Source: an uncultured Bacteroidaceae bacterium
Lineage (GTDB): Bacteria > Bacteroidota > Bacteroidia > Bacteroidales > GCA-2748055
NCBI GenBank assembly: GCA_964572225.1
Contig: CAZNFR010000010.1
Coordinates: forward strand, 1 to 62,274
DNA: 62,274 bases
Reading direction: 5' to 3'
Part shown: one piece after another, positions 1 through 62,274 of the stretch
Position numbering within the stretch: the first letter of the stretch is position 1
How the letters are laid out: each line of letters begins with the position of its first letter
Made by a program: the position numbers and the translations under genes
Notes under the pieces: model-generated
What the model saw: the letters and a program-made list of their open reading frames with translations, nothing else
Database searches by the model: none
Told to the model about the DNA's origin: nothing

Positions 1-105
1 CAACAAGGTTTTTTCCTGTTTTAGACGATATAAGAGTATGGTTTTCATCCTTTTTTCATAAATTTCAATCCTGGATATTTATTATTAACCTAAAAACAAA
101 AATCT

Positions 106-321
106 ATGAAGAAGAACATGGGTGCTGCCGACAGGATCATTCGTATTCTGGTTGTGGCTGCCATTGCGATTTTGTATTTTACCAATACCATTTCCGGAAC
201 CCTGGCAATCATTCTTCTGATTTTGGGAGGTATTTTCCTTTTAACCTCCCTGGTTGGATTTTGTCCGCTTTATGCTCCTTTCCGGATCAGTTCATTCAAG
301 AGCAAGGCAAAGGAAGCCTGA
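106..321 (+). CDS. DUF2892 (YgaP-like) small membrane protein
   Basis: MKKNMGxxDRIIR start, two hydrophobic helices and GFCPLY motif typical of DUF2892. Confidence 0.85.
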   Translation: MKKNMGAADRIIRILVVAAIAILYFTNTISGTLAIILLILGGIFLLTSLVGFCPLYAPFRISSFKSKAKEA

Positions 322-340
322 AAAGAAAAAACTATCGTTG

Positions 341-383
341 AAGAGGGTATCCTCCAGATTCAGGGGATACCCTCTCTTCATTT
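341..383 (+). terminator. Intrinsic terminator-like hairpin after DUF2892 gene
   Basis: Inverted repeat agagggtatcct / ggggataccctct followed by cttcattt. Confidence 0.6.
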
Positions 384-414
384 ATTCCCCGTAAGCCGGG
401 CAATGAATATTTCT

Positions 415-422
415 TATCTTTG
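415..422 (+). promoter_or_regulatory. Bacteroidota sigma-A -7 element upstream of adk
   Basis: TATCTTTG matches TAnnTTTG, 35 nt before adk ATG. Confidence 0.6.
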
Positions 423-457
423 TGGTTCCATAATACTAACCATTAAAAAAACACAAA

Positions 458-1036
458 ATGTTGAATCTTGTTTTGTTTGGCCCTCCGGGCTCAGGGAAAG
501 GAACACAATCTGAGAATATTATAGACCGTTATGATCTGGTACATTTGTCTACAGGAGATATTCTGCGGGCTGAGATCGCAAACGGAACCGAGCTTGGAAA
601 AAAGGCAAAAGCGATTATGGACAAGGGTGAACTGGTTTCCGATGAGATCGTAATCGGAATGATCCGAAATAAGTTGCAAAATAACAAGGATGCCAATGGA
701 TTCATATTCGACGGATTTCCAAGAACCGTTGCTCAGGCCGAAGCCCTTGATAAACTTATGGATTCACTCGGCGAAGAGATCAGTCTCATGATATCCCTTG
801 AAGTAGAAAAAGAGGAACTGATTAAAAGATTGCTGAATCGGGGAAAAGAAACTGGTCGTGCCGATGATAATCTGGAAACCATCGAAAATCGTATCACTGT
901 CTACCAGCAACAAACCTCACCTGTAATAGATCATTACAAGTCTGCCGGGAAACATCAACCTGTGGAAGGGGTGGGAGAGATAAGCGAAATATTTGAACGG
1001 ATCCGGAAGATCATGGATCCCATGGCCGGAATTTAG
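458..1036 (+). CDS. adk: Adenylate kinase (short-LID type)
   Basis: GPPGSGKGTQ P-loop, HLSTGDILR, DGFPRT, short LID GRADD. Confidence 0.97.
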   Translation: MLNLVLFGPPGSGKGTQSENIIDRYDLVHLSTGDILRAEIANGTELGKKAKAIMDKGELVSDEIVIGMIRNKLQNNKDANGFIFDGFPRTVAQAEALDKLMDSLGEEISLMISLEVEKEELIKRLLNRGKETGRADDNLETIENRITVYQQQTSPVIDHYKSAGKHQPVEGVGEISEIFERIRKIMDPMAGI

Positions 1037-1071
1037 TTTCCTTCTTCCGGTAAACTTTTCTTTAAGTCATT

Positions 1072-2058
1072 ATGGGACAATCCAACTTTGTTGACCATGT
1101 AAGGATTTTTTGCCGTTCAGGGAAAGGCGGTTCAGGTTCCGCCCATCTGAGAAGGGAGAAGTTTGTCCCTAAAGGAGGTCCGGACGGTGGCGATGGGGGG
1201 AGGGGAGGACACATAATCCTCAAAGGAAACGCTCAAATGTGGACCCTTCTCCATCTGAGATACCGTAAGCATATTTTTGCAGGCAATGGTGAACCTGGTG
1301 CCGGGGCCCTTAAAACCGGCGCCGACGGAGAAGATGTGATTGTTGAAGTTCCGCTGGGTACCGTAGCGAAGGATGAAGAGGACAGACAAATTCTGGAAAT
1401 CACCCGCGATGGGGAAGAGAAAGTGCTGATCAACGGGGGAAGGGGAGGACTCGGGAATAATCACTTTAAATCTTCCACCAATCAGACCCCCCGGTATGCA
1501 CAACCCGGAGAGGAGGGAAGGGAAGGATGGTTTGCCCTGGAACTCAAGATCCTTGCCGATGTCGGACTTGTGGGTTTTCCCAATGCCGGAAAATCAACCC
1601 TCTTATCGGTTGTTTCTGCCGCCAAACCAAAAATTGCCGATTATCCCTTTACTACCCTGATGCCAAACCTCGGAATCGTTTCCTACCTGGATAACCGTTC
1701 CTTTGTGATGGCCGATATTCCCGGTATCATCGAAGGAGCCAATGAAGGAAAAGGAATTGGAATTCGATTCCTCCGTCATATCGAACGAAATTCCATGCTG
1801 ATCTTTATGGTTCCGGCCGATAGTGATGATATTCATAGGGAGTATAAAGTCCTGCTTAAAGAATGTGAGCTATATAACCCTGAATTGCTTCACAAAAAAA
1901 GAATACTTTGTATCTCTAAATCAGACATGCTTGATGAAGAGCTTATGAATGAGATCAGGAAGGACCTGCCCCGAATTCCCAGTTTGTTCATTTCTTCGAT
2001 TACTTCACGTGGGATCCGGGAATTGAAAGACCTGATCTGGAAAACATTAAACTTCTAG
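1072..2058 (+). CDS. obgE: GTPase ObgE/CgtA
   Basis: Gly-rich Obg domain ([12 protein letters not shown]), [18 protein letters not shown]. Confidence 0.97.
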
Positions 2059-2060
2059 CT

Positions 2061-2639
2061 ATGGTTGATCTACTTGTGGATATTGATCAAACGATACTTT
2101 TATGGATCAATGGGTTAAACTCAGATTTCCTCGATGATGTGATGTGGTGGATAAGCGGTAAGTTTACCTGGTGGCCCTTCTACCTATTGCTTCTCCTCGC
2201 TGTTTTCTACTTCAAAGGATGGAAAAAGGGGGCCTGGCTTATTCTGATGGTGGTTATGGCAATTGTATTGAGCGACCAGAGCTCCGTTCACCTATTCAAG
2301 AACATCATTCAGCGCCTTCGCCCTTCACACAATCCTGAACTCGAAGGTGCGCTACATTTCGTGAATGGCTATAGAGGGGGAAAATTCGGATTCATCTCCT
2401 CTCATGCATCCAATAGTTTTGCGGTGGCGACGCTAATCTCCCTCGTAATCAGGGTACGCTGGTTCAGTATGATTCTTTTTTTGTGGGCCGGACTGGTATC
2501 TATCAGCAGGGTTTACCTCGGAGTTCACTATCCTTCAGACATAATCGCCGGTGCAATTTGGGGCGGACTCATTGCATGGTTCCTGGCCTGGATCTATAAA
2601 AAATATCTCGTAAAGGAATCCAAAGGAACCCTTCAGTGA
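2061..2639 (+). CDS. PAP2-family membrane phosphatase
   Basis: KxxxxRxRP, SSH and SRVYLGVHYPSD PAP2 motifs; hydrophobic helices. Confidence 0.9.
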   Translation: MVDLLVDIDQTILLWINGLNSDFLDDVMWWISGKFTWWPFYLLLLLAVFYFKGWKKGAWLILMVVMAIVLSDQSSVHLFKNIIQRLRPSHNPELEGALHFVNGYRGGKFGFISSHASNSFAVATLISLVIRVRWFSMILFLWAGLVSISRVYLGVHYPSDIIAGAIWGGLIAWFLAWIYKKYLVKESKGTLQ

Positions 2640-2645
2640 AAAAGG

Positions 2646-3626
2646 TCAAAACATCCCGTCAATAAATTCCTCCGGAGGTACATTTTTAAAATAATCGTTC
2701 AGGTCGAATTCCTTCAGCTTGATGGCAATGGATTCCTTGTCGTGCTGCACACCCACAAGGGCATTCTCTATGATGTCAATATCATATTTATGAAAAAAAT
2801 CTCCGTAGATCTTAATACCGCTAATTATTCCTTTTTCAACATTGATATGAAATTCCAGATTTCCACCCTGGGTGCGTATAAGTTTCTCAAAGTCATACTT
2901 GGGTGAGTAACCGAAATTCCATTCCCAGGTTGAAAACTTCTCATCCCTTAACTTTTCAATCCCTTGTATATCTTTTTCCGAGTACTCGTACATTTTGCTT
3001 TCCGGATACATCTCCATGATATATTGCATGATGCGGTCCCTGAACTCCAGGACATCCATTTTTTCTTCCAGGTGTTCACTGATATTGGTAACACGGGAAC
3101 GAACAGATTTTACCGCTTTGTCTTTAAATTTTAGGGGATTAACCTTAAGAGCTGCCGATAGATCGGTCATAATTGCCGAAAATAAAAGCGTTCCATGGTG
3201 AAGAACCCGGTTTTTCCAAACATGTTCCGCATTGCCCGAAAACTTTTTACCCTCAATGGTCAGGTCATTCCTGCCTTCAAATCTGGCATTGATGCCCATT
3301 CGTTGCAATACCTCGATGATAGGGCGGGTAAATTTCCGAAAATCAACCAGATTGCCGGCTTCGCCATTTCTGACGAAAGTAAAGTTGAGGTTTCCCAGAT
3401 CATGAAAAACCGCCCCACCCCCCGAGATCCTTCTTACAACTTTGATTTGTTTTTCTTTAACGTAATCAATATTGATCTCGGCAAGCGTATTCTGATGTTT
3501 ACCCACAATGATGGAAGGGGCATTCCTCCATAACATAAAACAATCTTCGGTAAAATTTTTAAGAACGTACTCATCTGCCGCAAGATTGAAATAGGGGTCG
3601 GTGTGAGAATCTTTAATACAAAGCAT
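2646..3626 (-). CDS. lplA: Lipoate-protein ligase A
   Basis: DPYFNLA, RRISGGGAVFHDLGN, KFSGNA, HHGTLL, WEWNFG; start moved to ATG at 3626. Confidence 0.92.
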   Translation of the reverse strand: MLCIKDSHTDPYFNLAADEYVLKNFTEDCFMLWRNAPSIIVGKHQNTLAEINIDYVKEKQIKVVRRISGGGAVFHDLGNLNFTFVRNGEAGNLVDFRKFTRPIIEVLQRMGINARFEGRNDLTIEGKKFSGNAEHVWKNRVLHHGTLLFSAIMTDLSAALKVNPLKFKDKAVKSVRSRVTNISEHLEEKMDVLEFRDRIMQYIMEMYPESKMYEYSEKDIQGIEKLRDEKFSTWEWNFGYSPKYDFEKLIRTQGGNLEFHINVEKGIISGIKIYGDFFHKYDIDIIENALVGVQHDKESIAIKLKEFDLNDYFKNVPPEEFIDGMF

Positions 3627-3719
3627 GTTTGAACAATTAGAATAAACTGCTAAAATATTGAAAAGTAGCAAATAGCGAAGAAAATATCCTTATAAATTGT
3701 TCACACTCCTCGATATGCT

Positions 3720-4280
3720 TTACTGGCCAACATATGCCTTTATCCAGGCAACTTCTAGCTTGAATGCACCCTCCTGCTTGTTCCCAATCAAAAAACCAAT
3801 CTGACGGATACCTGATGGATCTATATCATCCATATCCAGGATCATCCTTCCGCGAAAGGTCGGATTAAAATCAGAAAAAGGAATAGTGATCTCCTGCCAG
3901 GTTCCAGGGCGGGTTTTAAACTCGGCCATATAACTTACTCCATCAAAATTGTCGTCGTTTCGTAATCGCAGACTGTAAATTTTTCCATCTCCTTTGAGCC
4001 GAAGTCGAATGCCATCAAAACCCTCAAGGGAATAATTGGAAGGCTTGGTCCTTACAGAAGCAAATCCGCCATAATTTTCCAGTGACACTTTTCCTTCAAA
4101 AATTCCCGTCTTTCCAGGGGTCTGATACAGCATGCTTTTGGACAGGCCGCCCATCACACCATCATTGATGATGATCCATTTGCCCTTTTCCTGTTCACTA
4201 GCAAAATCAATTACCATCTTCTCCGGTATGCCGGGTTGTATCATAAGGATGGATAGTATGGTTATAAAAAAAATGATCAT
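3720..4280 (-). CDS. CIA30/NDUFAF1-family protein
   Basis: WxIINDGVMGGLS, VSLENYGGFASVR, GDGKxY, FxPTFRGR; likely start at 4280 because the upstream extension overlaps the opposite-strand acyltransferase. Confidence 0.88.
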   Translation of the reverse strand: MIIFFITILSILMIQPGIPEKMVIDFASEQEKGKWIIINDGVMGGLSKSMLYQTPGKTGIFEGKVSLENYGGFASVRTKPSNYSLEGFDGIRLRLKGDGKIYSLRLRNDDNFDGVSYMAEFKTRPGTWQEITIPFSDFNPTFRGRMILDMDDIDPSGIRQIGFLIGNKQEGAFKLEVAWIKAYVGQ

Positions 4281-4383
4281 ATCAGTATTTCCTCTTCCAA
4301 AACGGATTTCAGGAAGCATTTGTTCAATCGGCCTCCCCTTCAACAGACCTGAATTTTTATTAATTTTGGAAATATTTCTTTCT

Positions 4384-5133
4384 ATGAAAATTCTCTCTAA
4401 TAAGATTATTTCCGCCATTCTCTGGGGCTGGTTCCTGATCTCATCCATCCTTTTCACCCCGGTTATCCTTATTCTGTGGATCACTGCGGCAAGCCTGGAG
4501 AAGAAAGGGAGAATACTCCATCTCTTTTCCTGTTTTTGGGGAGCACAATATATCTGGGTCAACCCCTTTTGGAGACTGAAGATCACAGGCAACGACAGTT
4601 CCAAATTCAGGGAGCCTGCCGTAATTATTTCCAACCACCAGAGTCTGGTCGATATTCTGATTATTTACAGTCTTTTCAGGCATTTTAGGTGGACATCCAA
4701 GTCGGAAAACTTTCGTCTCCCATTCGTGGGCTGGGTATTGTCACTAAACAGGTCGGTCAGGATCCACAGAGGGAAATTATCCGCTTTCAGGCCTTTCAAA
4801 GAATCAGCCGTTCGGGAGCTGAACAAAGGCAATTCCGTTATGATATTCCCTGAAGGGACCCGCTCCAAAACCGGAAAACCCGGACGATTTCGGGAGGGTG
4901 CGTTTATGATTGCTCTGGAGGCAGGAGTGGATATCCTACCCATGGTTCTCGATGGTTCTGCTTCTGCAATTCCCAAGAGTTCATGGTATATAAGGGGAAG
5001 GAGCAGGCTAAGGCTGAAGGTGCTGGAACGTATTCCTGCCTCTGCAATCGCTGAAATGGGCACCGATAAAGCCCGGGAATTTTTCCAACAGAAAATACAG
5101 TCTGAACTCGAGAAAATGAGAAATGATGGATAA
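4384..5133 (+). CDS. 1-acyl-sn-glycerol-3-phosphate (lysophospholipid) acyltransferase, PlsC family
   Basis: NHQSxxD and FPEGTRS motifs; N-terminal TM; start moved to ATG 4384. Confidence 0.9.
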   Translation: MKILSNKIISAILWGWFLISSILFTPVILILWITAASLEKKGRILHLFSCFWGAQYIWVNPFWRLKITGNDSSKFREPAVIISNHQSLVDILIIYSLFRHFRWTSKSENFRLPFVGWVLSLNRSVRIHRGKLSAFRPFKESAVRELNKGNSVMIFPEGTRSKTGKPGRFREGAFMIALEAGVDILPMVLDGSASAIPKSSWYIRGRSRLRLKVLERIPASAIAEMGTDKAREFFQQKIQSELEKMRNDG

Positions 5134-5911
5134 GGACCTAATCCTGAGGCCCACCCGCAGGATATTGAAAAAAATGGGTTATTTCCGTGACCAGGAAGGG
5201 ATCATGAACCGATACCTCAGAGAATCTGCTGAGTGGGAAGCTCATCTGGAAAAAACCCGGGATGTTATCCTGAATAAGATCGGGGAAAAGCTGCCCGAAA
5301 GAATCATCGTTCTCGGAAGCGGATGGTTATTGGATTTTCCTCTGGAAGAGGCCTGGGAAATATGCAGAGATATTGAACTGGTTGACATCATTCACCCTCC
5401 TCAGATCCTGAACCGGATCCGGAAATTTCCCGGGATCCGTACCTTAGGTATGGACCTTAGCGGGGGAATGATTGCCCAAACCTATTATGGACTAAAAAAC
5501 AGGCTGAGCCTTGAAGAAATTAACCGGCTTACAGCCCTTCCTCTGGAATTTAACCCCGATCAAAAAAATACCCTGTTCATTTCCCTTAATGTGATGAGTC
5601 AGCTCGACTCCCTTCCGTCAGAGTATATAGTAAAAAAGACCTCTGTTTCATACCATGACCTCCTCGAATTTCGTTCAGGTATCCAGGAAAGACATCTTGA
5701 ATTCCTGAAATCGGTGAAAGGATTACTCATCACAGATTATGCTGAAATCTACCGCAATTTATCGAATGGTAGTGTGAACGAGAAACAAATCCTAATTACC
5801 GGCCTGGAAAGGATCCTCCCGGAGGAAGAGTGGAAATGGGAGTTCGACAGTCAGGGAATTTACCGGGAAAACTGCAGTACAAGCATGCGGGTGCTGGTTG
5901 TGAGTTTTTAA
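5123..5911 (+). CDS. Hypothetical protein with SAM-binding Rossmann-like motif
   Basis: IIVLGSG...ELVD pattern; overlaps the acyltransferase 3' end by 11 nt. Confidence 0.55.
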   Translation: MMDKDLILRPTRRILKKMGYFRDQEGIMNRYLRESAEWEAHLEKTRDVILNKIGEKLPERIIVLGSGWLLDFPLEEAWEICRDIELVDIIHPPQILNRIRKFPGIRTLGMDLSGGMIAQTYYGLKNRLSLEEINRLTALPLEFNPDQKNTLFISLNVMSQLDSLPSEYIVKKTSVSYHDLLEFRSGIQERHLEFLKSVKGLLITDYAEIYRNLSNGSVNEKQILITGLERILPEEEWKWEFDSQGIYRENCSTSMRVLVVSF

Positions 5912-5973
5912 CAACTTCAACGGGTCAAGGGGTTGAAAAACTGATCATTACTTTTCCTGTTGATAACCCGGAA

Positions 5974-6003
5974 TTTGAAGCGACCCGGTTTTGGTTATAT
6001 TTG
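5974..6003 (+). promoter_or_regulatory. Bacteroidota sigma-A promoter upstream of parE
   Basis: TTTG (5974-5977) and TATATTTG (5996-6003). Confidence 0.55.
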
Positions 6004-6020
6004 TTGAAATTACGAGTATT

Positions 6021-7901
6021 ATGAGCGTGAACTATTCAGAAGAGAGCATCAGGACGCTGGATTGGAAAGAGCATATCCGGAAAAGGCCGGGAATGTATAT
6101 CGGGAAACTCGGTGACGGATCCTCTCCCGACGACGGGATCTACATACTTCTTAAAGAAGTCCTGGATAATTCCATTGATGAGTATATGATGGGTTACGGT
6201 AAGGTGATAGAAATTTCCATATCCGAAGAGTCAGTTACCGTTCGGGACTACGGCAGGGGGATTCCCCTGGGAAAGGTCGTAGACGTTGCCTCCAAAATGA
6301 ATACCGGTGCCAAATATGATTCCAAGGTTTTTAAGAAGTCTGTCGGACTTAACGGAGTAGGGATCAAAGCAGTTAATGCACTCAGCAGAAGTTTTGAGAT
6401 TGAATCGGTTAGAGAAGGGAAATCCAAGCTTGCACTTTTTCAACAGGGAAGCATGGAGCTGGATCGTCCGGAAAGCGATAGCGACCTTAAAAATGGAACC
6501 AGGATTACCTTTGTCCCGGATGGGGAACTTTTTGGTAAGTTCAGGTTTATTCCTGAATATGTCGAGAACATGATCAGGAATTACGTTTACCTGAATACAG
6601 GATTGAAGATTATTTTCAACGACAATGCTTTTGTGTCAAAGAACGGACTGGTCGATCTGCTGGAAGATTCCATGAACGAAGAAGCCTTGTATCCCATCAT
6701 ACATCTTAGGGAAGATGATATCGAACTGGCTATGACCCATGGGAACCAATACGGTGAAGAGTATTTTACATTTGTGAATGGACAGCATACCACCCAGGGA
6801 GGAACCCACCTCATCGCATTACGGGAAGCCCTTGTGAAAACCATTCGTGATTTTTATAAAAAAGATTTTGATCCTTCAGACATTCGTGCCTCAGTTATTG
6901 CTGCCCTGAGCATTAAGGTAGAAGAGCCGGTATTCGAATCCCAAACCAAAACCAAGCTTGGCTCCCGGGATATGGGCCCTGAAGGTCCTTCGGTCAGAAA
7001 TTTTATCATGAATTTCATGACCACAAGACTGGATAATTACCTGCATAAAAATTCCGAGACGGCCAATATCCTGCTGAAAAAAATTCAGGAGTCCGAAAAA
7101 GAAAGGAAAGCCATATCAGGAATCCAAAAACTTGCCAAGGAAAGGGCCAAGAAAGCAAGCCTTCATAATAAAAAATTAAGAGATTGCCGGATCCACTATA
7201 ATTCGGTTGATGAACTTAAGGATGAGACAACCATTTTCATCACCGAAGGGGATTCAGCTTCCGGATCCATAACCAAATCAAGGAATGTTAATACACAGGC
7301 GGTATTTAGTCTGAAAGGAAAACCGTTAAACTCTTACGGTCTGACAAAAAAAATAGTCTACGAGAACGAAGAGTTTAATCTTCTTCAGGCTGCCCTGAAT
7401 ATCGAAGAAGGACTGGATACCCTGAGATACAAGAAAATAGTGATCGCCACCGATGCCGATGTGGACGGAATGCATATCCGCCTGCTCCTGATCACCTTCT
7501 TTTTGCAGTTTTTTCCAAATCTGGTAAGAAAAGGGCATCTCTATATTTTAAAAACCCCCCTTTTCCGCGTAAGGAATAAACAAAAAACCATCTACTGCTA
7601 TAACCAGCAGGAAAAAAACGATGCTATACGTGAGCTGGGAAAAAATCCGGAAATTACCCGCTTTAAAGGTCTTGGAGAGATCTCTCCCGATGAATTCAAA
7701 TACTTTATCGGAGAGGATATTCGGCTGGAACCTGTCCGTTTGAACAAGGACGACTCCGTTCATGATTTGCTCGATTTTTACATGGGAAAAAATACTCCCG
7801 AAAGACAGGACTTTATTATCGATAATCTAAGGATTGAGCTGGATGCCGTTGAAGATGAGACAATTGATGAAGCTGTTCAGGAAGAGATCCTGGAAGATTG
7901 A
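6021..7901 (+). CDS. parE: DNA topoisomerase IV subunit B
   Basis: [47 protein letters not shown]; start at ATG 6021. Confidence 0.93.
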
Positions 7902-7925
7902 TGATCCCAAATCCATACAAAGAAA

Positions 7926-10547
7926 ATGACTGACGAGATATTTCAGAATCCGAATCCCGAAGAGGAAATGAACGAGTACTTCGATGCTGGTGCCGATGGA
8001 GGTGCTACAGATAACGGCATTCCAAAAGTAGTGCATCTTTCGGGAATGTATGAAGACTGGTTCCTTGATTATGCTTCTTATGTAATCCTGGAAAGGGCAG
8101 TTGCCCATATGAATGACGGATTAAAACCCGTGCAGAGAAGAATTCTGCATTCTATGAAACGGCTCGATGACGGTCGCTATAATAAAGTGGCAAATATTAT
8201 CGGGCATACCATGCAATTTCATCCCCACGGAGATGCTTCCATTGGAGATGCGCTGGTGCAACTGGGACAGAAAGACCTTTTGGTTGATACCCAGGGTAAC
8301 TGGGGCAATATTCTTACCGGTGATGGCGCCGCTGCTCCAAGATACATCGAAGCCCGACTTTCAAAATTCGCTCTAGAGGTAATCTTTAATCCCAAAACCA
8401 CGGAATGGAAACTTTCCTATGACGGCCGGAACAAAGAACCCCTCACTCTGCCGGTTAAGTTCCCCCTTCTCCTTGCACAAGGAGGAGAAGGTATTGCGGT
8501 AGGACTCTCATCCCGGATTCTTCCCCATAATTTTAACGAACTGATCGATGCCTGTATCGCAAACCTTAAAGGTAAGGAGTTTGATCTCTATCCGGACTTC
8601 CCAACCGGAGGAATGATCGATGTCTCCAGGTATAATGACGGACAAAGGGGTGGGGCCGTGAAAGTAAGGGCCAGGATTGAGAAGCTTGATAAGAAAACCC
8701 TCGCAATCCGGGAAATTCCTTATGGCAAAACTACCGGAAGCCTTATCGAATCTATTCTAAAAGCCAATGAAAAAGGAAAGATCAAGATCCGGAAAATTGA
8801 TGATAATACGGCCGAAAACGTCGAGATCCTCGTACATCTCGCCCCTAATATGTCTTCCGATAAAACCATAGATGCACTTTATGCATTTACCGATTGTGAG
8901 CTTTCCATTTCTCCCAATTGTTGCGTGATCGAAAATGAAAAACCACGCTTCACCAACGTTAGCGAAGTTCTGAAAAAGAATGCAGAAAATACCCTCGAAC
9001 TGCTTCGACTTGAGCTGCAGATACGAATGAATGAACTCGAGGAAAACTGGCATTTTTCATCCCTGGAGAAAATATTTATCGAAGAGAAGATCTACAGGGA
9101 TATCGAAGAGTGCGAAACCTGGGAATCCATCATCGAAACCATCGATATGGGACTGGACCCGTTTAAGAAACTATTAAAAAGGGAAGTGACCCGGGAAGAT
9201 ATCATTAAGCTGACCGAGATCAGGATCAAAAGAATATCCAAATTCGATAAGAAAAAAGCCGATGAACAGATCCGCGGACTGGAAACAGAGATGGAGGAGG
9301 TTCGAAATCATCTGTATAATATCGTCGAATATACAATCAATTATTTCCGGCAAATAAAGAAAAAATACGGACAGGGAAGAGAGAGGAAAACCGAGATCCG
9401 AAGCTTCGAAAGCATTGAAGCCACAAAAGTGGTTGTGGCCAATGAGAAACTTTATGTAAACCGGAAAGAAGGCTTTTTCGGCACCGGACTCAGAAAAGAT
9501 GAATTCGTATGCGATTGTTCCGATATTGACGATATCATTGCCTTCCGAAAAGACGGTTTTTTTTCAGTGAATAAGGTAGATGATAAAGTCTTCGTAGGAA
9601 AAGATATAATACACATAGGAGTCTTTAAGAAAAATGACAATCGGACCATTTACAATGTGATCTATTACGATGGTAATTCCGGAAATACCCTTATGAAACG
9701 TGCCCCCATAACCGGTATTACCCGCGAAAAAAAATATAGCTTTATCCGGGAACATAAAAATTCACGTATCCTTTATATGACGGTTAATCCCAACGGAGAG
9801 GCAGAGGTGGTGAAAGTATACCTCAAACCCAGGCCGCGCTTAAAGAATACAGTATTTGAACAGGATTTCAGTGAGCTGGCTATAAAAGGGAAAGGGGCCT
9901 TGGGAAATATTCTTACCAAACATGCGGTCCATAAAATAACCCTCAAAGAAAAAGGTGAATCCACCCTCGGAGGCCGGAAATTATGGTTCGATGAAGATGT
10001 TAACAGACTCAATGCCGATGGAAGAGGAACACTTCTCGGTGAATTCTCGGGCGATGACCGATTGCTGGTTGTCACAAACGACGGGAAATTCAGAACCTCT
10101 AATTTCGATCTGAGTAACCATTTCGAAGATAACCTGATCAGGATAGAAAAATATAATCCCGGGAAAACATTTTCCGCGGTATTTTTTGATGCAGATCAGG
10201 ATTACTACTATCTTAAACGTTTTAATTTTGAGGAAAGTGACAGACTTCAAAGCTTTATCGGTGATAACCCGGATTCTTCGCTGATCAGGCTCACTGAATT
10301 CGATTATCCCAGGTTCGAGATCCAGTTCGGAGGCAAAAACAAAAATCGGGATCCGGAGATCATTGAAGTAGCTGATTTTATTGGAGTCAAAAGTTTCAGA
10401 GCCAGAGGAAAGAGGCTATCCAACTACGAGGTGAAAATCGTAAAAGAACTTGAACCCATCCGGAATATCAGCCATTCTGAAACTGAAGATGAGGAAAACG
10501 ATCCTGGTGAACCCAGGGATAAGGGGCAAATGTCACTGGACCTGTAA
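7926..10547 (+). CDS. parC: DNA topoisomerase IV subunit A
   Basis: DGLKPVQRR, HPHGD, AAPRYIEARL catalytic Tyr; directly follows parE. Confidence 0.92.
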   Translation: MTDEIFQNPNPEEEMNEYFDAGADGGATDNGIPKVVHLSGMYEDWFLDYASYVILERAVAHMNDGLKPVQRRILHSMKRLDDGRYNKVANIIGHTMQFHPHGDASIGDALVQLGQKDLLVDTQGNWGNILTGDGAAAPRYIEARLSKFALEVIFNPKTTEWKLSYDGRNKEPLTLPVKFPLLLAQGGEGIAVGLSSRILPHNFNELIDACIANLKGKEFDLYPDFPTGGMIDVSRYNDGQRGGAVKVRARIEKLDKKTLAIREIPYGKTTGSLIESILKANEKGKIKIRKIDDNTAENVEILVHLAPNMSSDKTIDALYAFTDCELSISPNCCVIENEKPRFTNVSEVLKKNAENTLELLRLELQIRMNELEENWHFSSLEKIFIEEKIYRDIEECETWESIIETIDMGLDPFKKLLKREVTREDIIKLTEIRIKRISKFDKKKADEQIRGLETEMEEVRNHLYNIVEYTINYFRQIKKKYGQGRERKTEIRSFESIEATKVVVANEKLYVNRKEGFFGTGLRKDEFVCDCSDIDDIIAFRKDGFFSVNKVDDKVFVGKDIIHIGVFKKNDNRTIYNVIYYDGNSGNTLMKRAPITGITREKKYSFIREHKNSRILYMTVNPNGEAEVVKVYLKPRPRLKNTVFEQDFSELAIKGKGALGNILTKHAVHKITLKEKGESTLGGRKLWFDEDVNRLNADGRGTLLGEFSGDDRLLVVTNDGKFRTSNFDLSNHFEDNLIRIEKYNPGKTFSAVFFDADQDYYYLKRFNFEESDRLQSFIGDNPDSSLIRLTEFDYPRFEIQFGGKNKNRDPEIIEVADFIGVKSFRARGKRLSNYEVKIVKELEPIRNISHSETEDEENDPGEPRDKGQMSLDL

Positions 10548-10561
10548 AAAACTTCAAACAG

Positions 10562-11074
10562 GTGAGAATCTTTATTATCGGTTTTATGGGTGCAGGGAAA
10601 ACTACCCTGGGAAAAAAACTGGCCGCCAAGCTGGAGTATGATTTTATTGACCTGGATGATTTTATCCAACAAAAGGAAGGCATGTCCATCTCCGATATCT
10701 TCCTGGAACTCGGAGAGAACAGCTTTCGGAACATGGAATCCGAAAATCTGCGCCTCCTGGGGAATATTCAGAATACCCTTATTTCCGTCGGCGGAGGCAC
10801 GCCCTGCTACCACAACAATATGGATTGGATGAAAAAGAACGGTCTGACTATATATCTCCAACTTGATGTTAACACATTGATTTCCAGATTAAAAAACAGC
10901 GCGACCAACCGCCCACTCCTACAAAAGAAATCAGAAGAAGAAATGCTTGATTTCATATCTACCCGTTTGGATGAAAGAAAACAGTTCTACGAAGCTGCCG
11001 AACTGATTATCCCCGCCCGCAACCTTAAAATGAAAGACTTGTATAATGTTGTAAAGGAAGCGATCAGCGAATGA
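10562..11074 (+). CDS. aroK: Shikimate kinase
   Basis: IGFMGAGKTTLG, DLD, GGGTP, RPLL motifs; GTG start. Confidence 0.95.
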   Translation: MRIFIIGFMGAGKTTLGKKLAAKLEYDFIDLDDFIQQKEGMSISDIFLELGENSFRNMESENLRLLGNIQNTLISVGGGTPCYHNNMDWMKKNGLTIYLQLDVNTLISRLKNSATNRPLLQKKSEEEMLDFISTRLDERKQFYEAAELIIPARNLKMKDLYNVVKEAISE

Positions 11075-11858
11075 TTGCTTGTTTTGAGGATTCAGCAAAT
11101 TCCCTGTTCGGATCCAAATGAAGGAAACGGGTAAGGTATCTGGTTCCAACATAAAACGGGATGGTGTCGACCAGTGCTGATATCATCTTAAAGAAGTAAT
11201 TGGAAAGGATCAGGATCATCAACGCATGGGTTGCGGTCTCGCCGGGTCTGATCATAATCGCATCCCGGGCATAAATAAAGGTTATAGTTACCACAGCGAA
11301 GGAATCAACAAGCTGACTGGTAAGCGTAGATCCGTTATTCCTGAGCCATAACATTTTTCCTTTGGTTATCCTTCGCAAAAAATGAAATACATGAACATCA
11401 ACAAACTGGGCAGTAAGATAGGCGATCATGGAAGCCGCTGTTGCTCCAAAGGTCCATTTTCGGATCTGGAAAAATGTATGGTTGGGATCCTCAAGGAAAG
11501 GCAATCCGTCTGGGCTTAACTCCGGCTGCGGCGGAAGGATCCCTCCGATCCAAAGGATGAATAAAACCCAGACATTCAGAATAAAACCTGTCCACACCAC
11601 CATGCTCGCCCTTTTTTTGCCATATAGCTCCGAAATAAAATCAGTACACAAAAAAGTTATGGGGTAGGGCAGCACTCCAATAAAAACCACAAACGGGATT
11701 TCCAGGTCACCAAGTTGAAAGGAAAGATCAATTTGCCGGGAAATACCAAGTATATTCAAAATGGCAAGTGTACCTAAAAACATGCCCGCTAAAAGTATGA
11801 AAACCCATTCCCTTCTTCTTGCGATATTTTTGGGAACCTTATCTCCAAAATCAAACAT
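11064..11858 (-). CDS. Queuosine precursor transporter (YhhQ/VUT family)
   Basis: YPITFLCTDFISELYG, ASMIAYLTAQFVDV, WLRNNGSTLTSQLVDS, DTIPFY. Confidence 0.88.
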   Translation of the reverse strand: MFDFGDKVPKNIARRREWVFILLAGMFLGTLAILNILGISRQIDLSFQLGDLEIPFVVFIGVLPYPITFLCTDFISELYGKKRASMVVWTGFILNVWVLFILWIGGILPPQPELSPDGLPFLEDPNHTFFQIRKWTFGATAASMIAYLTAQFVDVHVFHFLRRITKGKMLWLRNNGSTLTSQLVDSFAVVTITFIYARDAIMIRPGETATHALMILILSNYFFKMISALVDTIPFYVGTRYLTRFLHLDPNREFAESSKQAIIR

Positions 11859-12204
11859 AAAACCTTGTTTAAATTTATTTCATCATTTAACATCAGGAAT
11901 TCCAAGATGTTTAAAGGCCTTTCATTTCGACTTTCATCCTTTTTACCCCTTTCCACAATTATTTTGGTTTGGAAATTGAAAAAGTTCATCAATGGAAAGA
12001 TGACATTCGTAAAAAGGATTGAATATATATTTAAAACATTGAATATCAATTGAATACATATTCTTATTTTGACGTGTGCGTTCTAAGGACTTGTAAACGT
12101 ATCAATTTATTCGATAAATACATATATAACGGGCAGTTGCTGAGATTGTAAGTCTGTTTTTTTATCTATTTTGGCAGCTCGAATCAATTTGGATTTTATT
12201 TATA

Positions 12205-15200
12205 ATGTTACAAAAAATTTCAAACATATTTCTTATCGAGAGGAACCACTTGAAGCCCGTCATCGTCCTTGCGATCCAGGCTGCTTTAATTGGCTTGGCA
12301 GGGGCTGTTTATGATATTAGCGCATATTCTTATATAATATCAAAATACAGTACAGGGTATTTGCCTCAACTATTTCTTATCTCCGGGGCTTTTGGGTTAT
12401 TAATAGGCTTCGTTTACGTATTTCTTCAATCCAAAATGAATTTTCGTTTTTTCGGATTGTTGAATTTGATTTTCATTTTTATCATACTGGCATTAATTCC
12501 GGTGCTATTCGCTTATATCGAGAGCATATTTCTGGATTTTGCTTTTTTTGCTCTGATGGGCCCTTTGTCCGTTATTGGCATTATTGGATTCAGGAATACC
12601 AGTATCCGCGTATTTCGTTTTAACCAGAACAACCAGCTAAAAAAAATATTTGATACCTCGTTAATGGTGGGTATTGCTGCAGGTTCCATCCTGGTTCCAC
12701 TTTTTATTTGGACGGGAGCTCAGCTCATCGATGCATTGTACCTGAGTGCTGGGGCCATATTACTGGGGTTCTTTATTCAATTGTATGTGAATCGAAGATA
12801 TAAGAAGAATTTCAATTTAAAACCGGTTGATGAAAAGACCGAAAAACCAGGGGATTACCTAAGGATATTCTGGAAAAGGAACAACCTGTTTATTGCCGGA
12901 TTTGTGGCCTTTTCCATTTTCACCCTCTTCCTGTTGCAATACATCTTTCTCTTTGAAACATCTGTTGTAATCCCGGGGGAAAGGTCCTTCTCTGCATTTC
13001 TGGGTATTTTTACCGCGGCTTCCATGATCGTTGCACTTTTGATCAGATTCTATTTATCCCCGGTTTTATTCCGGAAATACGGACTTAAGGCTGGATTATT
13101 CTCAACCCCTCTGATTATCACAATATTATCAATAGCAGCAGTGTTATCAGGAATATCCACAGGAATTCAGCCCTACCTTTCCACTTTCCCTTACTTTTTG
13201 CTGATTATCCTGGGTAGTCGTTTTTTTGTAAAAGTATCCCGGGATTCCCTGGAACTTCCTTCCATGAAGATCCTGTTTCAGTCAATCGATACCCGGCAAA
13301 GGATCAATATACAATCCAAGATCGATAGTCTTATCAATGAATTGTCGGTTTTCCTTACCGGCGCCCTCCTGGTATTTCTGGTTGATTATGCCGGACTGGG
13401 GATTTTCCAGCTGACTCTCATTTTGGTGGCTGCTTCATTCCTGTGGATGATAATGGCCTTCACTCTTAACCGGTCCTACCGAAAATCTCTCAGACTGTCC
13501 ATCTCAAGAATGAAAGGCAGAAAGGGAAAAGTGAGTTCTGCCAGCGGAATTATCGACATGGATCTGAACAACGATGGGAATCCCCCTAACCTGAAACAGA
13601 TCCTGGAATACGCTCCCCAAAGCTGGGATGGTTTCATTACCAGAAACCTTAAAGATCTGCTCGAACAAGGGGAAAGACCTGTTCAGGACCTAACCCTTCA
13701 ATGGATTGACCGGCTCAATATGGCAGAGACTCAAAATATACTTATCTCCTTTGAGAAAAATGCCGATAATACTGATCGTAAGCAATTCAGACAGCTAATT
13801 GATCGGTTCAACCTGAAAAAGTCCGAAATTACCCCCGAACTGGTCGAAAATTTATCCGCTTCTGCTGATCCTATCGACCGGCTCAAGGCAATAACCGCTA
13901 TAATCAAGAATCCATGGACCGTTACCAGTGCCCCGATTAGCCGGTTATTGAAAGACCCTGATTACAGAGTCAGGATATCCGCCATAAGGATAACCGGAAA
14001 ACTGAAATTGGCTGAATATGCGGGACAACTGATTGAATATCTCGATAACGAGGATTTCTATCCTTTCGCAAGCAATTCCCTCAGGGATTTTTCAGATCTT
14101 GTTCTGGATAAACTGGATTGTGCATATAATAGTCCTGACTCCTCCATACGTCTTAAGCTAAGGATTATCAGAATATTCGGATATTCAAACAGCTATAAAG
14201 CTTTTGAATACCTGCTGAATTACCTTCAGGAAAACCATCTGGTTTTAAAAAGAGAATGCATATTGGCCCTGAAAAGGTTGAAATTTGAACCTGAAGAGGA
14301 AATCCGGGATGAAATGATCCGTCAGCTTAAACTAGTTACCTCAGTTGTAGCCTGGAACCAGGTTATGCGTTATAATTGCAGAAAAAACGGACTTTCGGGA
14401 ACATTATACGGCTCTATGAGTGAAGAGGTGAGAGACAGCTATTCCCTTCTCTTCGAGATCCTATCCTTGTTATATGATGAGGGAATTATTATGGAACTAA
14501 AAGAAAACCTTCTGTCATCCCGTTCAGACCAAATCGGTTTTTCAAGGGAGATTGCAAGTTTCCTGTTAGAACCGAAAATCACAGAATTTCTTTTACCCCT
14601 TATGGAAGAAGGTTCGGTCAATACCTTACTGGCAAGAATTTCAAGGCAATTCCCCGTAAAAAAATTCAATGCTGAAGAAACCCTAAGGGAAATCATAAAC
14701 CGGGACCTCAATTACATCCACCCGGTTACCAAGATCCATGCCATCCGGAATCTGAATATTCTTGAAAAGCATGGAAATGTTGATTATCTTGTGGCTCAGG
14801 TGTTTAATCCGGTAATGTCCATGGCTGAAGAGTCAGCCGGACAACTCAAAGAATTGGATCCCGATAGGCTGAATGAAGTCACCAACCGCCTGGATCCTGA
14901 TAAACGCCAACAATTGGACAAATATTTTAAAACAATAAAATCAGGAAACCCCGAAGGACAGTTTAATAAGTTTGTTTATCTTAGGGATTCTCAATTACTG
15001 AAGGGACTTACTAACCTGTCCTTGTTCAAACTATCTGAAGAGTTTCGTTCTTTTTACCTGAATGAAGGTGATACACTTGATCTGACAAAATATTTCAGCC
15101 AAAATATACTTTTGTATATTGTTGAAGGTAAGTGTGATATTAAGGATATCGAGATCGGACATGCCGGAAATGGTACCGATGCTCTCATTAAAGTGAAGCT

Positions 15201-15363
15201 CGAAGCCGAACCGGATAAGTCGAAATTGAAAATCCTGGCTAAAACCCGGGCGATACTGCTAACTATCGAAGAAAAGAAAATCAGGGAACTGATATTTGAC
15301 GATGAGCATAACTTCTTATCCGTGTTGGGAATAATCACAGAATTCAGGCAGGAAGTTTTATAA
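12205..15363 (+). CDS. NTT/TLC-like MFS transporter fused to HEAT repeats and a degenerate cNMP-binding-like domain
   Basis: About 12 hydrophobic helices in aa 1-425 with an R-x-S...P...LF..I....R......ID motif; HEAT units (LLKDPDYRVRISAIR); C-terminal LRDSQLLKGL...EGD...YIVEG CNBD-like pattern. Confidence 0.7.
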   Translation: MLQKISNIFLIERNHLKPVIVLAIQAALIGLAGAVYDISAYSYIISKYSTGYLPQLFLISGAFGLLIGFVYVFLQSKMNFRFFGLLNLIFIFIILALIPVLFAYIESIFLDFAFFALMGPLSVIGIIGFRNTSIRVFRFNQNNQLKKIFDTSLMVGIAAGSILVPLFIWTGAQLIDALYLSAGAILLGFFIQLYVNRRYKKNFNLKPVDEKTEKPGDYLRIFWKRNNLFIAGFVAFSIFTLFLLQYIFLFETSVVIPGERSFSAFLGIFTAASMIVALLIRFYLSPVLFRKYGLKAGLFSTPLIITILSIAAVLSGISTGIQPYLSTFPYFLLIILGSRFFVKVSRDSLELPSMKILFQSIDTRQRINIQSKIDSLINELSVFLTGALLVFLVDYAGLGIFQLTLILVAASFLWMIMAFTLNRSYRKSLRLSISRMKGRKGKVSSASGIIDMDLNNDGNPPNLKQILEYAPQSWDGFITRNLKDLLEQGERPVQDLTLQWIDRLNMAETQNILISFEKNADNTDRKQFRQLIDRFNLKKSEITPELVENLSASADPIDRLKAITAIIKNPWTVTSAPISRLLKDPDYRVRISAIRITGKLKLAEYAGQLIEYLDNEDFYPFASNSLRDFSDLVLDKLDCAYNSPDSSIRLKLRIIRIFGYSNSYKAFEYLLNYLQENHLVLKRECILALKRLKFEPEEEIRDEMIRQLKLVTSVVAWNQVMRYNCRKNGLSGTLYGSMSEEVRDSYSLLFEILSLLYDEGIIMELKENLLSSRSDQIGFSREIASFLLEPKITEFLLPLMEEGSVNTLLARISRQFPVKKFNAEETLREIINRDLNYIHPVTKIHAIRNLNILEKHGNVDYLVAQVFNPVMSMAEESAGQLKELDPDRLNEVTNRLDPDKRQQLDKYFKTIKSGNPEGQFNKFVYLRDSQLLKGLTNLSLFKLSEEFRSFYLNEGDTLDLTKYFSQNILLYIVEGKCDIKDIEIGHAGNGTDALIKVKLEAEPDKSKLKILAKTRAILLTIEEKKIRELIFDDEHNFLSVLGIITEFRQEVL

Positions 15364-15393
15364 GCTCAGATTATTTAACTTAATTAGCAGAAA

Positions 15394-18300
15394 ATGAAAT
15401 CATCTGTCATTAAAGATACGAAAAAGGGTAGAGATATCGTACCCTTTCCCGGCTTAAGGGCTTTTACTCCCGAAGATTCTTCCTTTTTCTTCAGGGATCC
15501 GGAGTTCGTCAAAAGCACAACAAACACGCTGATTGACAAAAAGCTTCTCATGCTGACCGGTCCCTCTGGTTCAGGGAAAACCTCACTGGTAAATGCCGGG
15601 ATCATTCCCTTGCTGAACCGACAGGGGGGATGGATAATTATTTCCATGGTTCCCGGTAATGATCCGCTTCCCAATCTATATACATCGATCAGAGATGCAC
15701 TTAATCCTGCAGCCCCTGATTTTGATAAGGGCAAATCTTTTCCGGACCAGGTCATAACCCTGCTTGAAAATAATTCAGGAAAATCATCGGATAAAATCTT
15801 GCTCTTTATTGATCAATGGGAGGATCTGTTCAGATTCCAGAATTTCTCGAAAGCAGGAGAGGTGGAAAGAATCCGAAAAGAGGCAAGTGATTTCCTCTCA
15901 GCCGTACTTCTTACCGATCAGATTCCGGTCTGGTTGGCACTGACCATGAATATAGATTTTCTTAAGGAAATGAACCGGTATCCTTCCACGCTCCGGTTGT
16001 TGAATGGTCGGCATATTCTTATGCCTGCACCCGGAGATAACGAACTGGTCATGGCTATGGAAGAGCCGGTTAAACTGGCAGGTGCCTCCATAAGTTCAAA
16101 ACTGGTTGAACATCTTGTTAAAGAATTGAAAGAGGTCGAGCAAAAACTGCCCGCATTACAGTTTACTATGTGGTTAACCTGGGAAAACTGGAAAGCCAAT
16201 AATCCTGAAGGCAGGACCATTTCGCATACCGACCTTGAAGCAGCCGGTGGATTAAAAGATTCGACCGCTAAATATCTGGACAGTATTTACCTGAACCTTT
16301 CCAAAACTCAACGACCCATTTGTGAAAAAATATTCAAGTCACTTACCGAATTGGGAAGCAGTGGTGAGATCCTGAAAAGAAGGATGAAAATCTCCCTGCT
16401 ATCCCAGATAGTTCTTGCTCCGGTCGACACCATTATTGATGTGATCAACCATTTTCGATCTGAACAGATCTCATTTATCCTCCCGGGTTGGGAAACAGAT
16501 CTTTCTGCTGAAACGGTTGTGGAACTTTCGCATGAATCTATTGCAAACCTGTGGAAAAGGCTTGATTTGTGGACCCGCGAAGAGAGAGAATCGGTGGAGA
16601 TCTATCAAAAACTTGCCTACGATGCCTCCCGTTACCAGGTTGGAAAAACCAGTCTGTTAACTCCTCCCGAACTTGACCGGGCCATTTCCTGGAAAATGAA
16701 AAACAGACCCAATCTTGCATGGGCTGAGAGATATGACCCCGCTTACGAGAGAACCCTCGTATACCTGAATACAAGTGAACAGGAATTTGAACAGTCAAAA
16801 GCCGTAAAGGAACGGAAAAGGAAATTAAATCTTTTGAGGACCAGGGTTTTAGCTTCGATTTTTAGTGTAGCCATGGCTATGTTTCTATTTCTTTATTTTA
16901 AGGCAGATACCCGATCGGACGAGTTCCAGGCCGCCTTTATTCAGTCCGAGAACCTGAGAACCCTGGCTGAGCAGCAGGCAGCAGAAGCAATCGAAAAGCA
17001 AAAACTGGCTGAACAAATTGCAGATGAGGCCCTGGAGCAACAATCCAGTTCCGATAATGTCGCAAAACTTGCTGAACTCAGACGCCTGAGAGCTGAACAA
17101 AAGGCACAGGAAGAAGCTACCCGGGCAGCTCTTGCCCAACAAAATCTGGCCGCTGCCAACACAGAAAAAGTAGCTGCCATACAAAATCAGGAGGAAGCAG
17201 ACCAGCAAAGAAAGGAAGCCGAAAGAGCCAGAATGGCCGAATTTACCCGCAGGGTCCTTTCCACCTCCGAATCCATGTCCATTAAATCTCTTCAGATTAA
17301 TTCCGATCCGGAATTAAAAGCCCTCCTTGCTCTTCAGGCGTTCCGCTTTAACGAGCAATACGAAGGAAACAATTTTACCCCGGAGGTTTATACCTCTCTC
17401 TATGAGTCTGTGAAAAGCCTGCTTGGGGATGACTATAATTATTACAAGGGCCATACCAATGTGGTCCGGGCGGTCAGCTTCCTGCCCAGAACCTCCTCAT
17501 TTTTCAGTGCCGGAAGCGATGGCAGGATCCTGAAATGGAACCTCAATACCTCCACTACCGATTTTGCCGTTATGGCCTCCGGTAGAAATGTGATCGATCA
17601 ACTGGAAGTAAGTTCCGACGGCCGGTGGCTTTTAGCCGCTGAGAACAGAAATGGCTTATTGGTTATAAACCTTGAATCCAACAATCCGGTGGCCGAGCTT
17701 TTCTCCGGTAGAGAAAAAAATATAAGAAGCATAACCATCGCTTCCGATAATAATACGGTTTATACTGCAGGACTTGAAAATTATATTGAGGTTTGGAACC
17801 TTCTCGGCAGAAGTAGCAGGATTCTGACCGAAACGGAATCTCGCATAAATGCCCTCTCTGTTTCCCCCGATGGTTCGATTTTGGCCGGAGGAACACGCGA
17901 TGGTAAACTTATGATCTGGAGGGTGAGAGGGGATATGGCAAGCAATTCCGTCTTTGATAATAATGGGAATGCCATTCAAACCGTAAAGTTTTCTCCGAAT
18001 GGAAGATACCTTGCAGCCGGTGACGTAAGAGGAAACCTCATGATCTTCCGGGCTGATAATTTCGAGATCCTTCGAATTCTGCAAGGTCACGAGGCGCGTA
18101 TTACCGACGTTGAATTCAGTGAGGATAGCCGGTATCTTACCTCAACCTCTTACGACGGTAAGGTGTTTTACTGGAACACCGGAAATTTTTCACTTAAGCC
18201 CATAGAACTCAGCGATAATGAAGGATTTGTATTTGCCAGCAGTTATAGTACCGATGGCAGGTTCGTGGTTACCTGTAGTGCCGAAGAACCCAGGCTGGTG

Positions 18301-18432
18301 GTGCGACCTGCCGCTTCCTCCATCATTGCCGAAAGTATCTGCCGTCTTGTATCCCGGAATATGACACAGGAAGAATGGAATGACTTTGTAGGTGGCGATA
18401 TTGAATATCTTCGAACCTGCCAGAATAAATAA
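15394..18432 (+). CDS. nSTAND1-type P-loop NTPase with TM helix, coiled coil and 7-blade WD40 domain
   Basis: PFPGLRAF, Walker A GPSGSGKTS, Walker B LLFIDQWEDLF, LPALQF, VELSHESI; TM near 16843-16899; A/E/Q-rich coil; seven WD repeats. Confidence 0.85.
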   Translation: MKSSVIKDTKKGRDIVPFPGLRAFTPEDSSFFFRDPEFVKSTTNTLIDKKLLMLTGPSGSGKTSLVNAGIIPLLNRQGGWIIISMVPGNDPLPNLYTSIRDALNPAAPDFDKGKSFPDQVITLLENNSGKSSDKILLFIDQWEDLFRFQNFSKAGEVERIRKEASDFLSAVLLTDQIPVWLALTMNIDFLKEMNRYPSTLRLLNGRHILMPAPGDNELVMAMEEPVKLAGASISSKLVEHLVKELKEVEQKLPALQFTMWLTWENWKANNPEGRTISHTDLEAAGGLKDSTAKYLDSIYLNLSKTQRPICEKIFKSLTELGSSGEILKRRMKISLLSQIVLAPVDTIIDVINHFRSEQISFILPGWETDLSAETVVELSHESIANLWKRLDLWTREERESVEIYQKLAYDASRYQVGKTSLLTPPELDRAISWKMKNRPNLAWAERYDPAYERTLVYLNTSEQEFEQSKAVKERKRKLNLLRTRVLASIFSVAMAMFLFLYFKADTRSDEFQAAFIQSENLRTLAEQQAAEAIEKQKLAEQIADEALEQQSSSDNVAKLAELRRLRAEQKAQEEATRAALAQQNLAAANTEKVAAIQNQEEADQQRKEAERARMAEFTRRVLSTSESMSIKSLQINSDPELKALLALQAFRFNEQYEGNNFTPEVYTSLYESVKSLLGDDYNYYKGHTNVVRAVSFLPRTSSFFSAGSDGRILKWNLNTSTTDFAVMASGRNVIDQLEVSSDGRWLLAAENRNGLLVINLESNNPVAELFSGREKNIRSITIASDNNTVYTAGLENYIEVWNLLGRSSRILTETESRINALSVSPDGSILAGGTRDGKLMIWRVRGDMASNSVFDNNGNAIQTVKFSPNGRYLAAGDVRGNLMIFRADNFEILRILQGHEARITDVEFSEDSRYLTSTSYDGKVFYWNTGNFSLKPIELSDNEGFVFASSYSTDGRFVVTCSAEEPRLVVRPAASSIIAESICRLVSRNMTQEEWNDFVGGDIEYLRTCQNK

Positions 18433-18450
18433 ACCAAACCTTCAAAGACC

Positions 18451-19521
18451 ATGAGCAGATCCATAGTAATGGCCCTTTTTATCTTCACCCTGATCTTCCC
18501 ATTTCAGGATATGTACGGCCAGGAACAAACGAATTGCTCCCAGAATCTCCAGACCGCCCAGGAACAGTTTGAGATGGGACAGGTGGAGGAGGTACCCCAA
18601 CTCCTGATCGGTTGTATCCAGTCGGGCTTTACCCCTCAGGAAAGAATAAGGGCATATAAGCTGTTAATCAATGCTTATATTTTCGATGACAATATTATGG
18701 AAGCCGAGAAGTATGTTCTCGAGTTTATGAGAAGGTATCCCGAATATCAGACGGATAATACCGATGCCTTTGAATTTATTAACCTCTTTGAGCAATTTGA
18801 CAATAATCCAAGAGCCTCCGTGGGCATCTATGCAGGGACCGGATTCTCCAATATCAGGGTTTCGGAACCATTCGGAGTGCACAATTATTCTATCGACGAC
18901 GACTCTGAGTCTTCACTGGGAAATTATAGAAATGGTACACCCGGATTTCAGGCCGGGATCCTCTACAATCATTATCTTTCTACCAGTTTTGAACTCACAG
19001 CAGAACCTGGTTTTTTTCAGCAATCTTTTGTTCATGAGGTGGAGCCATTTGAATTCAGCAGGGTAACATTCACTGAAAAACAATTCGGACTGACTCTCCC
19101 CATTAGTCTGTTATACTGGTTTGATACGGAATCTAAGTTTAAACCCTATATCAGAGGCGGAGCTTCCATTTCCTACCTTATGGGTTCCAACAGCATAACC
19201 GAAAGACAGTATATCAATACAGGAAACGTCACCCTCGAAGATATTACCGGACCGGAAACAGAAACAACCGACTCCCGGAAACGGATTAACTACCATGCAT
19301 TTTTTGGGGGTGGGATCCGATACGAAATACCACAGGCATTTTTTTTCCTGGATATACGATATAATGTCGGACTCAATCAAATGGTAGAGGACCAGAACCG
19401 GGCACTTACCATAAATGATAATCCATGGCTTTTCTACTATCAGGAAGATAATTATTACCATGATGCCCTCCTAATTTCTTTTGGATATGCCAAAACCCTC
19501 TATCGACCGAGAAGAAAATAA
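18451..19521 (+). CDS. Outer-membrane beta-barrel (PorT/porin-family-like) with N-terminal TPR-like helical domain
   Basis: Signal peptide, helical N-domain with two Cys, amphipathic strands (FKPYIRGGASISYL, FFLDIRYNVGL, LLISFGY). Confidence 0.7.
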   Translation: MSRSIVMALFIFTLIFPFQDMYGQEQTNCSQNLQTAQEQFEMGQVEEVPQLLIGCIQSGFTPQERIRAYKLLINAYIFDDNIMEAEKYVLEFMRRYPEYQTDNTDAFEFINLFEQFDNNPRASVGIYAGTGFSNIRVSEPFGVHNYSIDDDSESSLGNYRNGTPGFQAGILYNHYLSTSFELTAEPGFFQQSFVHEVEPFEFSRVTFTEKQFGLTLPISLLYWFDTESKFKPYIRGGASISYLMGSNSITERQYINTGNVTLEDITGPETETTDSRKRINYHAFFGGGIRYEIPQAFFFLDIRYNVGLNQMVEDQNRALTINDNPWLFYYQEDNYYHDALLISFGYAKTLYRPRRK

Positions 19522-19534
19522 CCTGCTCAGCCTT

Positions 19535-20701
19535 ATGAAGATCAAATTCTTATCATATTTCCTCCTGATTATCCTTTTTATGGGTTGTGAAAAGGAAATT
19601 TCCGATTCACAGAAGGACTATTTTATCAAAATGTATGGGAGTTACCTTCGCGACCGGGCAGTCTGCATCCTCCCTTCAACCTCCGGGAATTTTCTCGTGT
19701 GCGGTACATCTGATACTGAAAACAATGGGAGCGATATAGTCCTGTTCACCATCGATGAATCGGGAAACAGAATCTCAGATTTTAATTATGTCGGACTCGA
19801 AGGTAATGACAGGGCTTATTCTATGAAAAGAACCGGAAACGGGTTTGTAATCTCCGCCTTCGTAACCAATGCCCAGGGAAATCTGGATGCAGCTATTTTT
19901 ACCGTAAATAATAATGGGGAAATAATCAACGACCTTTCCCTGTTCGGAGGAACAGGAAATGATTATGCCTACGATGTTGAGGAAAGACATGAAGAGGGGT
20001 ATATTTTTGTGGGCTCCACCCAGCAGGCCGGACTTGACCTGCTCTACATCGTAACCGTTGACGATAATGTCGAAGGCCCGGATGTATCCAGAAATCTTAG
20101 TGGCATTCAGGCCCGGTTGAACAGGGTGTTGAAAACCAGCGATGGAGAATATATTGCCGGCGGAACCAACATTACCGATCCTGCCAACAGCTATAGCCGG
20201 ATGATGCTAACAAGAATAAATAAGGATGGAAACTTTTACATTGTCCGGTATTTCGGAAACGAAAATGAGAACCTGATTCTTAATGATATGGTTCAGCAGA
20301 ATGATTCAGTGATTTTCCTTATGGGTACCCTTAAAGATACCCAAACAGAAGTTGGCAGAGTAATCCTGAAAAAGATCGTAGATTTTCGAGAGCGTGAATC
20401 CTATACCTTCAGTGCAGATGGCAGCCTGGATGCCAAAGCACTCTCTTTAAAAGAGGATGGCAGCCTGATCATGGTTGCCGATCAGACCATTGCCGATGAT
20501 AAGAATGTAATGCTATTCCTGCTGAACTCCGAAGGACAGGAGATTGCTGATAGAAAGCGGTACGGAGGAACAGGGGATCAGACAGCCAGTGATGTCATTT
20601 ATCAGAATGGCAGTATACTCATTCTGGGGGCGAATTCCTATCGGGGAAATAGTATGATTTCCCTGATTAAAACTGATGAGAACGGGAATACCTGGAATTA
20701 A
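19535..20701 (+). CDS. Lipoprotein with beta-propeller-type repeats
   Basis: Start at ATG 19535 gives a signal II peptide with lipobox LFMG-C; repeated (Y/F)G....D.A..(I/V) units. Confidence 0.75.
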   Translation: MKIKFLSYFLLIILFMGCEKEISDSQKDYFIKMYGSYLRDRAVCILPSTSGNFLVCGTSDTENNGSDIVLFTIDESGNRISDFNYVGLEGNDRAYSMKRTGNGFVISAFVTNAQGNLDAAIFTVNNNGEIINDLSLFGGTGNDYAYDVEERHEEGYIFVGSTQQAGLDLLYIVTVDDNVEGPDVSRNLSGIQARLNRVLKTSDGEYIAGGTNITDPANSYSRMMLTRINKDGNFYIVRYFGNENENLILNDMVQQNDSVIFLMGTLKDTQTEVGRVILKKIVDFRERESYTFSADGSLDAKALSLKEDGSLIMVADQTIADDKNVMLFLLNSEGQEIADRKRYGGTGDQTASDVIYQNGSILILGANSYRGNSMISLIKTDENGNTWN

Positions 20702-20842
20702 AAAATCAGTTCTTCCCACTATGATTTAAATGAATAAAACCAGGGTAGTTCCATATGATAATATTCATTTCATCACAAAACGTAATGAGCGTTTTAATGG
20801 AAGTTTCCACAAGACCGGTAAAAAATATAAAATAGTATAAGC

Positions 20843-23800
20843 GTGAAAACCAGAATCAGAAGAAGTATTTTAAGACAGATAGTTATTATTGGAGCAGGAT
20901 TGATGCTTTATTCAGGTTTGTCGGGACAATCTGCATCCCTGGGAGGTACCCTTTCCGTCAATAATACGGAAGGAGATGTGAGAACAGGAGGTCAGACCAT
21001 TGTTATTTCTATACTTGGTGATTTCTGGGATGGGGATGTCGGAGATCCTGGTCCGGAGACCGATGCCCTACTTAACGGATTTTCGGGTGACGGTGACTGG
21101 GCGAGTATTCGCGCTTTGCTCTCCGATGCCAACGTTGTCCGTAACAATTTTGCAACCGTTACCATTACCCTGCCCGCACTTCCGGGATATAATATATTCA
21201 ACAATGAGACCCTTAAGCTTACCATAGGCGGAGCTGCACTTACCAGCGGAAATCCTTTGGCTGCCGGCAACGACCTGACCATTCTGGCAGATCCGGTGTT
21301 GGGCTTTAACTCCAACACACTGGTTACGGGTTCCACCCAGGAATCGAATATCCGCACAGGAGGAAGGATCCTGGATGTGAAAGTCAGAAACGATGTCTGG
21401 GTAGCTGCCATTGGCAATAACAATGCAACTACTAACGCTTTTCTTGACGGAATTACCGGTACACAAAACTGGTCAGTGGTTAGAGCAGCTCTGAATTCTA
21501 CCCACGTAACCAGACAAAATGATACCGTGGTGCGTGTGAATTTACCCGCAGTAACCGGTTACTATCTGGAAGCAGATGAAAGTGTGAGTGTGAACATACC
21601 CGGAAGCGCCCTTTTAAATACAGGGAATCCAGTGGTTTCCACCCCGGATATTGCGATTTCCAATGAAGCAGTCTCCATTACCGTAGATGGGAGCGTTTCT
21701 CCGGGTGCTACCGAGGGGGAAGTACGAACCGGCGGTGAAACCATTGATCTGACGATTAAGGGAGATGTGTGGGCCGATGATGTGGGGACAAACGTAACCG
21801 TAACCAATGGCATAATTAAGGGAATTACCGGAAGTACCTCCTGGAATACTAATGTCAGAGATGCCCTGACTACACTCAATGTACAGCGGATCTCGGATAC
21901 CCAGGTACGGATTACCCTGCCCGCAGCGGCATCTTATGATATTTCGGTTATCGATAATATTACCGTTACCGTAACTGCAGCAGCCATAAAGTTTCTTACC
22001 TCCGGATCGGTGGTTGCCGATAATGGGTTTACAATCAGTCCATCGGCTGCAACGGTTAGCGTAAGCGGAAATATTCAAAGTGGGGCCAATGATCAGGAAA
22101 GTTCCATAAGGGCCGGGGGATCGACCATAATCCTTACGGTGAGTGAAGATTCCTGGGTTGCTGGAATTGGGGAGAATACGGTTCAGAACCAGCAACTAAT
22201 CAATGGAATTTCGGGTAATCAGATTTGGAACACTATCGTTAGACCGCTTATACTCGGAGCAGATAGGGGAGCCGCAAACATTAGCGTTTCCGGAGATATT
22301 GTGACGATCTCGGTCCCGGCAATTCCAAGCTATTATCTGGAGACCAATGAAAGTCTCAGCATCACCGTGCCTGCAGTGGCACTAGTAAATTCTGCCCTAG
22401 GGATCAACGCCATACCCTCGCTTACAATTCTGAATGAGGATGTAAGTCTGGCAGTCAGCGGAACGGTGACCCAGCTACCTCAAAAGAGCGAGGAAGATAT
22501 CCGTAGCGGAGGGGAAACTCTGGTGCTTACCCTCACCGGCGACCAGTGGTCCGACGATATTGCTTCCAACTCGGTAACCGCCAATAACCTGTTTGCAGGA
22601 ATTACGGGAAGCCAGGGTACATGGGACGCAACCATACAGCCCGCTCTGGATGTTTCCGACATCGTAAGAAACAGCTCAACGATAATAACCATAAATCTTC
22701 CGGCGGTCGCTTCTTACGACATATCATCGGTCGAGAATATAGCCATTTCAGCGGCCTCTTCAGTGCTAAAATACACAAGTTCAGGTCAGATAGGCGGAAA
22801 TCCCACTTTCTCCATTGCTCCCATTGGAGCTTCAGTAAGCGTAAGCGGGAATATCCAGTCCGGACTTAATAATACTGAGTCGGACATTCGCAGTGGGGGA
22901 TCCACGATTATCCTTACCGTTAGCGAAGACTCCTGGGTTGGAACCCTGGGAAGCGATAATGCTGTCACCTCCAGTCTGATTAACGGGATAAACGGAGGGA
23001 CTACCTGGAACACCAATGTAATCAATGCAATCCTTGGGCCGGATAATGGTGCCTCCAATGTAAGTGTCTCCGGAAGTACCGTTACCGTTACCATTCCGGC
23101 AGTGCCCGATTATTACCTTAACGGAAACGATATTGTCACCATCACCGTCCCTTCAGCTGCTCTTCAAAGTACCACTACCTCAGTGGTTGCCAGCCCTACT
23201 CTAACCATACAGAATGAAGGAGTGAGTATGACGGTAAGCGGAACCCTTACCGGATTAACTACAGAGGAAGACATACGTAACGGGGGCCGTACGATGATCC
23301 TTAATCTGACCGGAGATGAATGGCCGGATAACATTGCCAGCAGTACCACTGTATCCGATATTCTTTTTGCAGGTATCAGCGGAGATGGGATCGAATGGAA
23401 CAGCAAGGTGAGGGATAATCTCACCACTACCCACATTGTCAGAAACAATGACACTCGCGTTACCATTACCCTTCCGGCAACTGCAGGCTATGACATTTCT
23501 TCAACCGAAACAGTTCAGGCCGTAGCTGCTTCAGGTGCTCTCAAATATTCCAATACAGGAAGCGTCACAGGAAATCTTTCGGTCCAGATTACCCCACTGG
23601 GAGGAAGTGTGTCCGTCTCCGGTAATATTCAGTCGGGTGAATTTAATACCGAATCAAAAATTCGTGAAGGTGGAGCCACCATTTTGCTTACCGTTTCGGA
23701 AGATAGTTGGGTTAGCGGACTAGGAAACAATAATGCTCTAACTGCTGAATTGGTTAATGGAATCACCGGAAGCAGTCGCTGGAACAGCTCAGTTATTTCA

Positions 23801-26800
23801 GCCATTCTTGGAAGTGATAACGGGGCAGCCAACGTCGGTGTTTCAGGGAATGTCGTTACCATTAACATCCCTGTTGTGAACGATTACTTCATCAATTCGA
23901 ATGATGTTATCAGCATTAGTGTACCTGCCAGTGCATTGAACTCGTCCACTTCACCCGTAACGGCCTCTCCCTCCCTTACTATTCAGAATGAGCCTGTAAG
24001 TCTGGCTCTTACTGGAACTCTGGTAAGCCTTCCCACAGAAACAGAACAGGATATTCGTGATGGAGGGGAAACCATGATTCTTACCCTTTCAGGAGATGAG
24101 TGGGCAACGGGAGTTGAAAGTAATACCACCCTGGCTAACGCATTGATAAATGGAATCAATGGCAGCGGGACTGCCTGGAATTCAGTGGTAAAACCCTTGC
24201 TTAATGCTTCTCATATTACACGGAATTCCAATGTCAGACTCACAATCACCCTTCCAGCCGCTCCCGGATATGAAATTGATGTGGCAGAGAGTATTACGGT
24301 CAGTGCAACGGCATCAACCCTGAGATATCTCACTACCGGTTCTGTAACCGGAGCTCCGGCTATGAATATTGTACCACTGGGAGCAAGCATAGAAGTGACC
24401 GGAACCATACAATCAGGCACCTTCAACACGGAGGAAAAAATTCGCGAAGGAGGCGGCACCATAATTCTGACGGTTTCTGAAGATACCTGGGTTTCTTCAG
24501 TGGGAAACAACAATTCGGTTACCGCGGCACTTATAAACGGTATCAGCGGCAGTTCGGAATGGAATACCAAGGTGGTACCGGCTATCCTGGGAACCACTAA
24601 CGGAGCAGTGAATGTAGACCGTTCGGGTAACATCGTCACAATCACAGTGCCGGCCGTACCCGGCTATAATATTTCCAGTGTGGATAATGTTACCATTCTG
24701 GTACCCAATGTATGCCTAACCAATACCAGCAGCGGTTCGGTGGCTGCCTTCCCCACCCTGGCCATTTCCCCGGCCGCAGGTAAGGCTTTTATCAATGATC
24801 CGGGTCTTATTGAATCAACCCTGAATGGATCTACCTTGCAGTTTACCCTGCAGGATGAAACTTTTCTTAACGCCACATTGGCAAGCAGTAATTTCAGTCA
24901 CAACGGACCTCCCTCGATCACCATAAGCTCGGTGAATTATGTAAGTCCTATCCAGGCCAGCCTTACCCTTGGGTTCTCGGGAGATATCGACAGCGACCTT
25001 AATGATTTCAGGGTTACCGTAGACGCTAATGAATTAAGCGGGACCACCAACCTGACTTCCAATGCCATTTCTATCCAGGCTGAGCTTGAGCCAAGGATCA
25101 CCGATGTAGATATACCTGATGGGGTATACAGTATTGGTGAAGAGTTAACCGTCCTGATAACCGTGGTTAATGATCAGGGCGACACCTATAGTTACAATTC
25201 AGGTACCGTGGCCGGTAATCCTCTTGCACGGCTGGAAAGGCAGTCCAGTACTCTTTACTATGGATATTTCACGGTTCAGGAAGGGCAAACCGATTACGAT
25301 GCCGGTGACCTTATCCCGGTATCAAACCTTGTGCTAAGAAACGGTTCCCTGATAGGAGATCCTTTTTCAGGAAGTATCAGCGGACAGGTGGCTATCGATG
25401 GTAGCAAACCAAAAGTTACAAGTCTCCAGGTTTTTGGAGCAAGTAAGAAAATCGGGGATGATATTGACATTTTAGTTTTTGCAAACGGTGATAATTATAC
25501 TGCCATTACCCCAACCTCTGTGAATGGTATCCCCATTTCAGCTCCAAATGTAAACCTGATAACCCTTGGGAACAATGCTTATATCCTCAGATATACTGTG
25601 GCTGAGGGAGACGATGATGTTAGTGAAGGCAATCTCACTGCCCAGATCGTGATGAGGGATCCCTCCGGAAACGAGAGCGATCTGTTTAATACGGTAAACA
25701 CCAACTATATTACCATTGATGCGAATTCACCCATGATCAGCTTCATAACCGTCCGTGATAGTGTCTATACGATCGGCGATGTTATCCAGGTAACGATTCA
25801 GACAGATGGCTCAAACTATAGTTTCAATTCTGAGACTTTTGTAAATGGTATTCCATTTACTTCCACCTACCTTACCGGATCCTATATCGGCTCTAATCAA
25901 TACCGTCTGTCTTACACAGTCAGGGCCACCGATCCCGAAATTGAAACCGGGGAAATTGAAGTGACCGTCAGAATGTCGGATCCGGCAGGAAATATTAGTG
26001 CTCCATACAATGAAGTCGAATCCAACAGTCTCGCTCTTTACACCACACTCCCCACGGCAACCCTTTTCGGAACCCAGGAAATCTGTGCCAGGGATTCTGC
26101 CAGACTTATCGTGAACCTTACCGGAAGGGCTCCATGGACTTTCTACCTCTTCGATGGAAATACCACAAGAGAATTTACGGATATATTTGCCTCTCCCTAT
26201 GAATTTTTCGTCAAACCAGCAACCACTCGAAGCTACAGGGTTGATTCAATACTGGATTTTAACGGAATCAAGAATAGCGGAGCTGGAAATGTTACCGTAA
26301 CGGTGAATCCGGTGATTGATGTGGAAATAATTAACCTTAATACCAGTTATTCGGTAGAGGATGACCCGATTGTGCTTCAGGCAAATGTAACGGGGGGAAC
26401 CTTTAGCGGACCAGGGGTTATTACTGCCACATCCACCTTTGACCCTGGTATAGCCGACACCCTTAATTCACCGCATTCCATTGTTTATACCTATATAACC
26501 AACAAGGGCTGCGTTAGTTATGACACGGCAATTGTTTTCGTCCTTGGTGCAGAGGGCGACATATTTATACCCAAACAGGTATTCTGCAACTACGATCCTG
26601 TATTTGAAGTTATTGCATCCAATACAGCAGATGCCATCGGAAGTTTCAGGCTGCTTAATGAGGATGAACAGGAGGTTGTCGGACTCTCAGACAGTTTGAA
26701 TAATAAGGCAGGGATCGATCCTTCCTTACTCGATCCTGGTTTCTACATTGTTGATTATACCTATGAGGACGACGGAACCACACTCAATCTGAAAGACTAT

Positions 26801-29137
26801 TTCACCGTCGAATCGGCCGTTACACCAAAGATTATTACCCTCGACCAATCGGCATATTGTCAGAATGAACCCGCCTTTGACCTTGAAGGGGATATTGCTT
26901 CTGCGATTTTTGCAGGCCCCGGGGTAAGTGGAAATGTAAATGATGGTTTTGTGTTTACTCCTGCCGATGCCTTCATTGGAAATAACACCATCACCTACAC
27001 CAATACCACAGCCAACGGATGTTCCAGCTCTGTTTCGAAAACGGTAAGAATCAATTATGTTCCTGAGATAGAGTTCCAGGTGAGTGGATTGTGCGTGAGC
27101 AGCAGCGATACAATATTCTTTGATAATACAACCATAAATCAATATACCATTGCGGAGTGGTCCTGGGAATTTGGTGACATCAATAGTGGCTCCCAAAATT
27201 TCGCTTCTACCGTAGATGCATATCACGTGTATACCCGGCCAGGAGTCCGTACCATAACTCTGGAAGGAACTACTGCACAGGGTTGTACCGATATTGCAGA
27301 AAAAGTTATTGAATTCGGAGATAAACCCACCGGAACCATAAGCTGGGATAACGAATGTTTTGTTGAAGGTGATTCCATTCTTTTCGTAAATGAAACATTC
27401 AGTGAAAATGAAATTACCAGCTACAACTGGAGTTTCCTTAAAGGCAATGATCAGATTGGAAGCAAGAATGGAAACGATTCGGTTTATTTCACATTCGATA
27501 ATCTGGATAATTATAAGGTAGAAGTTTTTGTGGAAACCGAAATCGGATGTTCGAATGTGTTTGAACGGGAAATTGTCCTCAAACCAACCATTCTGCTGGC
27601 CGATGAAGGAGGATACTTTGAAAACTTTGAATCCGGAGCCGGCAGATGGTCGGTAGATCAGTCTGCAGAATCGGAAAACATTAGCTGGAGGTATGGAGAT
27701 TTCAATTTTGAAGGATATGGTGGTGAACCTACCCAGGCATGGTATACCGATCTTCCTGGAACTGTAAAGGATGAACAGTCCTGGGTGATATCACCATGCT
27801 TTGATTTCCGGGGTGTGGAAAGGCCTGTAATATCGCTGGACATCTTCAGGAGTCTCCAAACCGATTGGGAAGGGGTGGTGATGCAATATTCCGTGGATAA
27901 TGGTGAAAACTGGCAGAACCTGGGTTCGATCAACGAGGGAATTGAGTGGTTTAATTCATTTGAGATCACTCAACAGCCTGGCGGACAGGATATAGGTTGG
28001 ACAGGCTACCAGCAGGCGGATACTTTCAAAAACGCCAAACGGTACGCAGATCAGTTGATCGGGTACCCGAATGTACGTCTTCGTCTGATCTTCGGATCGG
28101 ATAATACACAATATCAGTTGAGAGAAGGGTTTGCATTTGATAATTTCTCCATAGGAACCCGAACCCGACAGGTATTGCTCGAACATTTCACCAATACTTC
28201 AGAAACCAGTGTAAGAGTTCCAGATGGCCATGTGAATTTTTTGTACAACAGAAATTTCCGAGATGCGGTAAAATTAGAGTACCATACTGCGTTTCCTGGT
28301 CCGGATCCATTCTATGCATTGAGTGAGTTTATCAGTGATGCCCGTAGCCTCTATTATGGGATCAATTCTGTACCCTATACTCTACTTGACGGTGGATTTA
28401 AAGGAAGCCTGGTATACGATGATCCGATTTCCATCGCAGGAATGGATGACAACGATGTTCTCCTGCTTGCCCTGGAGGATCCGGTTTTCCGGATCGACGT
28501 GGATGCCAGTATTTCCGGTCAACAGTATATCGTTAATGTTGACGTTGAAGCACTTAGAGACCTGGGGTCCGAGGAAAGAATTCTTCATGTTGTGATATTC
28601 GAGAAACTTTTGGAAGGAGTATCAACCCTAAACGGTCAGTCCAATTTCCTTAACGTGGTGAGGGATATGTTGCCAAATGCAGCCGGAACCGCCAGCTTTA
28701 AGTCATGGCAGGAGGGAGAGTCCGAACAGTATCAGTTTGTTTGGGATATTGCCGATGTGGAGGATGTACAAAATCTAAGAGTAACCGCATTCATTCAAAA
28801 CGATAATACTTTTGAAGTTTATCAGGTTGCCACCAACGATCAAACCAATTTGAACACCTCTTCGGATAACAGAATAGCTGTACCGGTAGAACTCACCATT
28901 TATCCGGTACCCTCAAATGCTGAAGTAAACCTTTATCTCTCAGGCTTTGAGTCAGGCTCTTATAAACTGGAAATCTATGATAAACTTGGAAGAATGATTC
29001 ACAATGAATCCTGGGAAAGCTATGAGGCTCTGAAAACATTTGAATCCCAAAGGTTTACACGTGGTGTTTATTTTGTAAGACTGGTCGACGATTATGGAAG
29101 GGTAAGGGCAATTAAGAAGATGGTGATAATACGCTAA
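20843..29137 (+). CDS. Giant T9SS-secreted surface protein (10 tandem ~128-aa repeats, Ig-like/PKD domains, jelly-roll domain, Omp28-like domain, type A CTD)
   Basis: GTG start, signal peptide, PKD signature WSWEFGD...HVYTRPG, CTD IYPVPS...GVYFVRL...KKMVIIR. Confidence 0.88.
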   Translation: MKTRIRRSILRQIVIIGAGLMLYSGLSGQSASLGGTLSVNNTEGDVRTGGQTIVISILGDFWDGDVGDPGPETDALLNGFSGDGDWASIRALLSDANVVRNNFATVTITLPALPGYNIFNNETLKLTIGGAALTSGNPLAAGNDLTILADPVLGFNSNTLVTGSTQESNIRTGGRILDVKVRNDVWVAAIGNNNATTNAFLDGITGTQNWSVVRAALNSTHVTRQNDTVVRVNLPAVTGYYLEADESVSVNIPGSALLNTGNPVVSTPDIAISNEAVSITVDGSVSPGATEGEVRTGGETIDLTIKGDVWADDVGTNVTVTNGIIKGITGSTSWNTNVRDALTTLNVQRISDTQVRITLPAAASYDISVIDNITVTVTAAAIKFLTSGSVVADNGFTISPSAATVSVSGNIQSGANDQESSIRAGGSTIILTVSEDSWVAGIGENTVQNQQLINGISGNQIWNTIVRPLILGADRGAANISVSGDIVTISVPAIPSYYLETNESLSITVPAVALVNSALGINAIPSLTILNEDVSLAVSGTVTQLPQKSEEDIRSGGETLVLTLTGDQWSDDIASNSVTANNLFAGITGSQGTWDATIQPALDVSDIVRNSSTIITINLPAVASYDISSVENIAISAASSVLKYTSSGQIGGNPTFSIAPIGASVSVSGNIQSGLNNTESDIRSGGSTIILTVSEDSWVGTLGSDNAVTSSLINGINGGTTWNTNVINAILGPDNGASNVSVSGSTVTVTIPAVPDYYLNGNDIVTITVPSAALQSTTTSVVASPTLTIQNEGVSMTVSGTLTGLTTEEDIRNGGRTMILNLTGDEWPDNIASSTTVSDILFAGISGDGIEWNSKVRDNLTTTHIVRNNDTRVTITLPATAGYDISSTETVQAVAASGALKYSNTGSVTGNLSVQITPLGGSVSVSGNIQSGEFNTESKIREGGATILLTVSEDSWVSGLGNNNALTAELVNGITGSSRWNSSVISAILGSDNGAANVGVSGNVVTINIPVVNDYFINSNDVISISVPASALNSSTSPVTASPSLTIQNEPVSLALTGTLVSLPTETEQDIRDGGETMILTLSGDEWATGVESNTTLANALINGINGSGTAWNSVVKPLLNASHITRNSNVRLTITLPAAPGYEIDVAESITVSATASTLRYLTTGSVTGAPAMNIVPLGASIEVTGTIQSGTFNTEEKIREGGGTIILTVSEDTWVSSVGNNNSVTAALINGISGSSEWNTKVVPAILGTTNGAVNVDRSGNIVTITVPAVPGYNISSVDNVTILVPNVCLTNTSSGSVAAFPTLAISPAAGKAFINDPGLIESTLNGSTLQFTLQDETFLNATLASSNFSHNGPPSITISSVNYVSPIQASLTLGFSGDIDSDLNDFRVTVDANELSGTTNLTSNAISIQAELEPRITDVDIPDGVYSIGEELTVLITVVNDQGDTYSYNSGTVAGNPLARLERQSSTLYYGYFTVQEGQTDYDAGDLIPVSNLVLRNGSLIGDPFSGSISGQVAIDGSKPKVTSLQVFGASKKIGDDIDILVFANGDNYTAITPTSVNGIPISAPNVNLITLGNNAYILRYTVAEGDDDVSEGNLTAQIVMRDPSGNESDLFNTVNTNYITIDANSPMISFITVRDSVYTIGDVIQVTIQTDGSNYSFNSETFVNGIPFTSTYLTGSYIGSNQYRLSYTVRATDPEIETGEIEVTVRMSDPAGNISAPYNEVESNSLALYTTLPTATLFGTQEICARDSARLIVNLTGRAPWTFYLFDGNTTREFTDIFASPYEFFVKPATTRSYRVDSILDFNGIKNSGAGNVTVTVNPVIDVEIINLNTSYSVEDDPIVLQANVTGGTFSGPGVITATSTFDPGIADTLNSPHSIVYTYITNKGCVSYDTAIVFVLGAEGDIFIPKQVFCNYDPVFEVIASNTADAIGSFRLLNEDEQEVVGLSDSLNNKAGIDPSLLDPGFYIVDYTYEDDGTTLNLKDYFTVESAVTPKIITLDQSAYCQNEPAFDLEGDIASAIFAGPGVSGNVNDGFVFTPADAFIGNNTITYTNTTANGCSSSVSKTVRINYVPEIEFQVSGLCVSSSDTIFFDNTTINQYTIAEWSWEFGDINSGSQNFASTVDAYHVYTRPGVRTITLEGTTAQGCTDIAEKVIEFGDKPTGTISWDNECFVEGDSILFVNETFSENEITSYNWSFLKGNDQIGSKNGNDSVYFTFDNLDNYKVEVFVETEIGCSNVFEREIVLKPTILLADEGGYFENFESGAGRWSVDQSAESENISWRYGDFNFEGYGGEPTQAWYTDLPGTVKDEQSWVISPCFDFRGVERPVISLDIFRSLQTDWEGVVMQYSVDNGENWQNLGSINEGIEWFNSFEITQQPGGQDIGWTGYQQADTFKNAKRYADQLIGYPNVRLRLIFGSDNTQYQLREGFAFDNFSIGTRTRQVLLEHFTNTSETSVRVPDGHVNFLYNRNFRDAVKLEYHTAFPGPDPFYALSEFISDARSLYYGINSVPYTLLDGGFKGSLVYDDPISIAGMDDNDVLLLALEDPVFRIDVDASISGQQYIVNVDVEALRDLGSEERILHVVIFEKLLEGVSTLNGQSNFLNVVRDMLPNAAGTASFKSWQEGESEQYQFVWDIADVEDVQNLRVTAFIQNDNTFEVYQVATNDQTNLNTSSDNRIAVPVELTIYPVPSNAEVNLYLSGFESGSYKLEIYDKLGRMIHNESWESYEALKTFESQRFTRGVYFVRLVDDYGRVRAIKKMVIIR
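20960..24780 (+). repeat. Ten intragenic tandem domain repeats (~372-393 bp period), alternating A/B types
   Basis: E..(I/V)R.GG motif recurs near 20970, 21341, 21713, 22097, 22490, 22877, 23264, 23651, 24044 and 24431. Confidence 0.9.
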
Positions 29138-29166
29138 ACGTCCAATCTTTTAAAAAAGTATGCATT

Positions 29167-30399
29167 TTAATTCAGGGTTGTGGAACCAGAAGCAATTTTT
29201 GCAGCGAATTGCTTTCCAAATTCCCTGAATTTATCCCCTTTTCCATCACTAGGGTAGAATTTCTCTGAAAGTCCTTCAAGAGCTACGTTTAGTTTTAGGT
29301 TTTTAAGATGATTTTCGATCAGTCCAACAGCTTCCCCGCTCCAACCATAGGATCCAAAAGCAGCAGCAAGTTTTCCTTTGTCCCGGATCGGATTGATTAC
29401 AGAGAAAAGCCTGTAGACAGGAAGGAGGGTGTTTTGATTTATGGTTGGGGAACCTATGATAATGGCATCCGCTCTTACGATTGCCTCTTCCAGATCCCCT
29501 AAAGAAATAGTCTCAATATCCTTCATTTCAACCTGATAATCCCCCGTTTCCAAAATACCATCTCTAATCTGGGCGGCCATTTCAGCTGTGTAACCATAAG
29601 CAGAAATATAGGCTATCAGGATACGGTTATTTTTTAATTGTGTATTTGCAAGATAATCACGTGCATATTCCTCTGAAAGCATGAGGTATTTTTTCCAGTC
29701 TGATCTCAGTACAGGTCCGTGTCCTGTGGCTATCATGCTGATATCCAAATCTCTTATCTTTTCAATGGCTTTTAGCATAAACTTGCTGAAAGGACGCAGA
29801 ATTACATTGAAGTAGTAAGTGAATGCTTCGTCAAAATCTCCTGCTTCATCATCAAAAAGGTGATCAGGGCAATAGTGTGCCCCAAAGCTATCACAGGTAA
29901 ACAGAATCTTATCTTCTTCAAGATAGGTGTAAATGGTATCGGGCCAGTGAAGGTTAGGAGCCCCGATAAATCTGAGGGTTTTATTGCCAAGGTCCAGAGA
30001 ATCACCATCTTTTACCTTGATCGATTTGAAAGGTTTGCCGACAATTTCAGAAAGATAGTTGAGCGCCTGACCGCTGCCCACCACAGTTGCCTGAGGAGCC
30101 AGCTCAAGAAGTGCACTCACATTTCCGCTATGGTCCGGCTCAGTATGGTTGCATATAATGTATTCGATTTCAGTAAGATCGGTTATAGACCTGAGTTTAT
30201 CGAAATAAATATCCCTGAATCCTGATTTTACCGTTTCGACGACAGCTTTTTTTTCTGCGTTAATAAAATAGGAATTGTAAGTGGTGCCATGCTTGGTCTC
30301 CATTACAATATCGAAGGTCACGATATCGCGATCCAGAACCCCTACCCATTGAACGTCTTTACTCAGTTGTATAACTTTTCTGTCTATCATATTTTCCAT
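29167..30399 (-). CDS. fprA: FprA-family flavodiiron protein (A-type flavoprotein)
   Basis: GTTYNSY, NHTEPDHSG, HWPDT, CDSFGAH metallo-beta-lactamase motifs plus flavodoxin domain (GSPT, FGSYGWSGEAV). Confidence 0.92.
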   Translation of the reverse strand: MENMIDRKVIQLSKDVQWVGVLDRDIVTFDIVMETKHGTTYNSYFINAEKKAVVETVKSGFRDIYFDKLRSITDLTEIEYIICNHTEPDHSGNVSALLELAPQATVVGSGQALNYLSEIVGKPFKSIKVKDGDSLDLGNKTLRFIGAPNLHWPDTIYTYLEEDKILFTCDSFGAHYCPDHLFDDEAGDFDEAFTYYFNVILRPFSKFMLKAIEKIRDLDISMIATGHGPVLRSDWKKYLMLSEEYARDYLANTQLKNNRILIAYISAYGYTAEMAAQIRDGILETGDYQVEMKDIETISLGDLEEAIVRADAIIIGSPTINQNTLLPVYRLFSVINPIRDKGKLAAAFGSYGWSGEAVGLIENHLKNLKLNVALEGLSEKFYPSDGKGDKFREFGKQFAAKIASGSTTLN

Positions 30400-30411
30400 T
30401 TTTATGAGCTA

Positions 30412-30419
30412 CAAAATTA
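30412..30419 (-). promoter_or_regulatory. sigma-A -7 element upstream of fprA
   Basis: TAATTTTG on minus strand just upstream of start. Confidence 0.5.
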
Positions 30420-30442
30420 GAAATAATGATCCATCTGACAAC

Positions 30443-30471
30443 AAAAAAACCGCCTCCCAAAGGAAGGCGGT
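30443..30471 (-). terminator. Intrinsic terminator of the 72-aa gene
   Basis: Minus strand accgccttcc-ttt-gggaggcggt followed by T-run. Confidence 0.8.
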
Positions 30472-30492
30472 CAAAAACAAACGCATTAATCA

Positions 30493-30711
30493 TTACTTTT
30501 TGTCTTTATCCCCACAAGATTTTTGTTTCTTTTCGGCGCATGTGCTGGAGCAATCTGATTTTTTATCCGATTTTTTAGCTTTATCCGCTTTTTTTTCTGC
30601 TTGTTCTTTTTTAGGTTCTTCATCGATTACAGTGCTGCTGTTAGCATAAACCGGTACTGAAAGAGCCGCCACAAAAGCGATCATTGCGATAAAAGAAAGA
30701 ATTTTTTTCAT
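30493..30711 (-). CDS. Small secreted Lys-rich hypothetical protein with 3 C-terminal Cys
   Basis: Signal peptide (..PVYA), own TATATTTG promoter at 30740-30747 and downstream terminator. Confidence 0.7.
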   Translation of the reverse strand: MKKILSFIAMIAFVAALSVPVYANSSTVIDEEPKKEQAEKKADKAKKSDKKSDCSSTCAEKKQKSCGDKDKK

Positions 30712-30801
30712 GTTTAGAGTTTTAAGTGATTCTTTAGTTCAAATATACGCGCACTCGAAGCTTTAGTTTGTTAACCCGCTGTTAAAAGGGAAGGTTCCAG
30801 G

Positions 30802-31458
30802 TTATTTTAACATGGCTATAACATCCTGCTTGCCCTTGACTCTGTCTCCCTTTTTTACTACTGGTCTGTAGCTAAGGGGCATAAGAACATCTACCCTTGA
30901 ACCAAAACGGATAAATCCCATTTCCTGATTAAGGGTACATGAATTTCCGATCCGGGCATAATTGATGATCCTTCGGGCAACTGCACCGGCAATTTGTTTT
31001 ATTATAAGGTTTGTTCCGTTGTGAATTTCCAGAACTGTAACGTGCTGTTCATTTAGTTGTGAAGACTTTGGTACCCTGGCAACGAAATATTTACCTGGAA
31101 AATGCTTCGAGTGTAAAACCTTTCCTGACTGTGGATACCAGTTAATATGTACATCCCAGACAGACATGAATATGGATATCTGTAACATTCTTTGATTTAA
31201 AAAGCTTGTTTCATCAACTTCTTCAATCACAACTACTTTTCCATCGGCTGGGGAAATAATATCTGAAATTCGACCCGGAGATTTTCTTACCGGAACCCTA
31301 AAAAACCTGGCAAGAAAAATCAGGATCAGGGTTAAGAAGAGAGTGAGGATTATCAAGGTAAATAAAGAGCTCAAAAGGAATAATCCTCCCGTGATCAGAA
31401 TGGTGGAAAGGATTAAAAACCCATAAAATATTTTTTTGCCTTCCCTATGTATTTTCAT
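30802..31458 (-). CDS. psd: Phosphatidylserine decarboxylase proenzyme
   Basis: FFRxPxR, SPADGKV, SIFMSVWDVH, GFIRFGSRVD cleavage motif; start moved to 31458. Confidence 0.92.
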   Translation of the reverse strand: MKIHREGKKIFYGFLILSTILITGGLFLLSSLFTLIILTLFLTLILIFLARFFRVPVRKSPGRISDIISPADGKVVVIEEVDETSFLNQRMLQISIFMSVWDVHINWYPQSGKVLHSKHFPGKYFVARVPKSSQLNEQHVTVLEIHNGTNLIIKQIAGAVARRIINYARIGNSCTLNQEMGFIRFGSRVDVLMPLSYRPVVKKGDRVKGKQDVIAMLK

Positions 31459-31626
31459 CAATTGAATTTTATAAATGAATGGTAGATCTTGTTTCACACT
31501 TTTTCCGAAATAAATGATTTATGCAGGTTCCTTCTGGCATTTCTCTCTGAATCAACTTTTAAGAACGGAAGCTTTGCTTATGTTTGAGAATGGTATGGAC
31601 CTCCTCAAACTTCGCACGAAAATTTA

Positions 31627-32436
31627 TCAGTTTAGAATATACAAAAATACAAAGATGATCGGAGTGGCAAAGAAAAGAGAATCGAAACGATCCAGAATGC
31701 CCCCATGCCCCGGTATGAGGCTTCCTGAGTCTTTTACTCCGGCTATTCGTTTTAGAGCCGATTCGAACATATCACCCAGTGTTGCGCTCAGGATGATAAG
31801 AAATGAAAAGAAAAGCCAGGGAATCTCCTCATTAAGAAATGGTAAGTCTCTCAGAAGCCATACCAGAAATAGTGTGAGAATAATTCCTCCTCCAAAACCT
31901 TCCCAGCTCTTTGAAGGGGAGATGTGGGCTGCCATTTTTGTTCTGCCAGCCAGTTTTCCGCTTAAGTATGCAAGGCTGTCGTATGTCCAGATAATTGCAA
32001 ATATGGAACTCAGAATTACTGGATCATAGGAACCATAGTTCCAGGCAATAAATAATATCAGGACCAAAGGAAGAGCAATGTATACAACTCCGGTAAGGGT
32101 GGTTGCCAGAGTCTGAAGAAGGCTTCGGGGAGAATAGAATACAATTCCTATGGCAGCCAGCACAAAAATAAGCAAATTTAGGGTGAGGTATTTATAAGGG
32201 ATCACTCCGGCAATAACATAAAAATTGAAGATCAGAAAAGCCAGTGAAACCAGGATCCCTAAAAATTTTAAGGGATGGTATCCGGATTTATAGCAAAGAT
32301 TATAGAATTCATTTAGTCCCAGGACAAGAATTAACGAAAGGAGAAAAAGTAGAGAAAGGGGATGGACCCAGATGGCTCCTATCACGATACCAACAAAGGA
32401 AATTCCGCTGGCTGTTCTAATTAGCAGTTCTTTCAA
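31627..32436 (-). CDS. cdsA: Phosphatidate cytidylyltransferase
   Basis: ISPSKSWEG, GDMFESALKR, KDSGSLIPGHGGILDRFDS. Confidence 0.95.
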   Translation of the reverse strand: MKELLIRTASGISFVGIVIGAIWVHPLSLLFLLSLILVLGLNEFYNLCYKSGYHPLKFLGILVSLAFLIFNFYVIAGVIPYKYLTLNLLIFVLAAIGIVFYSPRSLLQTLATTLTGVVYIALPLVLILFIAWNYGSYDPVILSSIFAIIWTYDSLAYLSGKLAGRTKMAAHISPSKSWEGFGGGIILTLFLVWLLRDLPFLNEEIPWLFFSFLIILSATLGDMFESALKRIAGVKDSGSLIPGHGGILDRFDSLFFATPIIFVFLYILN

Positions 32437-32633
32437 AATTCCATTTTACTGATGAGGGATTTTGCCCTTATCACATCATCCCTGGTAACATAAAAATCAA
32501 TTTCCCCGAAATGATATAGAGAATCCCTCTTATTGATATAAAAAGCGGGTATCTCATTATCCCAAAGCATATTTTTGACAATCTCGGCAATGTGTATCTT
32601 CTCGGTGGAAAATACCAGAACCCTTTCTTCCAT
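32433..32633 (-). CDS. DUF2007-like small putative signal-transducing protein
   Basis: AEIVKxML..NEI....INKRDS.Y.FGEI.FYV pattern; between ftsH and cdsA. Confidence 0.7.
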   Translation of the reverse strand: MEERVLVFSTEKIHIAEIVKNMLWDNEIPAFYINKRDSLYHFGEIDFYVTRDDVIRAKSLISKMEF

Positions 32634-32641
32634 TTTAGAGG

Positions 32642-34702
32642 TTATGATTGATTTTCCCCCGGAGTTTCAATCCCCTTTTCAGGATTGGAAGGAGTTTCAT
32701 CTTTATTAACGCTACCTGCCGTCGCTGCTTTACTTCTGGTCCTCCGGTTTGTTTTGGTTTCCTGTTTTATTTCTTCCCGATTGCCTTTACGGGAGCCGAA
32801 AATTTTTTCAAGGTCCTCGCTGAAGATAACTTCTTTTTCAAGTAATTTTTCAGCAAGTTCGGTAAGCCCTTTTTTATTTTCAGATAGTATTTTCTTCGCT
32901 CTCTCGTATTGTTTCTGAACAATATCTTTTACTTCCTTGTCGATAAGCTCGGCTGTCTTTTCTGAGTAGGGCTTAGTAAAATTGTATTCAGATTGGCCTG
33001 TAGAATCATAAAAGCTCAGATTACCAATGGTATTGCTCATTCCGAAATAGCTGATCATCGCATAAGCCTGTTTGGTTACTCTTTCCAGATCATTGAGAGC
33101 GCCGGTTGAAATTTTACCGAAATTGATATCCTCCGATGCTCTTCCACCAAGAATTGCACACATCTCATCAAGCATTTGTTCGGTAGTGGTAATTTGTCTT
33201 TCTTCAGGGAGGTACCAGGCAGCTCCCAGAGCTCTCCCTCTGGGGATGATGGTCACCTTAACAAGTGGGTTGGCATGCGGTAATAACCAACTTATGGTGG
33301 CGTGGCCGGCCTCATGGTAAGCAATGGTCTTTTTTTCGTCAGCAGAGATGATCTTGTTTTTCTTTTCAAGTCCTCCAATGATCCGGTCAATGGCATCGAG
33401 GAAATCCTGCTTACCAATTTTTTTTTTGTTGCTTCTCGCTGCGATCAGGGCTGACTCATTACACACATTGGCAATATCAGCTCCCGAAAAACCTGGAGTT
33501 TGTTTGGAAAGAAATTCGACATCTATGCTTTTATCCACTTTCAGTGGCCTCATATGAACCTTGAAAATCTCTTTTCGCTCATTTAGGTCCGGAAGTTCAA
33601 CAGAGATTTGCCTGTCAAAACGACCAGCCCTGAGAAGTGCCCGGTCAAGAACATCGGCCCGGTTCGTAGCTGCAAGAATGATCACACCTGAATTGGTGCC
33701 AAACCCATCCATTTCGGTTAAGAGTTGATTCAGGGTATTCTCCCTTTCATCGTTTGCACCAAAATTTGCACTTCGACCCCTGGCACGACCCACCGCATCT
33801 ATCTCATCAATAAAGACGATACAGGGAGCTTTTTCTTTGGCCTGTTTAAAAAGGTCGCGAACCCTCGATGCACCGACTCCCACGAACATTTCAACAAAAT
33901 CGGAACCTGATATAGAGAAAAATGGCACATGCGCTTCTCCGGCAACAGCCTTTGCAAGCAGTGTTTTTCCCGTTCCCGGAGGCCCTACAAGAAGAGCGCC
34001 TTTGGGTATCTTTCCTCCTAGATCCGTATATTTTTTTGGGTTTTTAAGGAAATCCACAATTTCTTTTACCTCCAACTTGGCTTCTTCAAGACCTGCAACA
34101 TCCTTAAAATCAATTTTGACATTAGTGTTCTTGTCAAATATCTGAGCCTTTGATTTACCTACGTTGAAAATATTAGCCGCACCGCCACCGGCACCAGAAC
34201 TCATCCTTCTGAATATGAACAGCCAAATTACCACCAGCAATGCAATCGGAATGACCCAGGAAAGAAGTTCTCCCAGGTAATTGTTACGGGTTTCAGTTTT
34301 AAAGTCTGGATAATTTTCAGGCGGAACTTCATCCCTTAATTTGTTCAGGTCCTCTATAAACCGGTCCTGGGATAGTATGGTGAAATAGTAAGCCGGGGTT
34401 TGCTGTCCCAATCCAATACCCCGATTACCTGTGGGGGCTTCGCCTTCTTCATTTCCGGATTTGAGGTATACTTCCACCTTTTCCTTGTTCACCACAACCA
34501 GCTTGGTAACCTCCCCCTGTCTTATTTTCTCTTCAAGCTGATACCATGTAATCTCCTCGGCATTTTCTCCAAAATTGAGGAATTGTAAGCTGAGAAACGC
34601 AACAGCAATCAAAATATAAATCCAGTACCCCCCGAATTTTGGTTTTTGTGGTCCCTGCTGCTGATTATTATTGTTTTTTTTATCTTCTGGTTTTCCGTTC
34701 AT
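32642..34702 (-). CDS. ftsH: ATP-dependent zinc metalloprotease FtsH
   Basis: Two TMs, [26 protein letters not shown]. Confidence 0.98.
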
Positions 34703-34707
34703 TTTGG

Positions 34708-35082
34708 TTATTGTTTATCCTCATACTTTGTAATTAATCCGTCGGACCACAGGTCCTCGATCCGGTAAAAATTCCTTGTTTCGGGAAGAAAAACATGAAC
34801 TACCAGGTATCCGTAATCCACTAATATCCACTGACTGTTTTTAACCCCTTCAACATGGTGAGCCGGAGTGTTCGAAACTTCACGAGTTTGTTTCTTAACT
34901 TCTTCTACAATGGCACTCACCTGTGTTGTTGAATCTCCGTGACAAATAACGAAATAATCACAAACCGAATTCTCTATCTGTTTGAGATTTATACTAACAA
35001 TTTCCTTGCCTTTTTTGTTTTTGATGGATTCAATAATAACGTCCAGAAGAGGATCTTCAAAAGATTCTTGTTTTTTTACCAT
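34708..35082 (-). CDS. rsfS: Ribosome silencing factor
   Basis: DYFVICHG.S..QV.AI, WILVDY...VVHVF, FYRIEDLW. Confidence 0.95.
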   Translation of the reverse strand: MVKKQESFEDPLLDVIIESIKNKKGKEIVSINLKQIENSVCDYFVICHGDSTTQVSAIVEEVKKQTREVSNTPAHHVEGVKNSQWILVDYGYLVVHVFLPETRNFYRIEDLWSDGLITKYEDKQ

Positions 35083-35103
35083 TCTCGATTAAATTCTCTT
35101 CTG

Positions 35104-35111
35104 CAAAGTTA
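35104..35111 (-). promoter_or_regulatory. sigma-A -7 element of rsfS-ftsH operon
   Basis: TAACTTTG on minus strand. Confidence 0.6.
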
Positions 35112-35310
35112 CGCAAAATAATAGGTATATTTGGCAGAAAGTTAGATTGTTGCATTTTTTTTAACGCCAGCTCGTAGCAACCTGCCTGATTTTTTAGGAT
35201 CATGGGATTTTGGTCGTGTTTAGTTTAGTTGATCGTAATTGTGAAACCCTGATCCTTAATGGAACTGACATTTTGACTTAATATCTGAGGTATACATAAT
35301 CTTTGGTTAA

Positions 35311-36048
35311 TTGAAAGAAAGATCCGTGCAATATCGATTTTTTCCAATTGTCGATTCCACCAACGATAAGATCCGGGAGTTGGTATTGAAGAAAGAAGTT
35401 CAACTCCCAGCTACGGTTAGGGCCGGATTTCAAACTCAGGGGAGGGGACAGGCCGAAAACCGCTGGATCAGCGATAAAGAATTAAACCTGCTTATCAGCT
35501 ATGGATTTCATCCGGAAGGACTGGAGGCCACAGAAAATTTCCGGGTCCTCGTGGTCATTTCTGTTGCCTTATCCAATCTTCTCTTTAAACTCGGACTTAA
35601 AGCTGAGATAAAATGGCCCAATGATATCATGGTTCGGGAAAAAAAAATATGCGGGGTCCTTATTGAAAACACCATTGCCGGGAAGTGGATGCAACTTGTT
35701 ATCGCAGGCATCGGACTCAATGTAAATCAGTCGAGCTTCCCTGATCTTCCTCTAAAAGCCACCAGCCTTATTAATGAAGGACTGGAAACGGATCCGGAAA
35801 TTCTGTGGAGAGACCTCGTGAATGAAATCGAGCTTCTTACTGCTACTATGACAACCGATGCCTATTTCAAAACCCATGAGATCTATTTAAGCAGGTTATA
35901 CCGATTGAATATTTTGTCCGAATATTCCGATTCAACCGGGATTTTCCTGGGTAAGATAAAGGGAATAAATGCCGAAGGAAAACTAATTATAACTAAAAAC
36001 GGGGGAGAAACATTAAAGTATGCATTTAAAGAAGTGGAATATCGTTAA
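35311..36048 (+). CDS. birA: Biotin--[acetyl-CoA-carboxylase] ligase (no HTH)
   Basis: DSTN, QTQGRGQ...W, KWPND, KICGVLIE, GIGLNVNQ; TTG start. Confidence 0.92.
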   Translation: MKERSVQYRFFPIVDSTNDKIRELVLKKEVQLPATVRAGFQTQGRGQAENRWISDKELNLLISYGFHPEGLEATENFRVLVVISVALSNLLFKLGLKAEIKWPNDIMVREKKICGVLIENTIAGKWMQLVIAGIGLNVNQSSFPDLPLKATSLINEGLETDPEILWRDLVNEIELLTATMTTDAYFKTHEIYLSRLYRLNILSEYSDSTGIFLGKIKGINAEGKLIITKNGGETLKYAFKEVEYR

Positions 36049-36453
36049 TTAAAATTCCATGGTCTCCACCCGGTCAATTAACATATCCACAAAGTTCTTG
36101 AGGGGTTTTTTGACCATGGTCATCATCATCATATTTACCTGAGGGTCAACCGTTATGCGAATCCTGGTATCGTTATCTTCAACCTGTTTTAATTGGATCC
36201 ACATTGTCATGGCTACCGGAGTCTGACCTTCAGAAGTGATTTTGATTAACTTCGGCTCCTCTTTTTCGATTATTCTTAATCCGGCCTGCCCAAGTCCATC
36301 AATACTGAAAGAACATGACTCTCCATCCGATTTCCAGTTTTTAACCGATTCGGAGGGAATAAGATGTTCGAAATTATTAAAATCAGATAAGAAATCGAAT
36401 ACCTTTTTATCTGAACTGTTTATTTTGCCTGTTCGGCTTTCAATTTTTGCCAT
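36049..36453 (-). CDS. SRPBCC/START-fold protein
   Basis: VFDFLSDFNNFEHLIP pattern; downstream of pyrE. Confidence 0.7.
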   Translation of the reverse strand: MAKIESRTGKINSSDKKVFDFLSDFNNFEHLIPSESVKNWKSDGESCSFSIDGLGQAGLRIIEKEEPKLIKITSEGQTPVAMTMWIQLKQVEDNDTRIRITVDPQVNMMMMTMVKKPLKNFVDMLIDRVETMEF

Positions 36454-36456
36454 AAA

Positions 36457-37092
36457 TTAATTTTCTTTTTTCCAATTACCAGGATCCTTTCTCCATTCCA
36501 AAAGGACAGCACTTTCCTTTTCAGTTATGTATCCTGATTCAAGCGCTTCATTCACAAGATCATGGTAGTTCCCAAGGGATATCAGCCGGCAATCCTCCCG
36601 CTTAAAATTTTCTTCAGCTACAGGGAATCCATAGGTAAAAATGGCAGTCATGCCCAAAACAACCGCCCCTTCATTTCTAAGTGCCCTGACTGCACTCAGG
36701 CTGCTGCCCCCGGTGGAAACCAGATCTTCTACTACAACAACCTTCCTGTCTGCCTCCAGATAACCTTCAATACGGTTTTGCAACCCATGCTCCTTGGAGG
36801 AAGAACGGATATAAATGAGGGGCAGATTTAACTGATCTGCTACAAGTGCACCCTGGGCAATAGCTCCGGTTGCAACTCCGGCAATCACCTCTGCATCAGG
36901 AAACTCAGCAAGGATGATCTCAGAGAATTGTTTTTTTATATAATCCCTGATCTCCGGAAATGAAAGGGTTCTCCTATTATCACAATAAATTGGGGATAAC
37001 CATCCGGATGCCCAGGGAAATGGGTTTGATGGTTGAAGTTTAATTGACTTACTTTGTAACAAATATCTGGAGATCTGTCGGGCAGTATCCAT
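36457..37092 (-). CDS. pyrE: Orotate phosphoribosyltransferase
   Basis: WASG..SPIYCDNR, VVVVEDLVSTGGS PRPP motif. Confidence 0.95.
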   Translation of the reverse strand: MDTARQISRYLLQSKSIKLQPSNPFPWASGWLSPIYCDNRRTLSFPEIRDYIKKQFSEIILAEFPDAEVIAGVATGAIAQGALVADQLNLPLIYIRSSSKEHGLQNRIEGYLEADRKVVVVEDLVSTGGSSLSAVRALRNEGAVVLGMTAIFTYGFPVAEENFKREDCRLISLGNYHDLVNEALESGYITEKESAVLLEWRKDPGNWKKEN

Positions 37093-37187
37093 TCAGTTGT
37101 GATTAATTAATACTATAATTTGTAACCTGCCTTTCCCTGGGTAATCAGATAGGTTTTTACATAAAGAGCTAAAAAAAAACTCAACAA

Positions 37188-37802
37188 ATGTATAAAGTTT
37201 TTTTTAAGGACAGAATTGTTTTCTTTTCGGATTCCGACAGAAATTCTCCCAAAGATGATGGAAAAATTTGGGTTTGTAACTCTCAGGAGCGGGTAAAGGA
37301 AGCTCTGGATGCATTTCTGGCCGATTCAGACATTCGGGAATTACACTATGTAAGCCCTGATATAAGCAGCCTTAAAACGAGATTTCAGGAATTAACTTTA
37401 CCAATAACTGCAGCAGGGGGTATCATTTTAAATGAAAAGGAAGAAATCCTTTTTATCAGACGAAACGAATTATGGGACCTGCCAAAAGGGAAACTTGACC
37501 AGGGTGAATCTCCTGAGGACTGTGCTTATCGTGAAGTAAAGGAAGAAACCGGAATAAAGTCATTAAATGTATTGTATCCAGGTGAAATCACTTATCATAT
37601 TTATCTTTTAAACGGAAAGCTTATTCTTAAAGATACTCACTGGTTCATAATGCAAGCCCCAGATAATCAGAATTTTACTCCACAATTTAAGGAAAACATT
37701 ACCCGGGTCGAGTGGATGGACAGAAATGCCTATGAAAAAGTCCGCAATGAAACCTTTCCATTGATCTGGGATCTGGTAAATAATTTCAAACTTCACCCAT
37801 AG
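37188..37802 (+). CDS. NUDIX hydrolase
   Basis: WDLPKGK...GE....CAYREVKEETG Nudix box. Confidence 0.92.
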   Translation: MYKVFFKDRIVFFSDSDRNSPKDDGKIWVCNSQERVKEALDAFLADSDIRELHYVSPDISSLKTRFQELTLPITAAGGIILNEKEEILFIRRNELWDLPKGKLDQGESPEDCAYREVKEETGIKSLNVLYPGEITYHIYLLNGKLILKDTHWFIMQAPDNQNFTPQFKENITRVEWMDRNAYEKVRNETFPLIWDLVNNFKLHP

Positions 37803-39189
37803 ACCTGAGGATTAGGAAAAGCATTTTCTCTATGTCTGCGGAAGGGGAGGGAGCAGGATTACGAATGATTCTCCCATCCCGATCTAAAATTAAGAAAACA
37901 GGATAATCTTTTATTAAGTATTCTTTGTGTAAATTTTCTGCAACCTCCATGGGTATCAGGTGCCATTCAAACCCATTTTCTTCTGCCATTTTCCCTATGG
38001 CCTGTCTGTCTCCACCATCTATGAAACTTATGATCTTGAGGAATTTTTGGTGCTTTTCATGAAGATACGCCAGATATTTTAATTCGCGCAAACAATTTAG
38101 GCTATTCATGGAACAGAATGAGATATAGACAAGGGGAGTATCCTCCGATCGAGGTGTAATCCTGTTCCCTTTCTGGTCTTCAAGGCTAAACCAGGGAGCC
38201 ATCCTACCAGGTTCCATTTTAAATAGCCTTTCATCTAACTCCTTTACAATTGCACTAACCATAGGGTATGTGGCATTTTCTTCAAGCATGGATAATTTCC
38301 GGATCAACAATTCCCTGCTAATCCTCCCCGCAAAATAGCCCAGATAAGCCTCCCTTAGATAGACCATCTCAAACAGGGTGTCATTGCTTAGTACCGGGTC
38401 AGATTTAACCCATTTCCTGAATTGTGGTGGGTCCATTCGGGTGAATTCAGGATAGATATTGGAAAAATACTCTTTTTTTCTCAGATGGTCGAAATACCTG
38501 TCGAGTAACAATCTGAAGACTTCCCTGTAGGCAGGATTATGGAAATTAACCGTTTGCTCAACTATATACCGGTGGATCAGAGTATCCAGGTTATGATCAC
38601 TCAGGATAAATTCCAATACTCCGATTTTATTATAGATCCATTGTTGATAGTAGTCCTCCTGATCTGGCAGGATATTTTCAATCGCATTTACTTTCATAAA
38701 GGAATCCAATTTGATCCTGCCCAAATCATGGTCATAAAACCTTACTACCTGCATTGCATGGAAGGGGTCAAAAACTTCATTAAACTCAAGGATCTTGTCG
38801 TTAAGGAGAGAATTATCAGGGCAATCAGGGCAGATGCACCTTGTCTGAACAGGCCCCAGGGATTCCATCGTATTAACCTCAAGTTCACCTCCTGGAATGC
38901 GGACAATGTTTTCTTTCCCGGGTTCAGGAAAGAAGTAATATAGCCTTTGGTCAAATGATAAGTAAAGAGGATCCTGATTTTTAATTCCAAGATCTATGGA
39001 AAAATAGCCGCTGCTGTCAGTCTTAATCGTATCCAGGTTTTTTTTGACATCAAAGAAAGGGTCGACAAACCGGAATACCTCTATTATTTGGTTGCTTTGA
39101 CCGTTAATTTGGCCGCTTATCCTTGTGTTTTGACCCTGAAGGACTGTAGACAGGAACCAAAACAGGAAAAGAAACAGGATACGTATCAT
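37786..39189 (-). CDS. Exported protein with C-terminal thioredoxin/TlpA-like (redoxin) domain
   Basis: Signal peptide; G..AP.FSL.D..G..I, VYISF, YP.F.ILD.DG.I; active site SxxC rather than CxxC. Confidence 0.7.
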   Translation of the reverse strand: MIRILFLFLFWFLSTVLQGQNTRISGQINGQSNQIIEVFRFVDPFFDVKKNLDTIKTDSSGYFSIDLGIKNQDPLYLSFDQRLYYFFPEPGKENIVRIPGGELEVNTMESLGPVQTRCICPDCPDNSLLNDKILEFNEVFDPFHAMQVVRFYDHDLGRIKLDSFMKVNAIENILPDQEDYYQQWIYNKIGVLEFILSDHNLDTLIHRYIVEQTVNFHNPAYREVFRLLLDRYFDHLRKKEYFSNIYPEFTRMDPPQFRKWVKSDPVLSNDTLFEMVYLREAYLGYFAGRISRELLIRKLSMLEENATYPMVSAIVKELDERLFKMEPGRMAPWFSLEDQKGNRITPRSEDTPLVYISFCSMNSLNCLRELKYLAYLHEKHQKFLKIISFIDGGDRQAIGKMAEENGFEWHLIPMEVAENLHKEYLIKDYPVFLILDRDGRIIRNPAPSPSADIEKMLFLILRSMGEV

Positions 39190-39191
39190 TG

Positions 39192-39662
39192 TTAAAGGTA
39201 TTTTTTAATATCTATGCCCGGAGGAAGAAATTTGTCAGCATTACCGTTGTGCAAGAGAATATCCCTGACGATGGTTGAGTTGACCGGTGTGTATTCAGGG
39301 GCCGTAAGCAGGAATATGGATTCAAGTTCAGGTCTCATGGCTTTGTTAACCTGACCGATCGCCCGTTCATATTCAAAATCTGCCGAGGTTCTTAACCCCC
39401 GAAGCAGATATTTGCCATTTACCCTGGCACAAAAATCCACAGTAAGTCCTTCGTAATGTTCTACCTTAATTTTGGAATTTCCCTGGAAAACGTCCCTGAT
39501 CAGGCGCTTGCGGTTTTCAAGGCTGAGATAGGTTTTTTTCGAGGAATTGTATCCGATTGCAATAATTATTTTATCAAAAAGCGGAAGGGCCCTGTTGACC
39601 ACAGAATAATGTCCGATGGTGAAAGGGTCAAATGAACCGGGAAATACTGCAATCTTATCCAT
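39192..39662 (-). CDS. coaD: Phosphopantetheine adenylyltransferase
   Basis: FPGSFDPFTIGH, LRGLR...DFEYE; start moved to 39662. Confidence 0.96.
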   Translation of the reverse strand: MDKIAVFPGSFDPFTIGHYSVVNRALPLFDKIIIAIGYNSSKKTYLSLENRKRLIRDVFQGNSKIKVEHYEGLTVDFCARVNGKYLLRGLRTSADFEYERAIGQVNKAMRPELESIFLLTAPEYTPVNSTIVRDILLHNGNADKFLPPGIDIKKYL

Positions 39663-39711
39663 TCCATTAGATTTTGTTCGGGGGTAAAGGTAAGCAGCCC
39701 TCAACGTTTTA

Positions 39712-41958
39712 TCAAGTTTCACTGTTTTCTATAATGGAAATATCTTTTTCCTGATTGCATGAAACGAAAAGAGTATTGCTAAGGTTTTCATATCCTTCAA
39801 AGATTCTGGATCCTTCATTTCGAATCCGCTCATATCGGAAGCCAACAATGATCAAATCAGCATCCACCGACTTTTCCTTGATTATCTGGGTTTTCGATTG
39901 TGTATCCTCCATTGCGATGAGGTTTATATTTGCCGGAGAAATCGGGATCCGCCCTTCTTTAATTAGACCCATCAGATCCTGCCTTTTCCTGGCAAGATCA
40001 TCTTTTTGGTAAAGGGCGTTTATTTTAATATATCCGTTTCGCCATTCAGGATGGCCGAGAATAATGTAGCCCAACAGAATCATGAGATTTGCATTTTCAT
40101 AATCGCTTGACGTCAGCCAAATATGGATCTGTTGCTTATACCCAAATCCCTTAAAGGAAGTATGAAGAACGCATATATCAAATCCGGTGGAAAGCAAGAG
40201 ATTATGAGTTTTAAGAGCATCGTTCAGACTTTCAGGATGGGACTTTGAAAATTCAAATAAAATAAGATTGTTTCCTTTGCCCGAAATACCTGAAAGCTGA
40301 ATTACCTGCGCAATAGCAGAGGTGTAGGATGGACTGATGATGGTATCCAGGTACACCCTGCTTTTACTACCGGAAGCCAGGTTGATTAACCTCTCCAACA
40401 CTTCTTTGGATTCCCGGTTGGTTTTTTCCGAGAGAACTCCTTTAATAAAATGAATATAGGTACCAAACCCGTATTTAAAGGATATCCATCGTAATAGATC
40501 GAAGGCCGACCTTCTAATAAAAGTATCCTGGCTGACACAGATGGCAAAAGGCCTCCAGCTTTTATCCAGGTCTTCTTTATCTGCTCTTTGTGCAAAAATC
40601 TGGATCTGCCGGCTAAGTTGAAATATCACACCCCGGAAAAGTTTTTCCAATCCCTTTTTTTCAGGGCGGTAGGAAGTCACCATAAAATAAATGATGGACA
40701 TTATTACCAGTGACAGGATAGCGTAAGGCATATTCATTTTAAATATCAACCAGATAGAGAGTACTCCACCTATCAGAGAAAAGTACCATCTCGACTTAAA
40801 GGTTGGTCTGTAAGAAGGATCTGCAGCAAAATGTTCCAGCAGTGAAATCAGACATATTGCCCCATAAGTAACCATAAAGAACATGGATATTATCTGGGCC
40901 ACAAAATCAATATCCCCAATGGTGACGAAAAAAATTCCAATTACTACGGTTATCCAGGCTGAATTAACAGGCTCATTATCTTTCTGCTTACCTCTAGCAA
41001 GCCATCTGTTTATAAAGGTTGATGGAAAAATCTCATCCACACCAATGGCCTGTAGAGTGCGGGGTGCTACAATGATGGATCCGAGAGCTGAAGAAATCGA
41101 CGCTGCAGCAAGTCCAATAGGCACAATGGGTCCCCATATCGCAATTCTTTGCATAATAAGCTGATCATTTGCAAGGTCCTCCGGAGATGCAGAGATTGCT
41201 AATTTGTAGGTTATGATCACATAAACGAAAAAACCGACCACAGTTGCCCATAGAGTCCCCGTAGGTATGGATTTTGAAGGATCCTTAAGATCGCCTGAAA
41301 GACCCAGTCCAGCGGCGAGCCCGGTAAAAGCTGGAAAAATGATCGTAAAAACATAAAAGAATGGATCAGGAAAATCAACCCGGTTGGTGATCTCAAATGT
41401 AAGCCCTTCTTCTACGGGGTTACCTAACAATACAAAGATGATGGCGGTGAATAATATCACTACTACGACGTAAAGGGCCTTCATTCCAATATTTGCTCCC
41501 CGCGTAAGCATAAGGACAGAGAGGATAATCATGGTAGGTATACTGATGAACCTTTTATCAAACTCTGCAATGCCAAAGCGTTGGTTAAGCCAATCGATAA
41601 GTGGCTCAGCAGATTCACCAAACGCAATAACATAAAAGGAAACACTGATTGCCTGAGAAAGGAAAAGAGCAATGCCTATGGAGGCACCAATGTTTAAACC
41701 AAAGGAACGGGATATAATATAATAGGCCCCTCCTCCCTGTACCTTTTGATTTGTTGCAATTTCAGCAATTGCCATAGCAGTCGGGATGGTAACAAGATGC
41801 CCGAGGAAAATGATCATTAATGCCCCAAAGAAACCGTGATGACCCACCGCATATCCGAATCGTAAAAATAATATGGCACCGAGGATGGTCGAGATTGTGG
41901 TCATGAAGACCGGCATGGTGCCAAAGTTAGCCTTGCTGTTAACCAGCGAATTTGCCAT
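39712..41958 (-). CDS. APC-superfamily permease, cation-chloride cotransporter (SLC12/CCC)-like
   Basis: ILGAILFLRF, GGAYYIISRSFG, FPAFTG...SGDLKDPSKSIP.GT; long cytosolic C-terminal domain. Confidence 0.8.
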   Translation of the reverse strand: MANSLVNSKANFGTMPVFMTTISTILGAILFLRFGYAVGHHGFFGALMIIFLGHLVTIPTAMAIAEIATNQKVQGGGAYYIISRSFGLNIGASIGIALFLSQAISVSFYVIAFGESAEPLIDWLNQRFGIAEFDKRFISIPTMIILSVLMLTRGANIGMKALYVVVVILFTAIIFVLLGNPVEEGLTFEITNRVDFPDPFFYVFTIIFPAFTGLAAGLGLSGDLKDPSKSIPTGTLWATVVGFFVYVIITYKLAISASPEDLANDQLIMQRIAIWGPIVPIGLAAASISSALGSIIVAPRTLQAIGVDEIFPSTFINRWLARGKQKDNEPVNSAWITVVIGIFFVTIGDIDFVAQIISMFFMVTYGAICLISLLEHFAADPSYRPTFKSRWYFSLIGGVLSIWLIFKMNMPYAILSLVIMSIIYFMVTSYRPEKKGLEKLFRGVIFQLSRQIQIFAQRADKEDLDKSWRPFAICVSQDTFIRRSAFDLLRWISFKYGFGTYIHFIKGVLSEKTNRESKEVLERLINLASGSKSRVYLDTIISPSYTSAIAQVIQLSGISGKGNNLILFEFSKSHPESLNDALKTHNLLLSTGFDICVLHTSFKGFGYKQQIHIWLTSSDYENANLMILLGYIILGHPEWRNGYIKINALYQKDDLARKRQDLMGLIKEGRIPISPANINLIAMEDTQSKTQIIKEKSVDADLIIVGFRYERIRNEGSRIFEGYENLSNTLFVSCNQEKDISIIENSET

Positions 41959-42042
41959 ACATTCCTTGATTTATCGTTGGCCGATAATACGAAAAAAAAG
42001 TAAAACAGCCAACAGGGCTTGCAAAGGAGTGTGTACCCCGGT

Positions 42043-42576
42043 TTAATATAGTTTTACATCCACTCCTCCAAATACAACTCCTATCTCAAGGTAAAGGTGA
42101 GGCAGGGAGGGATCAAATCCGGGACTTTCATAACCTGTACTACCAAAAACCGCAGAATTACCGTTTGGCATATTAGCTCCCGAAAAAGCAGCGTCTACGC
42201 TGATCTTTACCGGAAGTTCACGTGGAATTATTATTTCTGATCCCCCAAATACCGTAATAATCTTGATCCGTGAAGGGTCCATGCCCGGCTGATAATCCCG
42301 AAAATCAAAGTTTCCCTGACCAAAGACAACATTATACTCTTTGCCTTCCTTAAATTCTTTGTAATGCCTCTCACCAAAAACGACATCATTTTCCCCACCC
42401 TTCATATTGAATCCTCCAAAACTTCCAAAAAGTAATCGGATACCCAGAAATATCAGAATGAACGCAAATAATATCTTAAGGACGGGGAAGTCAATGTTAA
42501 AGACAATCCTGAAAATAAAGCTTAAACCAAGGATGATTAATAATAACCCCCAGAAAAGAGCAGATCCCATTTTCAT
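42043..42576 (-). CDS. LiaF/DUF2154-like membrane protein
   Basis: Two N-terminal TMs and repeated VFG(G) beta motifs; likely start 42576. Confidence 0.7.
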   Translation of the reverse strand: MKMGSALFWGLLLIILGLSFIFRIVFNIDFPVLKILFAFILIFLGIRLLFGSFGGFNMKGGENDVVFGERHYKEFKEGKEYNVVFGQGNFDFRDYQPGMDPSRIKIITVFGGSEIIIPRELPVKISVDAAFSGANMPNGNSAVFGSTGYESPGFDPSLPHLYLEIGVVFGGVDVKLY

Positions 42577-42829
42577 AGTTTTTAGATTGTTAATCAAAAA
42601 TACGTAAATTTCCTTAGTTAAATCAAAAAAACAGAATCATCTATACGATTTAATCCACGGTTCATACTCCAGAGGGCTTCATTCATACAAAATCCGTGAG
42701 GCTTTATATATTTTCGACCTTTCTGCTTTTTTATTCCACAGTTGAATTATAAATTTGATTTAAATTAAATAAGCAAAGCGAAAACGACTTATTTACTACT
42801 ATTCGAGAAAACATTGAAATTTTGAAGAC

Positions 42830-42929
42830 TTAACCCTGATGGTTAAACCATCTCAATCTGAGATGGTATTATCCCCGCCCCAATACCTCCCTCTTAGTCC
42901 CGGGGGAGGTATACGGGACGGAGATATAC
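42830..42929 (-). other. Three consecutive hairpins in lon 3' region
   Basis: ~24-bp GC-rich stem (42866-42929), 9-bp stem (42847-42867), 6-bp stem (42830-42846). Confidence 0.6.
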
Positions 42930-45382
42930 TAGTTGATTTTAAGGGGTTTTTTTACCTTTTCCTTTAACAAAGCCTTTTCAAGTACTTGCATAATATTGTC
43001 CACATAATGGAAATTCAGACCTTGTCTGTAAATGTCTTTTATTTCCAATACATCTTTTTCGTTTTCCCTGGACATTATGATATCCCTGATACCGGCCCTG
43101 CGGGCAGCCAGTATTTTTTCCTTGATTCCGCCAACCGGCAATAGTTTACCCCGAAGTGTGATTTCACCGGTCATGGCAAGGTTTTGCCTGACTTTTCTTT
43201 GTGTAAAGGCTGAAGCGATGGAAGAGATCATGGTAATACCGGCAGATGGTCCGTCTTTCGGAATGGCACCTTCAGGAATGTGAATATGTACATTCCAGTT
43301 GCTGAAAACTTCGGGTTCGAGAGCCAGCAGACCCGAATGAGATTTCAGATACTCCAACGCGATCACTGCCGATTCTTTCATAACATCACCCAGGTTACCC
43401 GTTAAAGTCAGATTTCCTTTTCCTTTACTTAGACTTGTTTCGACAAAAAGGATTTCCCCCCCAACTGCAGTCCATGCAAGTCCGGTCACAACTCCGGCTG
43501 TCTGGTTGTCTTCATATCTGTCTTTGGTAAATCTGGGAACCCCGAGAATTTCCTGAATTGCATTGGTATCAATGCTTCCCGGAAAGCTGTCTTCGAATGC
43601 CAGCTTTTTCGCCACTGATCTGGCTATTTTTGCAATCTGTTTATCCAATTGCCGAACTCCGGATTCCCGTGTATAGGACTCAACGATCTTTTCAAGGCTG
43701 CGTTTGGGGAACTTTAGTTGAGACTTTTTAAGGCCATGATTTTCGAGTTGTTTAGGGATAAGGTGTTTTTTTGCAATTTCTACCTTTTCCTCAACCAGAT
43801 ATCCGGTTACATCAATTACCTCCATCCTGTCTAGAAGAGCAGGGTGGATGGACCCGGTTGTATTTGCCGTAGCCACAAACATAACTCTGGACAGGTCAAA
43901 ATCAAGCTCCAGGTAATTATCGTGAAAATTTGAATTTTGTTCCGGATCTAAAACCTCCAGCAGAGCCGAAGCTGGATCCCCATGGAGGTCGCGTCCAACC
44001 TTATCAATCTCATCCAGAACAAAAACCGGATTTGCGGATTTGGCTTTTTTAAGATTTTGGATGATTCGTCCCGGCATTGCACCTATATAGGTTTTTCTGT
44101 GTCCCCTTATTTCTGCCTCATCATGAAGTCCGCCAAGAGAAACACGCACATATTTTCGATTTAATGCCGAAGCGATGGATTTTCCGAGCGATGTTTTTCC
44201 AACCCCCGGGGGACCTACCAAACATAGGATCGGAGATTTCATATCCCCTTTTAGTTTTAGTACTGCCAGATGTTCCAGTATTCTCTCTTTTACCTTCTCA
44301 AGACCGAAGTGATCCCTGTCCAGGATTTTCTCTGCCCGTTTAAGGTTGAAATTATCTTTGGTATATTCATTCCAGGGCACATCCAGCAGAGTCTGAATAT
44401 AATTTATCTGCACAGAATACTCGCCTGTTGCAGGATTTAGGCGAAGAAGTTTATCGAGTTCCTTCTGGAAATACCCATCAACTTCCTTGCTCCAATTCTT
44501 TTTTTCTGCCCTTTTTCTATATTCATTTATCTCCTGTTCCATGGGATTTCCACCCAGCTCGTCCTGAATGGTTTTCATTTGCTGGTGAAGAAGGTATTCA
44601 CGCTGCTGCTGATCAAGGTCATGCTTTACTTTTGACTGTATATCATTTTTTAGTTCCAGCATTTGTACTTCCTTGGAAAGGTATTCAAGCAATCTGATCC
44701 CCCTTTGCCGTAAATTATCTATTTCCAGCAATTTTTGTTTGTCTGCATGGGGCATGTCATTATTGGAAGAAAGAAAATTAATAAGGAAAGACGGACTTTC
44801 GATATTCTTGACTGCAAATGTCGCCTCAGGTGGAATATTGGAAGATAGTTTGATAATTTTCATCGAAAGGTCCTTTAATGAACCTATGATGGCATTTAAT
44901 TCATCCCGGTTATCGGGCATAAGATCTTCCAATACTTCAATTCTTGCAACCAGATAAGGCTTGTCCGATACCAGCTCATCTATCTCAAATCTTTTTTTTC
45001 CCTGGATAATAACCGAAGTTGATCCATCAGGCATTTCGAGAATCTTAAGTATTTGAGCTACAGTTCCTTTCCGGAAAAGGTCTGCAACATCCGGATCTTC
45101 CTGATCCGGATCCTTTTGAGCAATTGCCCCCAGTATTTTATTTTTCTGATAAACCTCATTAATGAGTTTCAGAGATTTTTCCCTGCCCACTGTAATGGGA
45201 ATAACCACACCCGGAAAAAGAACTGTATTCTTTAAGGGTAAGATCGGTAGAATATCCGGGACATTTATACTTATGGAATCATCCGTTTCATCACTGGATA
45301 AAATGGGAATGAATTCTGCCTCTTCATCAACTCTCTCTGCGGAAAAAAAATTTCTGAATTCCAATTTTTCGTCTTTTTTCAT
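42929..45382 (-). CDS. lon: Endopeptidase La (Lon)
   Basis: LON N-domain, [23 protein letters not shown] catalytic Ser, GGIKEK. Confidence 0.98.
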
Positions 45383-45454
45383 AAATGATCAATCTACTGA
45401 CAAATAGTCCGACTTATGGCAAATTGATTGCCTTTTATACTTCGCCTATCAAGG

Positions 45455-45470
45455 GTCAACTCCTGTGCCA
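45455..45470 (-). promoter_or_regulatory. Putative sigma54 (-24/-12) promoter upstream of lon
   Basis: Minus strand TGGCACA-GGAG-TTGAC, ~70 nt upstream of ATG. Confidence 0.55.
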
Positions 45471-45493
45471 AAGTTGGGATATATCCCCGGGTT

Positions 45494-46678
45494 TCACTTC
45501 CTGTATTTCCGGGTTTGCTCAAAAACCGATGAAAGGATATCTTTTTCAATTTGATTTAACGCGATATTTCTGCGGCTCATAACCTTTTCAGCAACCTCAA
45601 ACGCCTTCTTCAGAGTAAAAACAGTGAATCCATGTGGCCCTCCCCAGCTAAAACTGGGAATAAAATTACGCGGAAAACCAGAACCATAAATATTGGCGTT
45701 TACCCCAACTACGGTACCTGTGTTGAACATGGTATTTATCCCACACTTGGAATGGTCGCCCATAATTAATCCGCAGAACTGCAAACCAGTGCTTTCAAAA
45801 TGCTCCCGGGAATAATTCCAAAGTTTTACCTCGGCATAATTGTTTTTGAGGTTGGAATTGTTGGTATCGGCCCCCAGGTTGCACCACTCACCAATTACCG
45901 AATTCCCCAGGAATCCGTCGTGGGCTTTATTTGAATATCCCAGAAATACAGAGTTGTTCACTTCTCCTCCCACCTTACAATGCGGCCCGATGGTAGTGGG
46001 ACCATATATTTTTGCCCCCATTTTCAATGTACTTTTGTTGAGAATGGCAAAAGGACCCCGTATCATGCACCCTTCCATGATTTCCGTCTCTTTCCCAATG
46101 TAAACCGGACCCGTTGTAGTATTAATGACCGAGGCTTCCACCCTGGCTCCGGGCTCAATAAAAATCAGGTCTCCAAGCAATTTGTTTGTTTTGCTTAAGT
46201 ATTCAGTAGATCGTCCCTGGGTAATCCTGTCAAAATCTGATTCTATTTCCTGACCATTTTGACTGAAAATTTCCCAAGGATGGTTAAGAAAGCGGGCTTC
46301 TGAATCCTCAAACTTAATTTGGTCCGGGAGAGAACCGGAAAAGGGATTAAACTCCTTAAGCTGTTGCATATTTGCCCGTAAGGCGATCATTCTACCCTCA
46401 AAATGAAGCCCATGCCCCAGTTCTAGGCTTTTGATCTTTTTAATCATTACATCCTCTGGGATGAGAGCAGTGTTAATCAGAAAGTTATCCCCGGATTCTT
46501 TCATCGGGAACTTAGGCTGGAGGTAATCTGCAGTTAACCAGCTGGCTTCGGTATTTAAAATTTTCTCCCATTTTTCCCTGAGGGTCAGGATGCCTATTCT
46601 TATTTCGGAAACAGGCCGGGTAAAGGCTAATGGAAGCAGATCTGATCTTGTTAAATCATCAAAAAGTATAAGGTTCAT
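45494..46678 (-). CDS. GlmU-family putative sugar nucleotidyl/acyltransferase
   Basis: LLPLAFTRPV...RIGILT.REKW N-terminus; hexapeptide region; NKAHDGFLG, NLGADTN.SNLKN. Confidence 0.85.
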   Translation of the reverse strand: MNLILFDDLTRSDLLPLAFTRPVSEIRIGILTLREKWEKILNTEASWLTADYLQPKFPMKESGDNFLINTALIPEDVMIKKIKSLELGHGLHFEGRMIALRANMQQLKEFNPFSGSLPDQIKFEDSEARFLNHPWEIFSQNGQEIESDFDRITQGRSTEYLSKTNKLLGDLIFIEPGARVEASVINTTTGPVYIGKETEIMEGCMIRGPFAILNKSTLKMGAKIYGPTTIGPHCKVGGEVNNSVFLGYSNKAHDGFLGNSVIGEWCNLGADTNNSNLKNNYAEVKLWNYSREHFESTGLQFCGLIMGDHSKCGINTMFNTGTVVGVNANIYGSGFPRNFIPSFSWGGPHGFTVFTLKKAFEVAEKVMSRRNIALNQIEKDILSSVFEQTRKYRK

Positions 46679-46702
46679 TTAGGTTTTTCTTCAAAAATAA
46701 AC

Positions 46703-46733
46703 AAAAAAACTCCGATAATGTCAATTACCGGAG
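46703..46733 (-). terminator. Intrinsic terminator after L31 gene
   Basis: Minus strand ctccggtaat-tgac-attatcggag followed by T7. Confidence 0.8.
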
Positions 46734-46757
46734 CTCATAAGAGGTTTAAGTAAAACC

Positions 46758-47027
46758 TTATTTTTTATTCTTTTTGTCGAAATGACTCTTGTAGCGGTTC
46801 ATGAATTTGTCAACCCTTCCTGCAGTGTCTACCAGCTTCATCTTACCGGTATAGAAAGGATGAGATTCCGATGATATTTCGAGTTTGATCAGGGGATACT
46901 CCTTTCCATCGTCCAGTTTTATTTTTTCTTTGGATGGAGCGGTTGATCGGGTTACGAAAGTAAAACCGTTGGACATATCCTTGAATGCAACTAATCTGTA
47001 GTTATCAGGGTGAATTTCTTTCTTCAT
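46758..47027 (-). CDS. rpmE2: 50S ribosomal protein L31 type B (Zn-independent)
   Basis: [35 protein letters not shown]; no Cys. Confidence 0.95.
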
Positions 47028-47159
47028 TTTATTTGTTTTATAATCTCATTCAATCAAACCTCAGTAATTAAACCTGTATTTCGAATAATACAAAAGGCTT
47101 TAAACCAAACTCCCACAATATTCTTATTGAAACAAGAAAAGGTTTTTTATTGCGGACTG

Positions 47160-47167
47160 CAAAAGTA
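47160..47167 (-). promoter_or_regulatory. sigma-A -7 element upstream of L31 gene
   Basis: TACTTTTG on minus strand, ~130 nt upstream of start. Confidence 0.5.
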
Positions 47168-47243
47168 TATAAGAAAGACGTAATTAGCAAAACTATTCAA
47201 AGAAAATTTATTCAGCCTGAGTAATTATTTATATAGTTCGAGC

Positions 47244-48449
47244 CTAGACCTTTTCCCTATCAGGTTCGGGTAATTTTTCTCCTTTAACTTTTTCGGGCAT
47301 AAATCTTTCAAAGGGTATGGTTGGATCGAGCATGAACCGGCAGGTATGATGAATTTTAGCCATTTTTCCGCCTACATTCTGGTATAAAGCCAGCATTCTG
47401 GGATTAAAGTCCCCCACCCAGGAGAGTTCTATTTCCTTATACCATTTTTTGTATTTCATTTTTTCATTCATATGCCAAAAAATCCCAGATTCAATTCCTG
47501 AGTTTTGAAATTTTGGAATGATACCTGCAACCTGTGCTCTGATGCGGGTTACCTTATGGGTTTTTTTGAAATACAGAAACTTCAAAATATTCCAAAAAGT
47601 GAGCCGTCCATCCAACTTTTTAAGGATTTGGTTGGCATCCGGGAACATAATGAAAAACCCGATGGGCTCATCCTTGTGGTAGGCGAACCATATCATTTCA
47701 GGATCAAGGATTGGGCGTGCTTTTTTAAGTCCAGCCTGAACAGTGGCGAAATCGAGGGGAGTGAAATCCTCTTTAAAAGCAGACCAGGCATTATTATAAA
47801 TGTGAATAACATCCCGGATATATTTCTGTTTGTCTTTCCAGGTAAAATGCCGGAAATGGTAATCCGGCTTTTTGCTCACCCATTCTGCAATTTTCCAGAA
47901 GCGTTCAGGGAAAGGCTTCGTCAGGTCCAGATGATAGGAATATTGTTTAAAGAAAATTTTAAATCCGTAATCTTCAAAAAGGTCTTTGTAGTATGGAAAG
48001 TTGTAAGGCATGCCAAAACCGGGATGACAGAAACCTTCTACAAGAAGGCCCCAATTACTGTCATTTTCCCCAAAATTGACGGGTGCGTCCATAGCCATTA
48101 AGCCTTTTTCTTTCAGAAATTCCGCTGCCTTGTCGAAAAGGATAAAGGCAGCCTGGCGGTCGTTAACGCATTCGAAATGTCCTGCTCCGCCTGAAGGGAC
48201 TTTCTCCGCATTGGCCTTCCGGGTGTTATAAAATGCAGATATTCTTCCTATGGGTTTGTTCAGGTCTGATAACAATACCCATCTCCTGGCCTCACCCTCT
48301 GCGAAGAATTTGTTCTTTTCAGGATCGAATTGTTCACGAATAGCTGAATCCAAAGGGCAAACCCAGAAAGGGTCGTTTTTATACAAAATTTTCGGAACGG
48401 ATATAAAGAGTTTTTCGGTTTTTGGATCGGTAACTTCAATTAGGTGCAT
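47244..48449 (-). CDS. GNAT-fold N-acyltransferase-like protein (YghO-like)
   Basis: LYK.DP.WV.PL, GRISAF, G.FEC, GLLVEGF, MPYN.PYY, ELSWV.DFN. Confidence 0.7.
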   Translation of the reverse strand: MHLIEVTDPKTEKLFISVPKILYKNDPFWVCPLDSAIREQFDPEKNKFFAEGEARRWVLLSDLNKPIGRISAFYNTRKANAEKVPSGGAGHFECVNDRQAAFILFDKAAEFLKEKGLMAMDAPVNFGENDSNWGLLVEGFCHPGFGMPYNFPYYKDLFEDYGFKIFFKQYSYHLDLTKPFPERFWKIAEWVSKKPDYHFRHFTWKDKQKYIRDVIHIYNNAWSAFKEDFTPLDFATVQAGLKKARPILDPEMIWFAYHKDEPIGFFIMFPDANQILKKLDGRLTFWNILKFLYFKKTHKVTRIRAQVAGIIPKFQNSGIESGIFWHMNEKMKYKKWYKEIELSWVGDFNPRMLALYQNVGGKMAKIHHTCRFMLDPTIPFERFMPEKVKGEKLPEPDREKV

Positions 48450-48459
48450 GGGTTTGGGT

Positions 48460-49938
48460 TTAAGATAATGTAAACCACCGTCTGATTATTTGCCTGTCAA
48501 TGTCTGATTCCTGCAGGCTTTGATGAATAAATTCATTTTTCCTACTTAAATATACATATTCTTTGGACCATTCCTGGTAATTCTGAACTATTTCTTTTAC
48601 CGCTGAAGTGAAATAATACACTTCCTGTTCAGTCATGGTAGGATGCAGGGACCATCGTACCCAACCTGGTTTTTGGGAAAGATCTCCATGGTTTATCAAA
48701 TCGGTTATATACCTTGATTTTTCATAACTAACCTGGAGAAGGAAATGGCCATAGGTTCCTGCACATGCACAGCCCCCTCTTACCTGTATTCCGTATCGGT
48801 CATTCAGAAATTTGACCATTAGGTTGAAATGAATGTTTTTGTGGTAAAACGAAATAACACCCAGTCTTTCTTCCGTTTCGTCGGCAAGGATCTTTATTCC
48901 TTTAATGGATCTGAGTTCACGAAAGGCAATACTTAATAACTCCTTTTCCCTTGAAAGGATATTCTGGACGCCCATCTTTTCTTTTAGCTCAATCGCAAGT
49001 GCTGCCTTAATCGCTTCCAGAAATCCGGGTGTACCCCCATCTTCTCTTGCCTCAATATCATCCACATATTTGTATTTTCCCCACGCATTTGTCCAATCTA
49101 CCGTTCCGCCTCCCGGATTATCAGGCACAGGTGAATTATACATGGCCGAATCAAAGATAAGCACTCCGGAGGATCCGGGGCCTCCCAAAAACTTGTGAGG
49201 TGAGAAAAAAATCGCATCCAGCTTTTCCATGGGATCATCCGGATTCATATTGATGTCCTCATAAGGAGCTGAGGCTGCAAAATCCACAAAACATAATCCC
49301 CCATGCTCATGCATAATCCGGGCCAGCCTGTGGTAAGGGGTTCGAATGCCGGTAACATTTGAGCAGGCCGTAAACGATCCTATCTTAAACTCCCGGTCTT
49401 TATATTTTGAAAGTTCTTTTTCCAGATTTTCCGGATCAACATGTAAGTTTTTATCGGGTTTCAAAACCACCACATCTGCCAGAGTTTCATACCATGAAGT
49501 ATGATTGGAATGATGCTCCATGTGGGTTACAAAAACCACAGGTCTGTTTTTCTTTTTCATGCAGTCGCGGTTAAAATGACTGCCACATCCTTTCAGGCTC
49601 AAGATTCTCTGAAATTTATTCACAACAGAGGTCATTCCGAAACCGGCAGTAATGATCACATCGCTTTTACTTGCATTTACATGTTTTTTAATGTATTGAT
49701 GTGCATACTGATAACTTAAGGTCATCAGGCTTCCGGTAGTACTGGTCTCTGTGTGTGTATTTGCCACAAAAGGGCCAAATTCATGAGTCAGCTTTTCTTC
49801 AATAGGTTTATACAGACGCCCTGAAGCGATCCAGTCTGCATAGAGAATTCTTTTTGTACCAAAGGGAGTATTAAATTGAGAATCAATCCCAATTATGTTT
49901 TCTCTGAACTTGGCAAAATATTTCTCCAGATCTGTCAT
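48460..49938 (-). CDS. Class V PLP-dependent aminotransferase (cysteine desulfurase-like)
   Basis: YADW.ASGR, ANTHTE, EHHSN, DFAAS, SPHKF PLP lysine, RGGCACAG. Confidence 0.88.
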   Translation of the reverse strand: MTDLEKYFAKFRENIIGIDSQFNTPFGTKRILYADWIASGRLYKPIEEKLTHEFGPFVANTHTETSTTGSLMTLSYQYAHQYIKKHVNASKSDVIITAGFGMTSVVNKFQRILSLKGCGSHFNRDCMKKKNRPVVFVTHMEHHSNHTSWYETLADVVVLKPDKNLHVDPENLEKELSKYKDREFKIGSFTACSNVTGIRTPYHRLARIMHEHGGLCFVDFAASAPYEDINMNPDDPMEKLDAIFFSPHKFLGGPGSSGVLIFDSAMYNSPVPDNPGGGTVDWTNAWGKYKYVDDIEAREDGGTPGFLEAIKAALAIELKEKMGVQNILSREKELLSIAFRELRSIKGIKILADETEERLGVISFYHKNIHFNLMVKFLNDRYGIQVRGGCACAGTYGHFLLQVSYEKSRYITDLINHGDLSQKPGWVRWSLHPTMTEQEVYYFTSAVKEIVQNYQEWSKEYVYLSRKNEFIHQSLQESDIDRQIIRRWFTLS

Positions 49939-49950
49939 TCAGTATGCTTC

Positions 49951-50700
49951 TTAATTCCTGCTGGAAAGCTTGGATAGAAGCCTAAGGAATTCGATATATA
50001 ACCAGATTAGGGTTACCATCAATCCAAAGGCACCGTACCATTCCATATATTTTGGTGCACCCGATTGGGAGCCTCTTTCGATAAAATCAAAATCCAGAAT
50101 GAGATTCAAGGCTGCAACGACAATTACTACCAGGCTGATCAATATGCCCACCGGGCCATTGCTGTGAATAAAACCAATATTAATTCCGAAAAGAGATAAT
50201 ACAAAAGACATCAGATATACCAGTGCAATTCCACCCGTTGCCGCAAAAACACCCAAACGAAATTTTTGGGTTACTTTAATCATACCTGTACGGTAAATAA
50301 ATAATAAGGCAAAGGTAGTTCCGAAGGTAAGCGCCACCGCATTGACCACGATCCCAGGATATTGTGCATTAAAAACGGCAGAAATTCCGCCCAGGAATAG
50401 CCCCTGCAATACAGCATATATTGGAGCAGTATAAGGAGAAAGATTCATCCTGAAAACCGTTACCAGTGCAGTTATAAATCCCCCAATCCCCCCTACAAGC
50501 ATGTAGGTCTGAAGGGCGGCAGTATTTCCTTCACCCATAAAGCTCCAGGTATAGGATGCCGCTACAACTACCAGCAAGAGCATTAAAAAAACTTTGTTTA
50601 CCGTTCCCCGAATCGTCATCACTCCGCTCCCGGAATCTGTCGAAACCCTGGAAAAGATGCTATTATTTAAAACCGGGTTTGCTGATCTGCTAATGTTCAT
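49951..50700 (-). CDS. Bax inhibitor-1/YccA-family membrane protein
   Basis: MT..GTVNK, LDFDFIE.G...GAPKYMEWY.AFGL.VTL.WLY.E; start 50700. Confidence 0.88.
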   Translation of the reverse strand: MNISRSANPVLNNSIFSRVSTDSGSGVMTIRGTVNKVFLMLLLVVVAASYTWSFMGEGNTAALQTYMLVGGIGGFITALVTVFRMNLSPYTAPIYAVLQGLFLGGISAVFNAQYPGIVVNAVALTFGTTFALLFIYRTGMIKVTQKFRLGVFAATGGIALVYLMSFVLSLFGINIGFIHSNGPVGILISLVVIVVAALNLILDFDFIERGSQSGAPKYMEWYGAFGLMVTLIWLYIEFLRLLSKLSSRN

Positions 50701-50878
50701 TGTTAAAAGTTTATGTTTCAAATATAGGATAATTCATATTACCTATACCTGTCAAATTGCATACCACTGCTTTTTAACAGTAAAATTGGCAAGCAGAGGG
50801 AATCAAACATTTTTTGGTTTAAACTAAATGAAGAACGAATATATTTTGTTTTTTTGTACAACTTGAAGCCGCCTGATC

Positions 50879-52177
50879 ATGAATTTTAATTTTAAGGGTC
50901 TTATAAATAAAGAGTTCGTAAGGAATGTATTGACACTGGTCTCTGCTTCAACCCTATCCCAGGCAATCGCTTTTCTGGTATATTTTATTCTGATCCGCAT
51001 TTATACTCCGGCCGAACACGGACTACTGGCATTATACCTATCCATAATATCCGTAACAGGAATTATTGCCACCGCAAAATATGATCTTGCTATAATGATG
51101 CCAGGCTCCCGGACCCAGGCAGGAGCCCTTACCCTCCTCACTTTACTTATTGGCATGGGTTTTTCCTTGATTTTACTCCTGGTCACTTTGTTCTTTTCAG
51201 AGTTTCTGGCATCGTTTCTGGGAAACGAAAACCTGGAATCCTGGCTTTACCTGGTGCCCTTATCCACCTTTCTTACCTCCAGCTCCCAGGCAATTCAAAC
51301 CTGGTCGAATCGAAGAAAAAAATACCGTATAATTGCCGGTGCAAATCTTTCACAGTCCCTGGTGAATTCTACTGTCAAATTGGCATCTGTCAATATGTTT
51401 AATTCGGGAGGCGGACTGGTTGCCGGGGCGATTGCAGGACAGGTAGCCGGAAATGCAGTCTTTATCAGATCCATTTTAGTGAAAGACATTCCTGTTTTTA
51501 AAGCTATCAAATGGAAAGAAATACGGAGTGTGGCAAAAAAGTATCATCTATTTCCCCGCTTTAATCTAATCCATTATGTGATCAATAACTTTTCCACTTC
51601 ACTTCCAATATTCCTTTTTAGTTCCGCTTTCTCAGCAACGGAAGTCGGACTTTATTCCCTCGGTATGATGATGATAAACCGGCCGCTGAACATTCTTACC
51701 AGTTCATTTACCCAGGTTCTTTCTCAACGGGTAATTTCAAATTATAACAAAAATCTCAAAGTCACAACAGAAATAAAAAAGTTGGTATTCAGACTTTTTT
51801 TCCTGGCAATAATACCCTTTATTCTTGCCGGAATCTTGGCTCCACTGGGATTCCGAATCATTGGCGGGGATGAATGGACACAGGCTGGGGTATATATGCG
51901 TTATCTCTTACCCTGGTTATTCCTGGTTTTTCTTTCCTCCCCGCTTTCATTTATTCCTGATATGCTCAAACGACAGCAAAAAGCCATGTGGATAGATATT
52001 GCTAAATTTGTTCTGAGGCTAATGGCACTTTTGATAGGAATAAGGTTGAACAGTATAGACCTTTCAATCCTGCTCTTTAGCGGAGTAAGCGGGCTTTTAG
52101 TTGCATATAACCTTTACTGGTATATACATTTGTCTGTTTCAGCCGATAATCAATTTAAAGAATCAAATACATCGTGA
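50879..52177 (+). CDS. Wzx-type oligosaccharide flippase
   Basis: Multi-TM, RIYTP..HG, KYDLAI; first gene of glycan cluster. Confidence 0.85.
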   Translation: MNFNFKGLINKEFVRNVLTLVSASTLSQAIAFLVYFILIRIYTPAEHGLLALYLSIISVTGIIATAKYDLAIMMPGSRTQAGALTLLTLLIGMGFSLILLLVTLFFSEFLASFLGNENLESWLYLVPLSTFLTSSSQAIQTWSNRRKKYRIIAGANLSQSLVNSTVKLASVNMFNSGGGLVAGAIAGQVAGNAVFIRSILVKDIPVFKAIKWKEIRSVAKKYHLFPRFNLIHYVINNFSTSLPIFLFSSAFSATEVGLYSLGMMMINRPLNILTSSFTQVLSQRVISNYNKNLKVTTEIKKLVFRLFFLAIIPFILAGILAPLGFRIIGGDEWTQAGVYMRYLLPWLFLVFLSSPLSFIPDMLKRQQKAMWIDIAKFVLRLMALLIGIRLNSIDLSILLFSGVSGLLVAYNLYWYIHLSVSADNQFKESNTS

Positions 52178-52986
52178 ATAAATATACTACTGCACTTAAA
52201 GCTCTGTCAAAGATTGTAAGAAATCCCTGGCTCCTCAACCATGTTCTGCAGGATAAGGATGAATGGGAAAAATATGTTGAGGATCATTACCCTTCGCTGA
52301 CTTCATTGCCTGTTATTAATTTTGATCAGCTTGCCGGTGATAATTTGCAGGACAAATTATCGCTCTTTACTTTTCTGGATGGGGGTTCCCTGGTAACAGA
52401 CATTCTTTTGCTGAAAGTACTGGCTGGAAAATTTGAGCACTGTAGCTATTTTGAAATAGGAACCTGGAGGGGAGAAAGTGTTAGCAATGTGGCAGAGGTG
52501 TCGAAAGAGTGTTTTACCTTAAACCTTTCAGATGAAGAATTAATGAAAATGGGGGTTGATCAAAGAGTAATTGAATTGCAGGGTTTTTTCTCAAAAAAAC
52601 TTAAAAATGTGGTCCACCTTAGAGGTAACTCAAAAAGTTTTAACTTTGCCGGCCTGAATAAAAAATTCGATCTTATTTTTATTGACGGGTCTCATCATTA
52701 TGCCATGGTAAAAAATGATACAGAAAAAGTCTTTACCTATCTGGTTCATCAAAATTCCATTGTTGTATGGCATGATTATGCAATTACCCCGGAAGAGACC
52801 AGGTATGAGGTATTTGCGGGGATTCTGGATGCTATGCCCAAGAAAATGCATGACAGGCTTTTTCATGTAGCCCACACCAAATCTGCCATTTATACTCCTC
52901 AAAGTTTGGAAGGCCGGAGACTTCAAAGCCCGGTAATACCCGAATCATTTTTCCAGGTTGATCTGAGATTTAAGAAAGTAGATTAG
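52174..52986 (+). CDS. Class I SAM-dependent methyltransferase
   Basis: FEIGTWRGES, FDLIFIDGSH, VWHDY; 4-nt GTGA overlap with flippase. Confidence 0.85.
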   Translation: MNKYTTALKALSKIVRNPWLLNHVLQDKDEWEKYVEDHYPSLTSLPVINFDQLAGDNLQDKLSLFTFLDGGSLVTDILLLKVLAGKFEHCSYFEIGTWRGESVSNVAEVSKECFTLNLSDEELMKMGVDQRVIELQGFFSKKLKNVVHLRGNSKSFNFAGLNKKFDLIFIDGSHHYAMVKNDTEKVFTYLVHQNSIVVWHDYAITPEETRYEVFAGILDAMPKKMHDRLFHVAHTKSAIYTPQSLEGRRLQSPVIPESFFQVDLRFKKVD

Positions 52987-52987
52987 T

Positions 52988-54193
52988 TTGAAGAAAGAAA
53001 GGATAAAAATACTGGTATTGCCTTCATGGTACCTGCCCGATGGAGGAGGGTTCTTTAAGGACCATGCAGAAGCTCTGAATCATGGGGACTTTACTGTTGA
53101 TGTTTTGGTTAACAGAGTCCTGGGGCTTACAAGTCACTCTCTATATCAGATCAGGTCCTCCAGAAAGTTCAGGGAGTCCATCGAAGGTCCACTGAAAATA
53201 TACAGGTCAGGTTATCTGAAGTGGCCCTTTTTGGAAAAAACCAACTTAAAAGGCTGGGTAAAGCGTTATCTTGATATTTACAATGAGTACCTGGAAAGAA
53301 ACGGTCCTCCGGATATTATCATTGCACATAGTACGATCTGGGCAGGTTACGTGGCTGCAATCCTTAAGGATGAGTTTGGGATTCCTTTCATTCTGATTGA
53401 ACACAGGAGCCGTTTTGCACGAAATGTTCAGGCAGCACAAAAGATGATCCGTGAATGGTATTTTCCTTTTCTGCGCACCACTCTGGTTAAAGCCGACAGG
53501 ATTGTAACGGTAAGTCCGGCATTGGACAACCAGCTAATCGGAATATCTCCGGGGATAAAGAACAAGATCCTGACCATTCCCAATCTTATTGATACCGATT
53601 TTTTCTCACTTCCCCCGGTTAAGAGGGAAATAGAACCTTTTATTATAATTTCCTTTGGAATTCTGGAATACGTGAAGGGATTTGATATTCTGATTAAAGC
53701 TTTTTCCAGGCTTGTTCATAAATATGACCGGGAATTTTTTCTCCGAATCGGAGGAAGAGGAAAAGATTTTAAAAAACTGAAGGCTATTGCAAAACAAGAA
53801 GGGGTTTCGGACCGGGTTAAATTGCATGGATACGTTCCGAGAGAGGAAGTCAAAAGAGAAATGCAGTTAGCCAATTTATTTGTTCTTCCCAGCAGATTTG
53901 AAGCATTCGGAGTGGTGCTTATCGAAGCAATGGCGACAGGATGCCCCGTAATTTCCACACATTCAGGGGGGCCTCCCCACATTGTTAAAGAAACCGACGG
54001 AATACTTGTAAAACCCGATGATGTTGATGAACTTGCAAATGCCATGGAAAGGGTTTATCTTGATTATGATAAATACGATCCTTTGCAGATCAGGAAAGAT
54101 GTGGTTGACAATTATGCCACCAGCGTTATCCGGGATAGTTATCATCAATTGGTCAGAGAGGTTCTGGATGGAAAAAGTTCAGCTAAAAAATAA
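52988..54193 (+). CDS. Glycosyltransferase family 4 (GT-B)
   Basis: KGFDILIKAF, FVLPSRFEAFGVVLIEAMATGCPVI. Confidence 0.92.
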   Translation: MKKERIKILVLPSWYLPDGGGFFKDHAEALNHGDFTVDVLVNRVLGLTSHSLYQIRSSRKFRESIEGPLKIYRSGYLKWPFLEKTNLKGWVKRYLDIYNEYLERNGPPDIIIAHSTIWAGYVAAILKDEFGIPFILIEHRSRFARNVQAAQKMIREWYFPFLRTTLVKADRIVTVSPALDNQLIGISPGIKNKILTIPNLIDTDFFSLPPVKREIEPFIIISFGILEYVKGFDILIKAFSRLVHKYDREFFLRIGGRGKDFKKLKAIAKQEGVSDRVKLHGYVPREEVKREMQLANLFVLPSRFEAFGVVLIEAMATGCPVISTHSGGPPHIVKETDGILVKPDDVDELANAMERVYLDYDKYDPLQIRKDVVDNYATSVIRDSYHQLVREVLDGKSSAKK

Positions 54194-55763
54194 CAGGGCC
54201 TTCCCCTGGGTCCGAAAAAATGGATTGTCTGTCAAAGGCTATTTATTTGACCGATCCGGCACCTATTTTGAAGAAGAAGGGTTACTAGAGTATTTCAAGG
54301 GAACTCATTCTTATCTCGATCTAAAGGAAAAGGTCAAATACGCCAATGGATGCTTCGCCATTGTCATTGATCATGATTCTTATCTCCTTGCAGCTACCGA
54401 TATGATCAGATCCATTCCCCTCTTTTATGGACTTTCTGGTAAAGACTGGGTGGTAAGCGATAATGCTGAAATGTTGGCAGAGCTTACCGGATACAAACTC
54501 AATGATCTGGCTTCTACAGAATTTCTTGCTACCGGATATGTAACGGGCAGGGAAACCCTGGTGGAAGGTATTTTTCAGGTTGAGGCCGGTCAGATTATCA
54601 AGCTCACTAAGGAAGATATTGTCAGAGAGTTTTATTACACATTCCGTGTTAATGATGAGTCTGAAGAGGAGTATAAGGATCTGAAAGCAGCAGGGATTAA
54701 GATTTTTGATCAGGCTTTTCAAAGACTGGTGAAAAGTCTGAAAAACCGTACAGCCGTTATCCCTCTGAGTGGTGGATTCGACTCCCGGCTCATTGCCACC
54801 ATCCTCAGAAAATTGAATTATGAGAAAGTAATTTGTTTCACCTATGGGAGAGCATCCAGTCCCGAGATTCCAGTTTCCCAGGAAGTTGCAGACAAACTTG
54901 GATTTGAATGGCATTTTTTGGAATATACCGATGAGTTGATCCGGGATTATATACATCATGATGATTTCAAAGAATATTTTGGCCATGCCTCAAATTTGGT
55001 TTCCATGTTTTTTATGCAGGAATTTTTTGCAGTAAGGGAAATGAAGAAAAGGAATATTATACCTGCAGACTCCATATTTATACCCGGCCATAGTGGTGAT
55101 TTTCTTGGTGGAAGTCAGCTGAACAAACACGGAAATCTCAGTATGGAAGAATCAGTTGCAGATCTTGCCGACCGAATCTACAGAGTAAAGTACTGCTACA
55201 AAAAACCCGGGGGGAAAGATGCTTCTCGTATTCTCGAAAGAGTTCAGAAAAGCCTTCAGGAGAAATTTTTACGGCAGGGTGATTTTGCCTATTCCATTCA
55301 TGAAGACTGGGACTTCAAGGAAAAACTGGCGAAATTTAATTTTAACTCGGTATCTACCTATACCTGGTTTGGATATCAATACCGCCTTCCTTATTGGGAC
55401 AGAAATCTGGTAGAGTTCTTTCGCTTTTTACCTTTGCATGCGAAAATTCATAAATATCTTTATGATGATATTCTGACAAATGAGTTCTTTGCGCCTTTCA
55501 ATCTGAACTTTACAGATGAACTGCAGGCAGATGAAAGAGACCTCAGAAAGTTAAAAATCAGATCGAGAATAAAAGAAAATCTGCCCGAAGCAATCAACCG
55601 GACTTTTATATCCAAAAAGGACCTTCTGTTCTATAAGGAAATCACCGACTACCTGGTTTTGGACCTAAAATCCGAAGGTGTGAAAGCGAGGATTTACGGG
55701 AATGCATACAACTCTCTGATTATTCAATGGTATCTCCATCAGGTCAAAAAAAGATGCCGGTAA
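54168..55763 (+). CDS. Asparagine synthase-like amidotransferase (glycan-associated)
   Basis: NGCFA, D.IRSIPLFY, PLSGGFDSR PP-loop, PGHSGD; likely start 54168. Confidence 0.8.
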   Translation: MEKVQLKNNRAFPWVRKNGLSVKGYLFDRSGTYFEEEGLLEYFKGTHSYLDLKEKVKYANGCFAIVIDHDSYLLAATDMIRSIPLFYGLSGKDWVVSDNAEMLAELTGYKLNDLASTEFLATGYVTGRETLVEGIFQVEAGQIIKLTKEDIVREFYYTFRVNDESEEEYKDLKAAGIKIFDQAFQRLVKSLKNRTAVIPLSGGFDSRLIATILRKLNYEKVICFTYGRASSPEIPVSQEVADKLGFEWHFLEYTDELIRDYIHHDDFKEYFGHASNLVSMFFMQEFFAVREMKKRNIIPADSIFIPGHSGDFLGGSQLNKHGNLSMEESVADLADRIYRVKYCYKKPGGKDASRILERVQKSLQEKFLRQGDFAYSIHEDWDFKEKLAKFNFNSVSTYTWFGYQYRLPYWDRNLVEFFRFLPLHAKIHKYLYDDILTNEFFAPFNLNFTDELQADERDLRKLKIRSRIKENLPEAINRTFISKKDLLFYKEITDYLVLDLKSEGVKARIYGNAYNSLIIQWYLHQVKKRCR

Positions 55764-55812
55764 ACCCTTCATAAAAAATAGGATGAATTTTTAGCGGAAT
55801 AAAAAAAATGGT

Positions 55813-55820
55813 TAAATTTG
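55813..55820 (+). promoter_or_regulatory. sigma-A -7 element of tRNA-His
   Basis: TAAATTTG 28 nt upstream of tRNA. Confidence 0.6.
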
Positions 55821-55847
55821 CACTCCTGTTTGAGCAGGAGGTATTAT

Positions 55848-55922
55848 GGTGGATGTAGCTCAGTAGGTTAGAGCGCTGGATTGTGGTTCCAGAGGTCGCC
55901 GGTTCGAACCCGGTCTTCCACC
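55848..55922 (+). tRNA. tRNA-His (GTG)
   Basis: Cloverleaf: G-1, acceptor GTGGATG/CTTCCAC (one T-T mismatch), anticodon arm CTGGA-TTGTGGT-TCCAG, GGTTCGAAC T-loop, C73; full CCA not encoded. Confidence 0.95.
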
Positions 55923-55923
55923 C

Positions 55924-55956
55924 AAAAAAAAAGAGGATCTCACGACCCCCTTTTTT
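55924..55956. terminator. Bidirectional terminator between tRNA-His and convergent gene
   Basis: Minus strand aagggggtc-GTGA-gatcctctt with T-run; A/T runs on both sides. Confidence 0.75.
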
Positions 55957-55988
55957 CTCTGTAACTAACTATTTATAAACCTAAAAGC

Positions 55989-56348
55989 CTAATTTATTTC
56001 TGTCATCCATGTTTCTAACTGCAACTCATTTTCCTGAAACTCAAAATTGATTACTGAAAAATGAAGCATCCAGTCTTCAAACTGTAATTCCTTGTCAAAA
56101 TTCATTATCTCTTCTTCAGATCTGTTTTCGCTCTCCATGAAACTGGCCTGAGACATCATCCATGATTCGAAAGTCATTTCGTTTTCAAAACCTGTATCAA
56201 ACTCGGCAATAACCATCATCCATTGTTCAAGCCTCATGTCCGGATGAAGATCTTTTTCGGTTTTATCTGTATATCCACTGGCGTAGCTGAAGCTGATGCC
56301 GGATAAGGCGATTATTAATGCTGTTAAGGTAAATTTTATCGTTTTCAT
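55989..56348 (-). CDS. Secreted acidic E-x-W-M repeat protein, paralog 1
   Basis: Signal peptide (..FSYA); 4 repeats LEQWMM, FESWMM, FEDWML, LETWM; paralog at 58269-58697. Confidence 0.8.
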   Translation of the reverse strand: MKTIKFTLTALIIALSGISFSYASGYTDKTEKDLHPDMRLEQWMMVIAEFDTGFENEMTFESWMMSQASFMESENRSEEEIMNFDKELQFEDWMLHFSVINFEFQENELQLETWMTEIN

Positions 56349-56381
56349 GATTTTTTATTCTATGGTATTTGCTCAAACTCT

Positions 56382-56502
56382 TACATAACTTGTGCCATAA
56401 ATTACAAATAACACATAATCAATAATATATGATGAGTTTAATTGAGTGTTAAGGTGTGTTAAAATTGGTCGCTTTTGAGACAGTTGTGTCCGAAACCGAA
56501 CG
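56382..56502 (-). promoter_or_regulatory. Putative sigma54 promoter plus upstream activator block, copy 1
   Basis: Minus strand TGGCACA-AGTT-ATGTA (56397-56382); 46-bp block 56457-56502 shared with copy 2. Confidence 0.65.
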
Positions 56503-56536
56503 AATATAATGCGAATTGGGTGGATGGGTAAGAAGA

Positions 56537-58075
56537 TTAATTTATGTCAGGTCCGTTATTTTTCATGACCTTGTATATATCTGATCTTCGGTCTTTTAAA
56601 TTTCTGACGCTTCCAAATTGGTTGAGTTCCCTCAGAAGATCAATATCCACATCCGCAATTAGGATCATTTCTGTGTTAGGGGTAGCTTCAGCTTTGATCC
56701 CATTTGTTGGGAATTGAAAATCGCAAGGGGTAAAAACCATGGATTGAGCATATTGAATGTCCATATTGTGGACTTTGGGCAGGTTTCCGACACTTCCTGC
56801 AATGGCAACGTAACATTCATTCTCAATGGCTCTTGCCTGGGCACAGTTTCTAACACGCGAATACCCGTTCTGGGTATCAGTCAGAAAAGGTACGAAGAGG
56901 ATATCCATGCCTTCATCCGATAGAAGACGGCTAACCTCCGGGAACTCAATATCGTAACAAATCAGAATTCCAATTCTCCCACAATCGGTATCGTATGTTT
57001 TCAGGGTAGATCCTCCCTGTAGGCCCCAGACCTTTACTTCATCCGGAGTTACATGCAATTTCTCGAAGCGTTCTATTCCCCCTCCTCTCTTACATAAATA
57101 TCCAGCGTTAAAAAGTTTTTCGTTTATTACTTCCGGCATACTTCCGGTTATTATGTTTATATTATAGGAAACAGCCAGCTCAGCAAATCTGGATACAATA
57201 TTGGTGGTATGTTTGGCAAGCTCCCGGATAGCCTCGGATTCGGAAAGATGATTATTTTCAGCCATAAGGGGAGCATTGAAAAATTCCGGAAACAACGCAA
57301 AGTCCGCACGGTAACCCGAGACAGCATCAATAAAATACTCTGCTTGTTGCATTACCTCGTCAAAGCTCTTATAGAGCCTCATTTGCCATTGGATTAGTCC
57401 GAGTCTGACCACAGTTTTTTTCAGGGAAGCTCTGGTAGATGGTTTTTCATAGTAGACATTGTCCCACTTAAGAAGGACAGCATACTCCTGAGACTCCTTA
57501 TCACCCTCAAGATACCCTTTAAGTATTCTTGTGGGATGAAAATCATTGGACATCTGAAAATCAAGTACGGGATCATGGATCTCCTTTCTTCTTACTTTTG
57601 CAATGTAATCCCTGGGTGTAAGCTCAGAAGAGTATTTGTGGTAATTCGGAATCCTGCCGCCGAAAACAATTCCTTTGAGATTCAGACGCTCACATAGTTC
57701 TTTTCGGTAATCATATAATCTTCGGCCCAATCTCAGACCCCTGAATTTAGGTCTGATAAAAATGTCAATCCCGTAAAGAATATCCCCCTCAGAACTGTGA
57801 GTATTAAATGTATATTGTCCGGTGATCTCCTTGTATGTATGCTTATTATCAAATTTTTCGTAGTCGACAATGATACATAAGGCACAACCCGCAAATTCAT
57901 TATTAACCTTTATATAAACCTGACCTTCGGGGAAATTATTTATCAGGGTTTCAATGTGTTTTTCTTTCCAAAAGGCTTGCGGCATGCCTGAATAGGACTC
58001 CACCATAGCTTCCTTTAATTCAAGGTAGTTTTCCGGTTTCAGGTACTCAAGCTGAATGTTATCAATTTCCTTCAT
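56537..58075 (-). CDS. Bifunctional GNAT acetyltransferase / carbon-nitrogen hydrolase
   Basis: FPEGQ, FRGLRLGRRLY acetyl-CoA motif; nitrilase triad FPEF, KLH, LICYD. Confidence 0.9.
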   Translation of the reverse strand: MKEIDNIQLEYLKPENYLELKEAMVESYSGMPQAFWKEKHIETLINNFPEGQVYIKVNNEFAGCALCIIVDYEKFDNKHTYKEITGQYTFNTHSSEGDILYGIDIFIRPKFRGLRLGRRLYDYRKELCERLNLKGIVFGGRIPNYHKYSSELTPRDYIAKVRRKEIHDPVLDFQMSNDFHPTRILKGYLEGDKESQEYAVLLKWDNVYYEKPSTRASLKKTVVRLGLIQWQMRLYKSFDEVMQQAEYFIDAVSGYRADFALFPEFFNAPLMAENNHLSESEAIRELAKHTTNIVSRFAELAVSYNINIITGSMPEVINEKLFNAGYLCKRGGGIERFEKLHVTPDEVKVWGLQGGSTLKTYDTDCGRIGILICYDIEFPEVSRLLSDEGMDILFVPFLTDTQNGYSRVRNCAQARAIENECYVAIAGSVGNLPKVHNMDIQYAQSMVFTPCDFQFPTNGIKAEATPNTEMILIADVDIDLLRELNQFGSVRNLKDRRSDIYKVMKNNGPDIN

Positions 58076-58200
58076 ATTATCCTGTTCTTTGACCCAAAGC
58101 TAACTAAAACCAAAGGGTTTATCAACCTGATTCAAATAGTCACATACTGCCTCTTTGCCTTTCCTGGATTAATTCCCTAAATACCAGCCTGCAAAAATGA

Positions 58201-58237
58201 AAGAAAGAGTTTCCCCGGGATGGGTAAACTCTTTCTT
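58201..58237. terminator. Terminator hairpin downstream of paralog 2
   Basis: aagaaagagttt / aaactctttctt 12-bp inverted repeat. Confidence 0.7.
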
Positions 58238-58268
58238 TACTAACCACTTAAACCTAAAAAAGAAAACT

Positions 58269-58697
58269 TTATTTGATTTCAAACATCCAAGCTTCGAATG
58301 TTAATTCTTCTTCCTGAAAGCTATCAGCCGTTGGAAAGGTTTCCATCATCCAACCTTCCAACTGAAGATCACTTTCTGTGAAAGTGTTATCTATGATAAT
58401 AATTTCTGACATCCAGTCCTCCATCTGCATTTCATCTCTTGTAAAGCTCTCTTCATGCATCATCCAGCTCTCGAGGTTCATCTCGTTTTCAGCAAATGCT
58501 TCTGAGGAAAGAAATTCTGAAACTTCCATCATCCAGTTCTCGAGATTCAATTCCCTGTCTAATTTATCAAGGATCATTTCAGTTGCTTTTTTATCTTTCT
58601 TTTCTTTTTTACTTCCTTTGGTTCCATCTGCATATGCATTGGGTCCTACAACTACTAAAATGATTGCGAATATTATGGTTGAAACTATGTTTTTCAT
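58269..58697 (-). CDS. Secreted acidic E-x-W-M repeat protein, paralog 2
   Basis: Signal peptide (..NAYA); 5 repeats LENWMM, LESWMM, MEDWMS, LEGWMM, FEAWMF. Confidence 0.8.
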   Translation of the reverse strand: MKNIVSTIIFAIILVVVGPNAYADGTKGSKKEKKDKKATEMILDKLDRELNLENWMMEVSEFLSSEAFAENEMNLESWMMHEESFTRDEMQMEDWMSEIIIIDNTFTESDLQLEGWMMETFPTADSFQEEELTFEAWMFEIK

Positions 58698-58736
58698 GAC
58701 TTCTTATTTTTTGTCGTTCAAGTTCAGTGCTTTTAT

Positions 58737-58856
58737 TACAGAGTACGTGCCAAAAATCATAAAATATTAAAAATCAACTGTATATAATCTTGAATTGGAA
58801 TTTTTACCCATGTTAAAACTGAACGCTTTTGTAACAGGTGTGTCCGAAAGTGAACG
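58737..58856 (-). promoter_or_regulatory. Putative sigma54 promoter plus upstream activator block, copy 2
   Basis: Minus strand TGGCACG-TACT-CTGTA (58752-58737); 46-bp block 58811-58856. Confidence 0.65.
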
Positions 58857-59008
58857 TTATTCCTAATTGTCTGGGTATTCTTTTCGGGTTTTAAATCCAA
58901 GCTATATTTAACATTCATTAAACATGGTTGGAACATAATATTCAATATTTTGGTAGTCATTTACTTATCTTGTAATCATAATTCAAAACCTTACTCACAT
59001 CCTTTAAC

Positions 59009-60132
59009 ATGAGAAACCTTAACACCGCCTTTATTTTGATCCTCCTGGCAATTCTTTCCTTTAATACATCCTATTCTCAAAATATCTGGACCGGCGAAAG
59101 CATTCTATTTACCAAGTCTAATTATTCAGACTGAACTCAGGCAGAGAATCAGGATAGAATTACAGAAGAGGTCTGGTTAACCCGTGGTAACAGTCGACCC
59201 ATTTTTAATGCATTTGTCGATGACCTTGAAGAAAGCCCGGTGGGCACTCTTTGGGCCGTTGGAAGTATTTCAGATGGAGTTGAATCCCTTGACTTCAATT
59301 CATGGGCCCCTGCGGTTGGATTCGAACCTCCCTATTCTGTGGGAACGGCAATGGTACTTTACCTGATTCAAGAGATTATTTATTTAGACATAACATTTAC
59401 CAGTTAGACATCCGGGGAAGGAAGTGGAGGGGGTGGCTTTAGCTATACCCTTTCCACAGGCTCTGTTTCCGATTAGTTCTGGACCGGTCCTGCAACCACA
59501 TTTACAAAACAAAATAATGCCGACTGGACCCTTGCGGAGAATCAGGACAGGATTACTGAGAATGTCTGGATTACCCGTGCAGATTCTCAGAGTATTTTTA
59601 ACATTGCAAAACGTTCAGAATTCTTTTTTTCCTCTTTGGTACCCAGTAATACTGAATGGGCATTCGGAAAAACCTCAGATGGTATTGAAAACCTGGATTT
59701 CCATTATTTCCTTGAGACAGTTGAGGTTAACCCACCTTCCGTAGTAGATCAGGATATGGTTCTGAAGATAATTCCTAAGGATATATATATTGATATTAAA
59801 TTCACCTCATGGACTTCAGGAGACGAAGGCGGAGGTGGTGGATTTTCCTATATCCGGTCAACCAACCCTTTTCCTGCAGGAACAGATCTGAATAATTCCA
59901 TGGGAGAATTAGTTGTTTATCCGAATCCTGCTTCCCGGTATGTTCATTTCAGAAAATCATTTTCCGGAAACCAGATACTATTGGAATTGTACGATTCAAG
60001 TGGTTCTCTCGTTTTGAAAAGGGCCATCAAATCTGATGAGTCCATACCTGTAGATCAATTAAACAGCGGGATGTATTTTACAGGGTCCTTGACCAAACCC
60101 ATGTATACCAGGGAAAGGTGGTCTTAAAATAA
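59009..60132 (+). pseudogene. Disrupted T9SS cargo gene with two tandem ~130-aa domains and type A CTD
   Basis: ATG 59009 with signal peptide; in-frame stops TGA 59132, TAG 59405, TAG 59474; 1-nt frameshift near 60076-60079 in the CTD (restored tail YRVLDQTHVYQGKVVLK, TAA 60130-60132). Confidence 0.85.
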
Positions 60133-60144
60133 CACCCATAAAAT

Positions 60145-60196
60145 AAAGAAAACGTCATGGTTCTTTAATATGAAACCCATGACGTTTTCTTTTTTA
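60145..60196. terminator. Bidirectional terminator between convergent genes
   Basis: aagaaaacgtcatgg / ccatgacgttttctt inverted repeat followed by T-run. Confidence 0.8.
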
Positions 60197-60205
60197 AGTC
60201 GATAT

Positions 60206-60667
60206 CTATTCGGATCTGTTCCCGTTCTCGCGTGTCCAGGTTGTTTCCCTACCCATAAACCTCATTCCCATCACGAAACCTTTAATTTTCAGGGTATTGT
60301 AATCTCCATTCTCAAACCACATGAAGCAATCATAGGTCTTGCCACTTTCAGGATCATAGATGGTTCCGTTTTCCCACTCATTATCTTTTTCATCATATTC
60401 AAATCCTTTCAGCAGAAGAAGATCCATAAGTGTTCTGTCACGTAACTCCTCGTCGGGATTTTCCTTATCTTTTTTTGGTGCCCCATTCTCATTGGGTTCC
60501 TCAAGCCAAACGATCTTACCATAATAGTTACCGTTATTGGCGCGGTAAATCCAAACCTGGGAGGTGCCTTTTTCAGTAAGCCAGTACCCTCTTACCTTAT
60601 CAGCATCCTGAGAGAAGGCACTCGAGGTAAAAAAAATGATTAGCAGTGAAAAGAGAACTTTTTTCAT
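60206..60667 (-). CDS. DUF2147 domain exported protein
   Basis: Signal peptide, G.W.T, GKIVWL, D.ENPD..LR.R, W.NG.IYDPESGKTY, GRETTWTR. Confidence 0.88.
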   Translation of the reverse strand: MKKVLFSLLIIFFTSSAFSQDADKVRGYWLTEKGTSQVWIYRANNGNYYGKIVWLEEPNENGAPKKDKENPDEELRDRTLMDLLLLKGFEYDEKDNEWENGTIYDPESGKTYDCFMWFENGDYNTLKIKGFVMGMRFMGRETTWTRENGNRSE

Positions 60668-60823
60668 AACGTTAGTTTTAGTTTATGGGATTAATAGAAA
60701 CAGGGTGACTCATATGGTAAATAAGGAATATTTCATCACAAATGAGATTAAAACTTTTCGCAGGTAATTTTGACAAGGCTAATAGAATATCTTATTGTAA
60801 ATAAAAATCCGGAACCTAAGATA

Positions 60824-61330
60824 CTATTTTCTTTCATAGATGATAAATGAGTGAGCGAAGTCATTTCCATCACCTGCCGGAAATCTTTCCCGGTGAATCT
60901 CATTCCATTCATCATAATTGATCTCCGGAAAGAAAGTATCGGCAACAAAAGAACTATGAACCCGGGTGAGAAATATCTTACGCGCATGGGGAATAAACTG
61001 TTTATATACCATTCCTCCTCCAATGACGAACGCCTCCTCATGATCATCAATACTTGCCAAAGCTTCTTCAATGGAATAAGCCATTTCGCAATTCTCAAAT
61101 TTTTCTCCGAGCCAATCACTAATGACTACATTTTTTCTTCCGGGTAAGGGCCCATTGGGCAGGGACTCAAAAGTTTTTCTTCCCATGATAATGGTATTAC
61201 CCATCGTGATCTTACGAAATCGTTTAAGATCATCGGAAATATGCCATAAAAGCTTATTATTAAGGCCAATGGCATTATTTTCGGCAACTGCGACGATTAT
61301 GGAAATGTTTTTATTTACAGGTGTTCGCAT
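60824..61330 (-). CDS. folA: Dihydrofolate reductase
   Basis: IVAVAENNAIG, W...DLKRF, MGRKTFES, PLPGR.N, VIGGG, DTFFP. Confidence 0.95.
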   Translation of the reverse strand: MRTPVNKNISIIVAVAENNAIGLNNKLLWHISDDLKRFRKITMGNTIIMGRKTFESLPNGPLPGRKNVVISDWLGEKFENCEMAYSIEEALASIDDHEEAFVIGGGMVYKQFIPHARKIFLTRVHSSFVADTFFPEINYDEWNEIHRERFPAGDGNDFAHSFIIYERK

Positions 61331-61335
61331 AGGAA

Positions 61336-62130
61336 TCAGACCGATATTTCCCCTTTAATATGTGGATAAGGATCGTAATTCTCCAGAATGAAATCATTAT
61401 ATGTGAAATCCAATACTTTTTTCACTTCAGGATTTAAGAACATGGAAGGCAGGGCTCTTGGTTCCCGGCTTAGTTGTAACCTGACCTGCTCAAGATGATT
61501 AAGATAAATATGGGCGTCACCCAGAGTGTGGATAAATTCACCGGGTTCAAGGCCGGTTTCCCTTGCCACCATCATCAATAATAGGGAATAAGATGCAATG
61601 TTGAAGGGCACACCCAGAAATATGTCTGCACTTCTCTGGTAAAGCTGGCAGGACAGTTTTCCATTGGCCACGTAAAATTGAAACAGAATATGGCAGGGTG
61701 GAAGGGCCATATTATCCAGATCTGCTACATTCCATGCACTTACGATATGCCTTCGCGAATCCGGATTTTTAGTTATATTTCTTATTACGGCAGAGATCTG
61801 ATCAATATTGCCTCCCATATAATCGGGCCATGACCTCCACTGATAACCATAAATATGGCCTAATTCGCCTTTATCATCAGCCCACTCATTCCAGATCCGT
61901 ACCCCATTCTCTGAAAGATATCGGGTATTGGTTTCTCCCTTTAGGAACCAAAGAAGCTCATGTATAATGGATTTCAAATGAAGTTTTTTGGTGGTCAGTA
62001 AGGGAAATCCTTTCTCAAGATTGAATCTCATCTGATATCCAAAGACACTTAAGGTTCCGGTACCGGTCCGGTCTTCCTTACGCGTCCCTTTTTCCATAAC
62101 ATGTTCGAGAAGTTCTAAGTATTGTTTCAT
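61336..62130 (-). CDS. thyA: Thymidylate synthase ThyA
   Basis: DRTGTGT, ELLWFL, MALPPCH, YQRSAD.FLGVPFN; start moved to ATG 62130 (264 aa). Confidence 0.97.
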
Positions 62131-62274
62131 GTTTCCTCTTTCATGGGCTAAAAATAAGTATTTTGAGAAAGAATAGAAATTTAACTTACCAATCTTTAAA
62201 GGGTTCAATTCCTTTATTATTTTTATATGACTATCGGTTATCATTAACAACGCAAATATAATTGACAGATGCAC

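Follow-up and report, generated by a model that had tools for sequence, protein, structure and literature searches.

A candidate envelope-spanning relay encoded by a conserved five-gene cassette of Bacteroidales with a membrane-spanning STAND NTPase

The DNA analysed here, referred to as the window, comprises positions 1–62,274 of contig CAZNFR010000010.1 (assembly GCA_964572225.1) from an uncultured Bacteroidaceae bacterium. An earlier note on this stretch had described five co-oriented genes, here named g1 to g5, and the ORF coordinates bear this out: all five are encoded on the forward strand (Table 1) and are separated by gaps of 30, 18, 13 and 141 nt. The ATG of g4 sits within a longer TTG-start ORF beginning at 19481. 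The flanks are housekeeping genes, as had been described, with parC, aroK and a Vut_1 transporter upstream and ODP-flavodoxin, psd, cdsA and ftsH downstream. Signal scans of the window have no bearing on co-transcription: 21 terminator-like sites were found against 19.8 expected, none of them in the gaps of the cassette, and a Bacteroidetes-type promoter pattern gave five matches against 2.75 expected, with none at 11859–29137. A sigma-70 model is unsuited to Bacteroidota. The stretch is recorded in three DNA runs of one microbial-mat study, with no RNA run among those listed.

Table 1. Features of the cassette in window coordinates, with the basis of each assignment
Feature	Position	Strand	Basis
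g1, 1052-aa NTT(TLC)-HEAT-cNBD carrier	12205..15363	+	Pfam, PDB profile search, Atlas clusters, hydropathy
g2, 1012-aa membrane-spanning STAND NTPase	15394..18432	+	Pfam, motif conservation, hydropathy
g2 membrane helix, residues 485-503	16846..16902	+	hydropathy scan; N-in, C-out inferred from the positive-inside rule
g2 WD40 propeller (~680-1012), predicted periplasmic	17431..18429	+	Pfam, hydropathy, complex model
g3, 356-aa outer-membrane protein: leader, helical g3N, small beta-barrel	18451..19521	+	Pfam, AF2, fold search
g3N (residues 23-118), helical periplasmic domain, two conserved Cys	18517..18804	+	alignment; travels with g2 homologues
g4, 388-aa lipoprotein, all-beta propeller	19535..20701	+	invariant Cys18, AF2, fold search
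g5, 2764-aa T9SS cargo protein	20843..29137	+	leader, Por_Secre_tail CTD
g5 T9SS C-terminal sorting domain	28898..29128	+	Pfam

A hydropathy scan of g1 places 12 hydrophobic membrane segments at residues 18–421, with HEAT repeats following at about 544–696 and a cyclic-nucleotide-binding-like domain (cNBD) at about 925–1035. The repeats are recognised by Pfam (HEAT_2, 37.6 bits, cut-off 27.7), and the Pfam TLC family (PF03219) gave no match at E<0.01. The nature of the membrane part emerges from comparison with solved structures. Here, the single sequence finds NTT1 (9j3n) at E 3.7e-6, and a profile built from 40 orthologues finds the same protein at E 4.1e-13 over profile positions 122–436. 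This profile also aligns with alphaRep/HEAT proteins (up to 6e-33, with HEAT at positions 555–696) and with the cNMP-binding domain of PKG (2.1e-8, positions 926–1034), and it shows weak similarity to the corresponding domain of the Pycsar effector PycTIR (E 9.4e-4). An ordinary MFS carrier was considered and rejected, as MFS_1 scores 24.3 bits, under its cut-off of 33.4, and the profile search finds NTT1 instead. The closest Atlas clusters are named ‘Cyclic nucleotide-binding/HEAT/TLC ATP/ADP transporter’ and contain cNMP_binding, HEAT_2 and TLC domains. Given its 12 membrane segments and its sequence homology to an NTT of solved structure, g1 is a predicted NTT-type nucleotide carrier, and by profile positions its three domains stand in the order of the NTT-HEAT-cNBD fusion family. 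NTT carriers transport ATP, NAD and other nucleotides, and fusion carriers identical to g1 in their three domains and domain order occur widely among bacteria and await functional characterisation (Major et al. 2017, PMC5381601). The available part of that paper mentions no link of such carriers to a STAND NTPase, an outer-membrane protein or T9SS cargo, whereas g1 has neighbours of exactly these kinds.

The second protein, g2, is assigned to the nSTAND1 family (PF20703) with 228.6 bits (cut-off 27.1) over residues 17–416. This NTPase is followed by a membrane helix at about 485–503, an A/E/Q-rich linker and a WD40 propeller at about 680–1012 (108.9 bits in Pfam). In 56 orthologues, the Walker A residues G56, G59, G61, K62 and S64 and the Walker B residue D140 are invariant, and Q141, F142 and E143 are nearly so; because both motifs are preserved in this manner, the NTPase is probably active. 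Near-invariance extends to C983 and C1009. A single membrane helix near residues 485–525 is conserved in all 56 orthologues, with four to seven K/R in the 15 residues preceding it and zero to five after it, and K/R are found on the N-terminal side in 56/56. Taken together, the hydropathy scan and the positive-inside rule suggest a cytoplasmic NTPase and a periplasmic WD40 propeller. The cysteine pairs C983/C1009 in the WD40 tail and C29/C55 in the N-domain of g3 fit an oxidising compartment. Conflict-system STANDs usually carry a fused N-terminal effector or adaptor domain; none was found in g2, where the NTPase starts at residue 17.

The remaining three products carry signals for export. For g3, an N-terminal hydrophobic leader is accompanied by a match to OMP_b-brl_2 (42.2 bits, cut-off 27), and the AF2 model (pLDDT 92.1) depicts helices followed by a barrel that generically resembles OmpA, OmpW and Ail in a fold search. 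Identity with PorT/SprT (NF052311) was rejected at 25.6 bits, far under the cut-off of 125. Within the helical N-domain, g3N, the residues C29 and C55 are invariant. The hydrophobic leader of g4 ends in Cys18, invariant in 56 orthologues, as is characteristic of a lipoprotein; the protein has no match in Pfam, NCBIfam or PADLOC. Its AF2 model (pLDDT 93.6, pTM 0.90) is a propeller for which the best PDB fold match is the propeller of CylK (TM 0.78, 18% identity), a generic likeness. In g5, an N-terminal leader is combined with a T9SS sorting domain (Por_Secre_tail, PF18962, 37.0 bits, cut-off 27) at residues 2686–2762 of 2764, and both T9SS core components searched for are present in the genome (SprA, 2770 bits; GldM, 412 bits). 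Further Pfam scores are marginal, with PKD at 23.9 bits (cut-off 23.5) and Omp28 at 23.9 bits, under its cut-off. Comparison of g5 with PDB sequences gave no match at E up to 0.01, and self-BLAST revealed no internal repeats at E 1e-5. Among relatives, g5 varies in length at its N-terminal part, with which they align at several offsets. Its C-terminal module is conserved, beginning at about residue 1830 and including the sorting domain at its end; over residues 1827–2764, the giant proteins encoded in distant cassettes align with g5 at E 4.5e-39 to 2.3e-65. The domain calls of the earlier note, including that of g1 as an NTT-like protein with a HEAT/CNBD tail, were correct, and its placement of one product in each envelope layer is upheld by hydropathy, leaders, Cys18 and the barrel and CTD matches.

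The arrangement recurs in well over 100 genomes and is therefore far beyond chance. Linkage was counted in uncultured Bacteroidales MAGs at the best 80 of 110 g3-bearing loci. In this set, 76 loci extend far enough upstream for g2 to be assessed, and in 75 of them fewer than 400 nt separate its end from g3; of the 41 loci that continue for at least 9 kb on the downstream side, 40 have a g5-like gene there. The carrier gene g1 lies upstream of g2 in 48 of 59 assessable loci and is missing in 11, and ODP is found downstream of the cassette in 22/41. Much of the raw co-localisation within the lineage of the window is inherited, since the housekeeping flanks are also syntenic. A test of linkage beyond this lineage is provided by another order of the class (G626 twice, G674, G431 and G533), where the genes run g1-(gY)-g2-g3-g4 and are followed by a giant ORF. 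After the rest of the gene had been fetched, this ORF proved to be a g5 homologue of 2327–5125 aa in four of the five cassettes, the flanking ORFs of these four match no window ORF of at least 100 aa, and both of the two giants checked with Pfam carry Por_Secre_tail. Co-localisation of homologues in other genomes, on which the earlier note had staked its proposal, is thereby confirmed also outside the syntenic region.

Linkage is tightest between g2 and g3N. Among 301 Bacteroidales genomes, a g3-profile match lies directly downstream of 53 of 65 g2-type nSTAND1 genes; of the other 12, six are followed by a g3N protein as long as a TonB receptor, four are cut off by a contig end and two lack such a neighbour. 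In total, a g3N protein follows 59 of the 61 assessable g2-type genes. At 12 loci, the gene after the g2 homologue encodes an 862–897-aa protein starting with g3N, and Pfam confirmed a Plug and a TonB-dependent barrel in two of these and in two other g3N proteins elsewhere. A g1-like gene is found close downstream, one to three genes on, in at least seven of the 12 loci with g3N proteins of this length, and HMGL-like and GNAT enzymes accompany the carrier there. In a third cassette type g1 is absent entirely. One genome (G176) has lost g3, g4 and g5 jointly and kept g1-gY-g2 together with the flanking ODP gene. Occurrence of g3N away from a g2 neighbour was seen at seven loci of other classes and, within Bacteroidales, in the TonB-dependent receptor of L131. 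A g2 match was obtained in 23/24 genomes of the family, a count that includes WD40-only matches. The cassette is common in environmental Bacteroidales.

Most relatives add a cytoplasmic TIR/DUF4062 protein (gY) and/or a HAMP-PP2C phosphatase, both of which are absent from the cassette in the window. Among the best 80 of 110 loci, gY immediately precedes g2 in 33 of 59 assessable cases, and in one of them (L049) the two genes overlap by 4 nt. The gY protein scores 30 bits against DUF4062 (cut-off 24.7) and contains a TIR_2-like stretch at 26 bits, just under the cut-off of 28. The available part of a recent preprint (bioRxiv 10.64898/2026.05.01.722283) presents DUF4062 as a TIR-like NADase that acts in anti-phage defence and forms the N-terminal module of STAND-WD40 proteins. 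With the query used, no gY homologue was found in the window's cassette or in the rest of its genome, and the gX search of the same genome returned only PP2C-domain paralogues, with seven strong matches to the C-terminal domain and one weak match over an earlier stretch. At one locus (G084), a Type ISP restriction-like protein is encoded between a gY-like gene and a g2 paralogue.

The earlier note had proposed modelling the WD40 domain against the N-domain of the barrel, and an interaction is indeed predicted. The complex model of g2 residues 660–1012 and g3 residues 23–120 reached an ipSAE of 0.84 (0.84, 0.79 and 0.84 in individual runs) against 0.02 for the best control, with at least 94% of contacts in agreement between runs and a partner pLDDT of at least 83. 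This score expresses model confidence and is not a measurement. The mark set by the modelling tool is attained by 58 of 80 solved complexes and 2 of 110 mismatched pairs, counts that hold only roughly here because alignments prepared for this analysis were used. The predicted interface is formed by g3 residues 41–46 and 78–82 and by g2 residues 900–902 and 919–922. Interface residues are conserved as the background of their domains, both in g3N (0.641 vs 0.631, with 4433 of 10000 random subsets as high) and in the WD40 propeller (0.556 vs 0.522, 2295 of 10000), and conservation therefore lends the contact model no support. Binding of g3N to a face of the g2 propeller is accordingly stated as a prediction of the complex model. 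Together with the co-localised homologues, the predicted contact bears out the notion of a single system, and the five genes appear to behave as one conserved unit. A physical link of g4 and g5 to the rest is presumed from gene order.

On these grounds, we regard it as moderately probable that the five genes encode one envelope-spanning relay from the surface to the cytoplasm. In such a relay, g2 would reside in the inner membrane with its STAND NTPase in the cytoplasm, and the helix and long helical linker would carry the WD40 propeller into the periplasm, where one face may bind the helical N-domain of the outer-membrane barrel g3. The latter would act in concert with g4, the propeller lipoprotein, and with g5, the giant surface protein exported by the T9SS. 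A surface event, be it a ligand, contact or load on g5/g3, would alter the g3N-WD40 contact, and this change could pass via the membrane helix and flip the NTPase switch by nucleotide exchange and oligomerisation. The switch would then act on cytoplasmic partners, which in the genome of the window would be the HEAT/cNBD tail of g1, and in most relatives also the TIR/DUF4062 protein and/or the HAMP-PP2C phosphatase. As a net effect, surface events may control the nucleotide or NAD traffic of the cell. Domain content, conserved linkage and the confident g3N-WD40 model provide computational support for the relay; we infer how its proteins are oriented, in which direction signals run, what g4 and g5 contribute and that g1 provides the output. 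This output is conjectural, as the cassette in the window holds no evident effector or transcription factor and gY was not found in the genome.

The proposed relay shares features with two kinds of known envelope systems. In signalling of the FecA-FecR-FecI type, an outer-membrane receptor with a periplasmic STN-type N-domain is coupled to a single-pass anti-sigma factor and an ECF sigma factor. Similarly, the outer-membrane protein of the cassette has an extra periplasmic N-domain, located before the Plug of a TonB-dependent receptor in relatives, and this domain is predicted to touch the periplasmic part of a single-pass inner-membrane protein encoded alongside. Conversely, g3N is all-helical with a Cys pair and differs from the STN type (Pfam reports no STN), the place of the anti-sigma factor in the inner membrane is taken by a STAND NTPase bearing a WD40 sensor, and neither an anti-sigma nor an ECF sigma factor turned up when the cassette genes and those around them were compared with Pfam. 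Moreover, the g3 of the window is small and has no Plug, so that a Plug and 22-strand barrel with N-terminal extension are found only in relatives, and it is accompanied by a lipoprotein and T9SS cargo, unlike the receptors of the FecA type. Couplers of the Tol-Pal/TonB type combine an inner-membrane-anchored long periplasmic helix, a periplasmic beta-propeller and an outer-membrane lipoprotein, which is the combination of parts seen in the cassette. Still, no sequence relationship was detected, the locus has no ExbB/TolQ-type motor genes, and a P-loop switch, not a proton-driven motor, forms the cytoplasmic part.

STAND NTPases, such as Apaf-1, NLRs and bacterial Avs proteins, are known as cytoplasmic sensors. 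As in Apaf-1/NWD1/TEP1-like proteins and bacterial antiviral STANDs, the nSTAND1 NTPase of g2 is followed by a WD40 sensor, and the DUF4062-STAND-WD40 order of TEP1/NWD1 is recreated in relatives by the gene for the DUF4062/TIR-like protein directly upstream of g2. Unlike in Apaf-1-type STANDs, a membrane helix and a long linker part the NTPase from the sensor, which should therefore lie outside the cytoplasm. Further differences are that the effector, where present in relatives, is a separate protein, that the copy in the window is devoid of any effector domain, and that the predicted ligand is a domain of an endogenous outer-membrane protein. The earlier note knew of no characterised system of this composition, and a literature search, outside the supplements of the cited papers, likewise found no description. 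If the relay is real, it would represent a new route by which a double-membraned cell reports surface events to its cytoplasm, in addition to two-component systems and signalling through anti-sigma factors. Three elements would also gain their first functional context: the NTT-HEAT-cNBD carriers, which are widespread and uncharacterised, g3N as a new periplasmic domain on small barrels and TonB-dependent receptors, and a family of giant T9SS surface proteins.

The same architecture may instead serve immunity, a possible if doubtful reading. Here, g2 would be an NLR/Apaf-1-like receptor whose periplasmic WD40 propeller guards outer-membrane proteins exploited by phages or attackers, i.e. the small barrels, TonB-dependent receptors and giant adhesins, and disturbance of these would trigger the STAND NTPase and lead to NAD or nucleotide depletion. 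The effector would be the TIR/DUF4062 protein in relatives and g1, acting as a regulated nucleotide leak, in the window. The nSTAND1 clade has been defined on conflict-system NTPases according to the available part of PMC8195603, and a role in immunity is also consistent with the position of gY and with the anti-phage NADase activity reported for DUF4062 in the preprint cited above. The weak PycTIR match of the g1 profile points in the same direction, as do the Type ISP restriction-like protein beside the g2 paralogue and the strongly varying N-terminal part of g5, with total lengths between 913 and 5125 aa. On the other hand, the copy in the window is without gY, and the cassette occupies a fixed place between housekeeping genes, with a g2 match (WD40-only matches included) in 23/24 family genomes, unlike mobile and patchy defence islands; PP2C, HMGL-like and GNAT neighbours are not typical of defence. 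Identity with a PADLOC-listed defence system was rejected, as PADLOC-DB v2 gives a weak mad8 P-loop match for g2 only (E 4.2e-5, 21.2 bits) and none for the other four proteins. An Apaf-1/NLR-like switch that is split across the envelope and empties the cell of NAD or nucleotides when a guarded outer-membrane protein is disturbed, in the genome of the window through a cNMP-gated NTT carrier, seems unlikely; it would be the first ‘guard’-type receptor to sense infection at the outer membrane, before DNA entry.

A further reading, to which we likewise assign a low probability, is that of an uptake locus with cell-surface signalling. In this case, g5, g4 and g3 (or, in other genomes, a TonB-dependent receptor) would bind and let in a substrate, perhaps a cofactor or nucleotide, for g1 to carry across the inner membrane, and g2 would report occupancy at the outer membrane and adjust uptake or metabolism accordingly, comparable to FecA-FecR in the case of iron citrate. 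The TonB-dependent receptors encoded directly after g2 homologues argue for this, with g3N at the position of a signalling extension before the Plug, and so do the g1-like carrier and the HMGL-like and GNAT enzymes at such loci; the substrate range of NTT carriers given in the available part of PMC5381601 would suit the proposed transport step. Against it, Pfam finds neither sigma nor anti-sigma factors and no DNA-binding domain among g2 and its neighbours, the g3 of the window is a small OmpA/OmpW-like barrel without a plug, and nSTAND1-clade STAND NTPases have so far been tied to conflict systems in the available part of PMC8195603.

It is improbable that g3 and g4 serve solely in the biogenesis or anchoring of the adhesin g5, in the manner of the dedicated outer-membrane partners of other T9SS cargo, with g1 and g2 as an unrelated neighbouring pair. 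The joint loss of g3, g4 and g5 in G176 would be explained in this way, as would the g5-like gene after g4 in 40/41 assessable loci (best 80 of 110), and g3 shows its weak match to PorT/SprT; yet this score falls far below the cut-off, g3N adjoins g2 even where g4 and g5 are missing and a TonB-dependent receptor takes the place of the barrel, the g3N-WD40 complex is predicted with high confidence, and in another order, where the flanks are unrelated, g3-g5 still come with g1 and g2. Functionally unrelated genes held together by inherited synteny in a slowly rearranging region, as might be read from the order of aroK, Vut_1, ODP, psd, cdsA and ftsH kept across the same MAG lineage, are strongly disfavoured and have a very small probability, given the recurrence of the cassette between unrelated flanks in another order, the rearranged forms (g1 downstream rather than upstream, a TonB receptor in place of the barrel) and the g3N protein after nearly every assessable g2-type gene. 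The surface-to-cytoplasm relay accordingly remains the reading we prefer. Carrier genomes of the other order are reported as 100% complete in few contigs and may be isolates; if this proves to be the case, the predictions would be directly testable.

The five co-oriented genes g1–g5, placed between housekeeping genes in the earlier note, are recovered as such by their ORF coordinates and flanks, with gaps of 30, 18, 13 and 141 nt (g1–g2, g2–g3, g3–g4 and g4–g5, respectively). For g4, a longer TTG ORF from 19481 encloses the ATG start. The upstream side comprises parC, aroK and, on the opposite strand, a Vut_1 transporter gene; on the downstream side an ODP-flavodoxin gene (ODP), psd, cdsA and ftsH are found on the opposite strand. 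The Vut_1 gene (11064–11858, − strand) lies between aroK and g1, as in many relatives, though not all, and stands outside the cassette in the other taxonomic order considered below.

Coordinates of the cassette genes in the window
Gene	Position	Strand	Feature
g1	12205–15363	+	ORF, 1052 aa
g2	15394–18432	+	ORF, 1012 aa
g3	18451–19521	+	ORF, 356 aa
g4	19535–20701	+	ORF, 388 aa
g5	20843–29137	+	ORF, 2764 aa

A hydropathy scan of g1 revealed 12 hydrophobic segments within the first 421 residues. Pfam returned HEAT_2 (37.6 bits), with MFS_1 below threshold and no match to the TLC model. With the single sequence as query, NTT1, a carrier of known structure (9j3n), was matched at E 3.7e-6; a profile of 40 orthologues matched NTT1 (E 4.1e-13), the PKG cNMP-binding domain (E 2.1e-8) and HEAT-type alphaRep proteins (E up to 6e-33); the closest Atlas clusters bear names of cyclic nucleotide-binding/HEAT/TLC proteins. 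Judged from these sequence comparisons, g1 is an NTT–HEAT–cNBD fusion, in agreement with the NTT-like transporter with HEAT/CNBD tail proposed earlier. Such fusions are described as widespread and uncharacterised in Major et al. 2017 (PMC5381601).

The g2 protein combines an nSTAND1 NTPase (228.6 bits, residues 17–416) with WD40 repeats at about 680–1000 (both Pfam). Both Walker motifs (A and B) show little or no variation across 56 orthologues, and a single hydrophobic helix is present near residues 485–525 in 56/56. The 15 residues N-terminal to this helix contain 4–7 K/R, with 0–5 after it; by the positive-inside rule the NTPase would be cytoplasmic, and the A/E/Q-rich linker and propeller periplasmic. 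Two cysteines at the propeller end, C983 and C1009, are near-invariant in the same orthologues, consistent with a periplasmic propeller.

The OM barrel with helical domain, the lipoprotein and the T9SS cargo of the earlier note are borne out by the remaining products. g3 consists of a leader, a helical N-domain (g3N, residues 23–118, C29 and C55 invariant) and a small barrel, which in a fold search resembles OmpA, OmpW and Ail (AF2 model of g3, pLDDT 92.1). An assignment of g3 as PorT/SprT was rejected, the score of 25.6 bits being far under the cut-off of 125. The g4 lipoprotein (Cys18 invariant) has no family match in Pfam, NCBIfam or PADLOC, and is confidently predicted to adopt a beta-propeller fold (pLDDT 93.6), with the CylK propeller as closest PDB likeness (TM 0.78). 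g5 displays a leader, PKD and Omp28-like stretches (Pfam) and, at its C-terminal extremity, a T9SS sorting domain (37.0 bits); SprA and GldM are encoded in the same genome.

For complex modelling we chose the pair best backed by the genome comparisons, g2 660–1012 and g3 23–120, with a 56-row alignment for each. The interaction of WD40 and barrel N-domain envisaged earlier is indeed predicted, with an ipSAE of 0.84 (runs 0.84, 0.79, 0.84) against 0.02 for the top control; ipSAE expresses confidence in a model and is not a measurement. The runs share at least 94% of contacts, with partner pLDDT of at least 83. The mark used is reached by 58/80 solved complexes and 2/110 mismatched pairs, counts that are only approximate here because custom alignments were used. 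In the predicted interface, g3N loops 41–46, 78–82 and 107–111 would contact one propeller face; interface residues of g3N and WD40 are not conserved above the level of their domains.

The best-supported reading of the five genes is a surface-to-cytoplasm relay. The OM protein, via g3N, would hold the periplasmic WD40 domain of a membrane-spanning STAND switch, whose cytoplasmic NTPase may act on g1 and, in relatives, also on gY and gX, extra genes between g1 and g2. Domains, conserved linkage and predicted contact are direct results of the computations; we infer topology, signalling direction, output and the roles of g4 and g5. The relay logic would be akin to FecA–FecR signalling, and its cytoplasmic half to Apaf-1/NLR-type switches, but the cassette does not display the defining features of either. 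The literature searched (nSTAND1, STAND, WD40, TonB, type IX secretion, NTT, HEAT; supplementary neighbourhood tables lay outside its scope) holds no description of the cassette, as the earlier note had supposed, and the words "periplasm" and DUF4062 are both absent from the available text of the paper on nSTAND1 (PMC8195603). Since, moreover, the defining features of the likened families are lacking, we consider this a new kind of system, a judgement based on purely computational evidence.

Among 41 related genomes, g2 matches were found in 23/24 of the same family, counting WD40-only matches, and full-length matches in at least 20 genomes. The cassette genes present retain the window's order in 20 loci. 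Still, the housekeeping flanks are likewise retained, so that this order is weak evidence by itself. Scanning public genomes with a g3 pattern yielded 110 relatives, of which the 80 best loci stem throughout from uncultured Bacteroidales/Bacteroidota MAGs. Among these best 80, g2 ends less than 400 nt upstream of g3 in 75/76 assessable loci, g4 is detectable 3′ of g3 by tblastn in 50/67 (ORF inspection revealed lipoprotein genes in several missed loci), a g5-like gene follows in 40/41 and ODP in 22/41, and g1 is located 5′ of g2 in 48/59 and missing there in 11/59. Some loci deviate. In L013 (10224–11188; G011, contig shared with L053) the g3 orthologue is split into overlapping pieces in different frames (10487–11188 and 10224–10499), suggesting a frameshift or assembly error in that genome. 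In the MAG loci L056 and L066 from the pattern scan g2 is split into two ORFs, adjacent loci being intact; g4 and the g5 region (L056) or g1 and gY (L066) are fragmented too, reflecting either decaying copies or poor assemblies. L038 carries two g5-like giants (3–6239 and 12352–17556), one each side of g2–g3–g4, and L027 and L049 a tandem pair downstream.

Between g1 and g2, the same best 80 loci contain gY in 33/59 and gX in 11/59; nine loci have g1 and neither, as in the window. gX is a HAMP–SpoIIE (PP2C) membrane phosphatase. gY scores above cut-off for DUF4062 and slightly under it for a TIR_2-like N-terminus (Pfam), and in L049 shares a 4-nt overlap with g2. A search of the window's genome with one gY query found no homologue, and that for gX only PP2C paralogues. 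A preprint (bioRxiv 10.64898/2026.05.01.722283) reports DUF4062 to be a TIR-like NADase of anti-phage defence and the N-terminal module of the STAND–WD40 proteins TEP1 and NWD1. This TIR/DUF4062 partner, the nSTAND1 clade of g2 and the variability of g5 would suit one of two competing physiological readings, an immune "guard" of surface receptors; however, the cassette occupies a fixed housekeeping locus, has no PADLOC match and contains no effector in the window.

Three observations break the synteny confound: cassettes in another order, g3N following g2 whatever its fusion, and a third cassette type. g3N matches occur in 20 of 401 sampled genomes of the phylum. In another order of the class, g1–(gY)–g2–g3–g4 followed by a giant ORF was found five times (G626 twice, G674, G431, G533). 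Four of these giants are g5 homologues (2327–5125 aa) whose final 710–940 residues align to g5 (E 4.5e-39 to 2.3e-65), with Por_Secre_tail in both scanned with Pfam. Flanking ORFs of four distant cassettes match no ORF of ≥100 aa in the 62-kb window. Together with the g2–g3 linkage, this upholds the co-localisation of homologues expected earlier.

Directly 3′ of a g2 homologue in 12 loci (L113, L132, L135–L140, L150, L151, L153, L155; two from other classes) lies a gene for an 862–897-aa protein starting with g3N. Both such proteins scanned carry Plug and TonB-dependent barrel (Pfam), as do two g3N proteins elsewhere (L130, L131). Thus, g3N comes after g2 whatever it is fused to. In at least 7/12 a g1-like gene is found one to three genes further downstream, which shows that the g1–g2 association holds under different gene order. 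In L113, L135 and L138 the gene after the receptor is HMGL-like (403–411 aa; pyruvate carboxyltransferase family), and in L140 a GNAT acetyltransferase takes this position, hinting at a metabolic side to this cassette type. Such metabolic neighbours, the signalling-type extension of the TonB-dependent receptors and the inner-membrane carrier would fit the other physiological reading, an uptake locus with cell-surface signalling, albeit one with neither sigma factor nor DNA-binding output.

The third cassette type comprises a shorter gY-like protein, a ~1087-aa g2 paralogue, a g3-like barrel, a ~400-aa protein and a PP2C phosphatase, and is complete in seven loci with varied flanks (L118, L120, L122, L124, L127, L128, L129). 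nSTAND1 occurs in 85 of 301 Bacteroidales genomes, where a g3-profile match lies directly downstream of 53/65 g2-type matches. Six of the other 12 precede a TonB-receptor-length g3N protein, detected solely by a more sensitive HMM, four are cut off by the end of their contig and the remaining two lack such a protein, giving a g3N protein after 59/61 assessable genes. One exception, the single-contig genome G176 (L134, G176:C1:1178000-1194000), keeps aroK–g1–gY–g2 and ODP, but where g3–g4–g5 would stand it has an unrelated gene of 486 aa on the opposite strand; this joint loss suggests that the three form one unit.

In a separate locus, L147 (9685–12045; G084:C243), a gY-like gene and a g2 paralogue flank the gene for a 786-aa protein, in which Pfam recognises the C-terminal domain of Type ISP restriction enzymes (PF18135, 210 bits); the context resembles a defence island. 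In other classes of the phylum g3N heads 208–594-aa proteins (L158, L159, L161, L163–L166) lacking a g2-like neighbour in the stretches examined, which indicates that g3N is older and broader than the cassette.

Follow-up and report, generated by a model that had tools for sequence, protein, structure and literature searches.

Two small genes in the 62,274-nucleotide window (the whole stretch of DNA that was analysed) encode exported proteins in which a short motif, E-x-W-M, recurs along the chain, and they raise the question of what such chains do and what switches their production on. The original prediction described two signal-peptide genes of 119 and 142 codons with four and five repeats, respectively, located on either side of a GNAT-nitrilase gene near tRNA-His, each equipped with its own terminator, and having in common a promoter architecture and a 3' motif. 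This layout is borne out (Table 1). Both open reading frames (ORFs), here denoted ExWM1 and ExWM2, are present as claimed; the coordinates and Pfam agree on the intervening gene; TGGCAC-N5-CTGT and TGGCAC-N5-ATGT promoters with an upstream element in common precede ExWM2 and ExWM1; the 3' motif is exact behind ExWM2 and a diverged variant behind ExWM1; and folding places a hairpin and a U-run behind each gene.

Table 1. Features of the ExWM locus in the window.
Feature	Position	Strand	Description
tRNA-His	55849-55923	(+)	
ExWM1 terminator hairpin	55924..55959	(-)	abuts tRNA-His 3' end
Diverged 3' motif copy	55964..55983	(-)	TAGGTTTATAAATAGTTAGT; ExWM1 3'UTR
ExWM1 CDS	55989..56348	(-)	119 aa; signal peptide SYA|SG; 4x E.WM
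ExWM1 sigma54-type -24/-12 promoter	56383..56397	(-)	TGGCAC-AAGTT-ATGT, 49 nt before ATG
ExWM1 enhancer (UAS)	56459..56503	(-)	GTTCG-N4-CGGAC palindrome, then CGACCA; PWM 44.9 bits
GNAT + CN_hydrolase (carbon-nitrogen hydrolase) gene	56537..58075	(-)	Pfam; between ExWM1 and ExWM2
ExWM2/sRNA intrinsic terminator	58193..58238	(-)	11+3 bp hairpin and U-run
18-nt single-stranded RNA motif	58239..58256	(-)	TAGGTTTAAGTGGTTAGT; ExWM2 3'UTR, 12 nt after stop; proposed sRNA seed
ExWM2 CDS	58269..58697	(-)	142 aa; Sec signal peptide AYA|DG; 5x E.WM
ExWM2 sigma54-type -24/-12 promoter	58738..58752	(-)	TGGCAC-GTACT-CTGT, 55 nt before ATG
ExWM2 enhancer (UAS)	58813..58857	(-)	GTTCA-N4-CGGAC imperfect palindrome, CACCTGT, CGTTCA-NN-TTT; PWM 50.8 bits
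DUF2147 gene	60206-60667	(-)	synteny anchor of the ExWM/sRNA locus in other genera
DHFR gene	60824-61330	(-)	synteny anchor of the ExWM/sRNA locus in other genera

ExWM1 and ExWM2 are 42% identical, and the ExWM2 repeat takes the form hydrophobic-x-hydrophobic-E-x-W-M. Only 3 of the 19,429 stop-to-stop frames of at least 60 aa in the whole genome contain two or more E.WM motifs, namely ExWM1, ExWM2 and a third paralog on contig C22, which excludes chance as the origin of the repeats. The C22 paralog had escaped the original prediction. Each ExWM gene is a monocistronic unit of its own; the two terminators, both overlooked by a simple terminator scan but visible on folding, have energies of -22.7 kcal/mol (z -2.7) and -20.4 kcal/mol (z -3.7). 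Conserved synteny of the ExWM loci is of two types, DHFR-DUF2147 or rsmI-HAD-dnaB, and ExWM2 is, judging by this gene order, the positional ortholog of the DHFR-DUF2147-linked ExWM/sRNA locus. The GNAT-nitrilase gene, which had been linked to the pair, lies outside the conserved synteny and is a bystander.

The repeats define a protein family that has so far gone without a name. Its motif, E-x-x-[LIMV]-x-[LIVF]-E-x-W-M-x-x-x-F-x-[FW], spans about 16 residues and occurs in 2-10 copies. A profile search recovered 439 cluster representatives at E <= 1e-3, and at least two repeats are present in 151/151 retrieved proteins. No Pfam family matches ExWM1 or ExWM2 at E <= 0.1, nothing in NCBIfam rises above noise, matches in the ESM Atlas consist only of 'hypothetical protein' clusters of Bacteroidota, and literature searches retrieved no description of the family, its motif or the small RNA discussed below. 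The original idea that the two genes represent a genuine family of exported repeats, as yet without a name, is supported. The proteins are present in 23/24 genomes of the same taxonomic family versus 1/16 from other families of the order, and, outside the family, a single one of 300 other genomes of the class yields a match at E <= 1e-6. A search for related loci located five in named Bacteroidales or Prolixibacteraceae MAGs, three of which carry the strict enhancer-promoter pattern.

The motif was said to be retained while the spacers diverge, implying selection on the motif. Over 586 repeats from the 151 family proteins, E at position -2 is kept in 99%, W in 100% and M in 99%, with the reservation that, the repeats having been picked with [ED].W[ML], the E, W and M/L are partly imposed, the preferences for M over L and for E over D being free of this constraint. 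The chains are strongly acidic, with a net charge of -0.15 per residue. AlphaFold2, run with a 44-sequence alignment, returned a model with a pLDDT of 68 and a pTM of 0.24, consisting of the signal-peptide helix, an N-terminal helix (residues 37-49) and otherwise only a four-residue turn at each W-M. By sequence and structure prediction, the ExWM proteins are thus a lineage-restricted, unnamed family of Sec-exported, acidic, intrinsically disordered repeat proteins. E, W and M are all but invariant, which speaks for a specific ligand and against generic electrostatic trapping, and such conservation in a secreted chain that is predicted to be disordered points to a ligand in the periplasm or on the surface.

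The promoters conform to a general pattern, TGGCAC-N5-NTGN, that is found at every ExWM copy. Upstream of the promoter lies a tripartite enhancer, in which a GTNCG-N4-CGNAC palindrome is joined by CGTTCA. The distance between the two is fixed for ExWM2, and the ExWM1 promoter starts 104 nt after the start of the palindrome; across 22/22 collected loci, the CGNAC half-site stands 93-96 nt (about nine helical turns) from TGGCA, the spacing being constant within 1-3 nt. The composite enhancer-promoter pattern has 62 matches in 26/41 genomes and none in a reversed-pattern control, and at about 20 loci of other genera the predicted sigma54-type promoter and enhancer are conserved. Within its own genome, the element TTCG[GT]ACAC..CTGT occurs exactly three times, once upstream of each ExWM gene, and the three ExWM genes alone score above 44 bits on the enhancer position weight matrix (PWM). 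One further site, C3:36749-36787, which precedes a gene for a 363-aa secreted protein without a Pfam family, reaches 26 bits, and was rejected as a member of the regulon for want of the fixed promoter spacing. The genome encodes RpoN (one Sigma54_DBD match) and a set of enhancer-binding proteins comprising 8 full Sigma54_activat genes and 3 weaker matches. The -12 element, NTG[T/A/C], keeps the G but not the C of the canonical TTGC. We infer that transcription of the ExWM genes is sigma54-dependent; the sequencing runs listed for this sequence are three DNA runs from a single study.

Which activator would bind the enhancer? A check of neighbourhoods for sigma54 two-component systems had been recommended, and the palindrome, with its spacing, recurs beside one such system on contig C8. 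This locus codes for HK, REC-AAA-HTH_8, HlyD, ABC_tran and OEP proteins, with the MFP-ABC ATPase-TolC operon divergent from the genes for the histidine kinase (HK) and the NtrC-type activator. In 14 genomes, G000 among them, the composite pattern lies between the activator and the MFP gene, and, in G000, only C8 and the ExWM genes have the palindrome with a promoter at +103/104. This enhancer link between the ExWM genes and an efflux two-component system is absent from the original prediction. The distribution of the C8 kinase and activator tracks the ExWM family: among related genomes, which are not independent samples, activator orthologs of at least 76% identity are present in 21/24 family genomes as well as G034 and G031, and missing from G008, G009 and G019. 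G019 lacks the activator, ExWM, the enhancer pattern and the RNA motif alike. There are exceptions in both directions, in that ExWM genes and the sRNA occur in G009 (89% complete), where no C8-type activator was detected, and G031 has the activator and no ExWM. Furthermore, the third half-site differs systematically (CGTTCA at ExWM genes vs CG[GA]ACA at the pump), so that a paralogous activator could be responsible for the ExWM genes. On balance, the activator is probably the C8 NtrC-type response regulator, paired with a putatively intramembrane-sensing kinase. Further activator types fared as follows: C13, C68 and C18 were rejected by their distribution; C73 is universal and, judged from the sequence ends only, seems to end shortly after the AAA+ domain; and at the C44 and C1 loci the enhancers differ.

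The 3' motif appears to be more than a shared oddity of two genes. In this genome it is found in the two ExWM 3'UTRs and nowhere else; elsewhere, TAGGTTTAAGTGGTTAGT followed by a terminator occurs about once per genome. It is present in 20/24 family genomes, with at most one mismatch in 19 related genomes and two mismatches in the G006 copy, which likewise lies in an ExWM 3'UTR. The motif loci comprise 10 ExWM 3'UTRs, 11 stand-alone copies located 61-89 nt downstream of a promoter, and 1 ambiguous case, and 7/7 stand-alone loci examined are located behind DUF2147. Roughly half of the related genera lack the coding part at this orthologous locus, where DHFR-DUF2147 is followed only by a predicted sRNA of about 100 nt driven by a sigma54-type promoter. 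In the consensus fold, the motif stays unpaired, directly in front of the terminator, and its 18 nt are invariant across genera in which the ExWM proteins have fallen to 26-54% identity. Rfam contains no match to the sRNA. The unpaired motif, the ORF-less orthologous loci and a complementarity described in the next paragraph indicate that ExWM2 is probably a dual-function mRNA, the 3'UTR of which would act as a repressing sRNA, whereas the ExWM1 copy of the motif is, by its sequence, decayed. The coexistence of "ORF + sRNA" and "sRNA only" forms provides a natural experiment on the interconversion of 3'UTR-encoded and stand-alone sRNAs. That the 3' motif may be an sRNA module, the CpxQ-like half of the CpxP analogy, had been missed in the original prediction.

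The one target family found for the motif is that of X, a conserved 155-aa secreted protein encoded on contig C75, to the ribosome-binding region of which the motif is complementary. X ranks best among 2,872 5' regions, at -28.6 kcal/mol, compared with -25.9 for the best of 10 shuffled-seed scans; for the diverged ExWM1 motif there is no standout target in the same set, and X ranks 1937 of 2,872. Among X orthologs, the 5'UTR shows this complementarity in 7/7 motif-bearing genomes tested and in G012 (0-2/200 shuffles as good), and lacks it in 3/3 motif-less genomes (32-46/200 shuffles as good). X is present in just 9/24 family genomes and is therefore not the only or universal target of the sRNA. 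No Pfam family and no PDB entry at E <= 1e-3 match X; its AlphaFold2 model is confident (pLDDT 87), and a complex prediction for mature X with ExWM2 residues 45-142 yielded no verdict (score 0.00). The same data could be read differently, with the motif as a cis element of this locus (for example, one that is recognised by an RNA-binding protein or acts as a stabiliser) and the complementarity to X fortuitous or secondary. This fits a single standout target that came from one genome scan, and the fact that most family genomes that keep the motif have no X, but we consider it unlikely. ORF-less stand-alone versions persist at the orthologous locus in 11 genomes, and a cis element would have nothing to act on there, which is difficult to account for; the complementarity is conserved in X orthologs and missing where the motif is missing; and, while the motif stayed invariant, the protein upstream of it did not.

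These elements can be joined in a single explanation, to which we give an about even chance of being correct: a disordered family under the control of sigma54 and C8, acting as a multivalent binder or decoy, with an sRNA from the ExWM2 3'UTR acting on X. Sigma54 and the C8 NtrC-type regulator would switch on the ExWM genes, and the same palindrome, at the same distance, would drive the regulator's divergent MFP-ABC ATPase-TolC efflux operon; the common palindrome and distance suggest that the ExWM proteins and a MacAB-TolC-like pump would be induced together in a response to envelope or toxic-compound stress. In the weakest step, the chain, whether it stays in the periplasm or is exported by the pump, would serve as a multivalent binder or decoy through E-x-W-M; its likeliest ligands would be toxic peptides of a cationic, amphipathic kind or a protein of the envelope. 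The sRNA would repress X at the ribosome-binding region. From sequence alone, the locus would form part of a compact system consisting of a kinase and activator, a fixed-geometry enhancer, a pump, the ExWM family, an sRNA and its predicted target.

For the biochemical role of the ExWM proteins, we infer a multivalent periplasmic binder or decoy, or else a cargo of the pump. The latter reading, in which the proteins are delivered by Sec and expelled by the co-regulated MacAB-TolC-like pump to become a surface coat, an adhesin partner or an extracellular trap, strikes us as improbable. Small proteins delivered by Sec, the enterotoxin STII among them, are exported by MacB-type pumps, and the ExWM proteins are small, Sec-dependent and predicted to be unfolded, and have the enhancer palindrome and spacing in common with the MFP-ABC-TolC operon; moreover, one relative, the single such protein from a search for longer relatives, combines five ExWM repeats with a fasciclin domain, a typically extracellular module. 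Against this stand the C8 operon, which contains no FtsX/MacB permease gene, the differing third half-site, and the scattered ExWM genes, which never adjoin the pump. Of the originally proposed multivalent short-motif inhibitor, the multivalent motif fits the AlphaFold2 model, in which locally confident motif turns punctuate a disordered chain, but the part that envisaged CpxP/ZraP-like feedback on a sensor is not supported: residues ~8-52 of the candidate C8 kinase form two hydrophobic TM helices with a loop of about five residues (NTETF), and there is therefore no periplasmic domain to bind.

Two further roles, both raised originally, fit the data poorly. The invariant Met (99%, not Leu), beside Trp and two residues after the invariant Glu, together with a mature-chain composition of 16% Glu, 5.2% Met and 4.2% Trp, could suit a periplasmic sponge with Glu, Met and Trp as ligands of cations such as Cu(I)/Ag(I), or an oxidant sink based on Met. 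This seems quite improbable given that family proteins have one invariant Met per ~22 residues, with His at 0.8% and Cys at 0.4%; neither the conserved neighbourhoods nor the linked regulon, an ABC efflux system and not a metal system, includes metal-resistance or Msr genes; a metal-sensing domain in the periplasm is missing from the candidate kinase; and there is no Pfam match to metal-binding families. It is extremely improbable that the proteins are multi-core precursors whose repeats would be excised, perhaps with modification, to yield signalling or antimicrobial peptides, even though a core motif repeats between more variable spacers and radical-SAM/SPASM genes adjoin three relatives (L014, L028 and L032). 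Two of these three genes are convergent and none belongs to the conserved syntenies (DHFR-DUF2147; rsmI-dnaB), the neighbours in which were checked for modifying enzymes and include none; a Sec signal peptide bearing an AXA site would be unusual in a precursor that is modified in the cytoplasm under the guidance of a leader, and no conserved cleavage sites flank the repeats.

The preferred reading, that of a co-regulated binder or decoy with an sRNA, has a close counterpart in cpxP/CpxQ of Enterobacteria, where the 3'UTR of a stress-induced gene for a periplasmic protein gives rise to a repressing sRNA. ExWM2 is likewise a monocistronic, putatively stress-regulated gene and would combine a small exported protein with a 3'-end RNA that has an unpaired seed beside the terminator, the predicted target again being the ribosome-binding region of an exported protein. 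There is, however, no sequence or family relationship: ExWM proteins are without any Pfam match and therefore have no match to the CpxP/Spy family (LTxxQ-type domain), and AlphaFold2 predicts them to be disordered, whereas CpxP is helical. In place of CpxR/sigma70, ExWM2 has a sigma54-type promoter and an NtrC-type enhancer, and in 11 related genomes the ORF is gone and only the predicted sRNA is left. The Bacteroidales host lineage, unlike the hosts of cpxP/CpxQ, is not known to have Hfq. One may tentatively, and with low probability, go further and see in ExWM2 an independently evolved, cpxP/CpxQ-like, dual-output sigma54 gene with an optional ORF, in which a protein that jams or traps something at the envelope, such as toxic cationic peptides, or a TonB-box-like decoy, is paired with an sRNA repressing an exported protein of novel fold; the decoy option is included because one carrier genome places a free, secreted TonB C-terminal domain under this same module.

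Other known systems resemble parts of this arrangement. ZraP/ZraSR and further envelope-stress outputs that depend on sigma54 similarly have a small periplasmic protein, a two-component NtrC-family activator and sigma54 (putative for ExWM), but ExWM proteins lack metal-binding or LTxxQ features and any Pfam match, the C8 kinase has no periplasmic sensor, and the co-regulated genes encode an ABC efflux system. In peptide-detoxification modules of the Bce and MacAB types, as at C8, a kinase with two TM helices and a minimal loop adjoins MFP, ABC ATPase and TolC-like genes; the C8 response regulator, however, is a sigma54 activator and not OmpR-type, and the putative C8 regulon adds scattered secreted-repeat genes and an sRNA, which are not described there. 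The periplasmic metal binders of the SilE/PcoE type are, like ExWM proteins, small, secreted and disordered, with short repeated Met-containing motifs, whereas ExWM proteins have no His-Met motifs, little His, no sequence match and no metal-resistance context.

The regulatory RNAs and sigma54 regulons of Bacteroidota are poorly charted, and the enhancer spacing of about nine helical turns, which several activator paralogs have in common, offers a useful rule for the annotation of such regulons in genomes of this kind. Relaxed promoters of the same type, TGGYAY-N5-TTGA, precede dnaK, groES, htpG, lon and other genes in this genome, which fits the sigma54 control of chaperones in Bacteroidota described in PMC12316311.

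The ORF listing bears out the original prediction of two signal-peptide genes (119 and 142 aa, with 4 or 5 copies of an E-x-W-M motif), which we denote ExWM1 and ExWM2, and Pfam places the GNAT-nitrilase gene that they were said to flank between them. A search of the same assembly revealed a third paralog on contig C22, with 3 repeats in 147 aa counted from the likely start. Across the genome, two or more E.WM occur in only 3 of 19,429 stop-to-stop frames of 60 aa or longer, and these are the three ExWM genes; the repetition thus greatly exceeds what chance would produce.

Coordinates of the main features in the window and of the predicted sRNA target X on contig C75 of the same genome
Feature	Position	Strand	Description	Source
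ExWM1	55989-56348	minus	119 aa, 4 E-x-W-M copies, acidic chain, N-terminal signal peptide ending SYA|SG	ORF listing
ExWM2	58269-58697	minus	142 aa, 5 E-x-W-M copies, acidic chain, N-terminal signal peptide ending AYA|DG	ORF listing
GNAT + carbon-nitrogen-hydrolase gene	between ExWM1 and ExWM2			Pfam
tRNA-His	55849-55923			
TGGYAY-N5-TTGA promoter	45383-45480		upstream of lon (42929-45382, minus)	
TGGYAY-N5-TTGA promoter	50701-50770		upstream of yccA-like gene (49951-50700, minus)	
X	C75:14645-15112 (L097:1501-1965)		conserved 155-aa secreted protein, predicted sRNA target	

The surroundings of these genes include a group-1 glycosyltransferase and an asparagine-synthase-like amidotransferase (52988-55763, plus strand) immediately ahead of tRNA-His, which close a polysaccharide-biosynthesis-type cluster and bear no relation to the ExWM finding. 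Between a DUF2147 gene and ExWM2 lies a gene (59009-60127, plus strand) that combines a signal peptide and two internal repeats with a T9SS C-terminal sorting domain (Por_Secre_tail); it is broken across several frames, reflecting either a pseudogene or assembly frameshifts, and nothing is found at that place in relatives.

A word-indexed search returned a single relative of the ExWM proteins, and an exhaustive profile search of 1.84 billion representatives returned 439 at E<=1e-3 and 45 at E<=1e-10. All 151 retrieved proteins (150 listed and P0001) contain at least two E.WM, mostly 3-6, with a spacing of mostly 18-24 residues. The logo of 586 repeats reads E(-8, 76%)-x-x-[LIMV]-x-[LIVF]-E(99%)-x-W-M(99%)-[TLM]-[DENS]-x-F-x-[FW]. 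The selection pattern partly dictated the E, W and M/L in it; the preferences for M over L and for E over D did not stem from that pattern. The chains contain little His or Cys and carry a net charge of -0.15 per residue. Named relatives come from Bacteroidales and Prolixibacteraceae MAGs. Matches are present in 23 of the 24 genomes of the same taxonomic family, usually several per genome, in only 1 of 16 genomes from the other families of the order and, at E<=1e-6, in a single one of 300 further genomes drawn from across the class. The original prediction recognized no named family, and none emerged: neither ExWM1 nor ExWM2 matched Pfam or NCBIfam, scans of long relatives (22 against Pfam, 8 against NCBIfam) gave nothing above noise, and no account of the family, of its motif or of the sRNA discussed below turned up in Pfam, NCBIfam, Rfam, the Atlas or our literature searches.

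AlphaFold2 modeling with a 44-sequence alignment gave no fold (pLDDT 68, pTM 0.24). Apart from a 4-residue turn at each W-M, the model contains only the signal-peptide helix and one N-terminal helix, and local confidence rises around the motifs. We read ExWM proteins as disordered chains displaying short linear motifs. The sole fused form found, the 319-aa metagenome protein P0154, combines five ExWM repeats with a C-terminal fasciclin domain.

All three copies share an upstream architecture. TGGCAC-N5-[AC]TGT is located 49-61 nt ahead of the ATG in each (3 of 3), and a shared upstream element occurs in its strict form, TTCG[GT]ACAC..CTGT, exactly three times in the genome, upstream of the ExWM copies; promoter and element both recur in about 20 loci of other genera. 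This enhancer reads GTNCG-N4-CGNACAC-N3-TGT-N6-7-CGTTCA-NN-TTT, and its distance to the promoter is constant within 1-3 nt across all 22 collected loci, the 93-96 nt from CGNAC to TGGCA amounting to what would be about nine helical turns. When the genome was scanned with a PWM derived from these enhancer sites, only the three ExWM genes scored above 44 bits, the next site reaching 26 bits. The composite GTNCG-N4-CGNAC-N88-91-TGGCAY-N6-TG matched 62 times in 26 of the 41 related genomes, and the reversed control not at all. Outside the main family, the same module precedes two other small secreted proteins: one that combines a signal peptide with a TonB C-terminal domain (Pfam 7.6e-11; L062, G034:C2, ATG at locus position 1645) and one of 157 aa that contains KYKAPV repeats and matches no Pfam family (L064, G031:C10). 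A weaker enhancer-like palindrome, TTTCGTACA-N4-TGTTACAAA (PWM 26 bits), at C3:36749-36787 (L033:3750-3788) of the window's own genome precedes a 363-aa secreted protein without a Pfam family and lacks the fixed promoter spacing.

Of the predicted sigma54 promoter architecture, all copies have the TGGCAC-N5, and they share the enhancer; their -12 element lacks the canonical C. The genome encodes rpoN, eight full activator genes and 3 weaker matches. Sigma54-dependent transcription of ExWM is an inference that we consider well supported, because the same relaxed -12 occurs in TGGYAY-N5-TTGA ahead of dnaK, groES, htpG, two hsp20 genes, lon, trx and trxB, in line with a report on sigma54 and chaperone genes in Bacteroidota (PMC12316311). 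Besides those ahead of lon and the yccA-like gene in the window, promoters of this form lie on contigs C8, C72, C56, C58, C6 and C74 of the same genome. Unlike the ExWM genes, the chaperone and trx genes have upstream TGTCA/TGACA repeats, which are not evident ahead of lon or the yccA-like gene; the TGGYAY-N5-TTGA genes resemble a distinct heat-shock/redox regulon of sigma54 type, served by an enhancer of its own. About 2 kb from groES, C72 also carries an activator gene.

The composite pattern also matches the intergenic region beside one activator gene, in the window's own genome and in 13 others. Contig C8 carries genes for a histidine kinase and a REC-AAA-HTH_8 activator on one strand and, divergently, genes for an HlyD-family membrane-fusion protein, an ABC ATPase and a TolC-like outer-membrane protein, together with one for a 181-aa protein. 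Only about 5 residues separate the two N-terminal hydrophobic helices of the kinase, which therefore has no periplasmic sensor domain. Within this genome, the palindrome with a promoter at +103/104 occurs only at the C8 operon and the ExWM genes, ExWM2 being missed by the strict palindrome pattern owing to GTTCA in its first half-site; other activator loci carry different enhancers. Orthologs of the C8 activator (at least 76% identity) are present in 21 of the 24 family genomes and in G034 and G031, and were not found in G008, G009 and G019. G019 also lacks ExWM, the composite pattern and the RNA motif, and G008 lacks pattern and RNA motif and has a single doubtful ExWM match. The exceptions to co-occurrence are G009 (89% complete), with ExWM and the sRNA and no detected activator, and G031, with the activator and no ExWM. 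On these comparative grounds, the C8 NtrC-type regulator is the likely activator of ExWM. Conceivably, a paralogous activator drives ExWM instead, since the third half-site is CGTTCA in the ExWM enhancer vs CG[GA]ACA in the pump enhancer. Three other activators were ruled out as the ExWM regulator by their distribution across genomes. In other genomes, FtsX/MacB-like permease genes are driven by related enhancers with the same spacing (GTCCG-N4-CGNAC, about 9 turns). Kinase-activator pairs also adjoin FtsX/MacB-like permease genes at C44:24550-24760 and C1:7190-7445 of the window's own genome, with enhancers of their own, that on C44 being TGTTCA-N5-TGAACA with a canonical TGGCCC-N5-TTGCA promoter.

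Assuming control by the C8 regulator, ExWM expression would be tied to a MacAB-TolC-like pump and an intramembrane-sensing kinase, a link that hints at a response to membrane-active or toxic compounds. A polyanionic, disordered and multivalent chain would fit a binder or decoy; the main alternative is that ExWM proteins are cargo of the pump. Other roles originally envisaged have lost ground: a metal sponge, given the scarcity of His and Cys and a linked regulon of ABC efflux; feedback on a sensor, given the architecture of the candidate kinase; and a peptide precursor, the conserved neighbors being DHFR-DUF2147 or rsmI-dnaB and not modifying enzymes. Radical-SAM genes (one with a SPASM domain) adjoin ExWM genes in the relatives L014, L028 and L032, convergently in two, which is probably coincidental synteny.

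Four composite-pattern matches have no downstream ORF, just a stretch of about 100 nt ending in TAGGTTTAAGTGGTTAGT and a terminator; this is the very 3' motif noted as shared by both window genes. In this genome it is confined to two ExWM 3' UTRs, the copy behind ExWM2 being exact and that behind ExWM1 having diverged, with an insertion of 2 nt. It occurs in 20 of the 24 family genomes, about once per genome: 10 loci are ExWM 3' UTRs (11-42 nt past the stop), 11 stand alone behind a sigma54-type promoter that lies 61-89 nt upstream, and 1 further locus is ambiguous. Stand-alone loci follow DUF2147 in 7 of 7 cases examined and DHFR in 4 of 7, the synteny of ExWM2 and its orthologs; the locus is therefore orthologous, with an optional ORF. 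RNAalifold predicted the terminator alone, leaving the invariant stretch unpaired, and Rfam gave no match. We regard the motif as a putative sRNA module, resembling CpxQ in being a 3' UTR sRNA. The parts are of known kinds, namely sigma54 with NtrC-type control and a 3' UTR sRNA; what is new, as far as our searches reach, is their combination, the host phylum and the orthologous locus at which the ORF is optional.

When the 31-nt motif region was run against 2,872 of the genome's 5' regions, one outlier emerged, X, at -28.6 kcal/mol (next best, -23.7; best of ten shuffled-seed scans, -25.9), the predicted pairing spanning its ribosome-binding region. The diverged motif of ExWM1 had no standout target in the genome. 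X orthologs occur in 12 of the 41 genomes. Complementarity between their 5' UTRs and the motif holds in G012 and in all 7 tested genomes that bear the motif (0-2 of 200 shuffles did as well), with a perfect 14-nt match in G004, and is absent from the 3 of 3 lacking the motif (32-46 of 200), a comparison that left out L105, in which no start was found. X matches no Pfam family. AlphaFold2 models it confidently as an alpha/beta protein (pLDDT 87, pTM 0.76) with no PDB fold match at E<=1e-3, and it may represent a new fold.
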